From assembly GCA_965285935.1 (NCBI GenBank), contig OZ260666.1:13144001-13208000 (forward strand): DNA of 64,000 nucleotides. Reading direction: 5' to 3'. The translations under genes were made by a program, and so were the position numbers. The stretch comes from Ophelia neglecta. Its lineage: Eukaryota. Positions 1-64,000 of this stretch are shown here, one piece after another (the first letter of the stretch is position 1; every line of letters begins with the position of its first letter). The notes beneath the pieces were generated by a model. The model ran no database searches, had not been told where the DNA came from, and saw nothing but the letters and a program-made list of their open reading frames with translations.

Positions 1-589
1 ATCAACAGATTCTGCTCACAACTTGAAAGTTGCGTGTCACTTATAGGCAAGTAGCAAATTAGAAACTGTAAATAGTTTGAAAATCAAATTTCGAATTAAA
101 ACAGTGCATTTATTATAAAAAAAGAATTTGTATGAAAAAAATGTCAGGAGGACTGACTCGGCGAAAATTAGCTTTAAATCAGAAACTTATGGTGATGGAC
201 TCGTCGGATATACTACTGTTAATCAGAAACTTTAGAAATTTGCCAAAATTTCCTGTATTCTATCTCTTAACTTTCTATGGTGTGAGAGAGGGAGAGAGAA
301 AAGCTTTTGCTATTGACAATATGGAATTATAATTGACTATGGATTTGTTTATTATTAATACTTATGCTAGTAAGGCTGTGACTCGATGAGTCATTCAAGA
401 ATAATATATTAGTAATGATAAGTAGCATTTAGCATCGATTTAGTGATTTTGGGAAAAACTTCACATCTTGTCTTTCTATTATATTACTATTAGAATGATT
501 GGTGATTTTATTTTCCTACTTTTGAATGAGAGTTACAAATCATTTAAATTTGTACAAATATTAAATCGCAACCAATACGGTGCAAACCA

Positions 590-800
590 AATAGAGTCAT
601 AGTCAGAGTCATAGTCATAGCGTTTATTCAACAAAAAATATACCATGAAAATATATACAAATGAAATGGACAATAAAAGTACAATGTAAGTAAACTACAT
701 ATAAACATAATGAAACATTGTGTGTGTCCAAATGAATTAAAATATAGGTCAGGGAGACTCTCATTAAGTCTTAATAAGACGCTAGCATGAGAACCACCTT
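590..800 (-). mobile_element. 3' end of a non-LTR retroelement (hairpin, AATAAA, hexamer-repeat tail)
   Basis: On the minus strand: hairpin ctcatgctagcgtcttattaagacttaatgagag, later AATAAA directly followed by a (TGACTA/TGACTC)n tail. Confidence 0.5.
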
Positions 801-1278
801 ATGACATATAGCTTTTCATTAATTTGCATATATGAAAGATTGAAGATGAATCATGGCTTTTATATGGGTTTGCACATATCTGTCCATTGATAGCATCACC
901 CAACCGCGCTGATATAATAATAGGGCAAGGAAAAAGACAGTGACAGCGCCTTAACTAATTTAATATAAACAAGCGTATGTTTCACAAGACGTAAATAAGC
1001 TTCCCGTCAGTATGACGAGATAACGGTAGAAATGACACATTAGTGTTAAGATTTTAAGAGCTGGTTTGGAAGGAATTCCCATAAAAATATATATTTTTTG
1101 AATAAATAATTTTTTTTGATTGTGCAATGTATGTAATTTCATAAGTTTCATTCTTGATCATCTTTTGAAAACTGATTAGTAATATCCTAAATAATCTTTA
1201 ATACTCATATTCGCAATTAATTTTTCGGGGAATGATATCTTAATGTTTGTATATCTACTTCAACGCAAGTATAAGTTT

Positions 1279-2064
1279 TTACTTGTTAGGATCCAATTCT
1301 GTCATACTATTCTTATTCGCATTTTGTAGAACATCGACCATATCTTGGTTTCCTTGAAAACGGGCTACGACAAGTCCCGTACAGCCACGGAGCGCCTTTT
1401 TGGAGACGTCAAACCCCCTTTCAATAAGATATTTTACAACTACTACGTTGTTGGTCATCAACGCCGATTCGAAAGCCTCGGTTTCCTTATACATTTCATT
1501 TGGTTTGTACGGCTCTTGCGATGCCAGGTGTTCGGCGATATCAAGTCTCCCAAACAACGGGGTTCGGCCTTCTAAGTCCTCGATGTTTACATCAGCACCT
1601 TTCTCAATCAAATGATCTATAACTCGTATATGTTTATTTCCACAAGCCATATGCAGTGCCGTTTGCTTATTTTTGCTCAAACAATCAACTTTAACGGCTG
1701 GCTGAGAACACAGCAAGATGACAATTTCTAAGTGCCCTTTCTCAGCAGCAATATGTAGGGGGTTCAATCCATCTTTGCCAGACAGATTTACGTCGGCGCC
1801 ATTTTCCAACAAACATTTAACGACGTCAATAAATTCATTGGCGGAGGCTGACACGAGGGGGGTGAATCCGAGCTTACTCCTGGCGTTAACATTTGCTCCA
1901 GCCTTAACTTCCGACCGAACTTTTGTATAAGTGCCTGCCATCACAGCTAAGTGCAGTTGGAGCTCAGGTATTTTGGCGCCCTGAAATTCACTGAGTTCTG
2001 TATCTTGATTTCCGTTATCAATTATTTCGTCGCATTGAGACGCGAGCCCAGAGCACTCCCCTTC
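1279..2064 (-). CDS. Gene A exon 5, cytoplasmic ankyrin-repeat domain (~7 repeats, intronless)
   Basis: Acceptor tttttcag|GAA, phase 0. Ankyrin motifs: GFTPLVSA..VVKCLLENGADVN, GLNPLHIAAEKGHLEIVILL, KQTALHMACGNKHIRVIDHLIEKGADVN, GRTPLF, VVKYLIERGFDV. Confidence 0.92.
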   Translation of the reverse strand, partial: EGECSGLASQCDEIIDNGNQDTELSEFQGAKIPELQLHLAVMAGTYTKVRSEVKAGANVNARSKLGFTPLVSASANEFIDVVKCLLENGADVNLSGKDGLNPLHIAAEKGHLEIVILLCSQPAVKVDCLSKNKQTALHMACGNKHIRVIDHLIEKGADVNIEDLEGRTPLFGRLDIAEHLASQEPYKPNEMYKETEAFESALMTNNVVVVKYLIERGFDVSKKALRGCTGLVVARFQGNQDMVDVLQNANKNSMTELDPNK

Positions 2065-5000
2065 CTGAAAAATATACACAGTTAAGGAAAGGTATAAAAT
2101 TAATTCAGTATTTTTTAGAATAAAAAAGAGTTGGATATAAGAATACAGGAAAAAAATATGCATGCAAATCAAACTCATCTGATAAGACATGAATTGGGAG
2201 TTTGATTAGTATTTTAGTCTAAATTGACGCGTTAAACCGATCGTTGGACCTTTAACAACCTTATCAGGCAAACGAGTGTGTTTGTGCCCTACTTCGAAAT
2301 CAGACCAGTGGACAAGTTAGCAAATATAATTCTAGTAAAGTAAGTAACAGTTAATATATTTGTCAACAGGCTGGATTGAATGCAAGGGAGCTTGAAATAT
2401 ACTTTATGAAGGGGCATGTATCCTCGGCCAATTCGGAGAGGATACTTATTGGTGTTCACAGGACTGCCATTGGGGATATTAAACCAAATCTCGAATTCTA
2501 AATTTACTGATAACGCGAATATAAATGTGATTCAATATTTCATTAAACACCAACCTTCGTTCGTTGCAGAATTTTGGTCCCTAGAGGATAATTCCATTTA
2601 TGAAGCATTACAACACAAAAGCTATGTTAATCTGCACTATTATATATAACTGTAATTGTATCATAATCGTAAACCAAACAATAGCTAGGCAACGGTAATA
2701 TCAGGCAGAAAACAGGAAACTCCTTTATATAGTACATACCATGAAAGAACATTTCTTTACTGTCATTAGCAATCTCGAACATATCTAGGATTTTTTCAAC
2801 ATATCTAGGACGACACATTTTTTAGCAAGCGACTCAAAGTGTGTTTTCTGTAAATTTTCGTCAATATTGTACCCTTAAGTTTCAAAATTTGATTCAATCT
2901 ACAGAAATTCAAATATTTAAGCCTCCTATGAAATGAAAACGGATTTTTCTTTCTTTCCCGGAGGCGACATGAATTCCATACCTCTAGATACTGTAGGTGC
3001 CATAGAATGCATTTTTAGTAAAACATAGTAAATTGATATATTTTGACCAAATTTAATACATAACTATTTTAATTTTCAAAATCCAAACATGAGTGCAATT
3101 ACGTGTAAATGAATATGAAAGACTAAGCTAATACCAAAAGTGTGTACTTGTCAACGTTATTAGTCACGCACACGGAAGTTGAATTACCTTTACTTGATGC
3201 TTTCTTTTGCGTTGCAACCTGCACACTACCAACAGGACGGCAGCTACTATCAAAAAAAGCAATGCGATCACAGCGACAATAACGGCGACAAGTTGAAATA
3301 GATTTCCACTTTCCTGAGAAAGGGGTATATAAGTTGTAGTTGACGGATCTCCTAGAGGGATGCTTGCTGTCGTTTTATCTAAATGATTTTCAGCTGATGG
3401 ATCTGGAATACAGAGTGAGGCATTGAGCGTTAAAAAGCTCGGTGTCAAGTATTTTAAGAAACACATAAACCCAATAGAGAATAATGGTTTTAATATTAAT
3501 TTTGGGGTTATTAGTGCGAAAAGCAACAACATACCTTTGACTTCCACGTAGAAGTGTGTTAGACTGGGATTCAATCCAATGAACGATAGTTTCGTTACAA
3601 GTTGTGTATCGCCCACTTCCGGAAATGCGAGTTCTGCTTCGCACTGCAGTTCTTTGTCAGGTACAATTCTACAGTCGTAATGGTCCAAGTCTGCGGATAT
3701 GATACATTGGACGCGAGGCTCAGCTTTAGGTATAACTACAACCAAGGTAAGGTTTCCTGGCTTTTCGAGCTGCAGATGCTTGTTATTATATACAAGCTCG
3801 ATCGTGGGCTCGCCTAGCTTTTCTGTTAGGTACAAAAACGGATAGTAATACTTATGTCGGTCTGGACAAGCTGAAATAAAGAAAATAATAAATTTAATTA
3901 GAGGCAAATGATGTTTAGAGGTTGGTATTCCGTCTTTTGTGTTTCCTTGGAAACAACCTTAAACGTATTACATTAGTCAACCTAATTGATTTAAAATAAA
4001 TGGAAATTGAAATCAACCTGACCATGGCTGAATAAATATTTAACCTTTTGCGCGAGGTTTCAATAAACTGGGCCCAAATATATCCACAAGATGGGTTAAT
4101 GGCGTTGTACATTGAACATGTGATCCATCATGGCCACTTATTTAGGGCTAACAGGCGTTAATACTTCATTGGTATTCATAAAAGACTGTTTGGTCTACGT
4201 AAATGTCATGTTACATCGTTACATCGCGAAATGTTCTAAACACTAGAGTATTAAAACAATGATTAACAGCAGTTCACGCGTCTAGAATACATACACACAA
4301 ACCCGTTTGCCATGGAAAACGCTACTTTGATTCGGTTTTGTCCAGGAGTTGCGTTTATTAACATCATCGCCTTTAGGCTTTAGGTTAAAAATATAAATTA
4401 TCCTCATTTCAAAACTCCCAAGGTTTACTCGAAAAGTTTATAATTATGAAAAAGATTAACACTGGGTGGTCTACTTTAATTAAACTCGTTTACGAAGTTT
4501 TAGTTTACTTATAATACTGACGTAACCTAGCGCTGTAGAACTAAATCGGTTGTTGTTGATGCTTATTTGCATATTACTTATGTCAGATAATGTGCATTCG
4601 GTAAAATTTACCTGTTGATTTTATGACCTTCAGTTCGGCGGCATCGATTAAAGCGAGTTTTTCTCCTTTTATATATATCTCTATGTCATATTGCCCGCTA
4701 TCAGACAACACAGTTTTTTCTATTGAGAATCCAATATAGGTAACATTATCAATCAGAGAGACATTGTTAGTATAGTAACTAGCATTCTCAATAGCACTAT
4801 TATTGATTAGCATCTGATACTGGGGTAGCGATTTTACGAGTCGTATGTAGTCAACCATGCCCAGACTGCGGTTGTAGTTCCACAAGAAGCGGGCGTTTTC
4901 CCCATCACAGACGTACAGTTTATCCGGGCGTTGCAGCCAGTCTGAAAGAGAAACCGCTATTTAGGTTATTTCCCAATAATATTGGTGTGTGTGTTGTTGA

Positions 5001-5557
5001 CAGTGGTCACACTATAAACTTGAAAAAAAAGGGCCGAAATATAAAATATATAAACACATACTTATTGAGTTACAGAACATATGATGAATGTATTAAAATT
5101 GAAAAAAAAACACCTTGACAGCAATAGAAAACTAAAAAATAAAAGATGTTCGCAAAAACAAAACATTGTGGATATATGGTAATTTAATACTTTCATAATA
5201 AGTACTAAAACATTCCATATCTGCCCAATAAATTTTCCCTACTCTCCTCCTTGTTTTCATATGTTAATTATCCAATAGATCAACAGTGTGTGTGTGTGTA
5301 TGTTAAGTATGGTTTATAAGTGATAGATACTTGCATTCGGAAAATTTCCCGTGCCGTTATACGCATGATTAGTATGTGCTGTATTGCGCCGGCTGCCGGA
5401 TAAAATATGACATATAATTGACAAAAAAACATCTCACTTATTAGTATACGTGGCTTGTGATTTAAATTTAAAAATATTTACCCCCTGTGGCGGTTGCAAT
5501 TGGCTCAAAGAGTAGGGAGTTCATTGCTAAAACCGATAGTGCTGTAACCAACGTCAT
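1279..5557 (-). CDS. Gene A: type I IgSF membrane receptor with cytoplasmic ankyrin repeats (5 coding exons, ~580 aa)
   Basis: Exons 5557-5482, 4941-4612, 3870-3535, 3402-3188 and 2064-1279. All introns are GT-AG with phases 1,1,1,0. The total is 1743 nt, in frame, ending in TAA. Order: signal peptide, V-like Ig, second beta domain, Ser/Thr stalk, TM (LVAVIVAVIALLFLIVAAVLLVVC) followed by basic RLQRKRK, then ankyrin repeats. Exons 2-4 are matched by paralog gene B. Confidence 0.85.
3188..3402 (-). CDS. Gene A exon 4, stalk + transmembrane helix
   Basis: Acceptor tattccag, donor AAG|gtaatt (phase 0). Thr/Ser/Pro stalk, ~24-aa hydrophobic run, basic stop-transfer residues. Confidence 0.9.
3535..3870 (-). 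CDS. Gene A exon 3, second extracellular beta-rich (Ig-like?) domain
   Basis: Acceptor tatttcag, donor AAG|gtatgt, 336 nt. ACPDRHKYYYPFLY...; 49/112 identical without gaps to gene B exon 3 (hand count). Confidence 0.9.
4612..4941 (-). CDS. Gene A exon 2, atypical V-set-like Ig domain
   Basis: Acceptor ctctttcag, donor CAG|gtaaat, 330 nt, phase 1-1. DWLQRPDKLYVCDGENARFLWNY...GFSIEKTVLSDSGQYDIEI...AELKVI has the DxGxY tyrosine corner but no B- or F-strand Cys. Confidence 0.9.
5482..5557 (-). CDS. Gene A exon 1, signal peptide
   Basis: MTLVTALSVLAMNSLLFEPIATATG, then phase-1 donor GGG|gtaaat. Confidence 0.7.
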
Positions 5558-7995
5558 ATTGATATCCCTTCTTTCTGTATGTCGTTCTTTCCGATCAGAA
5601 ATAAGGTTGATGTTTTTCTTTTTTCTGGAAGGCGTAAAATGTAAACTTTTATGGTCTATTAAATTGCCTATAGTAAAAAGTAATCTCATATTGAAAATTG
5701 AAATTAATTTTCTTAGAAGATTTACATTGTTGGAACCCACGTTCATACTTTTAATACGACTCCATTATAAACCTACTAGCAGTAATGCATTTAGAACCTG
5801 CAGCTTACGTGGATGATAAGAGAAACTAATTTAAAATCTTGCTTCAACATGTTCAATATAGGGTAATTTGCATTCAGTAAATAGAACAACTTTATTGAAA
5901 ATATATACCTTACCATTTCACTTTCAACCTAAAACGAATCTCCTAGTGGCAGAAGTCATAAAACGTACGGCATGGTTAAACACAGTGTACATTATATGAT
6001 AGTCCAAATCGAATTATTTGTAACGTTCCCGACATTTGTTTAACTGTGATTGTTGATCGGGCTAACACGGTGTGCCCAAATGCTAGGTAATAGTACAGGT
6101 AAAGTTGGAGAGATATTAACGCACATACTTACTTAGAAGTGGTTCAATGTTCACTGATAAGCTTATCATTCACATTGTCACTACATGATAATCCGTGCAC
6201 TTGAGTTTAACAAACACAAACATCCATCATATGAATAGGCAAGCAAACACTCCTCATTTTAATGCCTACTTTTCAATGCCCTTATAGAAATGGGTATAAT
6301 ATAAAACATATAATAAAAAATATTCTCTACCTGAAGCACATAGGGGTGAAGAAATGAATAATAAAGGAAAATGTCTTCCGAGTGATTTGCCGCTGATGAT
6401 TTTAAAGGCCCCATTTTTATGGATTTTTTTTTCAGCTTTTATTATAATGTCAATCATAGTCCCAACACTTTGTTCAGTATTGTGCAACAATAATAAATGG
6501 TATCTTTAACGTTCAGTTTCAATTTGTTTACCTAAAGCCAAAAGTGTTTTGAAGCTTTCTTCTACATTGTAGAATTTCAGTTTATCGAAATGCCATCCTG
6601 TTATGAACTCGTTACACAGGTCAGCAACGGTAATCATATACACCAAGGCAAACATATCTGCGCCGTTTAATCATTACTCAAACTTTGGATGTCATGTGAA
6701 AAACGCCAGTTTACATCGAACAAGGCAGAATATATCATATTATTTTTCCTTGATCTTAGGCGGCCATATACAGTGGCAGACAGCCATTTGTGATGGGCAT
6801 GAAGTATGAACTCAAACATTCCGAAACATATCGATGGCTTTTGCCAATTCTGAAATTAAGTTCTGCCCTTATTTTGACTGATGTTGCCTGTTTGTCTCAA
6901 CGTTCGACTATTACACGCATAGGTTTCGCTAAAAAAGCATTTGGCACAAAAATGTATATTCTTTTTATCCCTCCAGACGGCAATTGTGCTGTTTTGTCTT
7001 TTCGTTATATGAACATAATTATCTATACTGGGTCGCTGAGGATCCCATGTTTCCCGAGCTCCGCCTCTGCTGTTAAAGTTCAATCACATACTTTGGGTGA
7101 CAGGTGTTCTGTTAATCAATACTTTTGACGAATAAGACCGTGGTTATCTAAAGCGCTGTTCCCAAACCCTGTTTTTCCCCGCCCTAGCAGGTTTGAGATT
7201 GCATTTCGGGCACCATATCACTGAGATGACCTCAGAGTCATTGGCTAGCAGGCTGTCGACTATTCTGAAAAAAGAAACTTGTTGCATCCCAACTAGATAC
7301 CCTCTCCCTGGGCATGCATTTACCCCCAAGCCAGATTGCGCTTGGCAGGGATTTCATCTGATTTTTTTCTAGAGTTCAGTCATGGCTTATTGTTTTCAAA
7401 GATGTTTGGGAATTAAATTTTGTTTCACATATATAATTGATAATCAAGGTTGATGAGAAATATGGAATCCTTCATATAATTCCGAGCTACACGAGTGATT
7501 TCAGACATGTCAGGCGGATGGCGGCAGGCGGCAAACACATGATCTATTATCCTGAGAAGCCAGTTTCCGGCTTCAAGTCCACGAAAAAATCTTTTTAGGC
7601 AGAAATTGGCAAGGAGCACTTCTGATAATATTATGATTATAGGTCAAGCTGGTGTGATGAATGTCATTACTTTTAAACGAACTGCATAATGATTAAAACG
7701 TTTGTATACACTAATATAGAAGAGGAAAATAACTCATTGATTAACATGTGGTTAAATATAAATTAATAAGACAGTGGCTATTAGTAAACACGAAACGTAT
7801 TGTTGACAGCATAATAAATACAAAGCTTTCTGTGAAAAACACATGACCAAATGAGATGCGAAGCAGAATGAAGAAGTTGATCATGACTAAAAGGGCTGTT
7901 CTGAATCGGCAGACGCGCGAACGGCGAACGCGGACCTTCAAAATTTGTAGCATTACGGCATGAACTCTGGCGCCGTCAGGAGACTGATCCGACTG

Positions 7996-8560
7996 GTGTT
8001 AACTCGCGCGGGCCACAACTCGCGCGGGTGCCAAGTCGCTCGAGGTTATTTTCACAGTTATTGTGTTTGGATGGTTTACTACATTGCCGTGGAGTGTCAC
8101 ACTACGTATGCAACACCAAACATGGCGGGACACGTTGTTTTGGTCGTGGAGAGCGTAAAAACTAACTTGTGGTCATTTTACCGCCACATAGATCGCGAGA
8201 ATTTGTAATAAAATATATATAATACAGCTCATTCCCATGTCACAGTGCTTTCTAAACTCAGATAATAGAAATTGAATATGTAAGGCGACTACGGATGGCA
8301 CTCGAAGGCGACTTCGCTAGTCACCATAGGGCTTCGTCGGCAAACAGGACGACTTGGATAAAGTGTGACTAGGTTTAGGGTCGAGCAATGGTTTCTATTT
8401 ATTTATTTCATATTTACAAATCATAATAGTAGTTATGGATGTCTTGTCAACACGTCAAACATACTAAACTATATTAAAACAAGCACGCGCGAGTTGCCTG
8501 CCGGGCAAGTTGGCATATAACGTCGTGCGAGTTGGCACCCGTGCGAGTTGACCCGGGATC
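7996..8560. mobile_element. MITE with reiterated subterminal inverted repeats
   Basis: Left aactcgcgcgggtgccaagtcgc (~8017-8039) is the imperfect reverse complement of right gcgagttggcacccgtgcgagtt (~8527-8549). The motif is repeated at each end. Confidence 0.65.
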
Positions 8561-11500
8561 CGACATAGTAAAAGGGTCACGAAATATATATAGACCTTTC
8601 AATATTTGGTTAGAATTCTGTAGCAGACTCTAGCTTTTTACTTCATCGAAATGTCTAGATTTTGACAATTTAAACATGGGGGACTTGTAATCTCTGGCAT
8701 TGACAACTAATATAGGAGGCCTATCATGTTATGACAGAGGGGACTGCCACGAAATTATCAAGCAATCACTGACTGGCAATTAATCACATTAATGGAGGGG
8801 GGGGGAGTACCAGTCGCTAATACCAGCAGGGATGGGCTAGTGATTTGATGGATGGGGGGTGGGGGTCAAGAAGACTTTCCCCCTAAAATCCTTCTTGTAT
8901 CAAATCACTAATTAACCCCCTAAATGATGATTGATGAAGCTGCATTATTAGGCATGCGATTCCCACTAAAAATAATCGGACCACTATGGGATTGCATATT
9001 TCATATATATCTGATGGTGTCACATTTCTCCTTCCCCAAATACAGTTGATTAATGTTAATAATTTCGTAACCCCCAATCAGAACAGGTGGTGCCACCAAG
9101 TATTGGATGGACCCCCTCAGGGCCCTCACCTCCGATGATTTGTCACCCATAATTATTATAAACCCTTAATTATATAACTTTTGTGGGTCGCCTTTGGATA
9201 GAAATTTTAATCTCTTAAACACTACCGACTCAGGCCTAGCTGCCACAAATAGAAACATATATATAGTGCGGTCGAAATGACCGATTTTGTCCGTGACCGA
9301 TTTGGGTAATCCCGCTTTGGTTGTGCCGGTGGTTATCGATTACGGAAATAATGCTGCAAAGCTTTTAACAAATTATTTCGAGGCCTGCGTTTAGTTGACA
9401 TGAAAGGTGTGATTGTTTCAACTTCCAGACTTATCCAGCTGTGCAGGATGTGAGCGATTCGCTGTAGCAGTTACCACAGGCCATTACCATAATGCTACAA
9501 ATTTTGGAGGTCCGCGTTCGCCGTTCGCGCGTCTGCCGATTCAGAACAGCCGACTAAAAGAAGAAACATGCATTTTAGTACTCATACATCACACATTGAA
9601 ACGATAAAAAATACACAGCCAATTGCTGGTAAAATAAATAATAAGCTATGAGTTAAAATTGACCTGTTGAAAATGGTGGTACCGATATATCGGTAACTTC
9701 AACAAGTTGCCATTCGGTTATAGATACGGTACTTTTTAGTTCTTCCTAAACACTTCGTGTTTTTTAGATTTGAAAAAACCATTATGTAGCAATATCTCTA
9801 AAACTAGCTATTTCACAATATTGTCTGAATAATAGAGGGCCTAACATATATCCTAATCGAGTTGCAGATGTCAATACAGCATGACTTAATAAAGTCTTGA
9901 GTGTGGAACCAAATCAATTCTTTTGCGGTGAAATGGGGATTAAAGAAAATAAAATTATTTGAGCAAAATATAATCTCCATATACTAGAAGCACTCTCCAA
10001 TGAAACCGTTTATTGAATTTGTTTTAAAATCTTGAGGGAGTGAGGAGGAACGTCCCGTTAAGGCAAAGTACCAAAAGTGAATTCATATCGTACCTGGGAT
10101 TGATATAACTGCGCCTACAGCTTCCAGCTTCAGAAAGACTAGACAGAATTTATAAGAACATCCTGATTAATGACTGTGCATTGTCTGCAGGGTTTTAAAC
10201 ACATTGCGTGACCTGGCTTCTCCGTACATCTCCGAATGAGTTGAAGTTCACAGATTTTAACGTTCATGTAGGGGTGAGCCCGGGCATCTTCAAAATGTTA
10301 CATGGTGACCCACACTTCTCAATATATGGATCCAAACTATTTACCGAATTGTCAAATGTACGGGTTTATAGACTTTTCCAGACAGCCTCGTGCAGAAGAC
10401 TACATTTTACCACCTGCTTATCGGACACCTTCATGGCCCCCCTGAGCTGTCTGCGGAGCATATAGCGCTCCCTATGAGACCTTAATCTTTCGGGTGATTC
10501 ACATTCTACAACAGCAAAGTTATTTGTCCTTACAGGTATCCAATTTGCTCCTTGGTAAGGTGAATCAATCAAAGAACATTGCTCAAAGAGCTAAATGGAT
10601 TCAAACTCAAACGACCTGACCATAATAAAACCATCATGTAGGCAATTTAATACCTCATTCTGCTCTCCCACGCAGTGGTATATCTACCGAGTTTGTTTAC
10701 ACGTTAACTCTAGACACAATTTTCAGCTCGCTTACAATAACTGATAGAAATATATTTGTAACCTACTATAATGTCTGATTTATGATACGGTTTTATTCTA
10801 GGCAACAGAGGTTTTACGTAGAGCATTACATGTAAAATTGACTTTACAAATCTGTAGCCGTCGGCGTTTTCTTTGTTTGTTTTTGTCATTCATAAATGAA
10901 ATACATGTAAATTATTACTACAGGGATGCATTTCGCTAACGAACTTCGTGACAGGGTGATAACCCCATCTTCATTTCGAGATAATCGTTCATGATCTAGC
11001 CTTTACCAAATCAAGTTTAACACTATCCGGGAGTAGCCAAAAGTCCGGCTGAGCATTGAACACCTGCGGGATCGCTCCCTAGATAATCCTTCATAGAATA
11101 TAGCCATTACCCGGTTCCGCCCTTTATCGCTTCCTTCTACTGGATGATGTTGCTTGGCCCTTACGTCAATTAGGCCTATAACACGCCTACCCTTGGGTGG
11201 GACGAAATGAACCAAAAAATTCCCGTTACTCATGTGATCCAAACTCTCTTTCTCTCCCAGTCTCGTTTCAAATACTTAAATCTGAACATATTATCCAACT
11301 GTGCAACAGAGGACTGTGTATGCGTCCAATGAATGCAAATATTTTACTATTAATTAGAATTATATATATATATATATATATAACCGAACAGACAAAAATA
11401 GACAGAAAGATAGAGATTGTGAAATTGAACCTGATATAATTTGATGATCTTTCTGAGGAATTTACATCAAGACTAAGGAACTTACAAGAAATTACCGTTG

Positions 11501-13008
11501 TTTGAAACAGGGGAAAAAGTAGGAAATATTTTGTCGGCGTAGAAAAAAAGGAACACACTGTGCAGAAAATACAAGGCGGTAACTTTTTGAAGAGATATAT
11601 TGGAAACAGGAAACTTTTTCTTTGGACAACTTTAATCCTCACAGTCAAATAAATAGGAACACGATATAATTCATTCATATTATTTGGTGTGACTGAGAAG
11701 CTGAATAGGGTCAGTCGGGGATGATGTAATAATTCTAGTACAGCCTGCTAGCAAGGAGGTGAAACCACTGCATACCAATAGTCTACACTTGAATGTGGGG
11801 CTAGACTACAGATTTGCAGCGGTTCCATGTTCATTGCGAAAGCTGTAGCTATCACACAAATGTGAAATTTCCCTGAATGGAAAGCCCTCTAAAATGTTAA
11901 TCATCCCTGTAACTTTTGTTTTGATTACTTCTACAAGCACTAAGTAAGGGCTTTAAAAACATCATTCCCATGTTAAATTCCCATATGAACAGCTGAAAGT
12001 AGCCCCACTAATCCCAGCCTTACCACTGCCTTTTAATTGCAATCAGCTTTGGAGGTGAGAAAAGTGGTTGTTGGTCAGCAGTATGAAACATATCCGACTG
12101 GCCCTATTGTTTGGTACAGACAATAAGATACATGTCTATACTGATATTAATACTATAGATTATGCTTTCACCAGACTAAATATTTTTTAATAGATACAAT
12201 ACACTCCAACGAATCACATCCACGGATCAGAACATAAAGCCAATTAAGCCCAGTGTGTACACATGTAAATAAACTTAATTCTCATAATGTAACTTTTTCA
12301 ATTAAGATGTTTTACAATCCCGCAAAGTCATATGTGGAACGAAAGTTCGTTTTAAAACATATGTCCTGATTTTAATTTGGTTGTCATCCACATTGTATAT
12401 CTAAGACACATTTGCCTTTTAAGTGTTAGAAAGAAAAAGTTTACTATTTAACATTGCAATACAAAACAAATAAAACAAGGATTTTTCTTTCTTGGCTATA
12501 GCAGTAAGTACAGCAAAAGTCAGCAAGCAATACAGTCAATCAAACAATGCAGTAGCCGGGAAACCAACAAACATCTGTTCTGTGACCTTTATTGGCAGTT
12601 CAATATTATTATGCATAATGGAATCAATGTTAGTAGAAGAGGCAAACATTTAACAACAACAGGCATTCACATGACATCCCTACAGACGCCGTTATGATTA
12701 TTATGGTTAGGAACATACTATTACATAAGCCATTATACCTAAAGGTTTCGAAGTTAATTATCTTTAGCTTGAACCAATTATAATGGCTTAAGATGTGGTT
12801 TTTTAGCGAAGCATTTTGGTACGCTCGAAAATATTGTTTATGAGGCTGCAGCTGGTGGTTCCTGATTGACGAGTATCCACTGATGTTTTTTCATCATTGC
12901 CCGACGGCAGACTTCCTTTTGCTATATTTTATAAATATTCACTCATCGTTTATGTAATTAACGCGATTGATCATTTAAATTTAAGATCATCCTAATATCT
13001 TATTTCAG

Positions 13009-13328
13009 GTTGGCTTCAGCGTCCGGGCCAAGGTTATGTCTGCCACATTTCTATGGATCTACAACCTCAGCGTGGTGCAGGTTGATTCCATTTACATCGT
13101 CAAGTTCAACCACGACTTGACACAATTTTGTTAGGTTTACAAAAAACCGAAATCTTGAAACAGCCCCTAACCGGATCACTTTCAGCATAATAAACAATGA
13201 TACTTTCAAATTCACGTTGAACAACACGCCAAGGGCTGATGATGGAACCTATGAAATTTACATATTTATTTTTTCTCCCCAAATCGTAAGCAGAGACCAT
13301 GCATACTTGACAGTCATCCCAAAACCAG
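13009..13328 (+). pseudogene. Orphan frameshifted V-like Ig exon of the gene A/B family, inverted orientation
   Basis: Acceptor tatttcag|GT and donor CAG|gtaaaa are intact, but the length is 320 nt. It reads WLQRPGQGYVC / ATFLWIYNLSVVQVDSIYIVKF / HNFVRF...FKFTLNNTPRADDGTYEIYI...AYLTVIPKP across three frames. I found no downstream CPDR or TM exon on the plus strand. Confidence 0.8.
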
Positions 13329-16300
13329 GTAAAACTATTTTACTTGTAAAACTGTTCTTTCCTTTCCATGACCCAGCTGCGTATAGTTGTATTAACGCTT
13401 TTATACACACAATATAAAAAGCGTAGCCACGAAAGATTGACGGCGGTGTCCTGAGCCCTTGCATAATCTTTCTTGCCAATTTTTTTTATATGTCATTCAG
13501 AAATGTCATCCGAAATTGCATCCTCCTCCGTAAAGGTCCCGCACCTACGCTTGAGGCGATTAGAAATAACAAAGTGGATCTATATATATACTGTTAGACT
13601 TTTTTTTTTAAATCGGTGTTCCTAATGTGAAATTTATTCATCTATAAATAGCGTACAATGGAAATTTAGTTTCGATAATATCTGGATTTAGCCTGTAATA
13701 ATTTATAAATTGCTTTAAAATGGGAAAAAAACGTAGAAAGTTTTCGTCTTATATAACAGCCGAGTTGTGGCAAATGTCATAGATTAATGATTCCCAACAA
13801 AAATAAAAGTTTGACGGACGATAGGACTAAGCTATTATTCTTTAAAAACAGTTTTTCTTGATTATGTGCTTTATTGATTTAGCATTCTTAAATTGTGAGA
13901 GTATGAGTAAGCGGCATTTTTCGAAAATAAACACTTGACCAATATGTAATTAAACAGCGGGGTTTTTTTTTGACGCAAGGCATTAAATTAATTCTTATAG
14001 TGTCTAGACCTACAGACTAATGTCGATTAAATGCGGTTCTAATATGAATTTATCTCGTTGAAAAAGGCATTTAAAGAATGCATATATGTGCCTCAGTAAG
14101 ATACCCCAGGTTATGCTTGTCAAACACTTTGCTTCTTATAAACACATTTCATACTTTTTGAGATAGAAACAATTGTACATTGTACTATCAAATATGGATT
14201 TATATCCGAATCAATTCAGTATGGCAGTACTGTTCAATGGTACAGTGAATAGTACTGCCACTGTGTCACAGTTCCCAAAATTTGAAGATCAATGAAAACA
14301 AACTGTTCGTGAAAATACATCGTACTTATATAATGCCATTTTTTCTCCATAGATATTAAGTGAAAAAAGGTTGACCCATTGATTTTAAAATTAACCCATT
14401 AAAATTATTTCCAGTGTGTCATTTTTTTCCATAAACTGTCAATTCTAGAATAAACCCCTGCAATAATTGCCACACCAGCCAGTTTCAATATGTTACTTTG
14501 TTTATCTTGTAAATACTCCTTTATTTGAACACCATATACGTTACTCAGGTTTATCTTTGAATCTGAACATCTATTACTTTATGTTATTAGACCGATTAAA
14601 ACTCATAAAAGTGGGTATTGTTACCGGACTGCCGGCCGTGTAAATGGCACAAAAGACGCACAATAGGTAGTTTTCCAACTAGCAACACCTTATTTGGGTC
14701 ATCTTTGCTTTGCCATTTCGCTTTGTCACGCTCATTTCACAAGTTTTTCGAGGGTACAATTTAAATCTTTCAACTTTAGATTGAAAAAGTGATATGCTGA
14801 GAGGCCCTACTCCAAAAAGAACATGCCCTACATGATAATCCCATAGGCAATGTGTTTAATTCATGCTGTTGCGGCCTTTATTGTATAAATTACTTATGTC
14901 GCTAGCCTGTAGCTCATGCTAAGCAGCAAAGCCTTAAATTCAAATGCGTCTACAGTAGCTATGTCGAGAACCCTTGACAAGAGAGGCGAGACAAGTGGCC
15001 AATCTATATTCACAGTGTATAAACAACACATTTTTTTACAGTTACTAGGCTGATAATACTTTTAACATGATCGATCTATATAGATATAGGTGTACCACCT
15101 ATTTTCATGCACTGGCGGTGGTAAGATCAAATCTTGATATATGTTCAAAATGGCCGCAGGCTTATGTTATATTAAAAAATAAAGTTTATATCTTCCATAT
15201 GTTCTCTACTTACTATATTAAGGATAAACATAAATAAATCGCAAAAACTTTTGCTAGCTGCACAATTTGTTACCAATTAACGTAGTATGCAAAACATTTA
15301 AATGCGTAATACTTCCCTTACACTTACTTGACGTTGGCTACTCCTTCTTAAGTTTGAATGGTACATGAACAATTCTTATTCAATCGGCAGTCACATTGTC
15401 TCATCGTGTAGGGGCCAAATTATAAAAATAAGTTCCCTTGTCACTATCCGAAGAACGTCAATATCGCCCTGAACGCTTTGTATATTATAAACTTATCAAA
15501 AGCTGTACGTAATTTTACAAGAATAATTACCATTTATACTGGGCACGATATGCGATATACTTTATCGGCTCGGAGCTTCCTAAGAACACGTAGAGGCTAG
15601 AAACCGTTTTTCTAACGTTAATAGCCTCAGAACCTTATTTAACAAGGTTTGTCCACAGCGGATCCTTAATTTCTTGAAATCTATAGATCTCTACTACAAA
15701 ATGTAGTAGATCTACAACTTGGGAGCCATTTTTTTAAAAATGCGAAGGTTTATGGAACCTTCTTTTATCTATTTATTGAACCACTACCAAACCCATACTT
15801 TCCTTTAACGGCACTTTTTAGTCAGAAGAACATCTGACCCATGCACCTAGAAGATTTTTATAAAATAGAGTTCAATAACCGCTTACTTCTTACTATTATC
15901 CCCATGTAAATAAAAATAGACAGTACAATAAATAATATATAAATTATACCCAACGCAAGACACGAAATGGCCCACATGGTGCCTATGTGTCGCTAAGCCC
16001 CAATTTATAAATTAGAGAAAATTACAAACACACCAGGGAAAAATATTATTTTCTAATTCCTGTGTTAACCTAGTTTGGTGGATTTATAGGCAGATTTTTA
16101 AGTGTACGTGCAATTTGGAAGTTAGTAGAAAGGGGCGGATTTAGGTATGGGTGATATAGGAAACTATTAAACTAGAATTACTGAACAGGGCCTGACATCA
16201 CTTTTATGAAATACTTGCTCGAAACATAAAATTTGGGCATTGTTGACATATGTAATGAATGTGTATTACACCCGCTCGACTTACATTTTATTTTGCCCCG

Positions 16301-16612
16301 GGCAATCACACTTTATTTGACTTTTGGCCGTGCGCGATGCCTAAATCTCCTAGAATTGAAGGTAGCGAGCGAGCTTTTAGGTACTGACTATTTTTATCGG
16401 GAGGCGGCGGAGGTATTCATATTTCTGAGAGAGGAACCATCTTATTATAAAAAGCTATAGTACTAATTGAATACTAAATTATAAAGAAGCTATTCCCTTT
16501 GGGAATAATTGTCATTTTAAAATTAAGTTGTATGAATTATCATCATCGTTTCATTTAGAAATTACTAAAATCAATTGAATATATATGTATGTTTTTATTT
16601 GTGAATATAGGT

Positions 16613-16738
16613 TTAAAACTGGGTTTCTGATGTAATTTGTCCGCTTATTAAAGGGTTAGCTTCTTCACGTCTCGGCGAAACCACATGTCCTTCCATATTA
16701 TCGATCGTTTCGTCCGTACCATCGGCTCTGTCGTCTCC
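16613..16738 (-). CDS. Gene B terminal exon, 41-aa acidic tail
   Basis: Acceptor ctttcttcttgttatag. GDDRADGTDETIDNMEGHVVSPRREEANPLISGQITSETQF*. DETIDN matches DEIIDN at the start of gene A exon 5. Not in the ORF track. Confidence 0.72.
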   Translation of the reverse strand, partial: GDDRADGTDETIDNMEGHVVSPRREEANPLISGQITSETQF

Positions 16739-19700
16739 CTATAACAAGAAGAAAGAATATGTCATACTTACGCATAATGCATAAGCAAAAGTGTGTTTTA
16801 TACTGTTAGTCCGGGCCCTTAGCGAGTTTTAAGGGGGGGGGGGGGGTGGTTCAGATTCGTCTACAATTACCAAATTTCGCCCAGATGTAGACCAGAACGT
16901 ACTCTTGATTTTTGGAGGGCGCCGAGACAGGCGCTCACTAGGGCAGGAAAATTGGTTAAATCAAAGATTGCCGCCAGCCGGAATGCCTTAATATCATAAC
17001 TTCGGAGCTAGAAGTCATAGGATCATAAATGAAAGCATTATTTATAGGCTTTTACCTCAAGGATTCCAAATATTACCTCAGTTTTAACATTAAAGGTGAG
17101 GTTAACCCCCTAATGCATATAGAATGTAATTAGGCTGATTTGAAAGTTATAGACATGCAACATTTTAGAGTCAAAGATTAGATCATATTACAGTTCACTA
17201 CTGATATACAAACTATGGCAAATAAAGCCAAACTCATAAGGTTTACGAATCATCTTAATGGTCCAAGTCCTTTTCCTCTGTGTTTTTATATTACAAACAT
17301 AAATGTGGCAACAATTAAGAATGCTACCCCGCGTTTGTTACAAATATGCTGAGCTCGAGTCATGTGGTAACTACAAACTGTAATGTGATGACAACTCTTC
17401 TTTTCACAATTGTCACGTCCTGATGTAGATATTGCAGAGCATTTTCACTATGAATAGCAAAGACCGTTAGGCAGACCGTGGTTCACTTCGATCAGGAAAA
17501 TTGTCTGACATTCTGGACTGTATCAAAATGCCAACTGTACAAGCAGTTCCATCTCCTCATCAACGGCGTGGTACAGGTCCACGGACTGGGAGTAGGGGAT
17601 GACAGCACATGCATCCCAAAGCGTAATTAGAATCGTGGGTTCCTCAAAAATGAGGAAAACAAAAAGGACTGCATGTTTTACTCAGAAAGGAGATTTTCTA
17701 GAAAGATATGAGTGGGAGGTTCCTCTTAAGCACCAAGTTGGAGTGTGCCCTCTAACCAACCCTATGATGTATCAGCCCTCCAACCCTGTAACCACTCTGA
17801 GGCAGACACAAGGATATTCCTCTTCGCAAATGTTGCAGCAAAGGGTCACAGAACAGCCTAAATATGTCCCGTTGACAGCGAATAAGTACTTCTTGCTGTA
17901 CCATACTTCACCTCACTTGGTTTTTCATAGCTGTGGGCGGGCCATGGTATTGGGAAAAATTTCCATGATATTCCCAAACATGATATCTGGTCTCATCTTT
18001 GACCCTCCAAGTCGCTGGCATTGCCACTCTTCCATGCAATCACAGGATGTGATACAACATCACAGTTCCTTGCCTATGGACAGAAGACTGCCTGGGCATC
18101 TTAGCAAAGCACTCAAGGCTTCACTGAAGCACTGGTGGCCCTCACCCGAGACCCATGACTCTTCACCCTTCTGCCTCCAAACATGCAAAAGCTAAAAAGA
18201 TGCTTGGTAATCATGTACAGAAAGTGCTGTGGTTCGTCCAAGGTCTATGAAGCCAGGTACCGTATGTTTACCTATGGGGACATAGCAGTCAAATCTGTAG
18301 ATAACACATGGAATATTATTGTGTTGTTATCTTTGCCTGATAAATATATGTCTCAAAATTGCAGAGTGCAAAATGCGGCAGCAGGAATACTGACTGGGTT
18401 GCCCCTTGTAACCCTATTATTCCCATCCTATTTGAACTCCACTGGCTACCAGTGAATTTCGAAAAACATTTGTTTTAAGTTTGTATGCTGGTTTTTAAGG
18501 TATTCTTACATTTGAACCCTTATTTAACAAAAAGGTCAGCTATATGTTTATTGTTGGTGGCCCCCAGGTCAAGAGCAGTAATGCAAAGCTAACACAGGTG
18601 TTCCACCCCTGCACAGCAGATCTGTGGAACTCTCTTCCATGCAATTTAGAATCTATTTAGAATTTAATGATTTTAAATATCCAAACAAAAACTCAATTGT
18701 TCAGGGTGCTTACGATAAACTGATATGTGATTATTCTAGTCGTTTTTATATATTCAATATTCCTTTTTTGCTAATTCGTATAGCGTAACTTTAAATTGGT
18801 TATAACTATGTATTGATTGGTCCAAATTTTATGCAGAGTATAATTTGTTTTATGTATACATGTATGTACAGCGCTTTGAGCTTATTTTGGAAAAGTACTA
18901 TGTAAACGTTTAAAAATTATGCTTTACTAGATTTGATAATAATGAACAAACCTGTTTTGATTGTTGATATTTGTGGCGATAGAACAAAGCAGCCAGTACA
19001 CTGATCAGTGCGACTATTGTTAAAATGACGATCACCACAATTAATACAACAATCAGTGATATGTTGTCGGTACCGTTGTCGGAACATAATGGCGAGGTTA
19101 CTGTTGATGTAATTGGTGCCTTTTGGGTTCTAGAGGACAAGGTTTCCATTTTATATTGGGTAGTCTGTGCCGAAGAATCTATAAGATAGAAACCGACAAT
19201 TGTAAAGCTAGTTTCCATTGACAGAAGAAAGCAACAAAGAAATAAAAGAAAAATAGCATTGTAATATCAAGAGCAGTAACGACTCACACTAAAGAACATT
19301 GTACCGAAATTAAGGATACCTGTGGACTTAATATAAAATGTTGTTATGCTTGGTTCACGCGCCACGAATGCAAGTTTGACTATGACTTCTTCATCCTGTT
19401 TACTTGAAAAGAAAATCTCCACTTCACACTCCGTCTCTATATTTTTCCTTCCACTGCAGGCTTGAGCCATTTGGTTCATGTATATAGTACACTCTACAGG
19501 TGGCTCAGCCGCTGGTATCGTAGATCGTAGGGTTATATTTCCAGGCTTGTTCATCTCTATCCGTTTGTTGTTATATATAGGTTCCGTCACAGGCTTCCCA
19601 CACTTATTTGTTATATAGAGAACGGGATACTCATATTTTGGACGGTCAGGGCAGGCTGAAATATTAACACAGTTAATGCTTACTACATAATAGATGGTCT

Positions 19701-20921
19701 TATATCCTAGATTGTATGTGTTCCCATAAAATAATGATTATTTATTATTAGGGAAAGCTTTGGTATTAACTGAAGAAGCATCTTTTCTATTCTGTTTTCT
19801 TCAATATGTTTTCCCCTCTCCCTCTTCTCTCATTTACATGTATAATGAATATACTTAAACATATTATTATAAGTCCGGGTAAATAAGCTGATCTATAGCT
19901 TCACCCTATTGCTAAATATATGTTGTATACAATCATTTATGGATGTATGTATGTATCAAAATAGCAATAAACTGCTGAAAACTGAAAATATTTAATTTTA
20001 CGGGTTTCGATGAAAACAGCTATATTTGCACACTGCCTTGTTATAGGTAATAAAGAATGATAAATTAACCTTTACCTGTTTTTCTTATCACAATTAGACT
20101 GGCAGATTTCGAAAGTATCACGTCTGCATTCGCAGGAAGAATGTTTATCGAATATGTACCATTGTCCGATATTGAAGCATTTTTCAGGGTGAATCCATAG
20201 GAACTATCATTAATGTAAGTAAACCGGGGGTCGACCTCTAAGGGATCCTTGTTCGGGTACATTTCCACCAGATTTTTCCAATCCGGAGGGTCTTTTGTAA
20301 ACTGTGCAAATTGAAAAATCTCAATAGCATGATGGTAGTTCCATATCAACTGGGTCGATTCACCTTCGCATACGTACACTGGATCCGGGCTCTCTAGCCA
20401 GTCTGCAAATAGTTCCATATTAAAATTACATGAACTTTGATATGTTCTTATGAAAGTTGTTACTTAACGATAAGCAACAAACTGTAATGTAATAGATAGA
20501 TACCAATCGTCATTTAAAGTCCAAACAAGATGTAACAAAGAAATTATGAACGGATAGTGAAAACTACTATTTTGACAGATATATAAATATCAAACCTGCA
20601 CGAAGAAACGAAAATATTTGTTTTGTTTTTTCATAAACTCTGAGTTGGGAACATCGACGATTTTCTTTACTTGCATGTAGTTCAGTTTTCTTATTATTAG
20701 TTTGATTTTATAGTTGGAGCAGATTATATTTGTCAAATATTGCAATGCTAGGCACAGCATTCATTAATGAAACAAGTATTATCACATCCGATACGTGGTG
20801 TATAATTTTGTGATGGTCTAAAGCAAATATATGAGTTCTTACTATTATTTGGCTGATCGCTTCCGATCAGGTACACATGTATAATCGGTATAATTAAAAC
20901 TTGAGCATTCATTCGCGCCAT
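16613..20921 (-). CDS. Gene B: type I IgSF membrane receptor, paralog of gene A, short cytoplasmic tail without ankyrins (~364 aa)
   Basis: Exons 20921-20843, 20402-20076, 19655-19320, 19178-18952 and 16738-16613. GT-AG introns with phases 1,1,1,0; 1095 nt in frame; AATAAA 14 nt after the stop. The first coding exon and start codon are less certain. Confidence 0.82.
16807..18285 (+). mobile_element. Degenerate Academ-like DNA transposon (XPG/FEN1-like nuclease transposase remnant) in the last intron of gene B
   Basis: Broken frames give SLRSGKLSDILDCI, QPCNHSEADTRIFL and GIGKNFHDIPKHDI..L*PSKSLALPLFHAITGCDTTSQFLAYGQKTAW. These are the EADT and GCD motifs of XPG-like nucleases, as in Academ transposases. 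In-frame stops are present. Possible terminus TAGTCCGGGCCCTTAGCG at 16807. Confidence 0.72.
18357..18720 (+). mobile_element. L2/CR1-group LINE 3' fragment
   Basis: RVQNAAAGILTG followed by frameshifted PIIPILFELHWLPV, the typical L2 ORF2 C-terminal signature. Confidence 0.75.
18952..19178 (-). CDS. Gene B exon 4, stalk + TM
   Basis: Thr/Ser stalk, then ISLIVVLIVVIVILTIVALISVLAALFY, then RHK. Donor CAG|gtttgt, phase 0. Confidence 0.9.
19320..19655 (-). CDS. Gene B exon 3, second extracellular domain
   Basis: 336 nt, the same length as gene A exon 3. ACPDRPKYEYPVLY...KPGNITL...AEPPVEC. Confidence 0.9.
20076..20402 (-). CDS. Gene B exon 2, atypical V-set-like Ig domain
   Basis: 327 nt, phase 1-1. 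WLESPDPVYVCEGESTQLIWNY...RFTY..YGFTLKNASISDNGTYSINI...ASLIVI. Confidence 0.9.
20843..20921 (-). CDS. Gene B putative signal-peptide exon (coding part; exon probably begins at 20953)
   Basis: MARMNAQVLIIPIIHVYLIGSDQPNN with phase-1 donor A|gtaaga. A strong polypyrimidine acceptor ctctttctctcctccag at 20955-20954 implies a further upstream exon (candidate donor |gtaagt at 21084). Confidence 0.55.
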
Positions 20922-23829
20922 TAAAGACCCATAGTGTAGGAGGATAGCCCGTTCTGGAGGAGAGAAAGAGAGCAAACAATCATCATATTCTTTCAAATGT
21001 ATTACAATAGTGTAAATGGTATGCCAAAATATATTTATACAGCGGGTTTTTTTATGATCCTAGTAGTGTAAAATTTAAACTTACTTTTTGTTAAGATCCG
21101 CATATTCCCATGGATTAGCCCATGATTGGTCTATTTTGGACCATTTTTATTCCCAAAGCTTGTATCTTTCTTGGTTGATTTTATGGTAGAACTGCGAAAA
21201 TGGAAAATACCGACTCTTTATATGACTAATTGTTCTGACCCACTATTGAATACAAAACAGTGTTAACGACTGTGTAAATGCTGTTATATTTTTAGGAGTG
21301 TTTGTAATCAGACTATTCAGTGGACTTTACCCCAAAGCGTGATTTGCGCATCAGACAATGGATCTACATTAGAGCCGGATTTTAATAACCCTGACTGATC
21401 GTAACTAGGAATCTACCACATATCGAGTCAGTAAACATACACGAAGACTTAAAATTACCGTATCCTATGTCTCAACATGGGGACCAATTAAATTATTTTA
21501 CATGGAAATGCATTCATGCTTCGTCATGCATATATGTGAATGAATATAAATTCACCTGTTATTACGACCGTCCTACCCTGTGATAAAAGTGATTTTTTTT
21601 ACTTGACAAATAATATTTCCGAATTAGAAGTTCATATAAAATCCCGCATTGACTCGACAATTGTTATACTGTGCGTCCGGATAAAACGGGAAATCGTCTT
21701 CTCGAAAAACAATCATTATTTCCATTTAACTCAATTAAGGGGTTTCCTCTACTTGCGGAGCTTTAAACAAGTCCCTGAATCTTTGTATAAGAAAGCCGGC
21801 CATAACCAAGTCAATTAATAAGTGGTTTTAGGCACAATATATGCTGAAAGATTGGCCCAGGCTAGTTGTTTCAAGAAATCTTTTTGTTATGGCGCAAATA
21901 TATTTGAATGTTGATAACAAGTCACAACATGAAATCAGGTTAACAGTGCTTAACATATATGTACAAACATATAATGCACTTGAACCGAGCAAACATTGAT
22001 ACACTGTACACCTTCCACGTACAATGCATCCGTTGTCAATGTTGCAGGTCTGTTTTTTTGCCAACAGTTTGATAAGTTTATATAAAAACCCATAAAATTA
22101 CTGATAATGCAATAGTAAATATATTGCATAAATCACGGCTTGATAATGAGGAAGTTAATATTTATTTACCTTCTTCTATTTTCATAACCTGCACAATCGT
22201 TTCCAGATAAAACCTTTGCACAATTAGACAACATATAGCAATGGTGTTTATGTAGTCAGAAACTTTGTTTACCAACTTTGCTCCTCCTAGCAACCGGCAC
22301 GAATCAACAGATTACGCTTCACGTAAGTGCACGCGATATCAAGTGTACAGGATATAGAGGCTAATCGCCTTAAAATGACTACAAATACCACCCACTTTAA
22401 ATTATTTGGGAAATAGTGAAACGTTTCATTGCTAATAGCATGTTTCTTTAGATTGGTGTTCAACACGGCCATCTTGTGTCGCGTGTCGGGGGCTGAGTTG
22501 TAAAGGCGAAATGGGGTGGATGGATTTGATTTCACACGAACTTTGTTGAAGCTACAAGCAAGTCTAGTCGTCATATATGGTGTTCATGTACCGCCTGTAC
22601 CAACTGGCGTTGTTTATAAAAAACGTCTTTATATACTCCCACCTTTGTCTAGTAAAACATGAATGTTGACGGCGGAACGATTTTTGTATGGCGGCCATCT
22701 TGGATTCAGTCTAGTGCGACCCCCTAAATCTAAAATTATTTGCTGCAAGTTTTGTCACATTAGTTTCATGATTTAAGTGTCAAGTGTCTAGTTCACATAA
22801 TTGTGAAGGTCAAGGAGAACAAAACGTGTCTTCATTTGCAATTTATGGCTACGGCACAAAACCAGACTTGAATAGCCTTACCCTTCAAATGAACGTCAAC
22901 CCGCACCCTATTCCAAAGATATAAGGCTTTATCTCCCCCCCCCCCCCCCCACACACACACACACCCATTGTGCCTCCATAAATGACCTTGAAATCCGCCT
23001 GTGCTGCTGAACACATCTTTATGAAACCGGTAAATACAGGATGCCTACTTTGTTTTGTTTTAGTGATACTTTATGTTTGCCTCAGTGGCTTACAGCGTGA
23101 ATTAGAGAAATATCAAATTGATGTAAGCGGTGCAACTCATCTAGGTATGCTGCAATTCACGATGATGGATGTTTATTACACAATGAGTTGTCTTATTAAA
23201 ATATCATAGACAAATATAGTATATAAGTAAGTAAGTAATTTTATTTATCATGATGTGCGAAACTACAAATTCATTGTTAATAAAAAGAAGACAAATTAAC
23301 GAGTGTCTTATATAACCGCAAAATAAGCTGTTATAGGATACTTATTTTAAAAATATTCTTTAAACAATAAAATGATACACAAGCTGATACCTTATAGAAA
23401 AATTGTGTTTAAATGGAAAGTTGTTGATAGTAGCAAAAGACACAATGCACATATATTTCGCGTGTGAATGTATATCTACAATATGGATAAAGGTTGTTGG
23501 CTCTAAAATGTGCACCTTGCGAATGGAAACGTCTTGTTTTAGGAATTCAAAGTAACAATATTCATGGGAAATTTAGAAATATTTATTATCAGTAAACTGC
23601 ATAAAATGTCACTTGAGTGAAAGCAATTGAAACCCTTAACAAAATTGAATTATATATCTTATTGTTACATAAAAATGAAAATGTATTTCTGGAAATCAGT
23701 TATTCCCAACTTCCTCCTTGTGAAAAAAAATATTACCCATGTGGAATCAAATACTAGATTCATAAAATTTAAGGCTGCTTCAATACAGATTTAAACCAAA
23801 AAGTACAGTATAGAGCGAAGTCTGTCTAG

Positions 23830-24045
23830 AAAATAATGACGGATCAAGATGAAGATGACTGTATGAATATGCAAAGAGTGGGTTGGACCATAATCCTGGA
23901 AGAGATCCCTCATATATCTAGCGGCCATTCCATTAATGCACTTGTAGCCGAAAGAGCTCATAATAAAGTTCATGCGCTGCTTGATAGAAGGCCAATACGG
24001 TGACCGCACAACAGGTGACATAATAGAGTCACTTTTGCAAGTAGT
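23830..24045 (-). mobile_element. L2-type LINE fragment
   Basis: MSPVVRSPYWPSIKQRMNF...YKCINGMAARYMRDLFQDYGPTHSL resembles the L2 consensus ITPVLxxLHWLPxxQRIxFK...YKxLxGLAPxYLxDL. Confidence 0.7.
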
Positions 24046-24216
24046 ATTAGGCGAACGCGGCCCTTTATTACCCATAGTCCTAATTACTCTTGTTCATCTG
24101 ATTATTATATTGCAATAGCTTTTGGTAAATATCGATATCTGTCGCATAAGCGTCAAGGTATCAAAGCGGATATACTTCGTATTAGAAATGCATATATACA
24201 ATTTGGTGGTCAACTT

Positions 24217-24302
24217 TCACTGGAGGGTGTTGTCAATATCCGGAGACGCGTTCAAGGAATCACTGGCAATGTTGTTCTCGGCATTGGTCTTTCCTTTTCT
24301 AC
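24217..24302 (-). CDS. Gene C terminal exon, short cytoplasmic tail
   Basis: Acceptor tattcatctcaag. RRKGKTNAENNIASDSLNASPDIDNTLQ*; basic residues directly follow TM2. Confidence 0.68.
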
Positions 24303-27300
24303 CTTGAGATGAATAATACAATAAAACGTTAACATAATATAGGTTTGTTTGACACAAAGAACATTTCAATCACCAAAAACGAACAAAGAAACAAGGGACC
24401 GGAAAGTTGATTGAGGACAAATGTTAATTATTCAATCTGGCACGGTGGTTTAAAGTCGACGATGAACATAATTGATACAACACAATTCGCTAATACTACA
24501 ATAAATGCACTAATTTAATATTGCATATCATTGCACGATTGATAATTCCGTTTATTGGAACTACTCCATAATCCCAGCGGCGACGATCCAAGCTGATCCA
24601 AGATAAAAAACAATGGTTGACTGAATGTGATAAACCATCAACTTATCTTAGAAATTCCACGATAGTTTTTCAAACCATCCATACAACAATGACGGATGCC
24701 TCAAGTAAAGTGTACAAAAGATGATTTGTTTTTCGTAAGCAAAAAAATAAAAAATTCGCCATCAATAAAAACAACTTACGACGAGGGCAACATATTATCC
24801 CAGACAAAATTACTGCAGTACAAACACAAACGGAAGTGGACGCTAGCAGGGCCAGGTTGAAACCTTCCAAATAATTCATATCCGCGTTACTCTCTAAAAG
24901 ATAAAACATTTATTTCAAACATATAATTTTAAAGCGTCTATCATTAATCGGTAAAATATGTGTGTAAAATAACTTATCACTACCATATAAAGAAGTCAAT
25001 TGTCATTAACAGGTTAAAATTGTCTTTTCCCCTAAAGTTGCAATGTAAAGTTAGTTATTAAAACTCCATATGCATACCTGAATACATTGCTCTGGTAGTG
25101 ATTGGTAAAGTGGAAAACGCGTCCTTCTCGCCTGCGGGTTTTAAGCCTAGAACTAACCAATAATTGAGGCATTTCAACAAAAGCGATATGCCTCATAGGC
25201 ACTGTGAATATATTGACCAGTGATTTTTTTAAATGTTCAATAATGAATTATTATTACACATACTTTTCAAATTTATATTTTTCACCATTCGATGGCTATT
25301 GGGGATTTGTTATATTTATTTCTCTAATGTGAAAACTTTGAACAAGGCAATTGATGAGGGCAATCAATCATGACAACGAATGATTACTGAATGTGTTCTT
25401 TCCTACCTATATATACATAATTACGTGATGCGGATTCATACTTGGATCCCAATTCCCGGCCTCTACAAGAGTAGTTCAAAATACTGTATTCCCCCACTGC
25501 TGTTGGTAAAGGTAGTTCATGTTTGTTTGTGCCATTCTCGATAGTCAAGCCATTGCACAGCCAAATATAAGTCATTAAAGGTCGGTTTTCTTCCGGAAGT
25601 GATGCGGAAGAAACTTTACATGCTAACCGGGAGTTTTCAATAGAAATGGTTGCCGGTAATGGTTTCTCTGCAAAATAAGTCAACACATTTTTAGTTTGTG
25701 ATAGTGCAAAAAAATAATGCAGGCCTGGAAGAATAAATAACAACACTGCATATGTAAACATTGGCCATTGTGTTGCTGAGGGGCTGAGGTAGTATGATGT
25801 TTATTGTTTTATGACAATTTATGAAACAAAACAAAGGAAACAATTGATAATTCAAAGGGACGGAGCCATTAAGTCGTAATATCGGCCACCGTCAGAAATT
25901 GCTATCTACAACGAACGTAATACTGTACAGTAGTTTTCGTTTCACAGCGGTTAAGAATATATAATGCACGCAAGCGGACTTTTATTCCTTGTGGCTATTA
26001 AAGCAACAATTATAGAAAATAATAATTCGGCTGTACTCACCCCAAACAAAGACGACTTTAAATTCACTGTAATTAGTTGTATGACAAGTGTATGTCCCTG
26101 CGTTTTCAATAATTACATTTGTCAAAGTAATTATCACCGACGATTTATTTGTCAAACTGAATGTCATTGTATGTGTTGCTTTTTGGTCGCCCGAGGGAAC
26201 CAACGAGGAGTTGCGAATTATGAACAAAAGACGTCCTTGGTGATAGCAGTTGAAAGTCTGCACCTTTAATGCCTCTGGTGGATTCCAAACAAGGCTGATG
26301 TTATCTCCTTCATAGACTCTTTTAAAACCATTATCTGGGCATAACAATGTTTAAGGAATGTTCAAATAGTTGTAATAAAAACAATTCACAAAATATAGCA
26401 ACCCGACACAATTTTATGGAGACGTGTTACTTACCTGGGACATATGTAGTTTCTTCCGAAGGATGAAGAGAATTAGATGAAGAGGACGCTGTGAATTCTG
26501 AAATAAGGGTCCCGATTTTATGTTTTGGAATGCTAATAATATAATAATAATTCTATATATTTATTAAGCGTATAGTACCGGAAAACCACTCGTAGCCGCG
26601 AAATGTACCATGTTGGCCAAGGAATGCAATAAAATACGATAAAACAGGCAATATGCATTTATTATTTTCAAGAAGAATGTAATGCGTTATTGTCTTAATA
26701 AGTAGTATGACATCGAATGTATTACCCATCAGACGGCTGGTTGTTATCAGTGACGTATCCTTATCTGTTGCTACGACGGTGACTCCGCCTTGGGACGACA
26801 CTGAAGGCAATGCGCCGGGGAAAGAATTATTTTAATAAACAAAAACAATATCATTTGTCTTCTAACGTTGTTATAAAGCAAGAAGACACCTGAATACGCC
26901 AGAGAGGAGGGTAGGGACAGGAAGGGGGGGGGGGGGGGGCTGGAGATTACTTTACTCTATTCATTGATAAGGAACTGCTTTCTACATTGTATAATCATCT
27001 TTTCTATAATGGCGGATTAATTTCTTTGAGTTACTGTCATAAATAATGTTCTGGAAAAAAATGTACCACCCGATTACCACGTTGAGAAATTATATGTCGG
27101 GTTCCCATGGAGTGCCGAGAGATAAAGGGAGAATAAGCGCGACTTGAGCTGTAGCATAAACCTACCTTAGTGTAAAATATATCCTGATACGTTTACATAG
27201 CATAGCATATCCGGTTGCATATTCTATCAATATACGATTAGAGGTTAAATTGAGGGAGGAGGAAATTAATACGGAACTTACCTTTTTTTATACCAAACTG

Positions 27301-28161
27301 CCAAACTAGCCCAATGATTCCGGCGAGAGCCATTGTGGTTAACAACAGTATTGCTATCAAGCCATATATTCTTAGAAATTTGCGTTTTTGTCCCCTATGG
27401 CGTAAAATCAACCTTTGATAAATGTTCTTTCTTCCGGCCTGTTCGAACTGGATGTGTGCCCTTTCCTCGCTGGACGTTCTTCTAGGATACTCATATCCGC
27501 TGCAATCTCGCCGAGTGTCATTTACCTGGCTTGGTCTTGGTCTGTTCACACTATCAGTGATGGGAAGCTCTATGATTTCGGAGTAGCAATGGCTACCGTT
27601 CGAACTGGATGTTTCGCCAGAGGTTTCGTCGGTTTCCGATGAATCATTGATGACGTGCACGCTGCGAGGTAGCTTCGGAGAGCAGTCTGCAATTGTCGCG
27701 ACCACGTTGAAATGTTTCTTAATCGATGTCTTCGGTCTCGCACCTTGATTGGTGGCATATGAATAAGGATATTTCTGAACAGAAGTTCCATGCCCAGGTT
27801 TATCATGTAATTTGTTTTCTTCTATGTTTTGATTGTTAACTGCTCTATCTTGGTGTTCATCCTCGAAAGGCACTTCATAACCATCATTAGGGACCTCCTG
27901 GTCTTCATTTTTTTCGTCGTTTCCAGTTTCGTGTCTTACGAAGGCCGAGGCGTTAGAACAATTAACATTGCCATGAGTACTTCGTGGAACATCCGGGAAA
28001 GTCAGAAGGTCTTTTCGCAAGTTGGTTGTGGCGGGAGGCTTGTAACACGCCGTTTCCCCCCTGTAATTCCAAGAAGGGCGCGGGGCCATATCGTCACTCA
28101 TCTCTGTTAGTTCAAAACTAGTTTTACCGGGCTCGATAGGGAAGAATCCACCCTCGGCCAT
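24217..28161 (-). CDS. Gene C: predicted two-pass membrane protein with Tyr-motif N-terminal cytoplasmic region and two extracellular Ig domains (8 coding exons, ~613 aa)
   Basis: Exons 28161-27282, 26800-26726, 26497-26435, 26334-26041, 25667-25407, 25146-25078, 24893-24780 and 24302-24217. All introns are GT-AG phase 1; 1842 nt in frame ending TGA. Confidence 0.78.
24780..24893 (-). CDS. Gene C exon 7, second TM helix
   Basis: Acceptor ttttatcttttag. FNLALLASTSVCVCTAVILSGIICCPR; donor C|gtaagt. Confidence 0.8.
25078..25146 (-). CDS. Gene C exon 6, linker
   Basis: 69 nt, phase 1-1. GLKPAGEKDAFSTLPITTRAMYS; donor CAG|gtatgc. Confidence 0.65.
25407..25667 (-). CDS. Gene C exon 5, C2/I-like Ig domain
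   Basis: 261 nt. LACKVSSASLP...MTYIW...YSCRGRELGS has the canonical C-W-C core. Acceptor tattttgcag, donor TAG|gtagga. Confidence 0.88.
26041..26334 (-). CDS. Gene C exon 4, V-like Ig domain
   Basis: 294 nt. VYEGDNISLVWN...FNCYH...ITLTNVIIENAGTYTC...VFVW; donor GGG|gtgagt. Confidence 0.88.
26435..26497 (-). CDS. Gene C exon 3, Ser/Thr stalk
   Basis: 63 nt, phase 1-1. tatttcag|...EFTASSSSNSLHPSEETTYVP...CAG|gtaagt. Confidence 0.8.
26726..26800 (-). CDS. Gene C exon 2, Ser/Thr stalk
   Basis: 75 nt, phase 1-1. ccttcag|...VSSQGGVTVVATDKDTSLITTSRLM...G|gtaata. Confidence 0.65.
27282..28161 (-). CDS. Gene C exon 1: disordered cytoplasmic region with Tyr motifs + signal-anchor TM1
   Basis: 293 codons from ACAATGG. 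Motifs YEVP, YSEI, YEYP and YQRL. Basic RHRGQKRKFLR precedes IYGLIAILLLTTMALAGIIGLVW. Donor AAG|gtaagt. Confidence 0.9.
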
Positions 28162-29099
28162 TGTTCCAAGACGAATGGGACGGGAGTGGAAATATAACTG
28201 TATATGGTTTATAACATATATGTCCTCATCATTATCAGGTTATGCGCTTCATATAATTTGTTTACATAACGAAATGTAGATGACATCAATGTGTGTTCCC
28301 CTGCCATTTGTCTTTATATGCTTATGGTATTGTAAATTACAAGTCATCTAAACTCATGTTATAGTATTACCATGTTTACCAAAGAAAATGTATTTGGCTT
28401 CCTTTTGATCTGCACCAGTAAAGGTTTAACCTAAATTGGGATAATACTTGCGCTATTTCGACATGTTGGGAGTGCTTTCCAAGAGCGTATGCAAGTCATT
28501 ATCCATCAATTATTTATAATAAAGTGATCCCATGCAGAACTTTGCGACTATGCCAACTGTGTTAACCCAGGCACCCTTAATGGTGACAGTGTTTAACGGT
28601 CCTTTACGGTCCATTTTACGAAATGGGCACCGGCCAGTATTAACCGGTTGGTTGGGTGAGGGACAGGGTCGAAGATTGGGACAAAAACTAAATAGAGAGC
28701 GACAGGTGCTGTATTTTGACTGGTCTTAGAGTTAAGAAGGTTATATTTCATTTGTGCGGTTGGTTAAAATATTCATATTCAACCAAAACACCCATAACAT
28801 GACTTTTAGCAAGAGCAAGCGGATTAGGATGGGGCTGGTCCTGCTAACTTGGAAATTTGGCACTGCATTTAAACGATACAAAATATTTATTTCCTTTGGT
28901 AACATAAGCTAAGAAATAATCCGTCAAATTTAGGTGTTATGACATAGATGCTGAACTTCCACCGCACTCCCACCAGATTGTAATGCCTCCTGACGAGGGA
29001 ATAGGCCTCCTAAACCTATGATTGTCCACCCTCGGGTTATAAAAGAAGTTGACACGGAAGGTGTTCTTCGTCTAACAACAAAATGTAAAATATCATCCT

Positions 29100-29448
29100 T
29101 CAAGCTAAATCTCCAAAGTTATCTGTTATCGTCTTGTTTGTTAGATTGCCTATAACCTGTGTTGAATCATATATCATGACCTGGGTATTATGATTATTAT
29201 TATAATATTTTTTTTTCCTTTCTTTCCCCTAATCACTTCATGTGCCAAAGTTTGAGAAAAGTCTGTGTGTTGCTTTGTTTTGTTATGAGCACTTCCCAGA
29301 TCTTGGAAGTAGTGTGATCCTATAATAGGGAAATACAACTTTCTGCTGAACTGCTCTTTTGCCATGTTTTTTTTATGTTTCTATGTGCTGTAATATATAG
29401 TGTATTGTGTCTATTACCACGGCAATAAACACTTTTGAACTTTGAACA
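29100..29448 (+). mobile_element. Probable LINE 3' remnant
   Basis: Ends in AATAAA followed by a (TTTGAAC)2 tail; the upstream sequence is degenerate. Confidence 0.35.
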
Positions 29449-30680
29449 AAATTAAAAAAGTTTGGCATCCGCATGACTGTCGACATTGGGTTTTTAATCA
29501 TAAGATAGCAGAGCCTTTGAAGTCAAATCAAGAAGGAAGTACATGATTACATATTTATAATTCAACCTGCCAAAAGACATTCCGCATTAACAAAAGAACA
29601 ATGAAGATATGTTTAAGAATTTCAGGATATAGCAAGAGGAAGCTTTGTGGGTAGGCCTGTTAAACGATTTAAATGTATGCAGAGTTTGAGATATGAATTA
29701 CAATACCACGGACCTAGCCCCTAACCCCTAGAAGAGAGTTGAAAACTGGAAGCTAGAAAGTAGCCGATGGCGCTTATGCCATATTATGATGGAAACACGT
29801 TGTTAGGAAATTTGTGTGTCTGTTGTTTAGATTTCAGGTGGGGACCGTCAATTTTTCTAGCAATTTTTCTCGCCTACAGCAAGTGCCAATATCATGCAAG
29901 ACCAGTACCATTTTCCTTTCAAATTGTTCTTATTGAATATTGTAGCCTGATCCTTATTTTGCTTATTTGGGGTTGGCATAAAAACACACGAGCGGTAAGG
30001 CCTAAGGTAGTTGCATCTACATCATGAATCAAATAAGTTTTTCTAAGCCAAAAAGTAATGTACATTTTGTGACACAATTGTAAACATCTTACTTAACATC
30101 GGAAGCTAGATATAAAAACACACTATTATTACAGGTAAGAAACAATGATAAATAAAAAGTGACTCCGACATAGTGACCATTTGTCAGGGGTGAGAGCATA
30201 CGGCATAGTAAATAGCTTGTGAGGGCTGAGGTGCTGATATAACTCGTGTGATTAATACAGACGCTGGGCCAGTGAATAGAAAGCACTAAAGGCCAAAATA
30301 ATGTTAATATTATTACACAACTTTCACTTTGGCACGCCGAAATCTGATGTTATTTTCTCTAAGCTGTTCGTGTAATATTTCTATAGCAACAGATAATTGT
30401 CTCTCTAAGATTTTACATGATAAGAAACAGTTAATGTTAATTGACATTCATCCACATAATATGGATGTGATGTTTAGCTTACAGTCACCTATTAGATAGA
30501 TGAAAGGTTAGCTTAGCAGTAAGTGTAGCAAAGAGTTCACATGAGCCATATATACAAAAACTATAATTCTGTACTTATTCTGTGATTATCGTGCAAACAT
30601 TGATATTTGAAGCCCTGGGTAAGGGCTCTAACGTGTGTGTGTACTCGTTTTTCATTTGACTATATATGTGTCAATGGAAA

Positions 30681-30906
30681 CCTGGGCTCGGTCTGTGAAG
30701 CGATACTAAGCTTTGGATTAGATTGGCTTATATCCAATTAGCCGATACCTCATTAATCGGGGTTTCCATTGACTAGGATTAAGTTTAAGACTTAAATGGT
30801 TTGGTTTTGATACCAAGAAACCCCGATAAGCAAGTTAGGACGTAATAAGCATTTTAATCATGTTTTTAAGTTCTGAGTTAAGACCGCATCTATGAACTAG
30901 GCCCGG
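30681..30906. mobile_element. Degenerate MITE
   Basis: Imperfect terminal inverted repeats cctgggctcggtctgtgaagcg and cgcatctatgaactaggcccgg. Confidence 0.4.
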
Positions 30907-31629
30907 TTGACAATAAACTTACTATACTGGGTTATGTTGGACGTGAACATGTGTACCAAATACATGTAGATCACTGAAAATGTCATTAAATTAGAAAAAT
31001 AGAAAAATAGGACGTGCCAATATTTACTTTCAGTACAATATTGGCCTAAAACATATATTGTAGATGTGATTTTCTTTCATGCATAGGATCTGAGATATGA
31101 CACTGGGCAAGTGATGCAGTGATGCATCACGCCCTCGGAAATGTATAGAAAAGTTCTAGGTTCATAATATATTGCGCATTTATGTCAATTAAAATATAGT
31201 AATGTTCTCCTTTCATCACTAACAATCTATTTCTTATAAGGAAAAACCTAAAAAGGTACCCGCATGCATGACCCAAAGTAGAACTGAGGATGCACCTAAT
31301 GTAAACATGAGGTAGAATCAGAATTACACAGACTGGGTGCTTTTGTTATTGATTAAATATTTCATTTAATATTGCATGTCAATGAATAACACGTCAGGCG
31401 GGGCTGAATTTTTTCATTAACAGATTCCATTGGAGGGAAAATATTGGGAGAGGCGCAAATCTGTTTTAAGATCTAACTTGGTGTATATTATGACTCTTTG
31501 AATTATCTAATCGAACCGATGAAAAATAATGCAGACTGGCATGGATTCCATTCTGAGCTCAGTGCAGGGTAGAGAAGACATAGAAAAGGCAGATTATAAA
31601 GAGTATATTAGGCGATTAGTATATTGGGT

Positions 31630-32050
31630 AGTGTATGTGTATAGACAGGTTGTGGGTGTAAAGGATGGAGGTGGGTTTTTAGGAAGACGGTGGTAGTTTA
31701 GGAAGAAGGTGGGTGGTATTATAGGAAGGATGTGGGTGTATAGGAAGGAGGAGGTGGGTGTATAGGAAGGAGGTGGGTGTATAGGAAGGAGGTGGGTGTA
31801 TAGGAAGGAGGTGGGTGTATAGGAATGAGGAGGTGGTTTTATAGGAAGAAGGTGGGTGTATAGGAAGGAGGTCGGTGTATAGGAAGGTGTAGGGTTTTAA
31901 GGAAGGAGGTGGGTGTATAAAAAGGCGGTGCGTGTATAAGAAAGCGGTCGGTGTATAGAAGGAATGTGGGTTAATTTGAAATGTGGTGTGTGTGTATAAA
32001 AAGAGGTTTGTGTTTAGCAAGGTGGTGTGTCCCAGGATGTATAGGAAGAA
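31630..32050. repeat. Purine-rich 19-bp minisatellite (TAGGAAGGAGGTGGGTGTA)n
   Basis: About 15-20 degenerate tandem units, cleanest at 31763-31819. Confidence 0.9.
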
Positions 32051-33678
32051 CTGAGAACTTGTTTACTGTTATGGTCCCCACTGCTATGTATACACTGTAT
32101 AATATATACACACCATGGGTTGGAATTAAAGCAACACACTTGGCCAAGGGATATTTATTGATTGGGGGGAAATAACGTGGACACCAAACGGGTTATAATA
32201 GGGATGCTGCAGGACGGGGGGGGGGGGGGGGGGAGGGGGAGGAGTCTGTAGATATAATAAGATTGGAAAGAAAGGGTCAAAGTAGGGATACTATTGAGAG
32301 GTGTGTTTAGGGGTCAAATACAATATCGGGAAGAGGAAGTCAGTGCAGGGTTCCGTATGGTATTGTCATTTTAAAGTCGGGTCCAAAATACATTGTTTTC
32401 AACTACATTAATACTGGGACAGTGCTATCATATATGACTTATATATCATATATGATAATGGGAATGACTGAAGCAGATTATCTGCATATGTGTGTGTATA
32501 AATAATTGTTCGGTTTGAAGGGGTTACCACCGTCTAATTGTATCATTCCCGGGGGCGGTTTAAAACTGGCAGCATGCCATGATTCATATTTATGTTTAAT
32601 AGTGGACCACTCTATCCGGCTAACCTTGTTAAGTCGTAACCATACAACGTCATTATATATAGTGACTGTGCATTACATAATAGAACACATGTAAAAAAAG
32701 CGCCTGCTGTTTAGATGAAAACATATTTAAGAGACAATGTGTAGTTGAAACCGGTATGCTATTGTGTTACCGGAGGGATTAAGCTGGTAATAGAGTATAT
32801 TTTGAAAGTGGGAAAAATGTTATTTTTCTCTCATTAAAGAGCAGTCTGTAATCACAAAGTCAATTTTAAGAAATTTGCGATTTTCTGGGTGGAATCCCTT
32901 AAAATAAAATAATTATTAATTATATTGCTGGGGTTTAAATCCTGTTCTTGAATGGCGTCAGTCAGTAGCTAAATGTACCGTGAGTGTATAAAAATATTTA
33001 GAATAAAGCACATATGATTACCAGTAAAATGGTGGCGTCACATCGCGGGAACGGTTAGTATTATTAAAAGAAATACCCACTGCCTTTTGTTATCGATGCA
33101 AAACACTCATGCACATGAACTTTTGGAAAATGGTCCATTCCTTTGGTGAAGGGTCTATGAGGGGATGCCACCGGGTGGGGAAAGGGATGATTGGAGGGGG
33201 TAGGGGGGGGGGGGTAGATATTTATAATGGAGACAGGTTTCGTATAAATGTCGTATTTAAAGGACAACACGTACAAACTGTTTCTTGTAACCACGGGTGT
33301 CCACAGAACGCCAAATTTTCTAACCCTAGTTAAAATCATTATCATTAGGTATACATGTATACTTAATCAGTCGTGGCGTTGGCATCATTCAAGCTTCCAT
33401 CAGGAACAAAACATTAATGTATAAACGAGAACCAGTCAAATCCTACGGTAACGTCATGTGAGTTTTATAAAAATTCGGCAGGATCATATCATTATGCGTG
33501 AAAAATGTTTAAATAAGCGTATACAATGCCAATACAATTTCAATTACCCGTTATTGGGCGGTATTTACAGTGCAAACGTGTGGGGTGTGAGTTACATGGA
33601 GGCCGCGATATTTATAGTGAGTGCCTACAAGATTATCCTGTTATAAATATATCAATGTGTGTTCGGAGTACACCTTAA

Positions 33679-34668
33679 TGCCCCAGTCACACAGACGGTC
33701 GGGCTTAAATCGGCACCCAATCGGCCAAATGATATTTCATTCTCATCGGTTGTCATAAGTGATTTCATTTCTTACTTTTAGTGTGACTGGGTATCGGAGG
33801 TGAATAATTGTTAGTCGGTCAAAATAATTGCTGGTATGACCGGTTATCATCGCTTGTAAGTCGGTGTTAAATCGGGTATGTCGGCGATCGATCGGTGTTT
33901 GGGAACAAGTCAGTAGTCACCAATCATTTTTCGTCTGATATGGTCGGTGAGATATATGTGGTAATCGGTGGCCGATCGGGGATAGATAGGTGATAAAGAG
34001 CTTCCATATCTTTTAAAGTGGTTGTCGGTTCATTTAATAAAAAAATATGTATAAGTGATGAAAACTGGTGAATATCTTACATTTCGCCGCTTGAAATCAT
34101 AGAGGATGGAAAGGTAATCCAGCACTTCGGCAACAGCAGGCCCTTCTCAAAGTCAGACAAGTCATCCGGGTAGCCCAGCAGCCCATAGGCGGGCAAAGGC
34201 GGTGCCGTAGGAGGCAAAGGTGATGATGGACCAGACCTTGGTTAACCGAGGATAAAATAATTCGACGAGCTATTGCAACACCTATATCTCCGAGAATCGT
34301 GAAACCATTTGTTTAAATTTTAATCATAACAAGTTTTATTCTCATCTTTTTTCATCGGTGGTTAGTATCAGTTCATCGGTGGCATATCGGTGGCTTATCG
34401 GTGGCCTATCAGTGATATCGGTTGTAGACAGGCTGTTAATCGGTTATTTGTAAGATATTTTCACCGATCGAGAATTTTAAACACGTTTAAAAATCCCAAT
34501 CGGTAGTTTTTCCCCGACGAAACTCATCTTTACCCAATCGCATTTGATCGGTGGAAAACAGGCGACCAATAGGTGATATCGGTGGTTAATAGGTTTGCAT
34601 CGGTTCCCGCCCTTATCCGGCTAAGAAAACTAGCGATCTATCACCGATGGCTCTGTGTGACTGGGGTG
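33679..34668. mobile_element. PIF/Harbinger-type non-autonomous element (990 bp)
   Basis: Perfect 15-bp inverted repeat ccccagtcacacaga (33681-33695 / 34652-34666), flanked by TAA at 33676-33678 and 34669-34671. The interior is dense in ATCGG/CCGAT motifs. Confidence 0.8.
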
Positions 34669-34810
34669 TAACAGGCGTTATTACCTCCTTCTCATTTAGG
34701 CGTATTTCACATAATACTAGAACATCACACGCACGATCCATCATAAAACAGTGGCGACATCGCGAGTGAATGGACTGCACTACCCTTGAATATTAGCCAC
34801 CATTATACAA

Positions 34811-35289
34811 ATAATGACTGCTCTGCCATGAGATGGTACAGAATATCTCACCCGAGGGTTTGGGTATTGACTGAAGCAATGTTATGTCGCCCGAGGCCTG
34901 CCGAGGGCGACATAACATTGCTGAGGTCAATACCCAAACCCGAGGGGGAGATATTCTGTACCATCTCATGACAGAGCAGTTGTTATTTGTTTTATTATTA
35001 TACTGGGTGAAAATATAAAAGTAATCTTGTCTTTTGAACATTTTTATTCAACATTTGATTGCCGATGCGCCCTCTGGCGATTGACTTTAAACTATCCTTG
35101 AGTGGTGAAGGCGTAGGCTTTCTAGCCTCGGTGCGCGTACTACTAACGCACAGGGTGACATAACTTTGCGCTCCCCGGGAAAATGTTATGTCACCCCGCT
35201 GAAACATTTGCTATAAGATTTCAGCCACATCTCATGTGACCCTTAACCAACCAATGGCAATAAGCCATTTTCACCCAGTATATAATAAA
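34811..35289. repeat. Foldback element: ~175-bp near-perfect palindrome plus a second 22-bp inverted repeat
   Basis: Arms of ~80 bp (ctgctctgccatgagatggtacagaatatctc...atgttatgtcgccc / gggcgacataacat...gagatattctgtaccatctcatgacagagcag). Then ttattatatactgggtgaaaat (~34993) pairs with attttcacccagtatataataa (~35267). Confidence 0.88.
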
Positions 35290-38200
35290 AAGTACTGTGT
35301 CCGGGTAGTCGCCCCCCCCCCCTCCCCCCCCCCCCTCTGTGTGTCCTTGATTGCTTCTTGAGGTCACCGGATGACCTTATCATGTCCCCTTCTTTTCACA
35401 AAACTTACAATGGCTTTTCTAAGAGGCATCCAAGTACTAAGCATGCATAATGGTGGCATGATCTCATTGTCATTTGGATCAAGTTAAGCCTGAAAAAGAG
35501 GTTGACAAAACATTTTGCAGTTAATTGTCAGCGTCTTCGGTTCACAAGAGCTAGGAACGATCGGGTCATGCTAGCTTTTAATTCTTGCCATTGTCTTCTG
35601 CTTGAGACGTGTTTGGCGATGAAATATTGCAACAAACTATATTTATTTCTACGGAAACAGGAGTTTAGGCATAACATTTTCCTATGAAAACTGTTCTTTT
35701 GTAATTGTTATAGCCACGTTTAACATTACTCTATTGAATAATTTCATTTAACAAAAGGAGGGCAGTGTCATAACGTAATTACGAACACCATGGCATATAC
35801 TTTCCATGAACACCATATACTTTCCATGATATCAATTGTACCTGCAATGTTAGCTCACAGTAAATCATATAATGACTTTTGGATGTGGAATTTATTCATT
35901 GATGCCACAAATAAAAGGGAGCCTTATAACAGATAGCAACAGTAGCTATGGCGATGCGCCTCGACACTGTGATGCTCAAAGATCATTTTAAGTGACCAAT
36001 CCATCTACTTTGCGCACACAAAACATGACATTAATTGCGCCAGAACATGATAATGCTTTATACTGTATTAAGATAGAGAGCTACCAGCTGATCAACATTT
36101 GTGGGCAATTTGAGGCATACACAGGGTTTATATGCACTCTGTTAGAAAGGCAGGCGCAAGTTAAATTAATTATCAAATTGGTACGAAAGGTTCTCTTGCA
36201 CGTGAGAGGGCAAACAAAGTGTGGCGCAAAAGGAATCAAAGCAGTTAAACAGTTTCCCTTATATTGTTAAGTCTTTTAATTTGTAATTTAAAAGGCTTAA
36301 AGGGAGGCCGATACAGATTTGTGTATTGAAAAGGTCATAGGGATAGATGGAATATGGGCTGTTGAGGGGTTAAGGGTTCTATGGGGTTGCTGCACGCGGG
36401 TGGGGATGGGAGGCATTTGAAAGTGACGTGAAAAGGGAAATTATGGAATCCTGGAGGGAAGACCAAGTTATGTTATGCCAGAGAGCCTAATGAATTAATG
36501 CCGAATTAATAGTTTCTGGCATACAGTAGCAGTTACCGGGTAACAAATCGTCTCGGAGCAGTTAAAAGACCAGCCCTGGAGCGATGCATCCGAAGGTTTT
36601 CTTGTATCTATGTACAATAGAGATTTCTCCGATATAAAGTATATTCGGTAATTAACAACATAATCATTAAAAAACCTTATTTTGGTGTCGTATGCCACAA
36701 TCACGAAATCCAAAACTAAAATACAGCACCTTACAGTTATTGATACATTCATTAAATAATTATTAACATCCCTAATCGCTCGTGTCGTAACTTGGATTTA
36801 ACAGCGAAAGAGCATCAGGGACATCAGGGAAATGGTGGTGACATCTGGTGTTCGGTTACTGTCGCAACTAAATGGGTATGACTTGTGTGTTTGTATGTTT
36901 GCGAGTTCGTGGGATGTTTTGAATAAATGGATATAGTGCCTGATGAAGGGGGCTGGATGATGCATAGTGGTTTAGCAAAACTGACTGCAGGTGGGTGCGG
37001 TGCCGGTAGTAGTGATAGGTGTGTATACTGGGTGCTTGAACAGTTTTGCGTTTTGCATGTTACATGACGACGGATTAAGACAGGGCATGAATTCAACTGA
37101 AATGTCGCGTGTAGATGGTGCATAGAGAATAAGGGAAATACTTGCCGAAGTAGGCAAGTGTTCTGGGTACATTGTTTTAAATCATGAAGCTGTATATTGA
37201 GGTTTGTATGTTATTTGCCGGTTCCTGGTGCGTACGGGCCTAGGTACTGGTTAAATCGTGACTTACTTCAGTGTAATTGTATGTTCTACTAGGCATTTTA
37301 TCCTGTATTGTCGAGTTCTAAATGGGTGTTGAAAGTTGAAAGGCATAACAATGGATTAGGGTATATGGATGTGGTGGGAGGGTAATGATGAAAAATGGAG
37401 ACGAGCAAATCAGGATTAGGGTTCGACGAGCATCGCGACGAGGACGGGGATTCATGCTTTATAGATACATGGCAGATTAGTGAATGACACGAGACTAGCA
37501 GATGATAAAGGCTAATGATTGTGAGTATGAGGAGAAAGCAAGCTGCCAAAGGAGGGGAATTGAAACACATGGGCAGAATTCGGTTATTTTAGCGATACGG
37601 GGAATCTCATAGCTCGAGCTGCATTTATGTGCATATGGCGCACTAATCATTGCTAGAAAGCATATTTAGAATTTTTTGCTATCTATGGTTCACAAAACCA
37701 TTCCCCTTCATTCCCCTTTTTTATTTACTCTATTATTTGAGATCCACCCAGTATTGTCATTATTTTTAGGAGTGAAAGGTGAAAGAAACCATGTCGATGA
37801 GCACTAAAGATACTTTCGCAAACAAAAGCGGATAATCAGAGAAGTCCCTAGTTAATTAATGAAATTAATTAATACCTTTAGTGTTAGAATTTTACTAATC
37901 AGTACAAGACAGCGGGCTTTTGTCATGCACTACATTTTAATTCTCTTCAGACTCTGTCTCGAAATGTGTATTACAATCAATCGAAAAATATCATTATATA
38001 TGCATGATGAAAAATATGTGGAAACAAACAAGGCGCTATTAGTAGGTTATTTCCACCCAGTAATTACCCTATTATCAGGCAATGTAGTATATCACATATG
38101 ATTATACAGTAAATATTGGTTATAGATTTTGACTCTGCCCATCGGACTGACCGGTTTGTGTCTAGATATGCTATTTTCATATATATATATATACTCCTCT

Positions 38201-41200
38201 ACTAACATAAGCGGTCTACGACCATTTATTATTTTTGTGTAGAGGGCACGAAACACAGAAATGCTGATCAGTTGAGAGTTGATTAAACACAAATATATCA
38301 ATCACCAGTTGAGTTTACCAGCTGAGCTAGGCTTGATGGATATGAAATAATTCCAGAGTTCCAATATAGCCTGCATTGGTGATGTAACCATTACGGCTTC
38401 TTACATGGTTCTCTTAATCAACAATATTGAGAAAAAGCCTGTCATTTCAAGCCGTCGATCAATGGACAATCTCACTCACGGATAATGTACTTCTGTTTCC
38501 ATTTGAATCAGTAATGTTGAATTGTATTCTTGAGTTGCAAAGTTAACACAATTATTTTTAATGTGACTTCTTTAAATTATGTTAATCAGGCATGTTATGA
38601 GTCAATAAATGAGTCGATCAATGCAATCAAAACAAAACGTTGAGTAATTGACGAGTTTTTCTAGCAAAAGGTTCATAAATTATCGAAGTGGGCAAGCTCA
38701 ATTATTTCCTCTAAGACTATAATGGCTTTTGAGAAATGCAAACGTCGTATTTGGCAAATATTTTGGTCCTGCCAAACATCTAATTTGGGCCAAAAATTTC
38801 GTACCTAAAATAAATTCAGGTTAACTGAACCGCAATTACAATGTCATCAGCTTAAACACCAGAGAGATTAGCTTGTCGCTAAACAGTAGAATGTACATAT
38901 ATTTGAAATAACGTCTGTAGTACCGCGTTTAATGAATCTTCTTACCCTTGATTGTTTGTATCGTTTTTATATGTGTCAGAATTGTAAGCACATACACAAG
39001 CTGCGATACGCCCATTAAATATTTTAGACTTTCTATATGCTTCGAAATTTAGAAGGTTTGTACAGATTCCTTCATTCGTTTCTGTGTATATTTGGCCATT
39101 GAAGGCCCATTTATAAGCTAGACGTAATCATGTATGGGCCACATCAAAACAGTGTTGACACCTCTTGGGAGTGGTTCATATCTGTACATGCACATTTGTA
39201 ATAGATGAAATGATTGGATATTTGGTTTGTATCACAGGTAACCTATCACCTGGGAGGGGTGGCTGAGCGTGAACAGGTTAATGAGTATGTGTAGGAATTT
39301 TGTAGTAAGTGGAGTGGGTAGGCGTTTCCTTGTGTGGTTAAATTGCAGAAATTGTTTGGGTCTGTGGAGGGCAGTAATTGTTTTAAAAAGTGGAGTTTGG
39401 GGTTATAAAGTAGGTTATAATATATACATATGTGAGATTGGTACTTGTCGGCAGCACAAGCTGCTTAAACCTAGCAGCATGCAATTGTAACCTGGACAAA
39501 AAGTTTTACGCCTGTATATGGCAGGATATCGGTTCTTGCTGACGGCAAATAGAGAAAATTGTAGATTAACATTAATTGGTCACAACCATTCAATAATATG
39601 TACGGTAATAGTAGAGCCCGTTGTAGGGGAAAGGGGCATGATGGTGAAACGGCAGGGTATGTTGGCCCGAGTAATCTGTAGGGGACGTGGTGATTGGGGG
39701 ACAGTATGTGAGGGCTGGGTGTGTTATAGGGAACGGAAACGTGGTGATTGAACGACGGGGTATACGGACCCGAGTTTGCTGTAGAGGAAGCAGCCGTGAT
39801 AATGAAGCGAGGGAGTTTATTGGCCCCAGTATGCTGTAGGAGGTTTATCCGTTGTGATGGGGCGTCAGTGTTTGTCATATGGATGTGGTTTAGGGGACGG
39901 GGCTCTGGTGATGGGGCGACATGGTACGTAAGCTCGAATTTTAGGAGACAAGGGATGATGGAGTGACGGGGTATGTGGGCCTAAGTGTAGTGTAGGGGCG
40001 GAGCCATGATGTTCGTGAGGCAGAATATAAGAGTTCGAGTGTATTCTAAGCTACAAGACCAAAACAAAAGTGATGTAATACAAGTAACACGCGACATGAT
40101 ACGTAAAAGGCATTACAGGTTCATTGTCTATATAAACGAGGTATTTATATCTCCCAAATATTCGAATAAAAACAACGAGTACGAACCGTTTATTGCACCA
40201 AATGGTATCCAAATCATGCCAATCCTGCTTCATTTCTTTTTATGTTATTTCTTGTTTAGATATGTAGTTAACCATATAGGTAGGTATGCAGCATAATCAA
40301 AGCATCCACTAGATTCAAAAGTACTGAAGAGAAACCATGAACCAGACAAATGAAACGATCACACGTGTGTTATAGGGTTATGCCGGATTAAACAATTATG
40401 GATAAAATACAGCTTATAGTCAGCGTGGATAGTAGCAATATAATGCAAATAACCGTTACAGGCCGGATTTGCAGTGCAAACATTTTGAGCTCAAGGGGCA
40501 TCGTTGAATAGTGTGTACGAAGAGTCACATGTAAGGACCACCAAGCTGTTCATCGATGTCAGATTATGCTCAGTGCATAGCTTTACATGTGCTAAAAACT
40601 TGATCTCATATAGGTCTATTGTACTAGAAAATTGTACTAGAAAACCCAACCGACGATAGGTTTTAAAACAGCGGTGCCATCGCTTGTAGATAGATGGTAC
40701 TCTGCAAACAGGCATTAACACAACATTAAGCATTGTGGTCAATGTATGCACAAGTCAAATAGGAAAGTTTTGCCCCCGAAATATATTGTTTTCAGGCTAT
40801 CTGCAGACATCAAAGCATACATCGATAAAAAATTATTTATTAATTTATTCTCTCAGATATTATCATTATTAATTTCAAACTGACACGTGTTTTTGTAAAC
40901 GTAGAATTGTAGCATGTCAAATAACTGGAGGAGACAGGTAACAGCAGGTGATGAAAGGGTCAGTGGAAGGAAAATGGTATGGACTGAAGGTTTTAGCTCA
41001 AAAATTTGTATAGTTCTGAATAAACCTTAAGAATAATATTGCAATGATGTGTTTCTCACTGAAAGTTAAATATATCGTGTTTATTACGTGCTCTCACCTA
41101 AATCGAGTAAATCAAGGTTCACCGGGAATAATAACATACGGGAATAATAACATACATACGGGTCTAGTTGTCCTGTTTATTGATGAAATATTATATTCAT

Positions 41201-44200
41201 ACCAAGCTGACAATGAGGGTTTTTCTTGAAGAACTAATATTTGCCATTCGTTTTGATTTGCATGTACGCATGCTGTCCTGGCACTTTGCAGCTAAGCTCA
41301 GCAAACTGAAAAAAAAACACAATTTAACAATTAAATATTGTTTGTAGGCGTTTAGCTACATTATACAGTATCAGGTCCTGTTTGTATCACAATTGTATCT
41401 CAGTCTTCTCGTAAATGATATTTTTAACTGAAGTGGTCCGGCCAATATTTCTGCTAAGCACCATTTAGCCTCTTGGTACGTTTAATTATTTGATTTTAAT
41501 ATCAGGTACAAGGCCACTTCGGCATAATAGCATGTGGATTGGTTGATATTAATCAATATTGTAGGCATTTTTTTTATAGCTGTAAGCAAACCGATTGTGA
41601 CTGAGGGGCGAAGGAATCCCCCCCCCCCTCCCCCATTAATACCTAAAATATTTAATCAAACATTACCCATATGGGAACTAGTTAAAATGGGCTTATTACG
41701 GTGTGAGATACAAATATAATGGTGGTATGATATATTGAATATATGCATTGAAGCATTTTGCTATTCAACTTAAATGACTTGATCTGAATTCATGCGAATA
41801 TAAAATGACTGACCTAGGGGTTTTGAGTGGCTACAGACCATAATATGCCTTGTTGTTTATCAAGGTGTATTTACGTCGCGTAGGTATAGAATGTTCAAAG
41901 ATAAGGAGCGGGTAGACTGGTGTTTATGTAGGACGAGGTGGAAAAGGGTTAACATTTTGGATAAGACAAGAGTGACCGATACTTATATATTAACTGTGAT
42001 CCATTCTTTTAAGGTATTACATAACATTATCAATGGGCTCCGATCATTAGTATTATACATGTGTTTTGTGATCACATTCAAATACTTGTATATACCAGAA
42101 ATTGCTAGCCCATCAAAATGCCAATTTGGCATTTGCAGAAATGAAAGTATAGAATTGTTTCTAAACCCTCGCCGTTTAGTACAATGGGGTCAGTTGATGA
42201 CACAGCCTACTTTCTTAAATGATTTTTATGCGATTCAATGTCATCCTAAATTCCTACATATAATGTGTGGAGTTAGTTCCTAAGATTTAATAATAAATGA
42301 AACTGGAATTTATTGCACAAGGCTAAATAGAAAAATGTTGTCTCTTACTGTTCCGATTTGCTAGCGTTTTTCGTCGTGTATGAAGTATCCATGTATACAT
42401 TTGCACATTTAGTAAGATGAAGCACTACAAGTCAACTACACCTTTATATTATCTGCGATTACAAATAAGCTCTTATGAAGCTTCATCTACCTATGGTACT
42501 TTTTAAAAATAGCCTTTGTCCAATGCCTTCTCTCATTGTACATATATGAATATGGGAATTCCCTGCCGGGGAAGCCCTTGTTTATGTGACGTATTTATTA
42601 TTAATATGCTAGGATGAACTACAAACCTGCATGTATCTGTAGGCTACCCAATGTTTGCGCCTGCCTTGCCTTGTTTACTTTGAACAAACATTGAATAACT
42701 TAACACAGTCCTCCTACGACTGGGTTCACTGTTCCCAAGGCTTGTAACGGGTATAAGTGTTCCAGTTTAATATAACTTTAATGCTTGGATATTACTGACA
42801 ATATGAGACACCAGGTTAGTGTTTATTAGTTAACGGCAAGCTTGGCTCCGATAATAAATACATTGCCATGTTAAGAATGCTGGTTAGAAGCATATTGATA
42901 TATATATATATATGTACTAGTTAGTTTAGGGCTGGCAACCATGTGGAAATGACTAGAGATGACCTGTATAGCAAATATTTTCTCTTAAATGGTTTGGTTC
43001 AAATCGACAGAAATTGGCAGAGCATTCAGATGTTGGATGCCGGTGTTTTGGGGAGTAAACGATGTGTACACGAAATAATCTTATTTGAGGTTACATGTAG
43101 AAACTTGTGCCCGGGAAGACGGTAATGATAATGAACAGGATCGGGCGATAATACCGGCTGGATAAACGCACATGCTAAGGCAGGATATTCATTGCCATCA
43201 GGATTCAATACACCAACTGGTGAACATGTAATGTGTGTAAATAAGGAACGGTTCCAAAGAGCTTAAAATTTCCTATGCTATTTTTTTTTCATTTGACAAT
43301 GTAACGAAAAAGGTGTGATCTTTGAAGTACATAATGTTCACTCCCATCAATTAAATATAAGACAGGCAGTTCAAACTAGTACAGGCGAGTTAAGTAGACA
43401 CTTAACTCTGTGACATGAAGGGTAACTGTCACGATGAAATCTAATGATAAAGATAACTGTCCTACATGGCTTGATGCTTTTGTATTAATAATATGAGCTA
43501 GGTACTCCTAATGAATAAGGTTATATTGTCTAGCCGTACCTGTAAACAGGAAATCTAGCCATATTTAGCTAATGTGAAGACCAGTTTGCCTGCGCATGCA
43601 CTTCGAATCTAATGCGAAAGATACACATGAATTCTATTGACCAGTCAGTGTTCACTTAGTTAGGTTTAGCTACAACTCTCATGCATCAATGAATATAAGG
43701 TATACATCAGCTGTTCCCAGACCTCAGTAGAATGTACTAAGTATGCTATCTTGACCCTGCCCTGGCTGATTAGTCCATCACGGCCATCAGACCAAATTTG
43801 TGTTTTTAATAACCCGTAGACATTGGCAGAATTATATTGGTCGTTGAAGGCTGAGCAGGGTCCAGAGTGATGGAATTTAGCATTTACGACATTTACCAAT
43901 TGCTGAGGGTCGGAGTTAAAAGGATGTTATCGAGCTATTGAGATATTCTGGGGGGGGGGGGGGGGGTTAAGGATGACAACTGACAAAGACAATTGATTTT
44001 CCATGGCTAAAGCAAGTTCGAGGTAAGAGAATGAGACTAGGGAGTGTCGGGCGGAACGAGGAGACCGAAATATAAATAACATTTTGCTCGATTATTTCTA
44101 TTAATCAAATATAAAATAACTCGGTTTAACTATCTTTGTAAGTTCGTCGACTTTATATTGGCATAGGACTGAAGATACAGATAATAGGATTTTTTATTTT

Positions 44201-45277
44201 GACATCAAATATATAGGTTTGAATTTGTATTTGCCCTTAGGTTCATAGATCGTGTGCATATTGGGAATAACATTGATCCGTGCCCATGAGATACACCTTG
44301 TGGTCCTCGCGAATATGGTGTTGACCTCTAGGGTATACGACTGAAATGATAGTAAAGGCATGAGTAGTTGTTCTCGATATTCAGTGAACGAGTCTTGACT
44401 CTCGACAGGTATCTCTGCAAGGCTGTTCGCCTCATACATCGTTCTCACACGTCCATGTGATACGGGGTACTTTAAAAATATTGGCCACTGCACACAAGTG
44501 TCTGAATGGACTGGGGCCTCCCTCACTTATTATCGCCATATTGCCCGACACGTGAACCGCGCTCATGTACCCAACCGATTCTCGCCGAACCGAGGGCAAG
44601 GTTTAGGAAAGTCGGGGATAGGGATTCTCCTTTTTTTCTCGAAAGGCCTGCAATATTCTGCTAGCCCATATCAGTTTGAGAGCTTCGGTTATATATTGTG
44701 ATTCTCAGTTAAAAACAATCTTATTGAGATATGCACATGGTTGTTAGTATATGCTTATTTCTTATTTTGCATGTCCGTCACTTAGAAGTTCATTTGTAAA
44801 TTGAACAAGACCCAACGCATGTTTGTGTTGAAATGGTTACATGTATATATTAAAAATAACATTAGGCAATTTACAAAGGTGGGGGAAAACCCACAACAAT
44901 ACATAAGTACTGATGGATGATGACGGGGGTAGGTGGGAGGGTGTTTCCAAACACACCTATCTGGTAAGAGTGAAGCTCGCTGAAAGGCAGATAGTCTGTA
45001 GAACTGGCCAGTCTTGATCCGCATGGCTGCTTCTGGGCTGGCCTATTATCCGGTCAATGGCTTTGCCACCTTCACCCCTTTGACACAATAGTTTAGTCTG
45101 CATAGCTAATTACCTTAAGGCTGGCTTGTACCAGTAAAATGTAGCATAGAATGGCATGTGTGTACAATAGGTAATATAACTGTTATCAAAACAAATTACT
45201 CCCATGAAAACAAGAAATGCATTTATTGTCACAATAAATTTGTTTTGTATAAATTAAATGACTAAAATGAAGAAATA

Positions 45278-45409
45278 CAGTGAAACTTGTCTAATCAGGT
45301 CAGCCAAGGGACTTGACAAAACTGACCACAATACACAGGTGACCTTAATAGGCAGGTCATTTTACACAGACATAAATGAGGATGGGGCTGTTATTTAGTG
45401 TATTCACTG
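45278..45409. mobile_element. Tc1/mariner (pogo/Tigger-like) MITE
   Basis: TA|CAGTGAA...TTCACTG|TA termini with a TA target duplication. Confidence 0.6.
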
Positions 45410-48409
45410 TATCCATACTGGTGCTGCTTTCATATCATGTCAATTTACCTTGTAAAGCGCATTTGCGGAAAATTTTAATATAGAGTGTGCGCTGTTATTA
45501 ATGCCAGTAGAATATATATAAGAGGATAGTCTAGTTCCCCTCAGAGGTTCCATTAGATTTGGTTAAGCTACTCGAACTTTTACACGAGTAGGAAAATTAA
45601 ATGGAGTTGGTTTACATACACACCTCTTATTGGCATTGATCTTATGGTTCGTCTTCACACCATTGACTAAGACAGTCTGGGAAATATTGTTTGCATGGAA
45701 TTGTCAATTTCTCCAACGTAACATTTAAAAAGATGTTTTGCATGGCCATAAGAGATAAGTCAATACCTGTGATTTGAAACAGTGTATATCCAAACACGAG
45801 CAGTTTATCCACATAATGTTAACCTTATCAGTGAAAGCCCATATATTGTGCACTCAACAAATTGTTTCCCAGTCAAGCTTCACAAAGACGCCAAAACCTT
45901 TTAATTATGTTTGTGGATTTGAATATCCCCATCGATTACCTTCAGATAAATGTATTTATTATAACATAATACTGCTCATGTGTATTTCTTTCTACTATTT
46001 AAAATGTTTTAAAAAGGCAGTGATATGTAAGGAATGGATGAGAGCCATATACAGTGGACATGATCATATATCTACAAAATTCGACGCCAGATGTCTCCTC
46101 TTTCTAACCATGGACCACTAGATATCAATTAAACCTACTTTGGCCTAACACTAAAACCATTTTCAGATATACTGGTGACATTAGATAATACCAACTGCGA
46201 GAGTTAAACATTATCAGGCAATGTTTTTCGAGTTGATTTGAAGCTGTATGGCAACTGTTGCCTCCATTCATTATAGCAAATTTTATTGGAATACCAAATT
46301 ATACCAGATAATGCACTTTTTGTTAGTGCGCTCAATGTTTTGCTCTGTAATGAAGTGCAATATCATCGGATTTGTTTATCTGAAGCTTGGTGGATAGGTT
46401 TTGATTATGCGTTTCCCAGATAATTAGAGGGCATAGCGACAAACTGTTTTGATAACTCTTCGCACCAGCTTATTTTGTTCAAGCACTTAAGCTTGTTCAA
46501 TTATACATAAATGATAGATTGTTGGAGGCTGAGACGGCCTTGGTCAATTTGGGAATACAAATACAAATACAAAATGCTGCAAAGAATAGATATTAATCTG
46601 TGAGAAGTTTCCCGCCAAAAGCTCAAACAAAGCCATGGACCCAGTTAACCTTGAGCATCAGACTTTCTACTTACCTCACACCCTCTAAGATCTCTGTCAA
46701 AGGTCCTGGGCCTATGACAACTCACTCATACATGCAACCTATCAGATCCCATAGCTACTTTCAAATCCAAACATAGCATTATCTTAGCTTCCTTAAATAT
46801 CACAATAATATAATACATTCATATTTCTACACCAGATCTAATAAATTTCTTAACGCGCACCATTAGATATCGAAGGTCTAACATTAATGCTTTTATGTGT
46901 GATTGCGCATGATCAATTTAGTACGAGAGAAAGAAGCAAATGTTTACCATTATACAACGACCTTGCTATATTTGAACGAATATTGATGTCGATTGCTCCT
47001 TCTGCCAGTATTGACACATGCATATATATTTTACTTTTCTGGACTGACAGTTTCGCCGTGGACTCTGATGTTAATACACTGGCCCCATCAGTCATAATCG
47101 CGATGATGTAATTATCAGACGACTGACCTCCCAGCTGGTGTACCGGTTTATGGCCTCTCCTGGGCAATACGCCTATTTGGCTGCCTAAAGCGCATTCTAA
47201 AGATAAAAAGAGTTTGAAGATGCATTTCAAATGATATTTGTTCCTCAAGATTATCTATTTATTCAACTTAGTATGAATTTCCTGGGTAGATGTGCTATTC
47301 GTCAAATCGACGTTTGTATCTGTGAATTGATTATCCATCAAAAGACAACTTATTTAAATGGGCGTGAAGTATGAAGTCTTCTCACACGCTAGGCAAGGGT
47401 GCTGTAATCAGCGTTGCGAATACCGACCGATCTACAGGTCCCAAATGGTCATTTCGGCTTGGACTGACAGACCTATGGTGGTTTTTCAAAACAGTGCATT
47501 CTCGACTGTGCGAAAAATAAACATCTTTGAACAAATAAAATTCCCCAAGGCTCGGAAGGCCGTGAAATAAATGTAGATTGTGTTTCATTGCTTTTTACGG
47601 CCTTTGGCTGTCACAGCATAAAACTGAAGCGTGCGGCCTGATTTTTTTACGGCTAACACGCCATGGACCGATACCTTAGCAGGATTGACAATTAAGCCAT
47701 ATCTATCACAGATATAAAAGCCCCAGACATCCACTCATTTTAACCACTGACCGTCATAGGAATCTGCTGAGAAAATATAATGTATATGTGTAGCGTTTTG
47801 TTGTGTTCTGTTAACAACAACAACCAAGGAAAGTTAATAAATAAATAATGACCCGTGCAATAGTGAAGCCAATATATCCTATTAAAAACATTTGTGGATT
47901 ATTTTTATCCAATATATGATTATCTGGTTGAATGCCGTGGCAACTGCCATAGAGGTCATTGTACTAGCATTTAGTGAGACTATATTTCAAAAAACAAATC
48001 TTGCATCACTCAGAATAGAGGATATAACATATATTTCATGGCATTTAAAAATAGGAGAGGAGATAAAAGTGTCATGAAATGAAACTCCCGCCTAAAGCTT
48101 CTTCACTATTTTATCTTCTTAGGCAACTTATATGATTGTCTGTCTTATACTTCAGTAACAATAAAAGAGACACTTACCCGTATAAGGTGGAACCCAGTAT
48201 GGCGAGACTGGTTGAAGTGTCAATTTATCAAACGACCCTCCGAAGATGTCATATACTTGAACACGTCTTACATCAGACCGTTTGTTACTTGTTGACACGG
48301 CCTTATGACTGGTCTTCAGTGTTATTTAGGTTAAACAAAATAATGTACCAAAGATTATAGTAGAATATAGTTTATCATCGGAATAACATATGCTAAAAAG
48401 CCTTGAAAT

Positions 48410-48850
48410 GTGGTCAAATCAATGGTGCTCTTTTGTTGCAAACACAATTTAACGTTTCACCTACGATTTGTGTAATAAAGTCCGCAATCATTAATAGCAA
48501 CTTTATTATACACCAGGCGTCAGTACTATACTAGTGTATACCATAATCTTTTCATTTGTTATATGCAGATTCATGATTGACTAAAATAGTGATATATATC
48601 TAGTTTAGAACCGCGTTAATGAAGCTCATAACAATGTCAAGGGGGCTAGGGTATTCAAAATTAATCTATTTTATGTATGCACACCTTTAATTGAAGTTGA
48701 TATTGGATATAGCTAAATAAATGACAAGAGTAACGCCATCTGGAAAACCAGCCCACAACTAGTTTATAAATTGGTCCGTTAAAAATTATTCATTAGAATG
48801 TTTAAATTTAAATTGCCCAAGCTGGTGGAAGTATGGGTATATCACTCGAT
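48410..48850 (+). repeat. Local duplication block A, copy 1 (copy 2 at ~52425-52815)
   Basis: Shared segments such as tctagtttagaa.cgcgtt, aaatgacaagagtaac.catctggaaa and caactagtttata.attgg.ccgt. Confidence 0.85.
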
Positions 48851-49339
48851 TTCAAGCTCGAACTTTATCTAATTTTCAGTCTCTGACGTATGTATATAAA
48901 TATATATAATTATATATATAAATGTACATATATGTATATATACCCAGGGATAGGGGTTGGTACGAAATTGCCTTTGACTGAATGAATGCGAACACGAATT
49001 AAATAAGATATACACTTTACTATTTATCTAGGCAAAAGGTAGTTATCCATATGCGCTGTTAATATTTTAATATCATTTTGCTTGTTTAAGAGCAAATATC
49101 ACATTAATTATTATCACACTGGAGAACATACTGAAAGAAGGAAATTGAAATGTAGTTGCTTATCAAGGTGTATTTCAGCAGACAAAAGTAGCAGGTAACT
49201 GAATTGATTTACCAAACCACCGTCTACATTTACAACTCCTGCTACCTGTATCTACTCGCCTTAAATCAGATTTTTCCGTCCAACACCAAGACAAACAATT
49301 TTTGTCTACCGCTGCCTGATTTGTATATCCAATACAATA

Positions 49340-50545
49340 TTCTTTTATTGTTATTTACCCGTGTATAGGGAATTAGGTTGGAATTGAGTGCTGGTTCTTT
49401 TAAATAACACCAATCAATGAAATAAAGCTGGACGAGCTATATTATTCTATTATCTTTGGATAGCGAGAGGATATGCTCTTTTGTAATAAAAAGAATAGCA
49501 AGATGAATTATATAGGCAAATATATTAATTCATTCTAAGAACACATCCCCCCGGTGCTTATTGGCTGAGAGGTACAGTTTTAGGTAAAAGTGCTGAAAAC
49601 AGTCGTCAGTGAAATGAGACAAAAACAAATGATGTCATGGGGGCGAGGGTATACACACAATGCCTGACGGGAACAGTGATATCAGTTGGTTACCATCAAT
49701 TTCTCTTAGTGCAAAGGTGCAATGAATCTACGCCTATCCAGCATATTGATTTATGCCAGCGATACCCTAGCATCTTTAACCATATGACAGAACAGAAATA
49801 CGTTTATTTGAGGGGCGTTATTAATTTAAACACGCTATGTGCACCCCCTCCCAAGTCTCCGTCCGAACGGATTGATTAAATACATTATCACATGAATTCA
49901 ACAGTTGTATTGTGAATCATGCATTTATCCATACAGTGTTAGCAGACAAAATGTATTGTAATCTGATGTTATAATGACCGAATAATGAATAGTAGAAATA
50001 AAATTATATATCATCGAGCGAGCTTTCAAAAAATTAACCCAAACATTGATCCATTACTAGCATCACTGTAATTTGGGCACTAATACAACATTCAGGCACA
50101 GTAGCAGCAACGGATTTATTTTGCACAAAAAGCCTGTTGTACAGACATCACGCGCCATATAGGTCAAAATGTATAATAAATTTAGGACAAGTGTGTTTTC
50201 ATCGCCGGAAGAAATGGTTTGCATACACAACAGTGTAAATATACCGATACTTAACACAGGGCAAAATCTGGGTTTCGCCGTTTTATCGTCTGATACAATC
50301 TCATTTGACTTTCAACCTGGCCCTGAAAAAATAATAGAGACATTTACTTAAACATTGCCACTAACCACTATGACTGTATGACTGGATTACATCCGCCAGA
50401 ATTCAGTTCACTTGAAAAACACCATGTCCTTTTTTTATGTTATAAATGAAGTGATAATAACAATAAATGCCACCGTTCCATCCATCATTAATCCGTAAAA
50501 TTCAACGATATTTTCTATGGCTTGTAGCATGCGTCCCCTTACATT
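49340..50545 (+). repeat. Local duplication block B, copy 1 (copy 2 ~53455-54960; partial copy 3 ~57428-57865)
   Basis: Colinear matches such as caatgaaataaagctggacgagctat, ccctcccaagtctccgtccg, cacgcgccatataggtca and ccgttttatcgtctgatacaatct. Confidence 0.9.

Positions 50546-64000: not shown

Follow-up and report, generated by a model that had tools for sequence, protein, structure and literature searches.

The window analysed here is a 64,000-nucleotide stretch of the Ophelia neglecta genome (assembly GCA_965285935.1, contig OZ260666.1, positions 13,144,001 to 13,208,000). Between positions 1279 and 28161, its minus strand carries three gene models, referred to as A, B and C, with open exons and consistent splice phases. 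On these grounds we uphold the first-pass annotation, which had described three intact, spliced immunoglobulin superfamily (IgSF) membrane genes and one dead V exon in this region. The solitary dead V exon lies on the plus strand (13002..13333) and consists of two halves in different frames, with a stop and a deleted B-strand segment. The A–B–C set is a segmentally duplicated cassette that is present in five copies inside 0.6 Mb, of which the window contains one.

Gene A comprises five exons on the minus strand. Exon 1 (5482..5557) contains the start codon and the signal peptide and ends at a phase-1 donor (GTAAAT); it is 96–99% identical in cassettes 1, 2 and 4 and absent in cassette 3. The IgV-like exon (4612..4941, phase 1-1) was defined by its splice sites, paralog alignment and a profile alignment to T cell receptor V-alpha, and is followed by a second ectodomain exon (3535..3870, phase 1-1; the 'CPDR' domain), which encodes an Ig-like β-sandwich with four invariant cysteines. 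The stalk, transmembrane (TM) helix and basic stop-transfer segment are encoded by a phase 1-0 exon (3194..3402), with a donor located either at 3193 or six bases beyond it. The last exon (1279..2064, phase 0 to the stop codon) encodes an acidic linker and six or seven ankyrin repeats, as counted by eye. The ankyrin repeats previously noted in the cytoplasmic part are confirmed by Pfam, with Ank_2 (PF12796) matching at 109 bits (E = 1.6e-31; cut-off 27.3) and Ank (PF00023) at 90 bits. Gene A would thus encode a type I receptor with a distal IgV domain lacking the classic disulfide pin, a membrane-proximal four-cysteine Ig-like domain, a stalk, a TM helix and a cytoplasmic ankyrin block; we found no description of an Ig–TM–ankyrin architecture.

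Gene B, also on the minus strand, would share the ectodomain design of gene A and carry a short tail only. Its candidate signal-peptide exon (20843..20921, phase-1 donor GTAAGA) differs by 2.5–5% between cassettes, as against 11–13% in the adjoining intron. It is followed by an IgV exon (20076..20402, phase 1-1), assigned by AlphaFold2 (AF2) and Foldseek, a 'CPDR' Ig-like exon (19320..19655, phase 1-1), and an exon encoding the stalk, the TM helix and a short tail of about 24 residues (18910..19178), the stop codon of which is conserved across the five copies. A and B are paralogs, with 30% identity in the V domain (E = 5e-19) and 45% in the second domain (E = 4e-32). Across cassettes, the gene B exons differ by 5.4%, compared with 11.6% for non-coding DNA (Fisher p = 1.6e-7). 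The acidic tail exon previously assigned to gene B (16616–16738) does not stand: it shows 75–78% identity with indels between cassettes, worse than the neighbouring non-coding DNA. The gene B tail is more likely to be the conserved 13-codon read-through to the stop codon at 18910–18912.

Gene C has a different layout. Its minus-strand exon 1 (E1; 27282..28161, phase-1 donor GTAAGT) encodes the start codon, a cytoplasmic region, a basic patch and an anchor helix. The region preceding the helix is predicted to be cytoplasmic and comprises about 265 disordered, acidic and serine-rich residues with conserved YEVP, YPYSY, YSEI, YEYP and YQxL motifs. These motifs are retained in paralogs that are only 38–42% identical overall, in support of the N-terminal tyrosine array recognized earlier. 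E1 is followed on the same strand by a V-like exon (26041..26334, phase 1-1), identified by alignment and by hhalign to the A/B-type V domain, of which it is a remote relative (E = 1.3e-4, probability 54%), and by a second Ig domain exon (D2; 25407..25724, phase 1-1) with a canonical Cys...Trp...Cys pattern and a dN/dS of 0.15–0.35. At least 18 distant paralogs show the same collinear arrangement of E1, V and D2. A probable fourth exon (24775..24893, minus strand), the 3′ end of which is undefined, encodes a second hydrophobic helix followed by PRRK; it has weak matches (E = 0.05–0.2) in four distant paralogs, on the same strand and 550–730 bp downstream of D2. In this predicted topology, the gene C chain would pass through the membrane, expose two Ig domains and probably return via the second helix.

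The folds of the ectodomains were examined by structure prediction and profile comparison. The IgV fold was modelled on the V exon of gene B rather than on that of gene A, and the AF2 model (pLDDT 88, pTM 0.82) matched MPZL1, P0, nectin-1 D1 and Nav beta in Foldseek (TM 0.81, E = 2e-7). TM scores for the top structural matches to the V exon (MPZ/P0, MPZL1, nectins, CAR, JAML and Nav beta subunits) are 0.76–0.81; the best 500 Foldseek matches all have E ≤ 0.001, and nearly all of the 50 listed are V-type Ig domains. The Pfam V-set profile (PF07686) scores 16.3 bits with the V domain of B and 22.7 bits (E = 1.2e-4) with that of C, both below the gathering cut-off of 26 bits, and does not match that of A, whereas a profile of the A/B-type V family matches V-alpha chains in the PDB (E = 2.5e-4). 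The second domain of gene A, which has no Pfam match, was predicted with a pLDDT of 90 and resembles a filamin repeat (VIA Z 10.9), SYG-2 (9.7) and ICAM-1 D3 (9.2), with further Ig-like matches from Foldseek and Atlas.

The Cys23–Trp41–Cys104 pin of V-set domains is absent from both the A/B type and the C type, while the D-x-G-x-Y motif preceding the F strand is conserved as DSGxY, DNGTY or DAGTY. The A/B type has Trp at position 23, a variable residue at 41 and Ile or Met at 104, with invariance judged across 18–20 paralogs; the gene A domain itself has Trp at position 23, Ile at position 104 and an invariant Cys in the A′ strand. In gene C, position 23 is likewise occupied by Trp, position 41 by Cys ('NCY'), and Cys104 is retained. 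The earlier statement that Trp replaces the B-strand Cys in all V-like domains thus holds for A, B and C, in which the residue is invariant across paralogs; it does not extend to the dead exon, whose Trp/Cys state cannot be judged because the B-strand segment is missing.

The cassette belongs to a much larger set of genes. We detected at least 135–150 matches to A/B-type exons and at least 130–150 to C-type exons genome-wide, the majority of both within the first 24 Mb of one chromosome. Nearly all of these matches are open, and only 3–4 of the 135–150 A/B-type matches bear stops. An ankyrin-type gene with a C-type gene directly upstream occurs on C9 at 10.94, 11.10, 11.81, 12.90 and 13.32 Mb. 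No annotated relative of the family was found among 1.84 billion representative proteins, the exhaustive profile search of annotated proteins from any species being that with the second-domain ('CPDR') profile. Two proposals of the first-pass annotation are thereby sustained: a lineage-restricted, heavily expanded IgSF membrane-receptor family, and clustering with some pseudo-exons. The same genome contains at least 150 TIR-domain matches, in TLR-sized single open reading frames.

Exons are more conserved than introns, with a dN/dS of 0.15–0.85 for most exons. Between paralogs, the V domains have a dN/dS of 0.25–0.75, with a single pair at 1.77, the only comparison in which the ratio is not below 1. 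The short-read contigs compared with the region were DNA from a single sample, in which alleles blend with the five near-identical paralogs, and the region turned up in no RNA run. As the values mostly fall between 0.2 and 0.85, there is no sign of diversifying selection. In four close-paralog groups, the rate of evolution of the V exon does not exceed that of the second domain, which lends no support to the 'divergent distal V domains' attributed to the locus. The cassette copies have been partly homogenized by gene conversion rather than diversified, and the five versions of the gene A ectodomain hardly differ from one another. With no sign of diversifying selection on the V domain and near-identical A ectodomains, the locus does not resemble a diversified recognition repertoire.

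The cytoplasmic parts do differ as proposed, with ankyrin repeats in A, a short tail in B and N-terminal tyrosines in C, except that the acidic tail exon of B is lost from this picture. A regular-expression scan of gene C exon 1 revealed no ITIM, ITAM or ITSM, and none was seen by eye in the short A and B tails; the TM helices of A and B are uncharged. The comparison with paired activating and inhibitory receptors fails, given A and B ectodomains that are only 30–45% identical, the lack of ITIM, ITAM and ITSM, and the lack of a charged TM residue. The vertebrate paired Ig receptors (KIR, LILR, Siglec, CD300 and fish NITR) are likewise clustered, duplicating type I IgSF proteins with long- and short-tailed neighbouring paralogs. 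Unlike them, the present locus has no near-identical ectodomain pairs, no ITIM and no charged TM residue for an ITAM adaptor. Notch, well known as a single-pass receptor, has a cytoplasmic ankyrin-repeat block and parallels gene A in this respect, whereas its ectodomain consists of EGF and LNR modules and the sequence relationship is limited to generic ankyrin repeats. The parallel suggests that the gene A tail might serve for docking and might even be releasable.

We consider it probable that the region is a duplicated cassette with members of two co-clustered, lineage-restricted IgSF membrane-protein families, with the A, B and C architectures as modelled. It is unlikely that the models are partly wrong, such that the ankyrin exon is a separate gene or a fragment derived from giant ankyrin genes, E1 belongs to another transcript and the unusual proteins do not exist. 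Giant ankyrin open reading frames, 44–45% identical to the ankyrin exon, do lie 7–12 kb from gene A in every cassette. The exon itself evolves near-neutrally between cassette groups, with a divergence similar to that of the intron and a dN/dS of 0.6, not significantly below 1, and an in-frame stop 13 to 27 bases beyond the two TM-exon donors would permit a short-tailed product. However, the phase-0 TM-exon donor matches the phase-0 ankyrin-exon acceptor and both are kept in all five cassettes, and the one-strand order V, Ig-like, ankyrin is maintained in the five cassettes and at five distant paralogous loci with proteins 35–43% identical. The ankyrin exon also has no stop, and no indel between cassettes where about six would be expected (Poisson p about 0.002), as against nine in the neighbouring intron, and the collinearity of E1, V and D2 argues for gene C as a unit. 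A different reading accepts the genes as described and takes them for a cell-adhesion or wiring code, comparable to insect Dpr/DIP and Beat/Side or vertebrate nectins, JAMs and MPZ, instead of an immune or allorecognition system. In its favour, adhesion molecules are the best structural matches of the V domain, SYG-2 and ICAM are among those of the second domain, the mode of selection is purifying to relaxed without a diversifying signal, and ITIM and ITAM are absent. The IgV adhesion molecules (MPZ/P0, MPZL1, nectins, CAR, JAML and Nav beta) also share the single-pass design with one distal V domain; unlike the present genes, they keep the canonical disulfide, form small conserved families and have no ankyrin tail. 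Function is not readable from structural neighbours, however, and developmental adhesion codes tend towards conserved orthologs; several hundred recent, gene-converting copies without an annotated relative would be unusual for such a code. We regard the adhesion reading as rather improbable.

The closest parallel is the Alr system of Hydractinia. Alr domain 1 lacks both cysteines: the Cys23 position is occupied by Trp, Phe or Tyr, and positions 41 and 104 are hydrophobic. The 41 Alr genes, with their tyrosine-motif tails and additional invariant membrane-proximal cysteines, occupy a multi-megabase complex that also contains pseudogenes (Huene et al. 2022, PMC9546547). Our family similarly combines a V-set fold lacking the Cys23–Trp41–Cys104 pin and an aromatic residue at the Cys23 place, a resemblance by description that is not proof of membership, with extra invariant cysteines in the membrane-proximal domain, tails that are more variable than the ectodomains and in some cases bear tyrosine motifs, and a multi-megabase cluster with pseudogenes. 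These common traits also speak for a bilaterian homolog of Alr, that is, for an ancient pin-less V-set lineage rather than a convergent invention. [quoted passage not shown] In addition, the second-domain profile matched no annotated protein of any species, and the TIR matches in TLR-sized single open reading frames presumably do not fit a hydrozoan. Pin loss has occurred more than once within the IgSF, and we consider the homology very improbable.

Returning to two lineage-restricted receptor families, we incline towards a role in recognition, whether immune or self/non-self, though only by analogy with the systems above. The V domains may bind a ligand on another cell or a microbe, and receptor clustering could then allow the ankyrin block of A to recruit a cytosolic partner. 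Upon clustering, Src-type kinases might phosphorylate the YxxP/YxxI motifs of C, on which SH2 adaptors would dock, and the tail-less product of gene B could be a co-receptor or decoy. The conserved position of a C-type gene just upstream of the ankyrin-type gene suggests that the two act together. More speculatively, the first 24 Mb could be a histocompatibility-like or immune complex of several hundred genes, in which two orphan IgSF families are paired, one type I, pin-less-V and ankyrin-signalling, the other two-pass and signalling by YxxP/YxxI phosphotyrosine, with the pin-less V being either a second independent invention beside Alr or an ancient cnidarian–bilaterian V-set lineage; we think this scenario unlikely. 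Our analysis establishes folds, exon structure, copy numbers, conserved gene order and selective constraint, and describes a well-supported gene family with a candidate receptor role only.

Clustered, fast-duplicating IgSF families supply the material from which self/non-self recognition is built in vertebrates and in the handful of invertebrates that have been examined. Another such family would broaden the range of Ig receptors; this one has hundreds of members and a V domain that folds without the classic disulfide pin, and in its partner C family the Ig domains seem to sit between two membrane helices. With its gene-conversion mosaics between cassettes, the locus lends itself to the study of concerted evolution versus diversification, and the family would provide a second test case, beside Hydractinia, for the origin of such systems.

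Genes A, B and C, three IgSF membrane genes on the minus strand of the window, were predicted from six-frame translations combined with the nucleotides read at every junction. Searches and fold predictions were run on single exons rather than on joined proteins, and exon membership (the ankyrin exon in gene A and exon 1 in gene C) was judged from conserved gene order, using coordinates in distant paralogs. The genome is 762 Mb in size, and the window has a GC content of about 0.36 and contains no N. The A–B–C set is present in five copies (hereafter referred to as cassettes) at 12.56–13.17 Mb of C9, the chromosome carrying the window. As gene models predicted from sequence, the anatomy of the genes in the window is real and well supported.

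Gene A is a five-exon minus-strand model in which the phases match at all junctions. It comprises a signal peptide exon (5482–5557, phase-1 donor), an exon encoding the distal V-type Ig domain (V exon; 4612–4941, phase 1-1), an exon encoding the second, Ig-like ‘CPDR’ domain (3535–3870, phase 1-1), a stalk and transmembrane (TM) exon (3194–3402, phase 1-0) with an uncharged helix, and an ankyrin exon (1279–2064, phase 0 to the stop). The last exon matches Pfam ankyrin repeats with an E value of 1.6e-31 and contains six or seven repeats by count. All five genomic copies retain both the donor that follows the TM exon and the CAG acceptor in front of the ankyrin exon, even where the polypyrimidine tract is altered. 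Relatives of the ankyrin exon with 41–43% identity are located on C9 at 10.92, 11.08, 11.83, 12.89 and 13.31 Mb; on the same strand, 0.8–6 kb upstream of each, lie V and second-domain exons with 33–39% identity to those of the window. At five ankyrin-type loci, a C-type gene lies directly upstream of the ankyrin-type gene, and therefore the conserved basic unit is a C-type gene plus an ankyrin-type gene. A search for homologues of the ankyrin exon outside this genome returned generic ankyrin proteins only, which were set aside. Every cassette also carries a giant intronless ankyrin-repeat ORF 7–12 kb downstream of gene A, with open frames of 1,700–2,300 residues (G000:C9:13132751–13133263, about 11 kb ahead of the window, and C9 positions 12549119, 12651120, 12730426 and 13026252). 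The ankyrin tail may derive from these ORFs, which share 44–45% identity with the gene A ankyrin exon.

The first four exons of gene B have the same design as those of gene A, consisting of a candidate signal peptide exon (20843–20921), a V exon (20076–20402), a second-domain exon (19320–19655) and a TM exon with tail (18910–19178), all on the minus strand, and its TM helix is likewise uncharged. The first-pass annotation had assigned gene B a short acidic tail encoded by a separate exon. We rejected this exon (16616–16738), which is only 75–78% identical between copies, contains indels and is conserved worse than the surrounding non-coding DNA; read-through of the TM exon is conserved instead. 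Because all five copies conserve the 13 codons past the potential donor of the TM exon, together with a stop, but not the acidic tail exon, gene B most likely ends at that stop, with a predicted tail of some 24 residues. Within this cassette, gene B appears to be an additional, tail-less copy.

Gene C has a different layout. Its exon 1 (27282–28161, minus strand) begins with an ATG, ends at a phase-1 GTAAGT donor and encodes an acidic stretch of about 265 residues rich in Ser and Thr, then a basic patch and a 23-residue hydrophobic helix. It is followed on the same strand by a V-like exon (26041–26334, phase 1-1), an exon for the second Ig domain (D2; 25407–25724, phase 1-1) with the ordinary Cys…Trp…Cys pattern, and a probable fourth exon, running from 24893 downwards, that encodes a second hydrophobic helix and then PRRK. 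The second helix has matches in four distant paralogs (E values of 0.05–0.2), located 550–730 bp downstream of D2 on the same strand, a support that is weak but positional. Exon-1-like ORFs are followed by C-type V and D2 exons on the same strand at no fewer than 18 loci, with 27–45% identity. By the positive-inside rule, this arrangement fits a topology in which both ends are cytoplasmic and the two Ig domains lie outside. Exon 1 contains no ITIM, ITAM or ITSM. Its YEVP, YPYSY, YSEI and YEYP motifs and a juxtamembrane YQxL are kept in paralogs that are only 38–42% identical, and conservation is highest in the 45 residues immediately preceding the helix. SH2 domains of the Crk, Nck and Abl types bind pYxxP sites, and pYxxI is similar to the Src-family optimum. 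From these motifs, we infer that exon 1 may be a phosphotyrosine docking region.

An AlphaFold2 model of the gene B V exon, built with 17 paralogs (pLDDT 88, pTM 0.82), matched the IgV domains of MPZL1, P0, nectin-1, Nav beta subunits, CAR and TCR chains (TM-scores of 0.76–0.81, E values of about 1e-7), and the A/B V family profile aligned with TCR V-alpha chains in the PDB (E 2.5e-4). In the A/B V alignment, an invariant Trp falls exactly at Cys23 of the Cys23–Trp41–Cys104 pin of ordinary V-set domains, Ile or Met occupies Cys104 and the Trp41 column is variable; therefore, the pin is gone in these domains. Their A′ strand carries one invariant Cys. The C-type V domain (window 26041–26334 and paralogs L036–L040) has Trp at the place of Cys23, an invariant Cys at the place of Trp41 (‘NCY’) and a retained Cys104. 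The Cys and Trp positions thus seem to be swapped within the pin, which hints at a non-canonical disulfide between the C and F strands. The earlier observation that Trp replaces the B-strand Cys is accordingly true of both types, in the A/B domains as placed by the TCR V-alpha profile alignment and in the C-type domain. The A/B-type and C-type V domains are remote relatives (hhalign E 1.3e-4, probability 54%) with their two Trp residues aligned, and a complex prediction for the gene A and gene C V domains scored 0.01, giving no answer. The A/B second domain has no Pfam match and contains four invariant cysteines. It is predicted to fold into an Ig-like sandwich (pLDDT 90), with structural matches to a filamin repeat (Z 10.9), SYG-2 D2 (9.7) and ICAM-1 D3 (9.2), and further matches to titin I1 (Foldseek) and to ICAM and Big_2 domains (Atlas).

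Searches of the genome itself with single exons revealed the size of the family: at least 150 matches and 282 candidates (4 with a stop) for the gene A second domain, 135 matches and 213 candidates (3 with a stop) for the gene B V exon, 130 matches and 225 candidates (none with a stop) for the gene C V exon, at least 150 matches and 288 candidates for D2, and 29 matches and 36 candidates for gene C exon 1. About 83% of the second-domain matches listed lie on C9, at 0.3–23.6 Mb. With at least 130 matches per V or Ig exon type genome-wide and five cassettes, the clustered receptor family proposed in the first-pass annotation is borne out. So is its dead V exon (13002–13333, plus strand), in which a stop separates the N-terminal motif from the C-terminal two-thirds, the two parts are in different frames, the B-strand segment is deleted and no second-domain exon follows. 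Elsewhere in the window, a G-rich minisatellite of about 17 copies occupies 31637–31971 (19-bp unit, 79-bp higher-order unit); the region 30000–40000 has a strongly positive GC skew (0.23–0.31) over most of its 10 kb and contains no long ORF.

All exons are open in all five cassettes except the doubtful gene B tail exon, and the gene A signal peptide exon is absent from cassette 3 alone. The alignment of that gene A copy (L045, C9:12737000–12746999) ends at window position 5303, before the signal peptide region, and the copy may be 5′-truncated. Between cassettes, gene B exons differ by 3–8% and well-aligned introns and flanks by 6–13% (pooled, 5.4% versus 11.6%; Fisher p 1.6e-7). The corresponding dN/dS values are about 0.5 for the gene B V exon, 0.4–0.8 for its second domain, 0.2 for its TM exon, 0.15–0.35 for gene C D2, 0.4–0.6 for the gene A ankyrin exon and about 1 for gene C exon 1. 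The ankyrin exon differs between cassette groups by 6.5%, as against 6.0–6.3% in its intron, and contains no indels; about six would be expected from the rate in the intron (nine in 1155 columns; Poisson p of about 0.002). The coding exons are constrained. In four other groups of close paralogs, dN/dS is 0.25–0.39 for V and 0.2–0.85 for the second domain, with one single pair reaching 1.77 for V. Across the five cassettes and these four groups, dN/dS gave no consistent sign of diversifying selection, and V shows no tendency to evolve faster than the second domain, contrary to the earlier picture of divergent distal V domains.

Divergence between cassettes is mosaic (window 1200–5700 and 24100–28400, compared with cassette-copy sequences L041–L054), with contiguous tracts of 0–1.6%, introns included, adjoining tracts of 6–10%. 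Compared with cassette 3, the V-to-TM tract of gene A differs by 0–1.5%, introns included, and the ankyrin half by 6–6.5%; in gene C, the exon-1-to-V half differs by 0–1.6% between cassettes and the D2 half by 3.5–10%. The breakpoints fall between the TM and ankyrin exons of gene A and between the V and D2 exons of gene C. This pattern indicates gene conversion or unequal crossing-over between cassettes.

Word-indexed searches with the A/B second-domain ORF and gene C exon 1 gave no matches outside this genome. An exhaustive profile search with the second domain against 1.84 billion representative proteins returned 18 proteins, most of them fragments the size of an exon. The entries looked up derived from Logan or ENA assemblies and were unnamed, and an annotated animal protein was absent from all eight clusters looked up. 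The five that were read resemble single genomic exons and probably belong to related species. Also among the 18 were a bacterial Ig-repeat protein and two repetitive ENA ORFs, which we discounted as apparently generic Ig-like matches. The unrelated metazoan-like ENA contig ctg15293l (L056, 6364–12412) carries adjacent ORFs of 1,012 and 803 residues beside a Pao retrotransposon; the 803-residue ORF, the one scored, carries about eight tandem repeats with weak similarity to the central part of the ‘CPDR’ profile. We call the family an orphan in the sense that it has no annotated relative in the databases searched, where the records of its nearest kin may be missing.

Among known systems, Hydractinia Alr is the closest parallel to the A/B and C families. 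Alr domain 1 adopts a V-set fold lacking the pin, in which Trp, Phe or Tyr occupies Cys23 and positions 41 and 104 are hydrophobic; the membrane-proximal domains have extra invariant cysteines, the divergent tails contain tyrosine motifs, and the genes form a multi-megabase cluster with pseudogenes (PMC9546547). The families in the window share with Alr, as a resemblance only, the pin-less V-set domain, the aromatic residue at Cys23, the extra membrane-proximal Cys, tyrosine motifs in divergent tails, and a multi-megabase cluster that includes pseudogenes, but differ in domain set, ankyrin tail, N-terminally anchored partner family, motif types and copy number. The comparison with paired receptors drawn in the first-pass annotation does not hold, as the defining features of such receptors (KIR, LILR, CD300 and NITR) are absent: there is neither an ITIM-type tail nor a charged TM helix. 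We found no description in the literature of a receptor that combines Ig domains outside the cell with an ankyrin block in the cytoplasm. Notch is a familiar receptor bearing ankyrin repeats, but its ectodomain is unrelated to that of gene A. Genome-wide searches for Pfam TIR, Death and Mab-21 domains revealed no match beside any Ig family member. The genome itself contains at least 150 TIR-domain matches, mostly inside single TLR-like ORFs of 800–1,000 residues, and 79 Mab-21 matches in ORFs of 500–900 residues; these sets are very large innate-immune gene expansions. Two expected signatures of recognition were looked for and not found, namely diversifying selection on V and tail pairs marked by an ITIM or a charged TM helix. 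Collectively, this is a large family under constraint that lacks annotated relatives, and, by analogy, an immune or allorecognition role of its A/B and C members is plausible.

What the first reader, a model, noticed from the sequence alone, without database searches (positions are those of the whole stretch)
1279..5557. Ig-ectodomain receptor with a cytoplasmic ankyrin-repeat domain
The TM exon ends in phase 0 and the next acceptor 1.1 kb downstream (tttttcag|GAA at 2064) opens an intronless 261-aa exon with ~7 ankyrin repeats. The join is independently supported because this exon starts with DEIIDN, matching DETIDN in gene B's terminal exon. The well-known single-pass receptor with intracellular ankyrins is Notch, which has an EGF/LNR ectodomain. 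I do not recognise an Ig-TM-ANK family. Inference: the ankyrin stack is a scaffold, or a releasable Notch-ICD-like or IkB-like module.
Basis: partly seen in the sequence, partly recalled or inferred. Interest (0 to 1): 0.85.

Follow-up and report, generated by a model that had tools for sequence, protein, structure and literature searches.

The report
Ig receptor gene with ankyrin tail
An unidentified invertebrate genome carries a real, much-duplicated gene family for cell-surface antibody-like receptors whose inner tail is a stack of ankyrin repeats, a combination not found in the databases or papers searched; no RNA data exist yet to show it is expressed.

Summary
On the minus strand, five exons with GT/AG borders close one frame of 580 codons: signal peptide, IgV-fold domain, second Ig-like domain, stalk plus membrane helix plus RKRK, then a 261-codon exon with about 6-7 ankyrin repeats.

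Other evidence is stronger:
- In one paralogue, L031, a single 356-codon open frame runs through stalk, membrane helix, linker and the same ankyrin tail with no splice.
- In four further diverged lineages the membrane exon ends AAG|GT in phase 0 and the ankyrin exon starts after a pyrimidine tract in phase 0.
- In three copies the ankyrin frame has no possible start codon of its own.
- At least 21 loci on two chromosomes place an ankyrin frame just downstream of this family's second-domain exon.

No public protein or paper searched shows this architecture, and no RNA run exists. Function is inferred only: most likely a recognition receptor whose ankyrin stack docks cytosolic partners. Nothing supports Notch- or IkB-like release.

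The scan had already found this architecture on other DNA of this genome (s1-730847, s1-730835, s1-735110, s1-742008). It is a new variant of a known kind, of moderate interest.

The parts
5482..5557 (-). Exon 1: start codon and signal peptide (25 codons + 1 base), donor G|GTAAAT
   Evidence: It is 92% conserved in the L036 copy.
4612..4941 (-). Exon 2: domain 1 with an IgV fold. It has five N-glycosylation sequons. The B-strand Cys and the Trp are conserved, but the F-strand Cys is absent.
   Evidence: (alignment A2)
3535..3870 (-). Exon 3: domain 2, an Ig-like beta-sandwich with four conserved Cys. This is the family's signature exon, with more than 150 copies in the genome.
   Evidence: (A1)
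3188..3402 (-). Exon 4: Ser/Thr/Pro-rich stalk, membrane helix (3221-3301) and RKRK. It ends AAG|GTAATT in phase 0.
2065..3187 (-). Intron 4 (1123 nt) between the membrane exon and the ankyrin exon. If it were retained, the frame would stop after 8 codons.
1279..2064 (-). Exon 5 (terminal): 35-residue acidic linker, ankyrin repeats (about 1315-1959) including the conserved odd fifth repeat TPLFGRLDIAEHLA..PY, and stop TAA at 1279-1281.
   Evidence: A3
1197..1202 (-). First poly(A)-signal-like hexamer (ATTAAA), 77 nt after the stop. AATAAA follows at 623-628. This is a weak consensus match only.

Best explanation
The five exons at 1279-5557 (minus strand) form one gene. It encodes a type I membrane protein of about 580 residues: signal peptide, IgV-fold domain, second Ig-like domain, short glycosylated stalk, one membrane helix, a basic stop-transfer patch, an acidic linker of about 45 residues (from the end of the membrane helix to the first repeat), and a cytoplasmic stack of 6-7 ankyrin repeats. 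It belongs to an ankyrin-tailed branch (at least 21 loci) of a very large lineage-specific two-domain Ig receptor family, with more than 150 copies mostly on one chromosome. That much is shown or strongly implied by the DNA. The following is inferred. The ectodomain binds an extracellular or cell-surface ligand. The ankyrin stack works as a fixed docking platform that brings cytosolic partners to the engaged receptor, playing the role that death, TIR or ITAM/ITIM tails play in other innate receptors. Family members with other tails, such as the short-tailed neighbour gene B, would act as variants or decoys. The tandem duplication and fast evolution fit an immune or self/non-self recognition role.
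For: - Gene model: the frame closes with canonical splice sites.
- Fused paralogue: in L031, one open frame of 356 codons (L031:3837-4907, exon from the acceptor at 3874) contains stalk, membrane helix, RRRR, a 62-residue linker and the ankyrin tail. Pfam finds Ank_2 at 4e-41 in it. Its linker length equals that of the spliced models in other paralogues (47-64 residues).
- Splice phases: in gene A and in L032, L033, L034 and L035 the membrane exon ends AAG|GT in phase 0 and the ankyrin exon starts in phase 0 after a pyrimidine tract and CAG.
- No own start codon: in L033-L035 an in-frame stop lies 3 codons before the acceptor and the first ATG lies inside repeat 1.
- Common origin of the tails: they are collinear at 37-40% identity and share an odd fifth repeat (A3).
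- Recurrent linkage: an ankyrin frame lies 0.5-7 kb downstream, on the same strand, of a family exon 3 at 21 loci on contigs C9 and C7.
- Selection: deep paralogues give dN/dS 0.25-0.41.
- Topology: six sequons in the ectodomain against one in the tail, and a helix with hydropathy 3.56 followed by basic residues.
- Folds.
Against: No transcript evidence exists. The only public runs that hold this DNA are DNA contigs without joints. No database protein spans the junction. Between recent copies the ankyrin exon evolves fast (dN/dS 0.6-1.1), which fits either diversifying selection or relaxed constraint. Some family copies are broken, for example C9:10626890, which has two stops. Nothing identifies a ligand or a cytosolic partner, so the mechanism is inference from domain types and family dynamics.
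Confidence: 0.75

Rival explanations
1. The ankyrin exon is a separate small gene, or an upstream exon of the giant ankyrin gene that lies downstream, and is never spliced to the membrane exon. The Ig gene would then end by read-through 8 codons after exon 4.
For: No RNA shows the junction. In gene A an in-frame ATG lies 42 codons upstream of the acceptor (ORF 1279-2190). Read-through of the exon 4 donor stops after 8 codons. A giant ankyrin frame lies about 12 kb downstream on the same strand.
Against: L031 has membrane helix and ankyrin tail in one frame. Phase-0/phase-0 borders are conserved in diverged lineages. In L033-L035 there is no possible start codon before repeat 1. The exon ends in a stop in every copy. 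The upstream ATG stretch of gene A is AT-rich intron-like sequence and is not conserved.
Confidence: 0.1
2. The architecture is real for the family, but this particular copy, one of five recent tandem duplicates, is silent or decaying.
For: There are five near-identical copies within 0.6 Mb. dN/dS is 0.6 in the ankyrin exon against the L036 copy. Other members carry stops or truncated frames.
Against: All five exons and all splice sites of this copy are intact. All five copies keep the 261-codon frame open. Exon 3 shows dN/dS 0.09.
Confidence: 0.12
3. The tail is a releasable signalling module. After ligand binding and ectodomain shedding, intramembrane cleavage frees the ankyrin domain. The freed domain then enters the nucleus like the Notch intracellular domain, or traps a Rel-type factor like IkB.
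For: The protein is single-pass, has a short ectodomain and stalk, has a basic patch next to the membrane, and has 6-7 ankyrin repeats as in Notch and IkB.
Against: The 60 best solved-structure matches are ankyrin-R/B, NOMPC, designed repeat proteins, latrotoxins, Kidins220, tankyrase and TRPA1, and none is Notch or IkB. No EGF or LNR module is present. I saw no RAM-like, PEST or degron motif, though this was by eye only. The basic patch is what any type I membrane protein has.
Confidence: 0.06
4. It is an adhesion molecule with a built-in ankyrin-like adaptor. The ankyrin stack ties the Ig molecule to other membrane proteins or to the cortical skeleton. L1-type Ig adhesion molecules do this indirectly by recruiting ankyrin.
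For: The best sequence matches of the tail are the membrane-binding repeats of ankyrin-R/B (E 5e-103 and 3e-102). Domains 1 and 2 resemble those of the adhesion molecules nectin, SYG-2 and the ICAMs.
Against: Those scores reflect consensus-like repeats summed over long arrays. There is no spectrin-binding or other adaptor part. Massive tandem expansion and fast evolution are unusual for structural adhesion genes.
Confidence: 0.15

Closest known systems
Notch receptors
   Same: Single-pass type I receptor with about 7 ankyrin repeats in the cytoplasmic part and a basic patch after the membrane helix.
   Different: The ectodomain is IgV plus an Ig-like domain, not EGF/LNR. The tail is short and lacks RAM, TAD and PEST parts. 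The ankyrin block is not specifically Notch-like. The gene is hugely duplicated and lineage-specific, not a conserved developmental gene.
Expanded invertebrate and vertebrate IgSF recognition receptor families (Hydractinia Alr, Botryllus fester/uncle fester, KIR/LILR)
   Same: Type I proteins with a membrane-distal V-type domain that lacks some canonical IgSF residues. They form tandem clusters, evolve fast, and have members that differ in their cytoplasmic tails (PMC9546547 for Alr).
   Different: Those families signal through short tails with ITAM/ITIM-type tyrosine motifs (PMC9546547). Here the tail is a folded ankyrin domain. There is no sequence relationship: no Pfam hit for the Ig exons and no database relatives.
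L1-family Ig adhesion molecules with ankyrin
   Same: An Ig ectodomain functionally coupled to ankyrin repeats at the inner membrane face. The tail's best solved-structure matches are ankyrin-R/B repeats.
   Different: In L1 molecules ankyrin is a separate protein recruited by a tail motif (own knowledge). Here the repeats are part of the receptor, and no spectrin-binding part is present.
ANKRD46-type small membrane ankyrin proteins
   Same: The language-model look-alike search ranks them first for the L031 frame, because both have ankyrin repeats plus one membrane helix (score 0.92).
   Different: By my own knowledge (not tested here), ANKRD46 carries its ankyrin repeats before a C-terminal anchor and has no ectodomain. 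The order of parts is opposite and no homology was shown.
Other ankyrin-tailed Ig receptor genes of this same genome, noted earlier in this scan (s1-730847, s1-730835, s1-735110, s1-742008)
   Same: Same family and same architecture. One has an extra Mab-21-like domain after the ankyrins.
   Different: They are different loci and different tail subtypes. Those reports lacked evidence for the join, which the fused paralogue L031 now supplies.

Membership tests
Type I IgSF membrane receptor | N-terminal signal peptide | tested here: inconclusive
   Exon 1 has a 25-residue hydrophobic start (hydropathy 1.64) conserved in L036. No signal-peptide predictor was available.
Type I IgSF membrane receptor | At least one immunoglobulin-fold ectodomain | tested here: met
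   The exon 2 model has pLDDT 90 and matches IgV domains at TM about 0.8 and E about 1e-7. Exon 3 is an Ig-like sandwich. Pfam models do not detect either.
Type I IgSF membrane receptor | Canonical IgSF disulfide (B-strand Cys, C-strand Trp, F-strand Cys) | tested here: not met
   Alignment A2 has an invariant Cys11, Trp20 and D-x-G-x-Y, but no Cys after the Tyr. The fold is kept without the canonical disulfide.
Type I IgSF membrane receptor | Single membrane helix followed by basic residues | tested here: met
   27 hydrophobic residues (hydropathy 3.56) followed by RLQRKRK.
Ankyrin-repeat domain proteins | Several tandem 33-residue ankyrin repeats above Pfam cut-offs | tested here: met
   Ank_2 110 bits against a cut-off of 27.3, and Ank 91.7 bits against 21.1.
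Notch family | EGF-repeat and LNR/NRR ectodomain | tested here: not met
   No EGF or LNR hit at E <= 1 in any exon. The ectodomain folds are Ig-type.
Notch family | Regulated intramembrane cleavage that releases the ankyrin domain | not testable with these tools
   This needs cell biology.
IkB family | Soluble cytoplasmic ankyrin protein specifically related to IkB/Bcl-3/p105 repeats | tested here: not met
   The protein is membrane-anchored, and no IkB-type chain appears among the 60 best solved-structure matches.
One transcription unit (Ig-TM-ANK) | Membrane helix and ankyrin domain in one polypeptide | tested here: met
   This is met directly for paralogue L031, in a single open frame. For gene A itself it is inferred from conserved splice phases and collinear tails.
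One transcription unit (Ig-TM-ANK) | A transcript spanning the 3188|2064 junction | not testable with these tools
   No RNA run holds this DNA. The three runs found are DNA contigs with no joints.

The most novel reading that the evidence does not exclude
The receptor's ankyrin tail is one unit of the roughly 210-residue 'super-repeat' that builds the giant intronless ankyrin proteins encoded just downstream of every tail-type copy. Receptor and giant neighbour would form a two-gene cassette in which the engaged tail co-assembles with, or competes for partners of, the giant ankyrin scaffold. That would be an ankyrin-based signalling pathway for innate or self/non-self recognition with no counterpart among known death-fold, TIR or ITAM systems.
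Probability: 0.1. Interest if true: 0.85.

Novelty: new variant of a known kind. Interest (0 to 1): 0.58.

Why it matters
Receptor families that expand in tandem and swap cytoplasmic tails are how many invertebrates build recognition systems, yet the known tails are tyrosine motifs, death-fold or TIR domains. A branch of at least 21 loci with a folded ankyrin tail would add a new output module to that list. It would also give a concrete handle, the tail as bait, for finding an unknown signalling route in a poorly studied animal lineage. In addition, it shows that these genes are missed by public annotation: only single-exon fragments are in the databases.

Tried and rejected
- RNA evidence: the look-up of sequencing runs found no RNA run. 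The three holders are DNA contigs of one sample and show no joints.
- Ankyrin frames as database queries: the L031 fused frame and gene A's ankyrin exon gave only generic ankyrin proteins at 45% identity or less. The tool sees only 0.55-1.75 times the query length, so longer relatives could be missed.
- Exon 3 profile against 1.84 billion representatives: 19 hits. The short ones I read were single-exon genomic fragments; those looked up came from unnamed Logan/ENA assemblies. The three long ones, two of them named bacterial proteins, had scattered low-complexity Pfam matches, and I judged them spurious.
- A distant relative in another organism (ENA ERZ25069296; L037, L038) has the two Ig exons, but I found no ankyrin tail within 10 kb.
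- Organism identity: a COX1 fragment gave only unnamed hits. All I can say is that mitochondrial TGA is read through, as in invertebrates.
- The DEIIDN/DETIDN argument is rejected as being at chance level.
- A death domain near the giant ankyrin neighbour: none was found.
The giant neighbour frames and the C7 member were therefore not read.
- The joined (spliced) protein was never assembled or submitted. All searches and folds were done exon by exon, by reference.
- Complex prediction was not used, because I have no candidate partner.
Full report
THE GENE MODEL

Reading the minus strand of 1-6500 and computing borders and phases gives five exons.
- Exon 1, 5482-5557: ATG and a hydrophobic leader.
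- Exon 2, 4612-4941.
- Exon 3, 3535-3870.
- Exon 4, 3188-3402.
- Exon 5, 1279-2064.

Every intron begins with GT and ends with a pyrimidine tract plus AG. The lengths sum to 1743 nt, which is 580 codons and a stop. Exon 4 ends AAG|GTAATT after 957 nt, so in phase 0. Exon 5 follows TATATTTTTCAG| and stays open for 261 codons. Every search and fold was done exon by exon, by reference.

WHAT THE PARTS ARE

Pfam sees ankyrin repeats in exon 5 (Ank_2 7e-32, Ank 1e-26) and nothing in the two ectodomain exons.

Models built from alignments of paralogous exons settle the ectodomain.
- Exon 2 folds with pLDDT 90 as an IgV domain. Its best solved matches are the V domains of nectin-1, sodium-channel beta2, VSIG4/CRIg and TIGIT, at TM about 0.8.
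- Exon 3 folds with pLDDT 87 as an Ig-like sandwich. Foldseek ranks RhoGDI-type sandwiches first. The exhaustive aligner ranks a SYG-2 domain first (Z 9.7), and ICAM-1/-2/-5 and MAdCAM-1 follow at Z 8.0-8.6, amid many other beta-sandwiches.
- Domain 1 keeps the B-strand Cys, the Trp and the D-x-G-x-Y motif but lacks the F-strand Cys.
- Exon 4 has a Ser/Thr/Pro-rich stalk, 27 hydrophobic residues and RLQRKRK.
- The ectodomain carries six N-glycosylation sequons and the tail carries one.

The predicted topology is therefore type I.

IS THE ANKYRIN EXON PART OF THE GENE?

There is also no RNA. The only public runs holding this DNA are DNA contigs of one sample, and laying them shows intron and exon alike with no joints. 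The answer comes from paralogues within the same genome.

The exon 3 domain has more than 150 scored copies (279 candidates), mostly on contig C9. The ankyrin exon has four near-identical tandem copies (88-100% protein identity). It also has five diverged short-frame copies at 41-43% identity, and each of those lies just downstream, on the same strand, of a diverged exon 3. I fetched these loci and found exon 2, exon 3, a membrane exon and the ankyrin frame in the same order in all of them.

Three results matter.
1. In L031 (C9:11.83 Mb), one open frame of 356 codons runs from the stalk through the membrane helix, RRRR and a 62-residue linker into the ankyrin repeats (Pfam Ank_2 4e-41). In a genome of 37% G+C this cannot be chance. 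It shows, with no splice needed, that this family makes a polypeptide with membrane helix and ankyrin tail. Its linker length matches those of the spliced models elsewhere (47-64 residues), so the last intron is simply absent there.
2. In gene A and in L032, L033, L034 and L035, the membrane exon ends AAG|GT in phase 0 and the ankyrin frame begins in phase 0 after a pyrimidine tract and CAG.
3. In L033-L035 an in-frame stop lies three codons before that acceptor and the first ATG is inside repeat 1. The ankyrin frame there cannot be a free-standing gene.

The tails align end to end and share an unusual fifth repeat, TPLFGRxDIAEHLA...PY, which is the best-conserved stretch. They therefore descend from one ancestral tail.

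HOW MANY MEMBERS

A second tail subtype, from the 10.5-10.75 Mb cluster, was first seen at the edges of loci L017, L024 and L028-L030. Searching the genome with it shows eleven more places where an ankyrin frame follows an exon 3 hit within 0.5-7 kb on the same strand. One is on another contig (C7). One has stops, and two have shortened frames. In all, at least 21 loci in about eight to ten diverged lineages have this layout.

Deep paralogues give dN/dS 0.25-0.41 in the tail, and recent copies give 0.6-1.1. Between the window and the L036 copy, the ectodomain exons are 98-99% identical but the ankyrin exon is only 93%. The break lies near 2223-2253.

WHAT IS KNOWN ELSEWHERE

- A profile of exon 3 against 1.84 billion representative proteins found 19 hits. 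The short ones I read are single-exon genomic fragments; those looked up come from unnamed Logan/ENA assemblies. The three long ones, two of them named bacterial proteins, have only scattered repetitive matches.
- The fused L031 frame and gene A's ankyrin exon found only generic ankyrin proteins at 45% identity or less. That tool only sees 0.55-1.75 times the query length.
- A distantly related pair of Ig exons exists in another organism's assembly, without a nearby ankyrin frame.
- Four full-text searches found no paper describing an Ig ectodomain with a cytoplasmic ankyrin domain. The Hydractinia Alr paper mentions ankyrin only in connection with the Shark kinase.
- The tail's best solved-structure matches are ankyrin-R/B, NOMPC, designed repeat proteins, latrotoxins, Kidins220, tankyrase and TRPA1. 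No Notch or IkB chain is among the best 60.

EARLIER NOTES OF THIS SCAN

The same architecture was reported before on other DNA of this genome. Examples are s1-730847 and s1-730835 about 1.43 Mb beyond this window, s1-735110 with an added Mab-21-like domain, and s1-742008 with a truncated copy. At least s1-730847 lacked proof of the join, which L031 supplies. I did not re-examine those loci.

MECHANISM

Shown: the anatomy, the family, and the continuity of membrane helix and tail in one paralogue.

Inferred: gene A is spliced the same way. The protein sits in the plasma membrane with the Ig domains outside. The ankyrin stack is a docking platform for cytosolic partners.

Tandem expansion, fast evolution and tail swapping fit a recognition or immune role. 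Gene B, 11 kb upstream of gene A's start on the same strand, has the same ectodomain and a 41-residue tail. A built-in ankyrin adaptor for adhesion is a fair rival. Notch- or IkB-like release has no support beyond the coarse layout.

VERDICT

The finding is real. It is a new domain combination within the familiar class of expanded Ig receptors. It lacks any expression or functional data and is not new to this scan. I rate interest at 0.58.

Noticed in passing
G000:C9, e.g. 2407228-2411634, 1803617-1814521, 13132751-13133263 (outside the window): There are giant intronless ankyrin frames, open for 1600-5300 codons. Their matches to gene A's tail (query residues about 55-240, 41-46% identity) recur about every 630 nt inside one frame. 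They are therefore arrays of roughly 210-residue super-repeats, and the receptor tail equals one unit. One such frame lies 6-52 kb downstream, on the same strand, of all ten tail-type ankyrin exons. No death domain is nearby.
   Followed up: partly
L033:2718-5662 and L034:4002-5552: The membrane exon occurs two or three times in tandem between exon 3 and the ankyrin exon, and each copy ends ..DDK|GTAATC. These may be duplicated dead exons or mutually exclusive membrane exons.
   Followed up: no
window 965-7893 against L036: The identity between tandem copies is mosaic. It is about 98-99% in the ectodomain exons and 94.7% over the upstream block, but 90.6% from about 2223 downstream through the ankyrin exon. 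This suggests gene conversion or exchange of the tail.
   Followed up: partly
window 16613-20921 (gene B): This paralogue has the same two Ig exons and a membrane exon but a 41-residue last exon without ankyrin repeats. No ankyrin remnant lies downstream. Its last intron (about 17500-18650) holds plus-strand frames of 198 and 90 codons without a Pfam hit, probably a decayed mobile element.
   Followed up: partly
window 25982-26347 and 27238-28161 (gene C): A third Ig gene. One exon gives a weak V-set hit (1e-4, below cut-off).
   Followed up: no
G000:C7:12941047-12942249: This family member lies on another chromosome. Only about 490 nt separate exon 3 from the ankyrin match, inside a 260-codon frame. 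It may be a second case of a fused membrane-ankyrin exon. I could not fetch it.
   Followed up: no
L037:5684-6424 and L038:1756-2507 (ENA ERZ25069296): These are distant exon 2 plus exon 3 pairs (23-32% identity) in another organism's low-coverage assembly. They sit next to CUB/LDLa/LRR frames, and no ankyrin tail was found.
   Followed up: partly
G000:C223:4697-6037 (L039): Mitochondrial COX1 with eight in-frame TGA codons, so the invertebrate-type mitochondrial code applies. The organism was not identified.
   Followed up: partly

Follow-up and report, generated by a model that had tools for sequence, protein, structure and literature searches.

Vertebrate paired and decoy receptors are clustered and follow a common ectodomain plan, with a long tail on some members and a short tail on others. 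In paired receptors, the ectodomains are highly similar and the genes are sister paralogues, an ITIM-bearing tail on one side being matched by a charged transmembrane segment with ITAM or adaptor coupling on the other. Among invertebrates, the Alr proteins of Hydractinia are described (PMC9546547) as a cluster of single-pass proteins whose domains, V-set-like or unusual Ig-like in type, are each encoded by a single exon; many pseudogenes accompany the genes, and the cytoplasmic tails diverge more than the ectodomains. Alr tails bear ITAM or ITIM motifs, and in the part of that paper considered here, the word "ankyrin" refers to the Shark kinase only (PMC9546547). The scavenger-class-F-like LG5R cluster of Biomphalaria is reported (PMC13712769) to comprise single-pass receptors with EGF/Tie2/lectin ectodomains, mostly with small, domainless tails, alongside a subgroup with a large enzymatic (PTP) tail and many fragments. 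Finally, the cGLR fusions described in the main text of Li et al. (bioRxiv 10.1101/2023.02.22.529553) are of the ANK, TPR, death-domain, and tandem types, with no Ig or transmembrane form among them, and "immunoglobulin" occurs there 0 times.

Here, we analyse two neighbouring receptor genes, A and B, in a 64,000-nucleotide stretch of the Ophelia neglecta genome (the window), together with their relatives in the same genome. Judged by the published description, the family resembles Alr in its clustering, domain-per-exon plan, pseudogenes, and divergent tails; unlike the tails described for Alr, those of the present family are built from folded modules (ankyrin, cGAS-fold, and MATH). With LG5R, as reported, it shares the arrangement of a lophotrochozoan cluster of single-pass receptors in which tails are mostly short, a subgroup is large-tailed, and gene fragments are many, but the ectodomains are Ig-like and the large tails are ankyrin, cGAS-fold, or MATH modules. 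The cGLR-ankyrin fusions, in the form described, find a counterpart in stand-alone giant genes with the layout ANK-cGAS-fold-ANK, 9 of the 14 examined keeping the three acidic catalytic positions, whereas 0 of 5 receptor-borne domains have this catalytic triad.

Gene B is an intact, short-tailed receptor gene

Gene B lies on the minus strand and has five exons with an open frame of 364 aa, predicted to encode a single-pass protein. All introns are GT-AG, and their phases (1/1/1/0) are identical to those of gene A; splicing of gene B, as of the whole family, was deduced from the DNA sequence. The features of the gene are as follows.

20843..20921, minus strand: exon 1, likely signal peptide (79 nt, phase 1; the frame is open, with an ATG and a GT donor, and all 5 copies retain it; presumably used)
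20076..20402, minus strand: exon 2, V-set-like Ig domain D1 (327 nt; weak Pfam V-set match)
19320..19655, minus strand: exon 3, Ig-like beta-sandwich D2, the signature exon of the family (336 nt; AlphaFold pLDDT 93)
18952..19178, minus strand: exon 4, Ser/Thr stalk and uncharged transmembrane helix, phase-0 donor (read from the sequence)
16613..16738, minus strand: exon 5, acidic 41-codon tail that contains an acidic dileucine-type motif and ends in a stop (acceptor, frame, and stop retained in 5 of 5 copies)
16594..16599, minus strand: AATAAA polyadenylation-type signal (13 nt past the stop; present in all five copies)

The V-set match of D1 has an E value of 0.009 and a score of 16.6 bits, under the curated cut-off of 26. 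The AlphaFold model of D2 is all-beta, and its best VIA match is the SYG-1/SYG-2 complex (Z 9.2, rmsd 2.8, 97 aligned), which is tied with other beta-sandwiches, Ig-type chains spanning Z 7.5–9.2 with none prominent; Foldseek found no close structure to the model (best E 5e-4). As modelled, D2 is an Ig-like beta-sandwich and has the fold that membership in the Immunoglobulin superfamily requires. A search of gene B for ITIM/ITAM-like patterns gave no match, and the transmembrane residues carry no charge. Across exons 2–4 of the five copies, pN/pS is about 0.5, with no sign of positive selection.

The initial annotation had described gene B as an ankyrin-less paralogue that stops after a 41-codon last exon, with AATAAA nearby and no ankyrin remnant beyond it, and each of these points holds. 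The exon and the signal are retained in every copy, and exon 5 is constrained, its indels across copies being multiples of three in 4 of 4 cases, compared with 6 of 30 in the flank. Searches with tblastn, using 42 ankyrin ORF queries against positions 5601–18950 of the window and six paralogous loci, returned 0 matches at E ≤ 0.05, and the best ANK-HMM match had an E value of 2.7. Conserved internal splice donors in exon 5 are all weak (score ≤ 2.9); one donor-like site scoring 5.9 occurs in the window copy alone. Gene B is a real, intact, short-tailed Ig-like receptor gene.

When the longest gene B tail was searched against the genome, matches were limited to 4 gene B copies. The dileucine motif [DE]xxxL[LI], of a type associated with endocytic sorting, is present in 5 of 5 gene B tails, which as copies are not independent, and arises in shuffled tails at rates of 1.7% (window copy) and 9.9% (copy L014). 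Family-wide, it is weakly enriched (6/20, p 0.037) for a two-pattern motif that was picked after the data had been viewed. Gene B is likely a non-signalling, internalised receptor: the acidic dileucine motif may act as a sorting signal, in which case the protein would bind its ligand and then be internalised without relaying an ankyrin-based signal.

A large family with diverse cytoplasmic tails

D2 has at least 150 matches in the genome (150 of 150 scored, from 286 candidates), and exon 3 measures 336 nt in 42 of 77 distinct family exon-3 sequences. At least three ankyrin repeats lie downstream in 40 of 92 D2 rows, each taken with a 10-kb stretch, and ankyrins are found in 16 of 34 family representatives, over whose ectodomain tree the ankyrin label is unclustered (12 changes, compared with 11.5–11.7 after shuffling). 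The tails comprise ankyrin arrays, catalytically altered cGAS-fold domains, TRAF/MATH domains, and short peptides; in 20 of 20 further downstream stretches, ankyrin, cGAS-fold, and MATH exons were all absent. Tail exons share the strand of the transmembrane exon and follow it directly, mostly past one phase-0 intron according to predicted splicing. Three members (L021, L068, and L083) have the transmembrane segment and ankyrins in a single open frame with no phase-0 intron, and two others (L064 and L081) stop after the ankyrins.

The model of the L062 tail (pLDDT 76.6) matches the cGAS fold at an E value of 1.2e-9, and as modelled, the receptor-borne domain has a cGAS-like fold over the NTase core and helix bundle. 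Pfam Mab-21_C matches receptor-borne tails weakly; against solved structures, a sequence search with one tail gave an incidental weak match (E 0.038) and a profile search retrieved cGLR1 (E 0.012). The cGLR active-site motif GS...[DE]h[DE]h...h[DE]h is incomplete in 5 of 5 receptor-borne domains. The corresponding domain of the stand-alone giant genes also matches the cGAS fold. For the MATH tails, there are 9 matches at 90–100%, four of them behind a receptor transmembrane exon.

Searches of longer database proteins matched 0 of 23 candidates with D2 and 0 of 2590 with the cGAS-fold alignment, each being weak evidence, and a profile search with the family representatives yielded 21 matches, of which the 10 inspected are all unnamed. 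We found no published description of this Ig-like receptor family in the literature outside subscription, and the family apparently is a large, undescribed one among invertebrate cell-surface receptors. By analogy, it may serve immune or self/non-self recognition. Three sequencing runs contained no splice joints and cover introns and exons alike, as DNA would, and are therefore uninformative on expression.

Relationship between genes A and B

Gene A has its ankyrin block in the last of five exons.

5482..5557, minus strand: exon 1, likely signal peptide (read from the sequence)
4612..4941, minus strand: exon 2, D1 (from the sequence and comparison with gene B)
3535..3870, minus strand: exon 3, D2 (336 nt)
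3188..3402, minus strand: exon 4, stalk and transmembrane helix, phase-0 donor (read from the sequence)
1279..2064, minus strand: exon 5, acidic linker and ankyrin block (Pfam Ank_2 E 7e-32; homologous to residues ~170–385 of the giant genes)

The exon plan noted earlier as common to the two genes is real, with matching phases and an exon 3 of 336 nt in both, but it is widespread in the family rather than specific to the pair. The initial annotation also took the letters GACGAAA..AT.GATAA for a homologous start of the two last exons and placed the gain or loss of ankyrins inside a shared terminal exon. The letters are present at window positions 16714 (B) and 2031 (A), yet the two starts align no better than shuffled sequences (DNA p 0.07–0.80; protein p 0.10–0.98; 10 comparisons each) in a test that gave p 0.005 for exons 2 and 3 as positive controls. 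The exact motif occurs in 1 of 5 gene B copies and 3 of 5 gene A copies; of the other B copies, L011 is one base off, and L012, L013, and L014 are without it. Since the last exons have no significant homology, a shared terminal exon finds no support. Homology of exon 5 at the 3′ end (p 0.04–0.58, 4 comparisons) was likewise rejected, as was homology within the intron upstream.

The ancestor of gene B could nonetheless have had an ankyrin tail and lost it when its terminal exon was cut short behind the acidic linker, the remnant having decayed past recognition, an origin that we consider unlikely but credible. Loss within the last exon, as such, does happen in the family: in L028, an in-exon deletion of ~620 nt leaves a 60-aa tail. 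The spread of ankyrin tails over the tree, the termination of L064 and L081 after the ankyrins, and the acidic linker with a B-like dileucine-type motif that opens several ankyrin exons (L022, L029, L031, and L062) point the same way. However, no remnant was found, and exon 5 has no significant homology to the linkers of A and most others; moreover, separate short phase-0 linker exons apparently exist in the family (L101 and the L049-type duplicates), and the distant full-length homologue P0020 has, by inspection, no ankyrin-like tail.

It is considerably less plausible that gene B is a dedicated decoy or co-receptor of A, acting through a common ligand or complex. Like vertebrate paired receptors, A and B are clustered and combine a common ectodomain plan with a long and a short tail, respectively; gene B is without signalling motifs, and the two genes are adjacent and co-oriented in 5 of 5 duplicated units. 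Yet their ectodomains are merely 29% (D1, exon 2) and 44% (D2, exon 3) identical, which makes such a role for A specifically less likely and, together with the lack of ITIM pattern matches in both genes and the uncharged transmembrane helix of B, sets them apart from paired receptors. The two are not sisters in the best trees, although a constrained A+B clade is not rejected (p-AU 0.21). Many further members of the family are ankyrin-less, and the pairing proposed in the initial annotation is not supported, A and B being two of at least 150 genomic matches. A and B travel together because both sit in one five-fold segmental duplication, and since a giant ankyrin-cGAS-fold gene and a broken gene C belong to this unit as well, the co-duplication of A and B is passive.

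13011..13330, plus strand: gene C, frameshifted remnant of a third family member, D1 exon only (by sequence comparison)

The D1 and D2 exons of gene C are intact in copy L019.

Origin of the ankyrin tails

The intronless ankyrin block of gene A is 40–43% identical to the giant single-exon ankyrin-cGAS-fold genes, with which it has an irregular repeat in common; it maps to their N-terminal ankyrin array, well ahead of the cGAS-fold domain, which begins at residue ~615, and one of these genes lies ~10 kb away. The irregular-repeat pattern occurs at 45 sites (control 0), of which receptor tails hold 9 and long single ORFs 35, with 1 left unassigned. Because this diagnostic repeat is common to the giant single-exon genes, the block likely inherited its lack of introns, and no retrocopy is needed, since donor-type genes are already single-exon. 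A hallmark of a retrocopy-derived exon is an intron-bearing parent gene in the genome. Capture of the block via retrocopying of a spliced ankyrin gene, suggested earlier from its lack of introns, is highly improbable even if an ancient retro-origin of the entire donor family is possible, as the closest relatives of the block are other receptor tails and single-ORF genes of 1,600–5,300 codons, these two classes hold 44 of the 45 sites, the donor class is single-exon and sits in the same cluster, and no multi-exon parent with the diagnostic repeat appeared among the best-scoring genome candidates.

We consider it somewhat probable that gene B belongs, as an intact and short-tailed member, to a family whose last exons were likely swapped and captured, and that its product likely binds a ligand and is internalised with no ankyrin-based signal. 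DNA-level rearrangement among tandem neighbours would have brought the ankyrin block into a receptor gene, where it would be spliced via the phase-0 intron of the family, with tails afterwards being exchanged, truncated, or lost between receptors. Given that the tails likely came from neighbouring immune genes by capture and swapping of this kind, B probably does not serve A as a dedicated decoy twin.

Such capture and swapping would make the locus an example of a receptor-making route, in which DNA-level exon capture from neighbouring single-exon immune sensors is followed by tail swapping, and a testable case of invertebrate signalling outputs diversified independently of ligand recognition. 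Should the predicted splicing prove correct, extracellular Ig-like domains would control cGAS-fold and TRAF modules that have been relocated to the plasma membrane. We found no precedent for this architecture in the literature searched, namely that outside subscription. Tentatively, we propose that more than 100 Ig-like receptors were made by adding captured pieces of cytosolic immune genes (ankyrin arrays, catalytically dead cGAS-fold domains, and a TRAF-C exon) at one phase-0 socket that follows the membrane helix. These might be the first membrane-anchored Ig-cGLR chimeras, with the short-tailed B-types serving as signalling-null competitors or clearance receptors.

Receptor tails differ in which part of the giant genes they correspond to: the N-terminal array, the C-terminal array, or the cGAS-fold part. 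In trees that fix no donor direction, the receptor-borne N-type ankyrin blocks form one clade (96/95), as do the receptor-borne cGAS-fold domains (81/92), a pattern that would fit equally one old capture followed by losses or repeated capture.

Genes A and B in the window

In the 762-Mb eukaryotic genome from which the window derives, gene A, an Ig-like receptor gene with an ankyrin tail, and its short-tailed neighbor, gene B, have the same exon plan, as the initial annotation had it, with GT-AG introns in phases 1/1/1/0 in both. The three read runs examined behave like DNA, so the splice junctions are predicted ones.

5482-5557, 4612-4941, 3535-3870, 3188-3402 and 1279-2064, minus strand: exons of gene A, encoding 580 aa, with ankyrin repeats in the last exon
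20843-20921, 20076-20402, 19320-19655, 18952-19178 and 16613-16738, minus strand: exons of gene B, encoding 364 aa

Also as first described, gene B stops after a last exon of 41 codons, with AATAAA 13 nt past the stop. A DNA search recovered five genomic copies of this exon, all of which retain the AG of the acceptor, the TAA stop and the AATAAA signal. The indels within it (24, 21, 42, and 12 nt) are multiples of three in 4 of 4 cases; in its flank, this holds for 6 of 30 gap events. Exons 2-4 keep an open frame in every copy, with a pN/pS of ~0.5. Judged from these sequences, the last exon of gene B looks to be in use. Because the exon-4 donor of B and the exon-5 acceptor of A are both in phase 0, a minor splice joining them is possible. 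Just downstream of gene B, at ~15500-16100 of the window, lies a very high-copy repeat (summed contig depth ~1e5).

A large family of modular receptors

Exon 3 of gene B has at least 150 genome matches (there were 286 candidates, and every one of the 150 that were scored matched), most of them on C9, the contig of the window, and some family genes contain several exons of this type. Given that exon 3 measures 336 nt in 42 of 77 distinct copies and that a phase-0 donor ends most transmembrane (TM) exons of the family, the plan shared by A and B is best regarded as a family trait. The two ectodomain domains encoded by exons 2 and 3, D1 and D2, are only 29% and 44% identical between A and B, which group as sisters neither in the 92-row D2 tree (quick method) nor in the 34-row D1+D2 tree, although an A+B clade is not rejected in the latter (p-AU 0.21). 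The genes stand side by side five times because both sit in one segmental duplication, which also carries a broken third member, gene C, and a giant ankyrin gene ~10 kb beyond A. The dedicated pair initially proposed is not supported, and A and B are better read as two members of a large family that were duplicated together.

D2 is predicted to be an Ig-like beta-sandwich (pLDDT 93), with no outstanding match among solved structures, and D1 is weakly V-set-like. Outside this genome, 21 relatives were found, and the 10 inspected are unnamed; P0020, an outside protein relative, looks like a spliced full-length protein lacking an ankyrin tail. In the passages compared, the systems that come closest to this family are Alr of Hydractinia (PMC9546547), the LG5R cluster of Biomphalaria (PMC13712769), and ankyrin-fused cGLRs (10.1101/2023.02.22.529553). 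The term "ankyrin" has 0 occurrences in the main text of a review of invertebrate IgSF proteins (PMC11999971; term search), and literature searches, mostly at listing level, yielded no description of this family. Gene B belongs to a modular receptor family that is apparently undescribed.

Gene C is represented in the window by a frameshifted D1 remnant (13011-13330, plus strand); its copy at L019 retains D1 and D2, behind which no TM exon was found. On the minus strand, 27238-28239 and 25384-26350 hold an ORF of 333 codons, which bears several tyrosine motifs and has a hydrophobic helix at its C terminus, and Ig-like exons behind it (V-set E 1e-4); they possibly encode a type II membrane protein. 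Similar ORFs adjoin family loci L019, L048, and L082.

The last exons of A and B

The two last exons had been taken to start homologously and to represent one shared terminal exon. Their starts score no better than shuffles, either as DNA (p 0.07-0.80, 10 comparisons) or as protein (p 0.10-0.98, 10 comparisons), whereas exons 2 and 3, the positive controls in the same shuffle test, give p 0.005, and the claim is accordingly abandoned. The shared start motif is absent from 3 of 5 B copies and reads differently in 2 of 5 A copies. Since the B of the window agrees with one or the other A variant at each altered position, a faint common origin of these starts is possible but unproven. Behind B, neither 42 queries nor an HMM found an ankyrin remnant, in agreement with the initial annotation; the B lineage may have lost a longer tail or may have been short from the start.

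An acidic dileucine motif is present in 5 of 5 B tails despite flanking deletions. Such motifs are sorting signals for AP adaptors. In shuffles of two B copies, the motif arises by chance in 1.7% and 9.9%, and its enrichment across the family is weak (6/20, p 0.037). Because the TM helix of B is uncharged, neither an ITIM nor an ITAM pattern is matched in its tail, and the dileucine motif recurs in all five tails, B would be a non-signaling, internalizing receptor, presumably with its own ligand, rather than a decoy for A.

Origin of the ankyrin block of gene A

The lack of introns in the ankyrin block had been considered compatible with capture of a retrocopy, which is not needed, as the same cluster contains a class of intronless donors from which this feature most plausibly comes. 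Giant ORFs of 1,600-5,300 codons constitute single-frame ankyrin/Mab-21-like/ankyrin genes, and in 9 of 17 a Met is no more than 12 codons from where the ORF begins. The one ~10 kb beyond A on C9 (L026:2907-9809) is a single-exon ATG ORF of 2,300 aa with an ankyrin/cGAS-fold/ankyrin layout and a degenerate active site, and is one of dozens, the cGAS-fold domain of the giant genes having 79 genome matches. The block of A matches residues ~170-385 of the giants at 40-43% and has an irregular repeat in common with them; the pattern of this repeat occurs at 45 sites, of which 9 fall within receptor tails, 35 within long ORFs, and 1 is unassigned (control, 0). Other receptor tails map to the C-terminal array or the Mab-21-like part of the giants.

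The domain model of receptor locus L062 matches cGAS (predicted structure, E 1.2e-9). The acidic triad is retained in 0 of 5 receptor-borne domains versus 9 of 14 stand-alone domains examined. Of the 5 receptor-borne ORFs, 4 reach their first Met after 109-335 codons, with a phase-0 AG ahead of it close to where the ORF begins, the arrangement that spliced exons should show. We infer transfer from giant to receptor because the giants are complete and often catalytically intact; trees of the blocks resembling the giants' N-terminal array (N-type) and of the cGAS-fold domains leave the direction unfixed. In these trees, the receptor-borne N-type blocks form one clade (96/95), as do the receptor-borne cGAS-fold domains (81/92), a pattern that counts against repeated capture, as a single old capture with subsequent differential loss also fits it.

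Diversity of tails across the family

Tails were surveyed in stretches around ~75 of the 150 exon-3 matches, picked by rank and spread. At least three ankyrin repeats follow within the stretch in 40 of 92 D2 rows. At L062, L056, and L069, the receptor exons are followed by ankyrins and a Mab-21-like domain, and at L057 and L101 by a Mab-21-like domain without ankyrins; catalytic acids are replaced in the cGAS-fold exon of all five, making them candidate membrane-anchored pseudo-cGLRs. At L049, L053, L055, and L061 (C9 15.4-17.7 Mb), a TRAF/MATH exon follows, with 9 matches at 90-100%; the nearest further match, C5:54377299 (57%), is a possible donor. Upstream of this exon are duplicated short exons similar to its first 39 codons. 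Other members are followed by low-complexity ORFs: long tandem-repeat ORFs, candidate tails, lie behind the TM exon at L065, L070, L072, L076, L077, and L079, and those of L070, L076, and L079 gave no Pfam match when scanned.

At 20 loci whose first stretch lacks ankyrins, the next stretch contains none either (18 of 10 kb, 2 of ~3 kb), and the ankyrin label requires 12 changes among 34 representatives, the same as shuffled labels; for these reasons, ankyrin-less members like B are common, and tails change more readily than ectodomains do. Truncations of recent date are visible as well, e.g., at L028, where ~620 nt are deleted within the ankyrin exon and a stop follows after 60 aa. Between copies of A (L017 and L018 versus 1279-4941 of the window), the ectodomain exons are 98-100% identical and the ankyrin exon is 88% identical in two copies, which suggests that recombination or conversion has occurred between the ectodomain part and the tail. 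At L021, L068, and L083, the TM helix and the ankyrin array share a single open frame without the phase-0 intron between them, and at L067:3397-5472, a reverse-transcriptase ORF (Pfam RVT_1) is inserted downstream of the TM exon of a family member.

Follow-up and report, generated by a model that had tools for sequence, protein, structure and literature searches.

A predicted immunoglobulin receptor family of Ophelia neglecta with two candidate membrane anchors and an N-terminal tyrosine-motif region

Introduction

How would an immunoglobulin receptor sit in the membrane if its gene encoded a hydrophobic segment on either side of the immunoglobulin (Ig) domains? Most receptors of the immunoglobulin superfamily (IgSF) are type I proteins. 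The initial annotation of a 64,000-nucleotide stretch of the Ophelia neglecta genome (OZ260666.1, positions 13,144,001 to 13,208,000, hereafter the window) described a gene with two transmembrane helices, TM1 and TM2, and proposed that both termini are cytoplasmic with the Ig domains in the loop between them. It also suggested that an exon encoding a cytoplasmic region and an anchor had replaced the signal-peptide exon of an ordinary type I gene. Here we examine the gene model, its paralogs, the predicted folds and topology of the product, and the other ways in which the locus could be read.

Results

Gene model

The minus strand from 28161 to 24217 of the window carries an eight-exon model with GT-AG borders and phase 1 in every intron. 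The reading frame is open through all eight exons to a TGA stop at 24219–24217 (minus strand). The exons, TM1, TM2 and the basic flanks are all found where the initial annotation had placed them, and its statement that all introns are phase 1 is borne out by the borders and frame. Searches and fold predictions were run exon by exon, and split codons were read from the DNA. The features are as follows.

27370..28161, minus strand: exon 1, N-terminal part (aa 1–264), predicted cytoplasmic region
27289..27369, minus strand: TM1 (aa 265–291), predicted N-in signal anchor with W-Q-F-G at its end
27282..27288, minus strand: end of exon 1, KK and base 1 of the codon split by intron 1; phase-1 donor AAG|gtaagt
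26726..26800, minus strand: exon 2, 75-nt Ser/Thr-rich stalk mini-exon, AG/GT borders, phase 1 at both ends
26435..26497, minus strand: exon 3, 63-nt Ser-rich stalk mini-exon, AG/GT borders, phase 1 at both ends
26041..26334, minus strand: exon 4, V-like Ig domain (AlphaFold2, Foldseek, invariant residues, conserved borders)
25407..25667, minus strand: exon 5, C2-type Ig-like domain (AlphaFold2, VIA-align, Cys16-Trp35-Cys67 core)
25078..25131, minus strand: exon 6, 54-nt membrane-proximal stalk mini-exon, AG/GT borders, phase 1 at both ends
24780..24893, minus strand: exon 7, predicted TM2 FNLALLASTSVCVCTAVILSGII, juxtamembrane CC and the start of the basic cluster, with homologous TM exons in six subfamilies
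24217..24302, minus strand: exon 8, short C-terminal tail (RKGK and onwards, 27 aa) and TGA, with an AG acceptor and in-frame stop

No sequence constraint could be measured in the short exons 2, 3, 6 and 8. Exon 2 has no indels across five recent copies of the gene and its constraint is weak at best, exon 8 is 93–96% conserved in four recent copies with no detectable selective constraint, and exon 6 is the least certain exon; it has no indels in the five copies, yet every difference in it is non-synonymous.

A family of paralogs

The genome contains approximately 35 loci resembling exon 1, and in 31 of these, exons of the exon 4 and exon 5 type lie 1.1–6.5 kb downstream on the same strand. The genes are arranged in dense tandem arrays. 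Paralogs with only 25–45% identity repeat both hydrophobic segments, the splice phases and the exon order, and this recurrence argues that the architecture is not a product of chance. On this sequence evidence the locus is probably one of about 30 genes of a lineage-restricted IgSF receptor family. Some paralogs have in-frame stops, and the subfamily of locus L013 has an in-frame TAG in exon 1.

The phase-1 donor of exon 1 lies three codons past the motif W(Q/H)(F/L)(G/N/D) in 19 of the 20 motif-bearing loci, most of which have a consensus-like MAG|GTRAGT donor; the exception, L018, has its donor five codons past the motif, and L021 has no motif. Two contigs of another species have the same phase-1 donor, and in them exon 1 is followed by two mini-exons and then the V exon; these phase-1 mini-exons are 90 nt long in the place of exon 2 and 63 nt in the place of exon 3. 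Beyond the exon 1 donor the subfamilies share no conserved sequence, and the stops met on read-through fall at differing places. At the present locus the frame of exon 1 continues for 14 codons into intron 1 before a stop, so that retention of this intron would give a product of 307 aa.

This copy has four near-identical duplicates. In all five, every exon is open and all splice sites are intact, and there is one in-frame indel in 1827 nt of exon versus 17 in 2118 nt of intron (p = 2e-4). Exon 5 has a dN/dS of 0.16–0.26 in two of three paralog groups and of 1.9 in the L013 group, the latter value resting on few changes. For exon 7 the corresponding values are 0.16–0.28 in two of the three groups and 0.79 in the third (L013), and for exon 1 the L016 group gives 0.27. 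Comparison of the five recent copies gives a dN/dS of about 1 for both exon 1 and the V exon, and the V domain appears to be evolving neutrally or under diversifying selection.

Exon 1 as the probable start exon

The open reading frame of exon 1 begins at an ATG flanked by A at -3 and G at +4, and the homology between paralogs starts exactly at this methionine. Type I IgSF proteins begin with a short N-terminal cleavable signal peptide. A systematic scan of the interval from exon 1 to the V exon found no conserved leader-type exon in the exon-1 subfamily, and in the same scan the relatives of the V exon had a 24-codon leader exon with a phase-1 gtaagt donor at all ten loci. An alternative first exon encoding a signal peptide, which the initial annotation had held to be incompatible with its model, is thus not present in conserved form between exon 1 and the V exon. 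An open reading frame in intron 1 just before exon 2, MILFLFIKIILSPAHCLQC, was considered as a signal-peptide start and rejected because it is in the wrong frame and stops inside exon 2. We also considered that exon 1 might terminate a gene lying upstream; its conserved start and donor speak against this. The minus strand from 28.2 to 42 kb, within 14 kb upstream of exon 1, contains no Ig exons and no long open reading frames.

The MAEGG start, the phase-1 donor, the linkage at 31 of 35 loci and the layout in the second species together indicate a junction of exon 1 with the Ig and TM2 exons. The genomic evidence thus supports exon 1 as the true first coding exon, and we consider it very likely that it is spliced to the Ig exons.

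The relatives bear on the proposed exon exchange as well. The leader exon found at ten of ten V-exon relatives and at none of the exon-1 subfamily favours such an exchange. A V-exon tree of 22 rows resolved few of the branchings that would give the direction and number of exchanges.

The N-terminal region

The N-terminal region of exon 1 is rich in serine, threonine and acidic residues. Its conserved motifs are the MAEGG..FELxE start, DGYEVP, YPYSYA, TSSS..YSEI, YEYPRRTSSEER and NIYQRL, and Y193, Y223 and Y248 are invariant among the paralogs. Invariant tyrosine and serine/acidic motifs of this type are typical of cytoplasmic tails. Exon 1 has no Pfam match and the ESM Atlas returned nothing usable for it. 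A HMMER search with exon 1 against 1.84 billion representative proteins found two fragments only, both from unspliced genomic contigs.

We searched exon 1 for the ITIM pattern (I/V/L/S)xYxx(L/V/I) and for the ITAM arrangement of two YxxL/I motifs spaced 6–12 residues apart, and found neither. The conserved tyrosines lie in HxYSEI, GYEYP and NIYQRL, with His or Asn at position -2 and spacings of 30 and 25 residues, and these motifs count as YxxI, YxxP and YxxL only.

The Ig domains

Exon 4 matches the Pfam V-set domain (PF07686) with 23.3 bits and an E-value of 7.5e-5, which is below the gathering score of 26. An AlphaFold2 model of this exon (pLDDT 82.7) has nine strands, and Foldseek aligns it with the V domains of CD4 D1, IgLON5, antibodies and PD-L1 (TM 0.7–0.8, E-value 6e-7), so the exon is predicted to form a V-type beta-sandwich. 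The core is non-canonical. The B-strand cysteine is replaced by tryptophan (SLxW) and the C-strand tryptophan by cysteine (FNCY); the F-strand DAGxYxC is retained, and its cysteine is the only canonical core residue. W16, C29 and C83 are invariant among paralogs.

Exon 5 has no Pfam match. Its AlphaFold2 model (pLDDT 86.7) aligns in VIA-align with Fc-gamma-RI D3 (Z 10.0), and also with FcRL5, the FCRLA C2 domain and LILRB1 D2, compared with a Z of about 8 for FN3 domains. The exon has a canonical Cys16-Trp35-Cys67 core, all three residues of which are invariant, and the model points to an Ig-like sandwich built around it. The borders of both Ig exons and the phase of exon 4 are conserved in the paralogs. 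Structure prediction had been proposed as a check on the initial annotation, and the models of exons 4 and 5 support both of its Ig domains.

The hydrophobic segments and topology

TM1 is an uncharged span, IYGLIAILLLTTMALAGIIGLVWQFGI, covering aa 265–291, with a best 19-residue Kyte-Doolittle mean of 2.64. It is preceded by RLILRHRGQKRKFLR, which contains seven Lys/Arg residues, and followed within exon 1 by KK only. Across 14 distinct loci the uncharged span is 25–32 aa long, and Lys and Arg number 76 in the N-terminal flank versus 10 in the C-terminal flank. The basic residues that the initial annotation noted on the N-side of TM1 recur across the paralogs. A long uncharged hydrophobic span with a net positive N-terminal side is characteristic of a signal anchor, and TM1 in every paralog has a sequence that looks like an N-in signal anchor.

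TM2 has a Kyte-Doolittle mean of 2.21. In this copy it is only moderately hydrophobic because the helix contains several Ser/Thr residues. It is followed by CCPR, a split Arg codon and RKGK, which gives the CCPRRRKGK that had been read as its basic C-terminal flank. Homologous phase-1 TM2 exons of 99–114 nt occur in six subfamilies; the donor is gtaagt in four of the six, and gttagt and gtcaga in the remaining two. We also considered a GPI anchor in place of TM2, which is ruled out by the 27-aa hydrophilic tail beyond TM2 and the conserved donor after it.

The predicted topology was derived from the positive-inside rule and hydropathy. The predicted Ig folds, which need the lumen, sit between TM1 and TM2. 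The initial annotation had also drawn on N-x-S/T sequons as evidence for the loop. We give these no weight because they do not discriminate between topologies; they occur on both sides of TM1 and in the C-terminal tail (five in the 293 aa of exon 1, six in the approximately 250 aa of the loop exons and one in the tail).

Sequencing reads

A search of public runs for this stretch found three, all from one sample, and these were mapped to 23900–29800 of the window. Introns and exons are covered alike and there are no splice joints, so these runs represent DNA. Variants in the three runs may stem from paralogs with 95–98% identity and were left out of the analysis.

Discussion

Alternative readings of the locus

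The gene model could be right and TM1 only a long internal signal sequence, in which case the product would be a type I Ig receptor together with a separate N-terminal membrane stub. In IGSF1, co-translational cleavage takes place at an internal transmembrane segment that acts as a signal peptide (PMC5841168), and the type III neuregulin-1 CRD-Nrg-1 is first a hairpin that is later cut in its stalk (PMC2172983). The present protein has two Ser/Thr-rich stalk exons after TM1, and the W-Q-F-G at the end of TM1 terminates in a small residue. Against cleavage, the hydrophobic span of 25–32 aa far exceeds the h-region of a cleavable signal, Gln at -3 of the only plausible site is disfavoured for signal peptidase by the general -3/-1 rule, and the lasting conservation of the tyrosine motifs is explained most easily if the N-terminal region stays coupled to the ectodomain. 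We consider cleavage at TM1 unlikely, though it is the most credible of the alternatives, and we lean towards a mature protein that keeps both anchors. Other isoforms, instead of or besides the hairpin, are less probable again. Skipping of exon 7 would give a type II single-pass Ig protein, and retention of intron 1 a tail-anchored protein without Ig domains; the phase-1 introns would allow any internal exon to be skipped in frame, and the open frame into intron 1 would allow the second form. The TM2 exon is, however, conserved, and two of the three paralog groups show purifying selection on it; the read-through sequence has neither a conserved content between subfamilies nor a fixed stop.

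It is improbable that this copy and its four duplicates are young and silent or decaying, with the functional members elsewhere. The dN/dS of about 1 in both exon 1 and the V exon, the in-frame stops of some paralogs and the fact that the public runs over this stretch are DNA would all fit such a reading, but the five copies keep open exons and intact splice sites, their indels fall almost entirely in introns, the C2 and TM2 exons have dN/dS values of 0.16–0.26, and a V-domain dN/dS of about 1 is also seen in diversifying receptors. It is more improbable still that exon 1 and the Ig exons are two adjacent genes linked by the tandem arrangement only. Dense arrays could produce such a neighbourhood. 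At most loci, though, the 0.8–1 kb gap between exon 1 and the V exon holds no leader or start exon of the kind present at all ten relatives, the donor is fixed in position and its phase matches the phase-1 acceptors downstream, and no Ig gene lies upstream of exon 1 within the window.

Comparison with known systems

Within the genome, the family can be compared with ordinary type I IgSF relatives at 3–4.2 Mb of the same chromosome (C9). These share a V-like exon with 37–44% identity, the phase-1 design and the V exon pattern SLxW / xxCY / DAGxYxC. Unlike the exon-1 family they have a 24-codon leader exon of the cleavable type, and the exon 1 profile finds no match in them.

Type II NK-cell lectin-like receptors such as Ly49 and NKG2A have tyrosine motifs in an N-terminal cytoplasmic tail before a signal anchor, as is predicted here. 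They differ from the predicted protein in their C-type lectin-like ectodomain and in having no second anchor, and the strict ITIM/ITAM spacing is absent here.

Type III (CRD) neuregulin-1 forms a hairpin with N- and C-terminal transmembrane segments and both termini in the cytoplasm, its receptor-binding domain lying in the extracellular loop, and it is produced from a distinct 5' exon, other isoforms of the gene being without the N-terminal anchor (PMC2172983). The protein described here, from genomic sequence only, resembles it in a predicted hairpin that would hold its Ig domains in an extracellular loop. There is no sequence relationship; the neuregulin-1 loop is EGF-like and its N-terminal anchor belongs to a cysteine-rich domain, whereas here the loop would contain Ig domains, and Pfam searches with every exon found no EGF or neuregulin domain. 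The N-terminal exon is also fixed across the gene subfamily and no alternative 5' exon was found.

IGSF1, also a member of the IgSF, carries an internal hydrophobic segment ahead of Ig domains and is anchored at its C-terminal end (PMC5841168), an arrangement also predicted for the present protein. [quoted passage not shown] In the present family the sequence N-terminal to TM1 contains no Ig domain and is predicted to lie in the cytoplasm, and there is no sequence relationship between the two proteins.

Proposed architecture and origin

Our preferred reading, which we hold to be probable, is that the locus encodes a member of a lineage-restricted IgSF receptor family with a hairpin topology and an N-terminal signalling tail, derived by replacement of a leader exon. 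The N-terminal 265 residues or so would be cytoplasmic and probably disordered, with an abundance of tyrosine and serine motifs; YSEI, YEVP, YEYP, an AP-2-type YQRL and an RRTS kinase site are candidate docking or sorting sites. Directly after this region TM1 would insert with its N-terminal end in the cytoplasm. The phase-1 exons that follow would supply a Ser/Thr-rich stalk, the V-like and C2-like Ig domains, a short stalk, TM2 and a basic tail. TM2 would adopt the type I orientation, followed by a basic tail of 30 residues in which the Cys-Cys pair is likely to be palmitoylated. The product would thus be a hairpin with both termini intracellular and the Ig pair in an extracellular loop, and it is most likely a surface receptor that signals via its N-terminal tail. 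As to its origin, an exon encoding a cytoplasmic tail plus anchor most likely took the place of a phase-1 leader exon, and TM2 with its short tail probably goes back to the anchor of ordinary type I relatives. The hairpin could also be a regulated precursor from which cleavage in the stalk would release two single-pass proteins, as for type III neuregulin.

Significance

IgSF surface receptors are textbook type I proteins. In the literature that we searched, a two-anchor topology has not been described for this superfamily. We see an even chance that the locus represents an invertebrate Ig receptor family in which an Ig pair is looped out by two anchors, with an N-terminal signalling tail, an origin by leader-exon swap and possibly a role as a regulated precursor. 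If so, exon shuffling would be able to alter the membrane topology of a receptor as well as the set of domains it contains; because Ig genes are built of phase-1 exons, their 5' module can be swapped in this way. The family would also make a natural system in which to test how ligand binding is relayed through a receptor with tethers at both ends. Its genes lie among rapidly evolving Ig receptors whose array is of megabase scale, in an animal lineage that has received little study, and this array, together with the neutral or diversifying evolution suggested for the V domain, makes the family a candidate innate immune or recognition system.

Gene structure

The predicted gene is on the minus strand. 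Its eight exons form a single open frame that starts with an ATG at 28161 and is closed by a TGA at 24219-24217. All introns are phase 1 and all exon borders are AG/GT; the analysis took the exons one by one, with split codons read off the DNA. When exons, transmembrane (TM) spans and flanks were re-read from the sequence, the coordinates, residues and phases of the initial annotation were all correct.

Exons of the gene, in window positions
28161-27282, minus: exon 1, ATG start, 293 residues, includes the predicted helix TM1
26800-26726, minus: exon 2, stalk; AG/GT borders, phase 1
26497-26435, minus: exon 3, stalk; AG/GT borders, phase 1
26334-26041, minus: exon 4, V; AG/GT borders, phase 1
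25667-25407, minus: exon 5, C2; AG/GT borders, phase 1
25131-25078, minus: exon 6, stalk; AG/GT borders, phase 1
24893-24780, minus: exon 7, predicted helix TM2; AG/GT borders, phase 1
24302-24217, minus: exon 8, tail; AG acceptor, TGA 24219-24217

Downstream, the neighbouring gene (20065-20996, minus) opens with an ORF that resembles an ordinary signal peptide (MARMNAQVLIIPIIHVYLIG); behind it come a distant V-like exon and, near 19000, one TM exon. The putatively double-anchored gene thus has a conventional type I Ig gene 3 kb away. On the other side is a G-rich minisatellite (31637-31971, about 17 copies of a 19-nt unit); the 10-kb stretch around it at 30-40 kb is devoid of long ORFs and has a strong GC skew of 0.23-0.31, except in a single 2-kb bin where the skew is close to zero.

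Conservation of the gene model

Conservation in the family and across species supports the gene model well, and we consider it very probably correct. Three public runs from one sample gave even exon and intron coverage over 23900-29800 with no splice joints, so these runs are DNA. A HMMER search of 1.84 billion representative proteins with exon 1 yielded two fragments, each of which derives from an unspliced genomic contig. Searched against the genome of the window, exon 1 has 32 matches as a single sequence and 37 as a profile, giving about 35 loci, mostly at 10-17.5 Mb of C9 (the contig bearing the window) with others on contigs C2, C7 and C8. At 31 of the 35, the same strand carries an exon 4- or exon 5-type match 1.1-6.5 kb further downstream.

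Homology starts exactly at the methionine (MAEGG..FELxE) in 20 fetched loci, and the sequence upstream is unrelated between paralogs. TM1 ends in a W(Q/H)(F/L)(G/N/D)-type motif in 20 of 21 loci (the window and 20 fetched); the phase-1 donor is three codons past this motif in 19 of the 20 and five codons past it in L018. These donors are mostly AAG|gtaagt, CAG|gtaggt or GAG|gtaagt, and beyond them the reading frames diverge and then stop (21 loci). The borders and phase of the V and C2 exons are kept among paralogs. A homologous TM2 exon of 99-114 nt, phase 1 to phase 1, is found downstream in six subfamilies, four of them with a gtaagt donor.

Two contigs from another organism's run contain relatives that reach no more than 37% identity to any copy in the genome of the window. 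The first has the same exon 1 donor, three codons after WRFD. In the second an exon-1-like exon is followed by two phase-1 mini-exons (90 nt, then 63 nt) and by a V-like exon bearing the SLxW, xxCY and DAG motifs of the family.

Ig domains

Exon 4 scores 23.3 bits against Pfam V-set, under the cut-off of 26, and exon 5 has no Pfam match. AlphaFold2, given small alignments of paralogous exons, returned confident beta-sandwiches (pLDDT 82.7 for exon 4, 86.7 for exon 5). The exon 4 model resembles the V domains of CD4 D1, IgLON5, antibodies and PD-L1 (TM 0.7-0.8, E 6e-7), the exon 5 model resembles the C2-type domains Fc-gamma-RI D3 (Z 10.0), FcRL5, FCRLA and LILRB1 D2, and FN3 domains reach about Z 8 against the latter. 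The proposed IgV-IgC pair is thus borne out by the predicted folds, V-type for exon 4 and C2-type for exon 5.

Cys16, Trp35 and Cys67 of exon 5 are canonical and invariant among paralogs. In exon 4 the B-strand cysteine is tryptophan (SLxW) and the C-strand tryptophan is cysteine (FNCY), both invariant in 12 paralogs (alignment A1), and the F-strand DAGxYxC motif retains its cysteine. This swap suggests a non-canonical disulfide between strands C and F. The same SLxW/FNCY pattern is common to leader-type relatives (V-exon genes with an ordinary leader as first exon) at C9 3-4.2 Mb.

Predicted membrane topology

TM1 (residues 265-291, IYGLIAILLLTTMALAGIIGLVWQFGI) is 27 residues long and uncharged, and its Kyte-Doolittle mean reaches 2.64 over the best 19 residues; it is flanked by RLILRHRGQKRKFLR on the N side and KK on the C side. 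After TM2 (FNLALLASTSVCVCTAVILSGII, Kyte-Doolittle 2.21) come CCPR, a split Arg codon and then RKGK, which exon 8 encodes. Across 14 distinct loci the uncharged span of TM1 is 25-32 residues; the 15 residues on its N side sum to 76 Lys+Arg and 5 Asp+Glu, and the few C-side residues within the exon to 10 and 5. Such charge and length are those expected of an N-in signal anchor rather than of a cleavable signal peptide.

In the paralog alignment no cysteine pairs are conserved ahead of TM1. This part of the protein contains invariant tyrosines (HxYSEI, GYEYP, NIYQRL), a run of TSSS and acidic residues, and the motif RRTSSEER, all of them typical features of cytoplasmic tails. We take YQRL to be a candidate AP-2-type YxxΦ motif and RRTS a candidate basophilic kinase site; none of the tyrosine motifs of exon 1 fits a strict ITIM or ITAM pattern. 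A luminal position is required for the disulfide-bearing Ig domains, and together with the CC and basic cluster after TM2 this predicts cytoplasmic termini at both ends, as first proposed and in agreement with the charge bias of TM1 in the 14 loci. The N-x-S/T sequons, also invoked for this topology, carry no such signal: exon 1 contains five and the C-terminal tail one, against six in the loop exons.

The alternatives concern where the protein starts and whether TM1 is retained. A hydrophobic ORF just upstream of exon 2 was rejected as a start, because it reads exon 2 out of frame into a stop. Use of an alternative signal-peptide first exon was one of the cases named as refuting the double anchor; a scan of the interval from exon 1 to the V exon for an ATG, a hydrophobic core and a phase-1 donor found no leader-type exon in nine of 12 loci and only non-conserved ORFs of 40-45 aa in the other three. 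Nor is exon 1 the tail of an upstream gene, since the minus strand of the window at 28.2-42 kb has no Ig exon or long ORF. The main rival is that TM1 acts as a cleaved internal signal. Its precedent is IGSF1, in which an internal transmembrane segment functions as signal peptide and undergoes co-translational cleavage (PMC5841168); the anchor-like charge and length of TM1 argue against it. A double-anchored mature protein is the best reading and somewhat favoured as a prediction.

No IgSF protein whose Ig domains are looped between two anchors came up in a limited full-text search of the literature. The closest working analogue is type III (CRD) neuregulin-1, which starts out as a hairpin whose two termini are cytoplasmic and becomes, on cutting of the stalk, two single-pass molecules (PMC2172983). 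The gene would encode an IgSF receptor with a new architecture.

Leader-type relatives and a proposed exchange of the first exon

Exons of the V and C2 types far outnumber exon 1: they have at least 130-150 scored matches, which agree with Ig receptor gene arrays on this chromosome. Many are at 3-5 Mb of C9, a region without any match to the exon 1 profile. Ten V loci of this type without an exon 1 match were fetched with 1.5 kb flanks, and all ten have a leader-type first exon 150-800 nt upstream of the V exon, of 24 codons in nine and 29 in L041. The leaders mostly start M(K/E)PMNIILILLTCQNI, and all donors are phase 1 (gtaagt in nine, gtaaat in L041). The exon-1 subfamily therefore carries a 'cytoplasmic tail plus anchor' exon at the place of the leader, and the shared phase makes a swap frame-neutral.

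In a maximum likelihood tree of 22 V exons the 5' types are clustered, with two changes against a shuffled mean of 7.3 (none of 500 shuffles as low). The backbone is unresolved and the apparently leader-type L041 is placed among exon-1 genes, beside L026. The exon-1 type may have had a single origin. It had been suggested that such an exon replaced the signal-peptide exon of a type I gene: the common site and phase agree with a swap, and the tree gives it no direction. L041 (C9 11.876 Mb) and L026 (C9 11.81 Mb) are neighbours with closely alike V exons; by scan the 5' exon is leader-like in L041 (1.5 kb upstream read) and of exon 1 type in L026, which may reflect a recent 5' exon exchange.

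L048/L050 (C9 10.642-10.644 Mb) is an inverted duplication within the exon-1 gene zone, two V+C2 exon pairs head to head on opposite strands about 390 bp apart. The long first intron of L021 (C9 13.32 Mb) has the same hydrophobic ORF fragment (ICVILAMFAFWSISLALLG) twice, at oriented positions 3608 and 4922, probably a duplicated transposon insertion.

Duplicate copies and constraint

The window copy has four duplicates (L009-L012) with 95-98% protein identity. The five whole-gene copies are at C9 12.59, 12.69, 12.78, 13.06 and 13.17 Mb; their spacing of roughly 100 kb or multiples suggests that a segmental duplication recently copied a larger unit, which probably includes neighbouring Ig genes. 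Among the five, 1827 nt of exon contain a single in-frame indel of 3 nt, against 17 indels in 2118 nt of intron (binomial p = 2e-4).

dN/dS by exon
Window copy and four duplicates: exon 1, 0.98; V exon (4), 0.95; C2 exon (5), 0.26; TM2 exon (7), 0.16
L016 subfamily: exon 1, 0.27; V exon, 1.0; C2 exon, 0.16; TM2 exon, 0.28
L013 subfamily: exon 1, 1.2; V exon, 0.30; C2 exon, 1.9; TM2 exon, 0.79

The constraint seen on the C2 and TM2 exons in the other two groups is absent from the L013 subfamily, where there are few changes per exon. L013 (C9 11.10 Mb), L014 (12.91), L015 (10.94) and L021 (13.32) have an in-frame TAG at one common exon 1 site (SNHN*ANCPK) and no MAEGG start; this subfamily is either pseudogenised, has an extra intron or uses a downstream start. 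The TAG and the absent constraint mean that some members may be decaying or differently spliced. Relaxation in the youngest copies is also conceivable. Taken together, these comparisons suggest a rapidly changing V domain carried by a scaffold under constraint, a pattern shared with many immune-type receptors.
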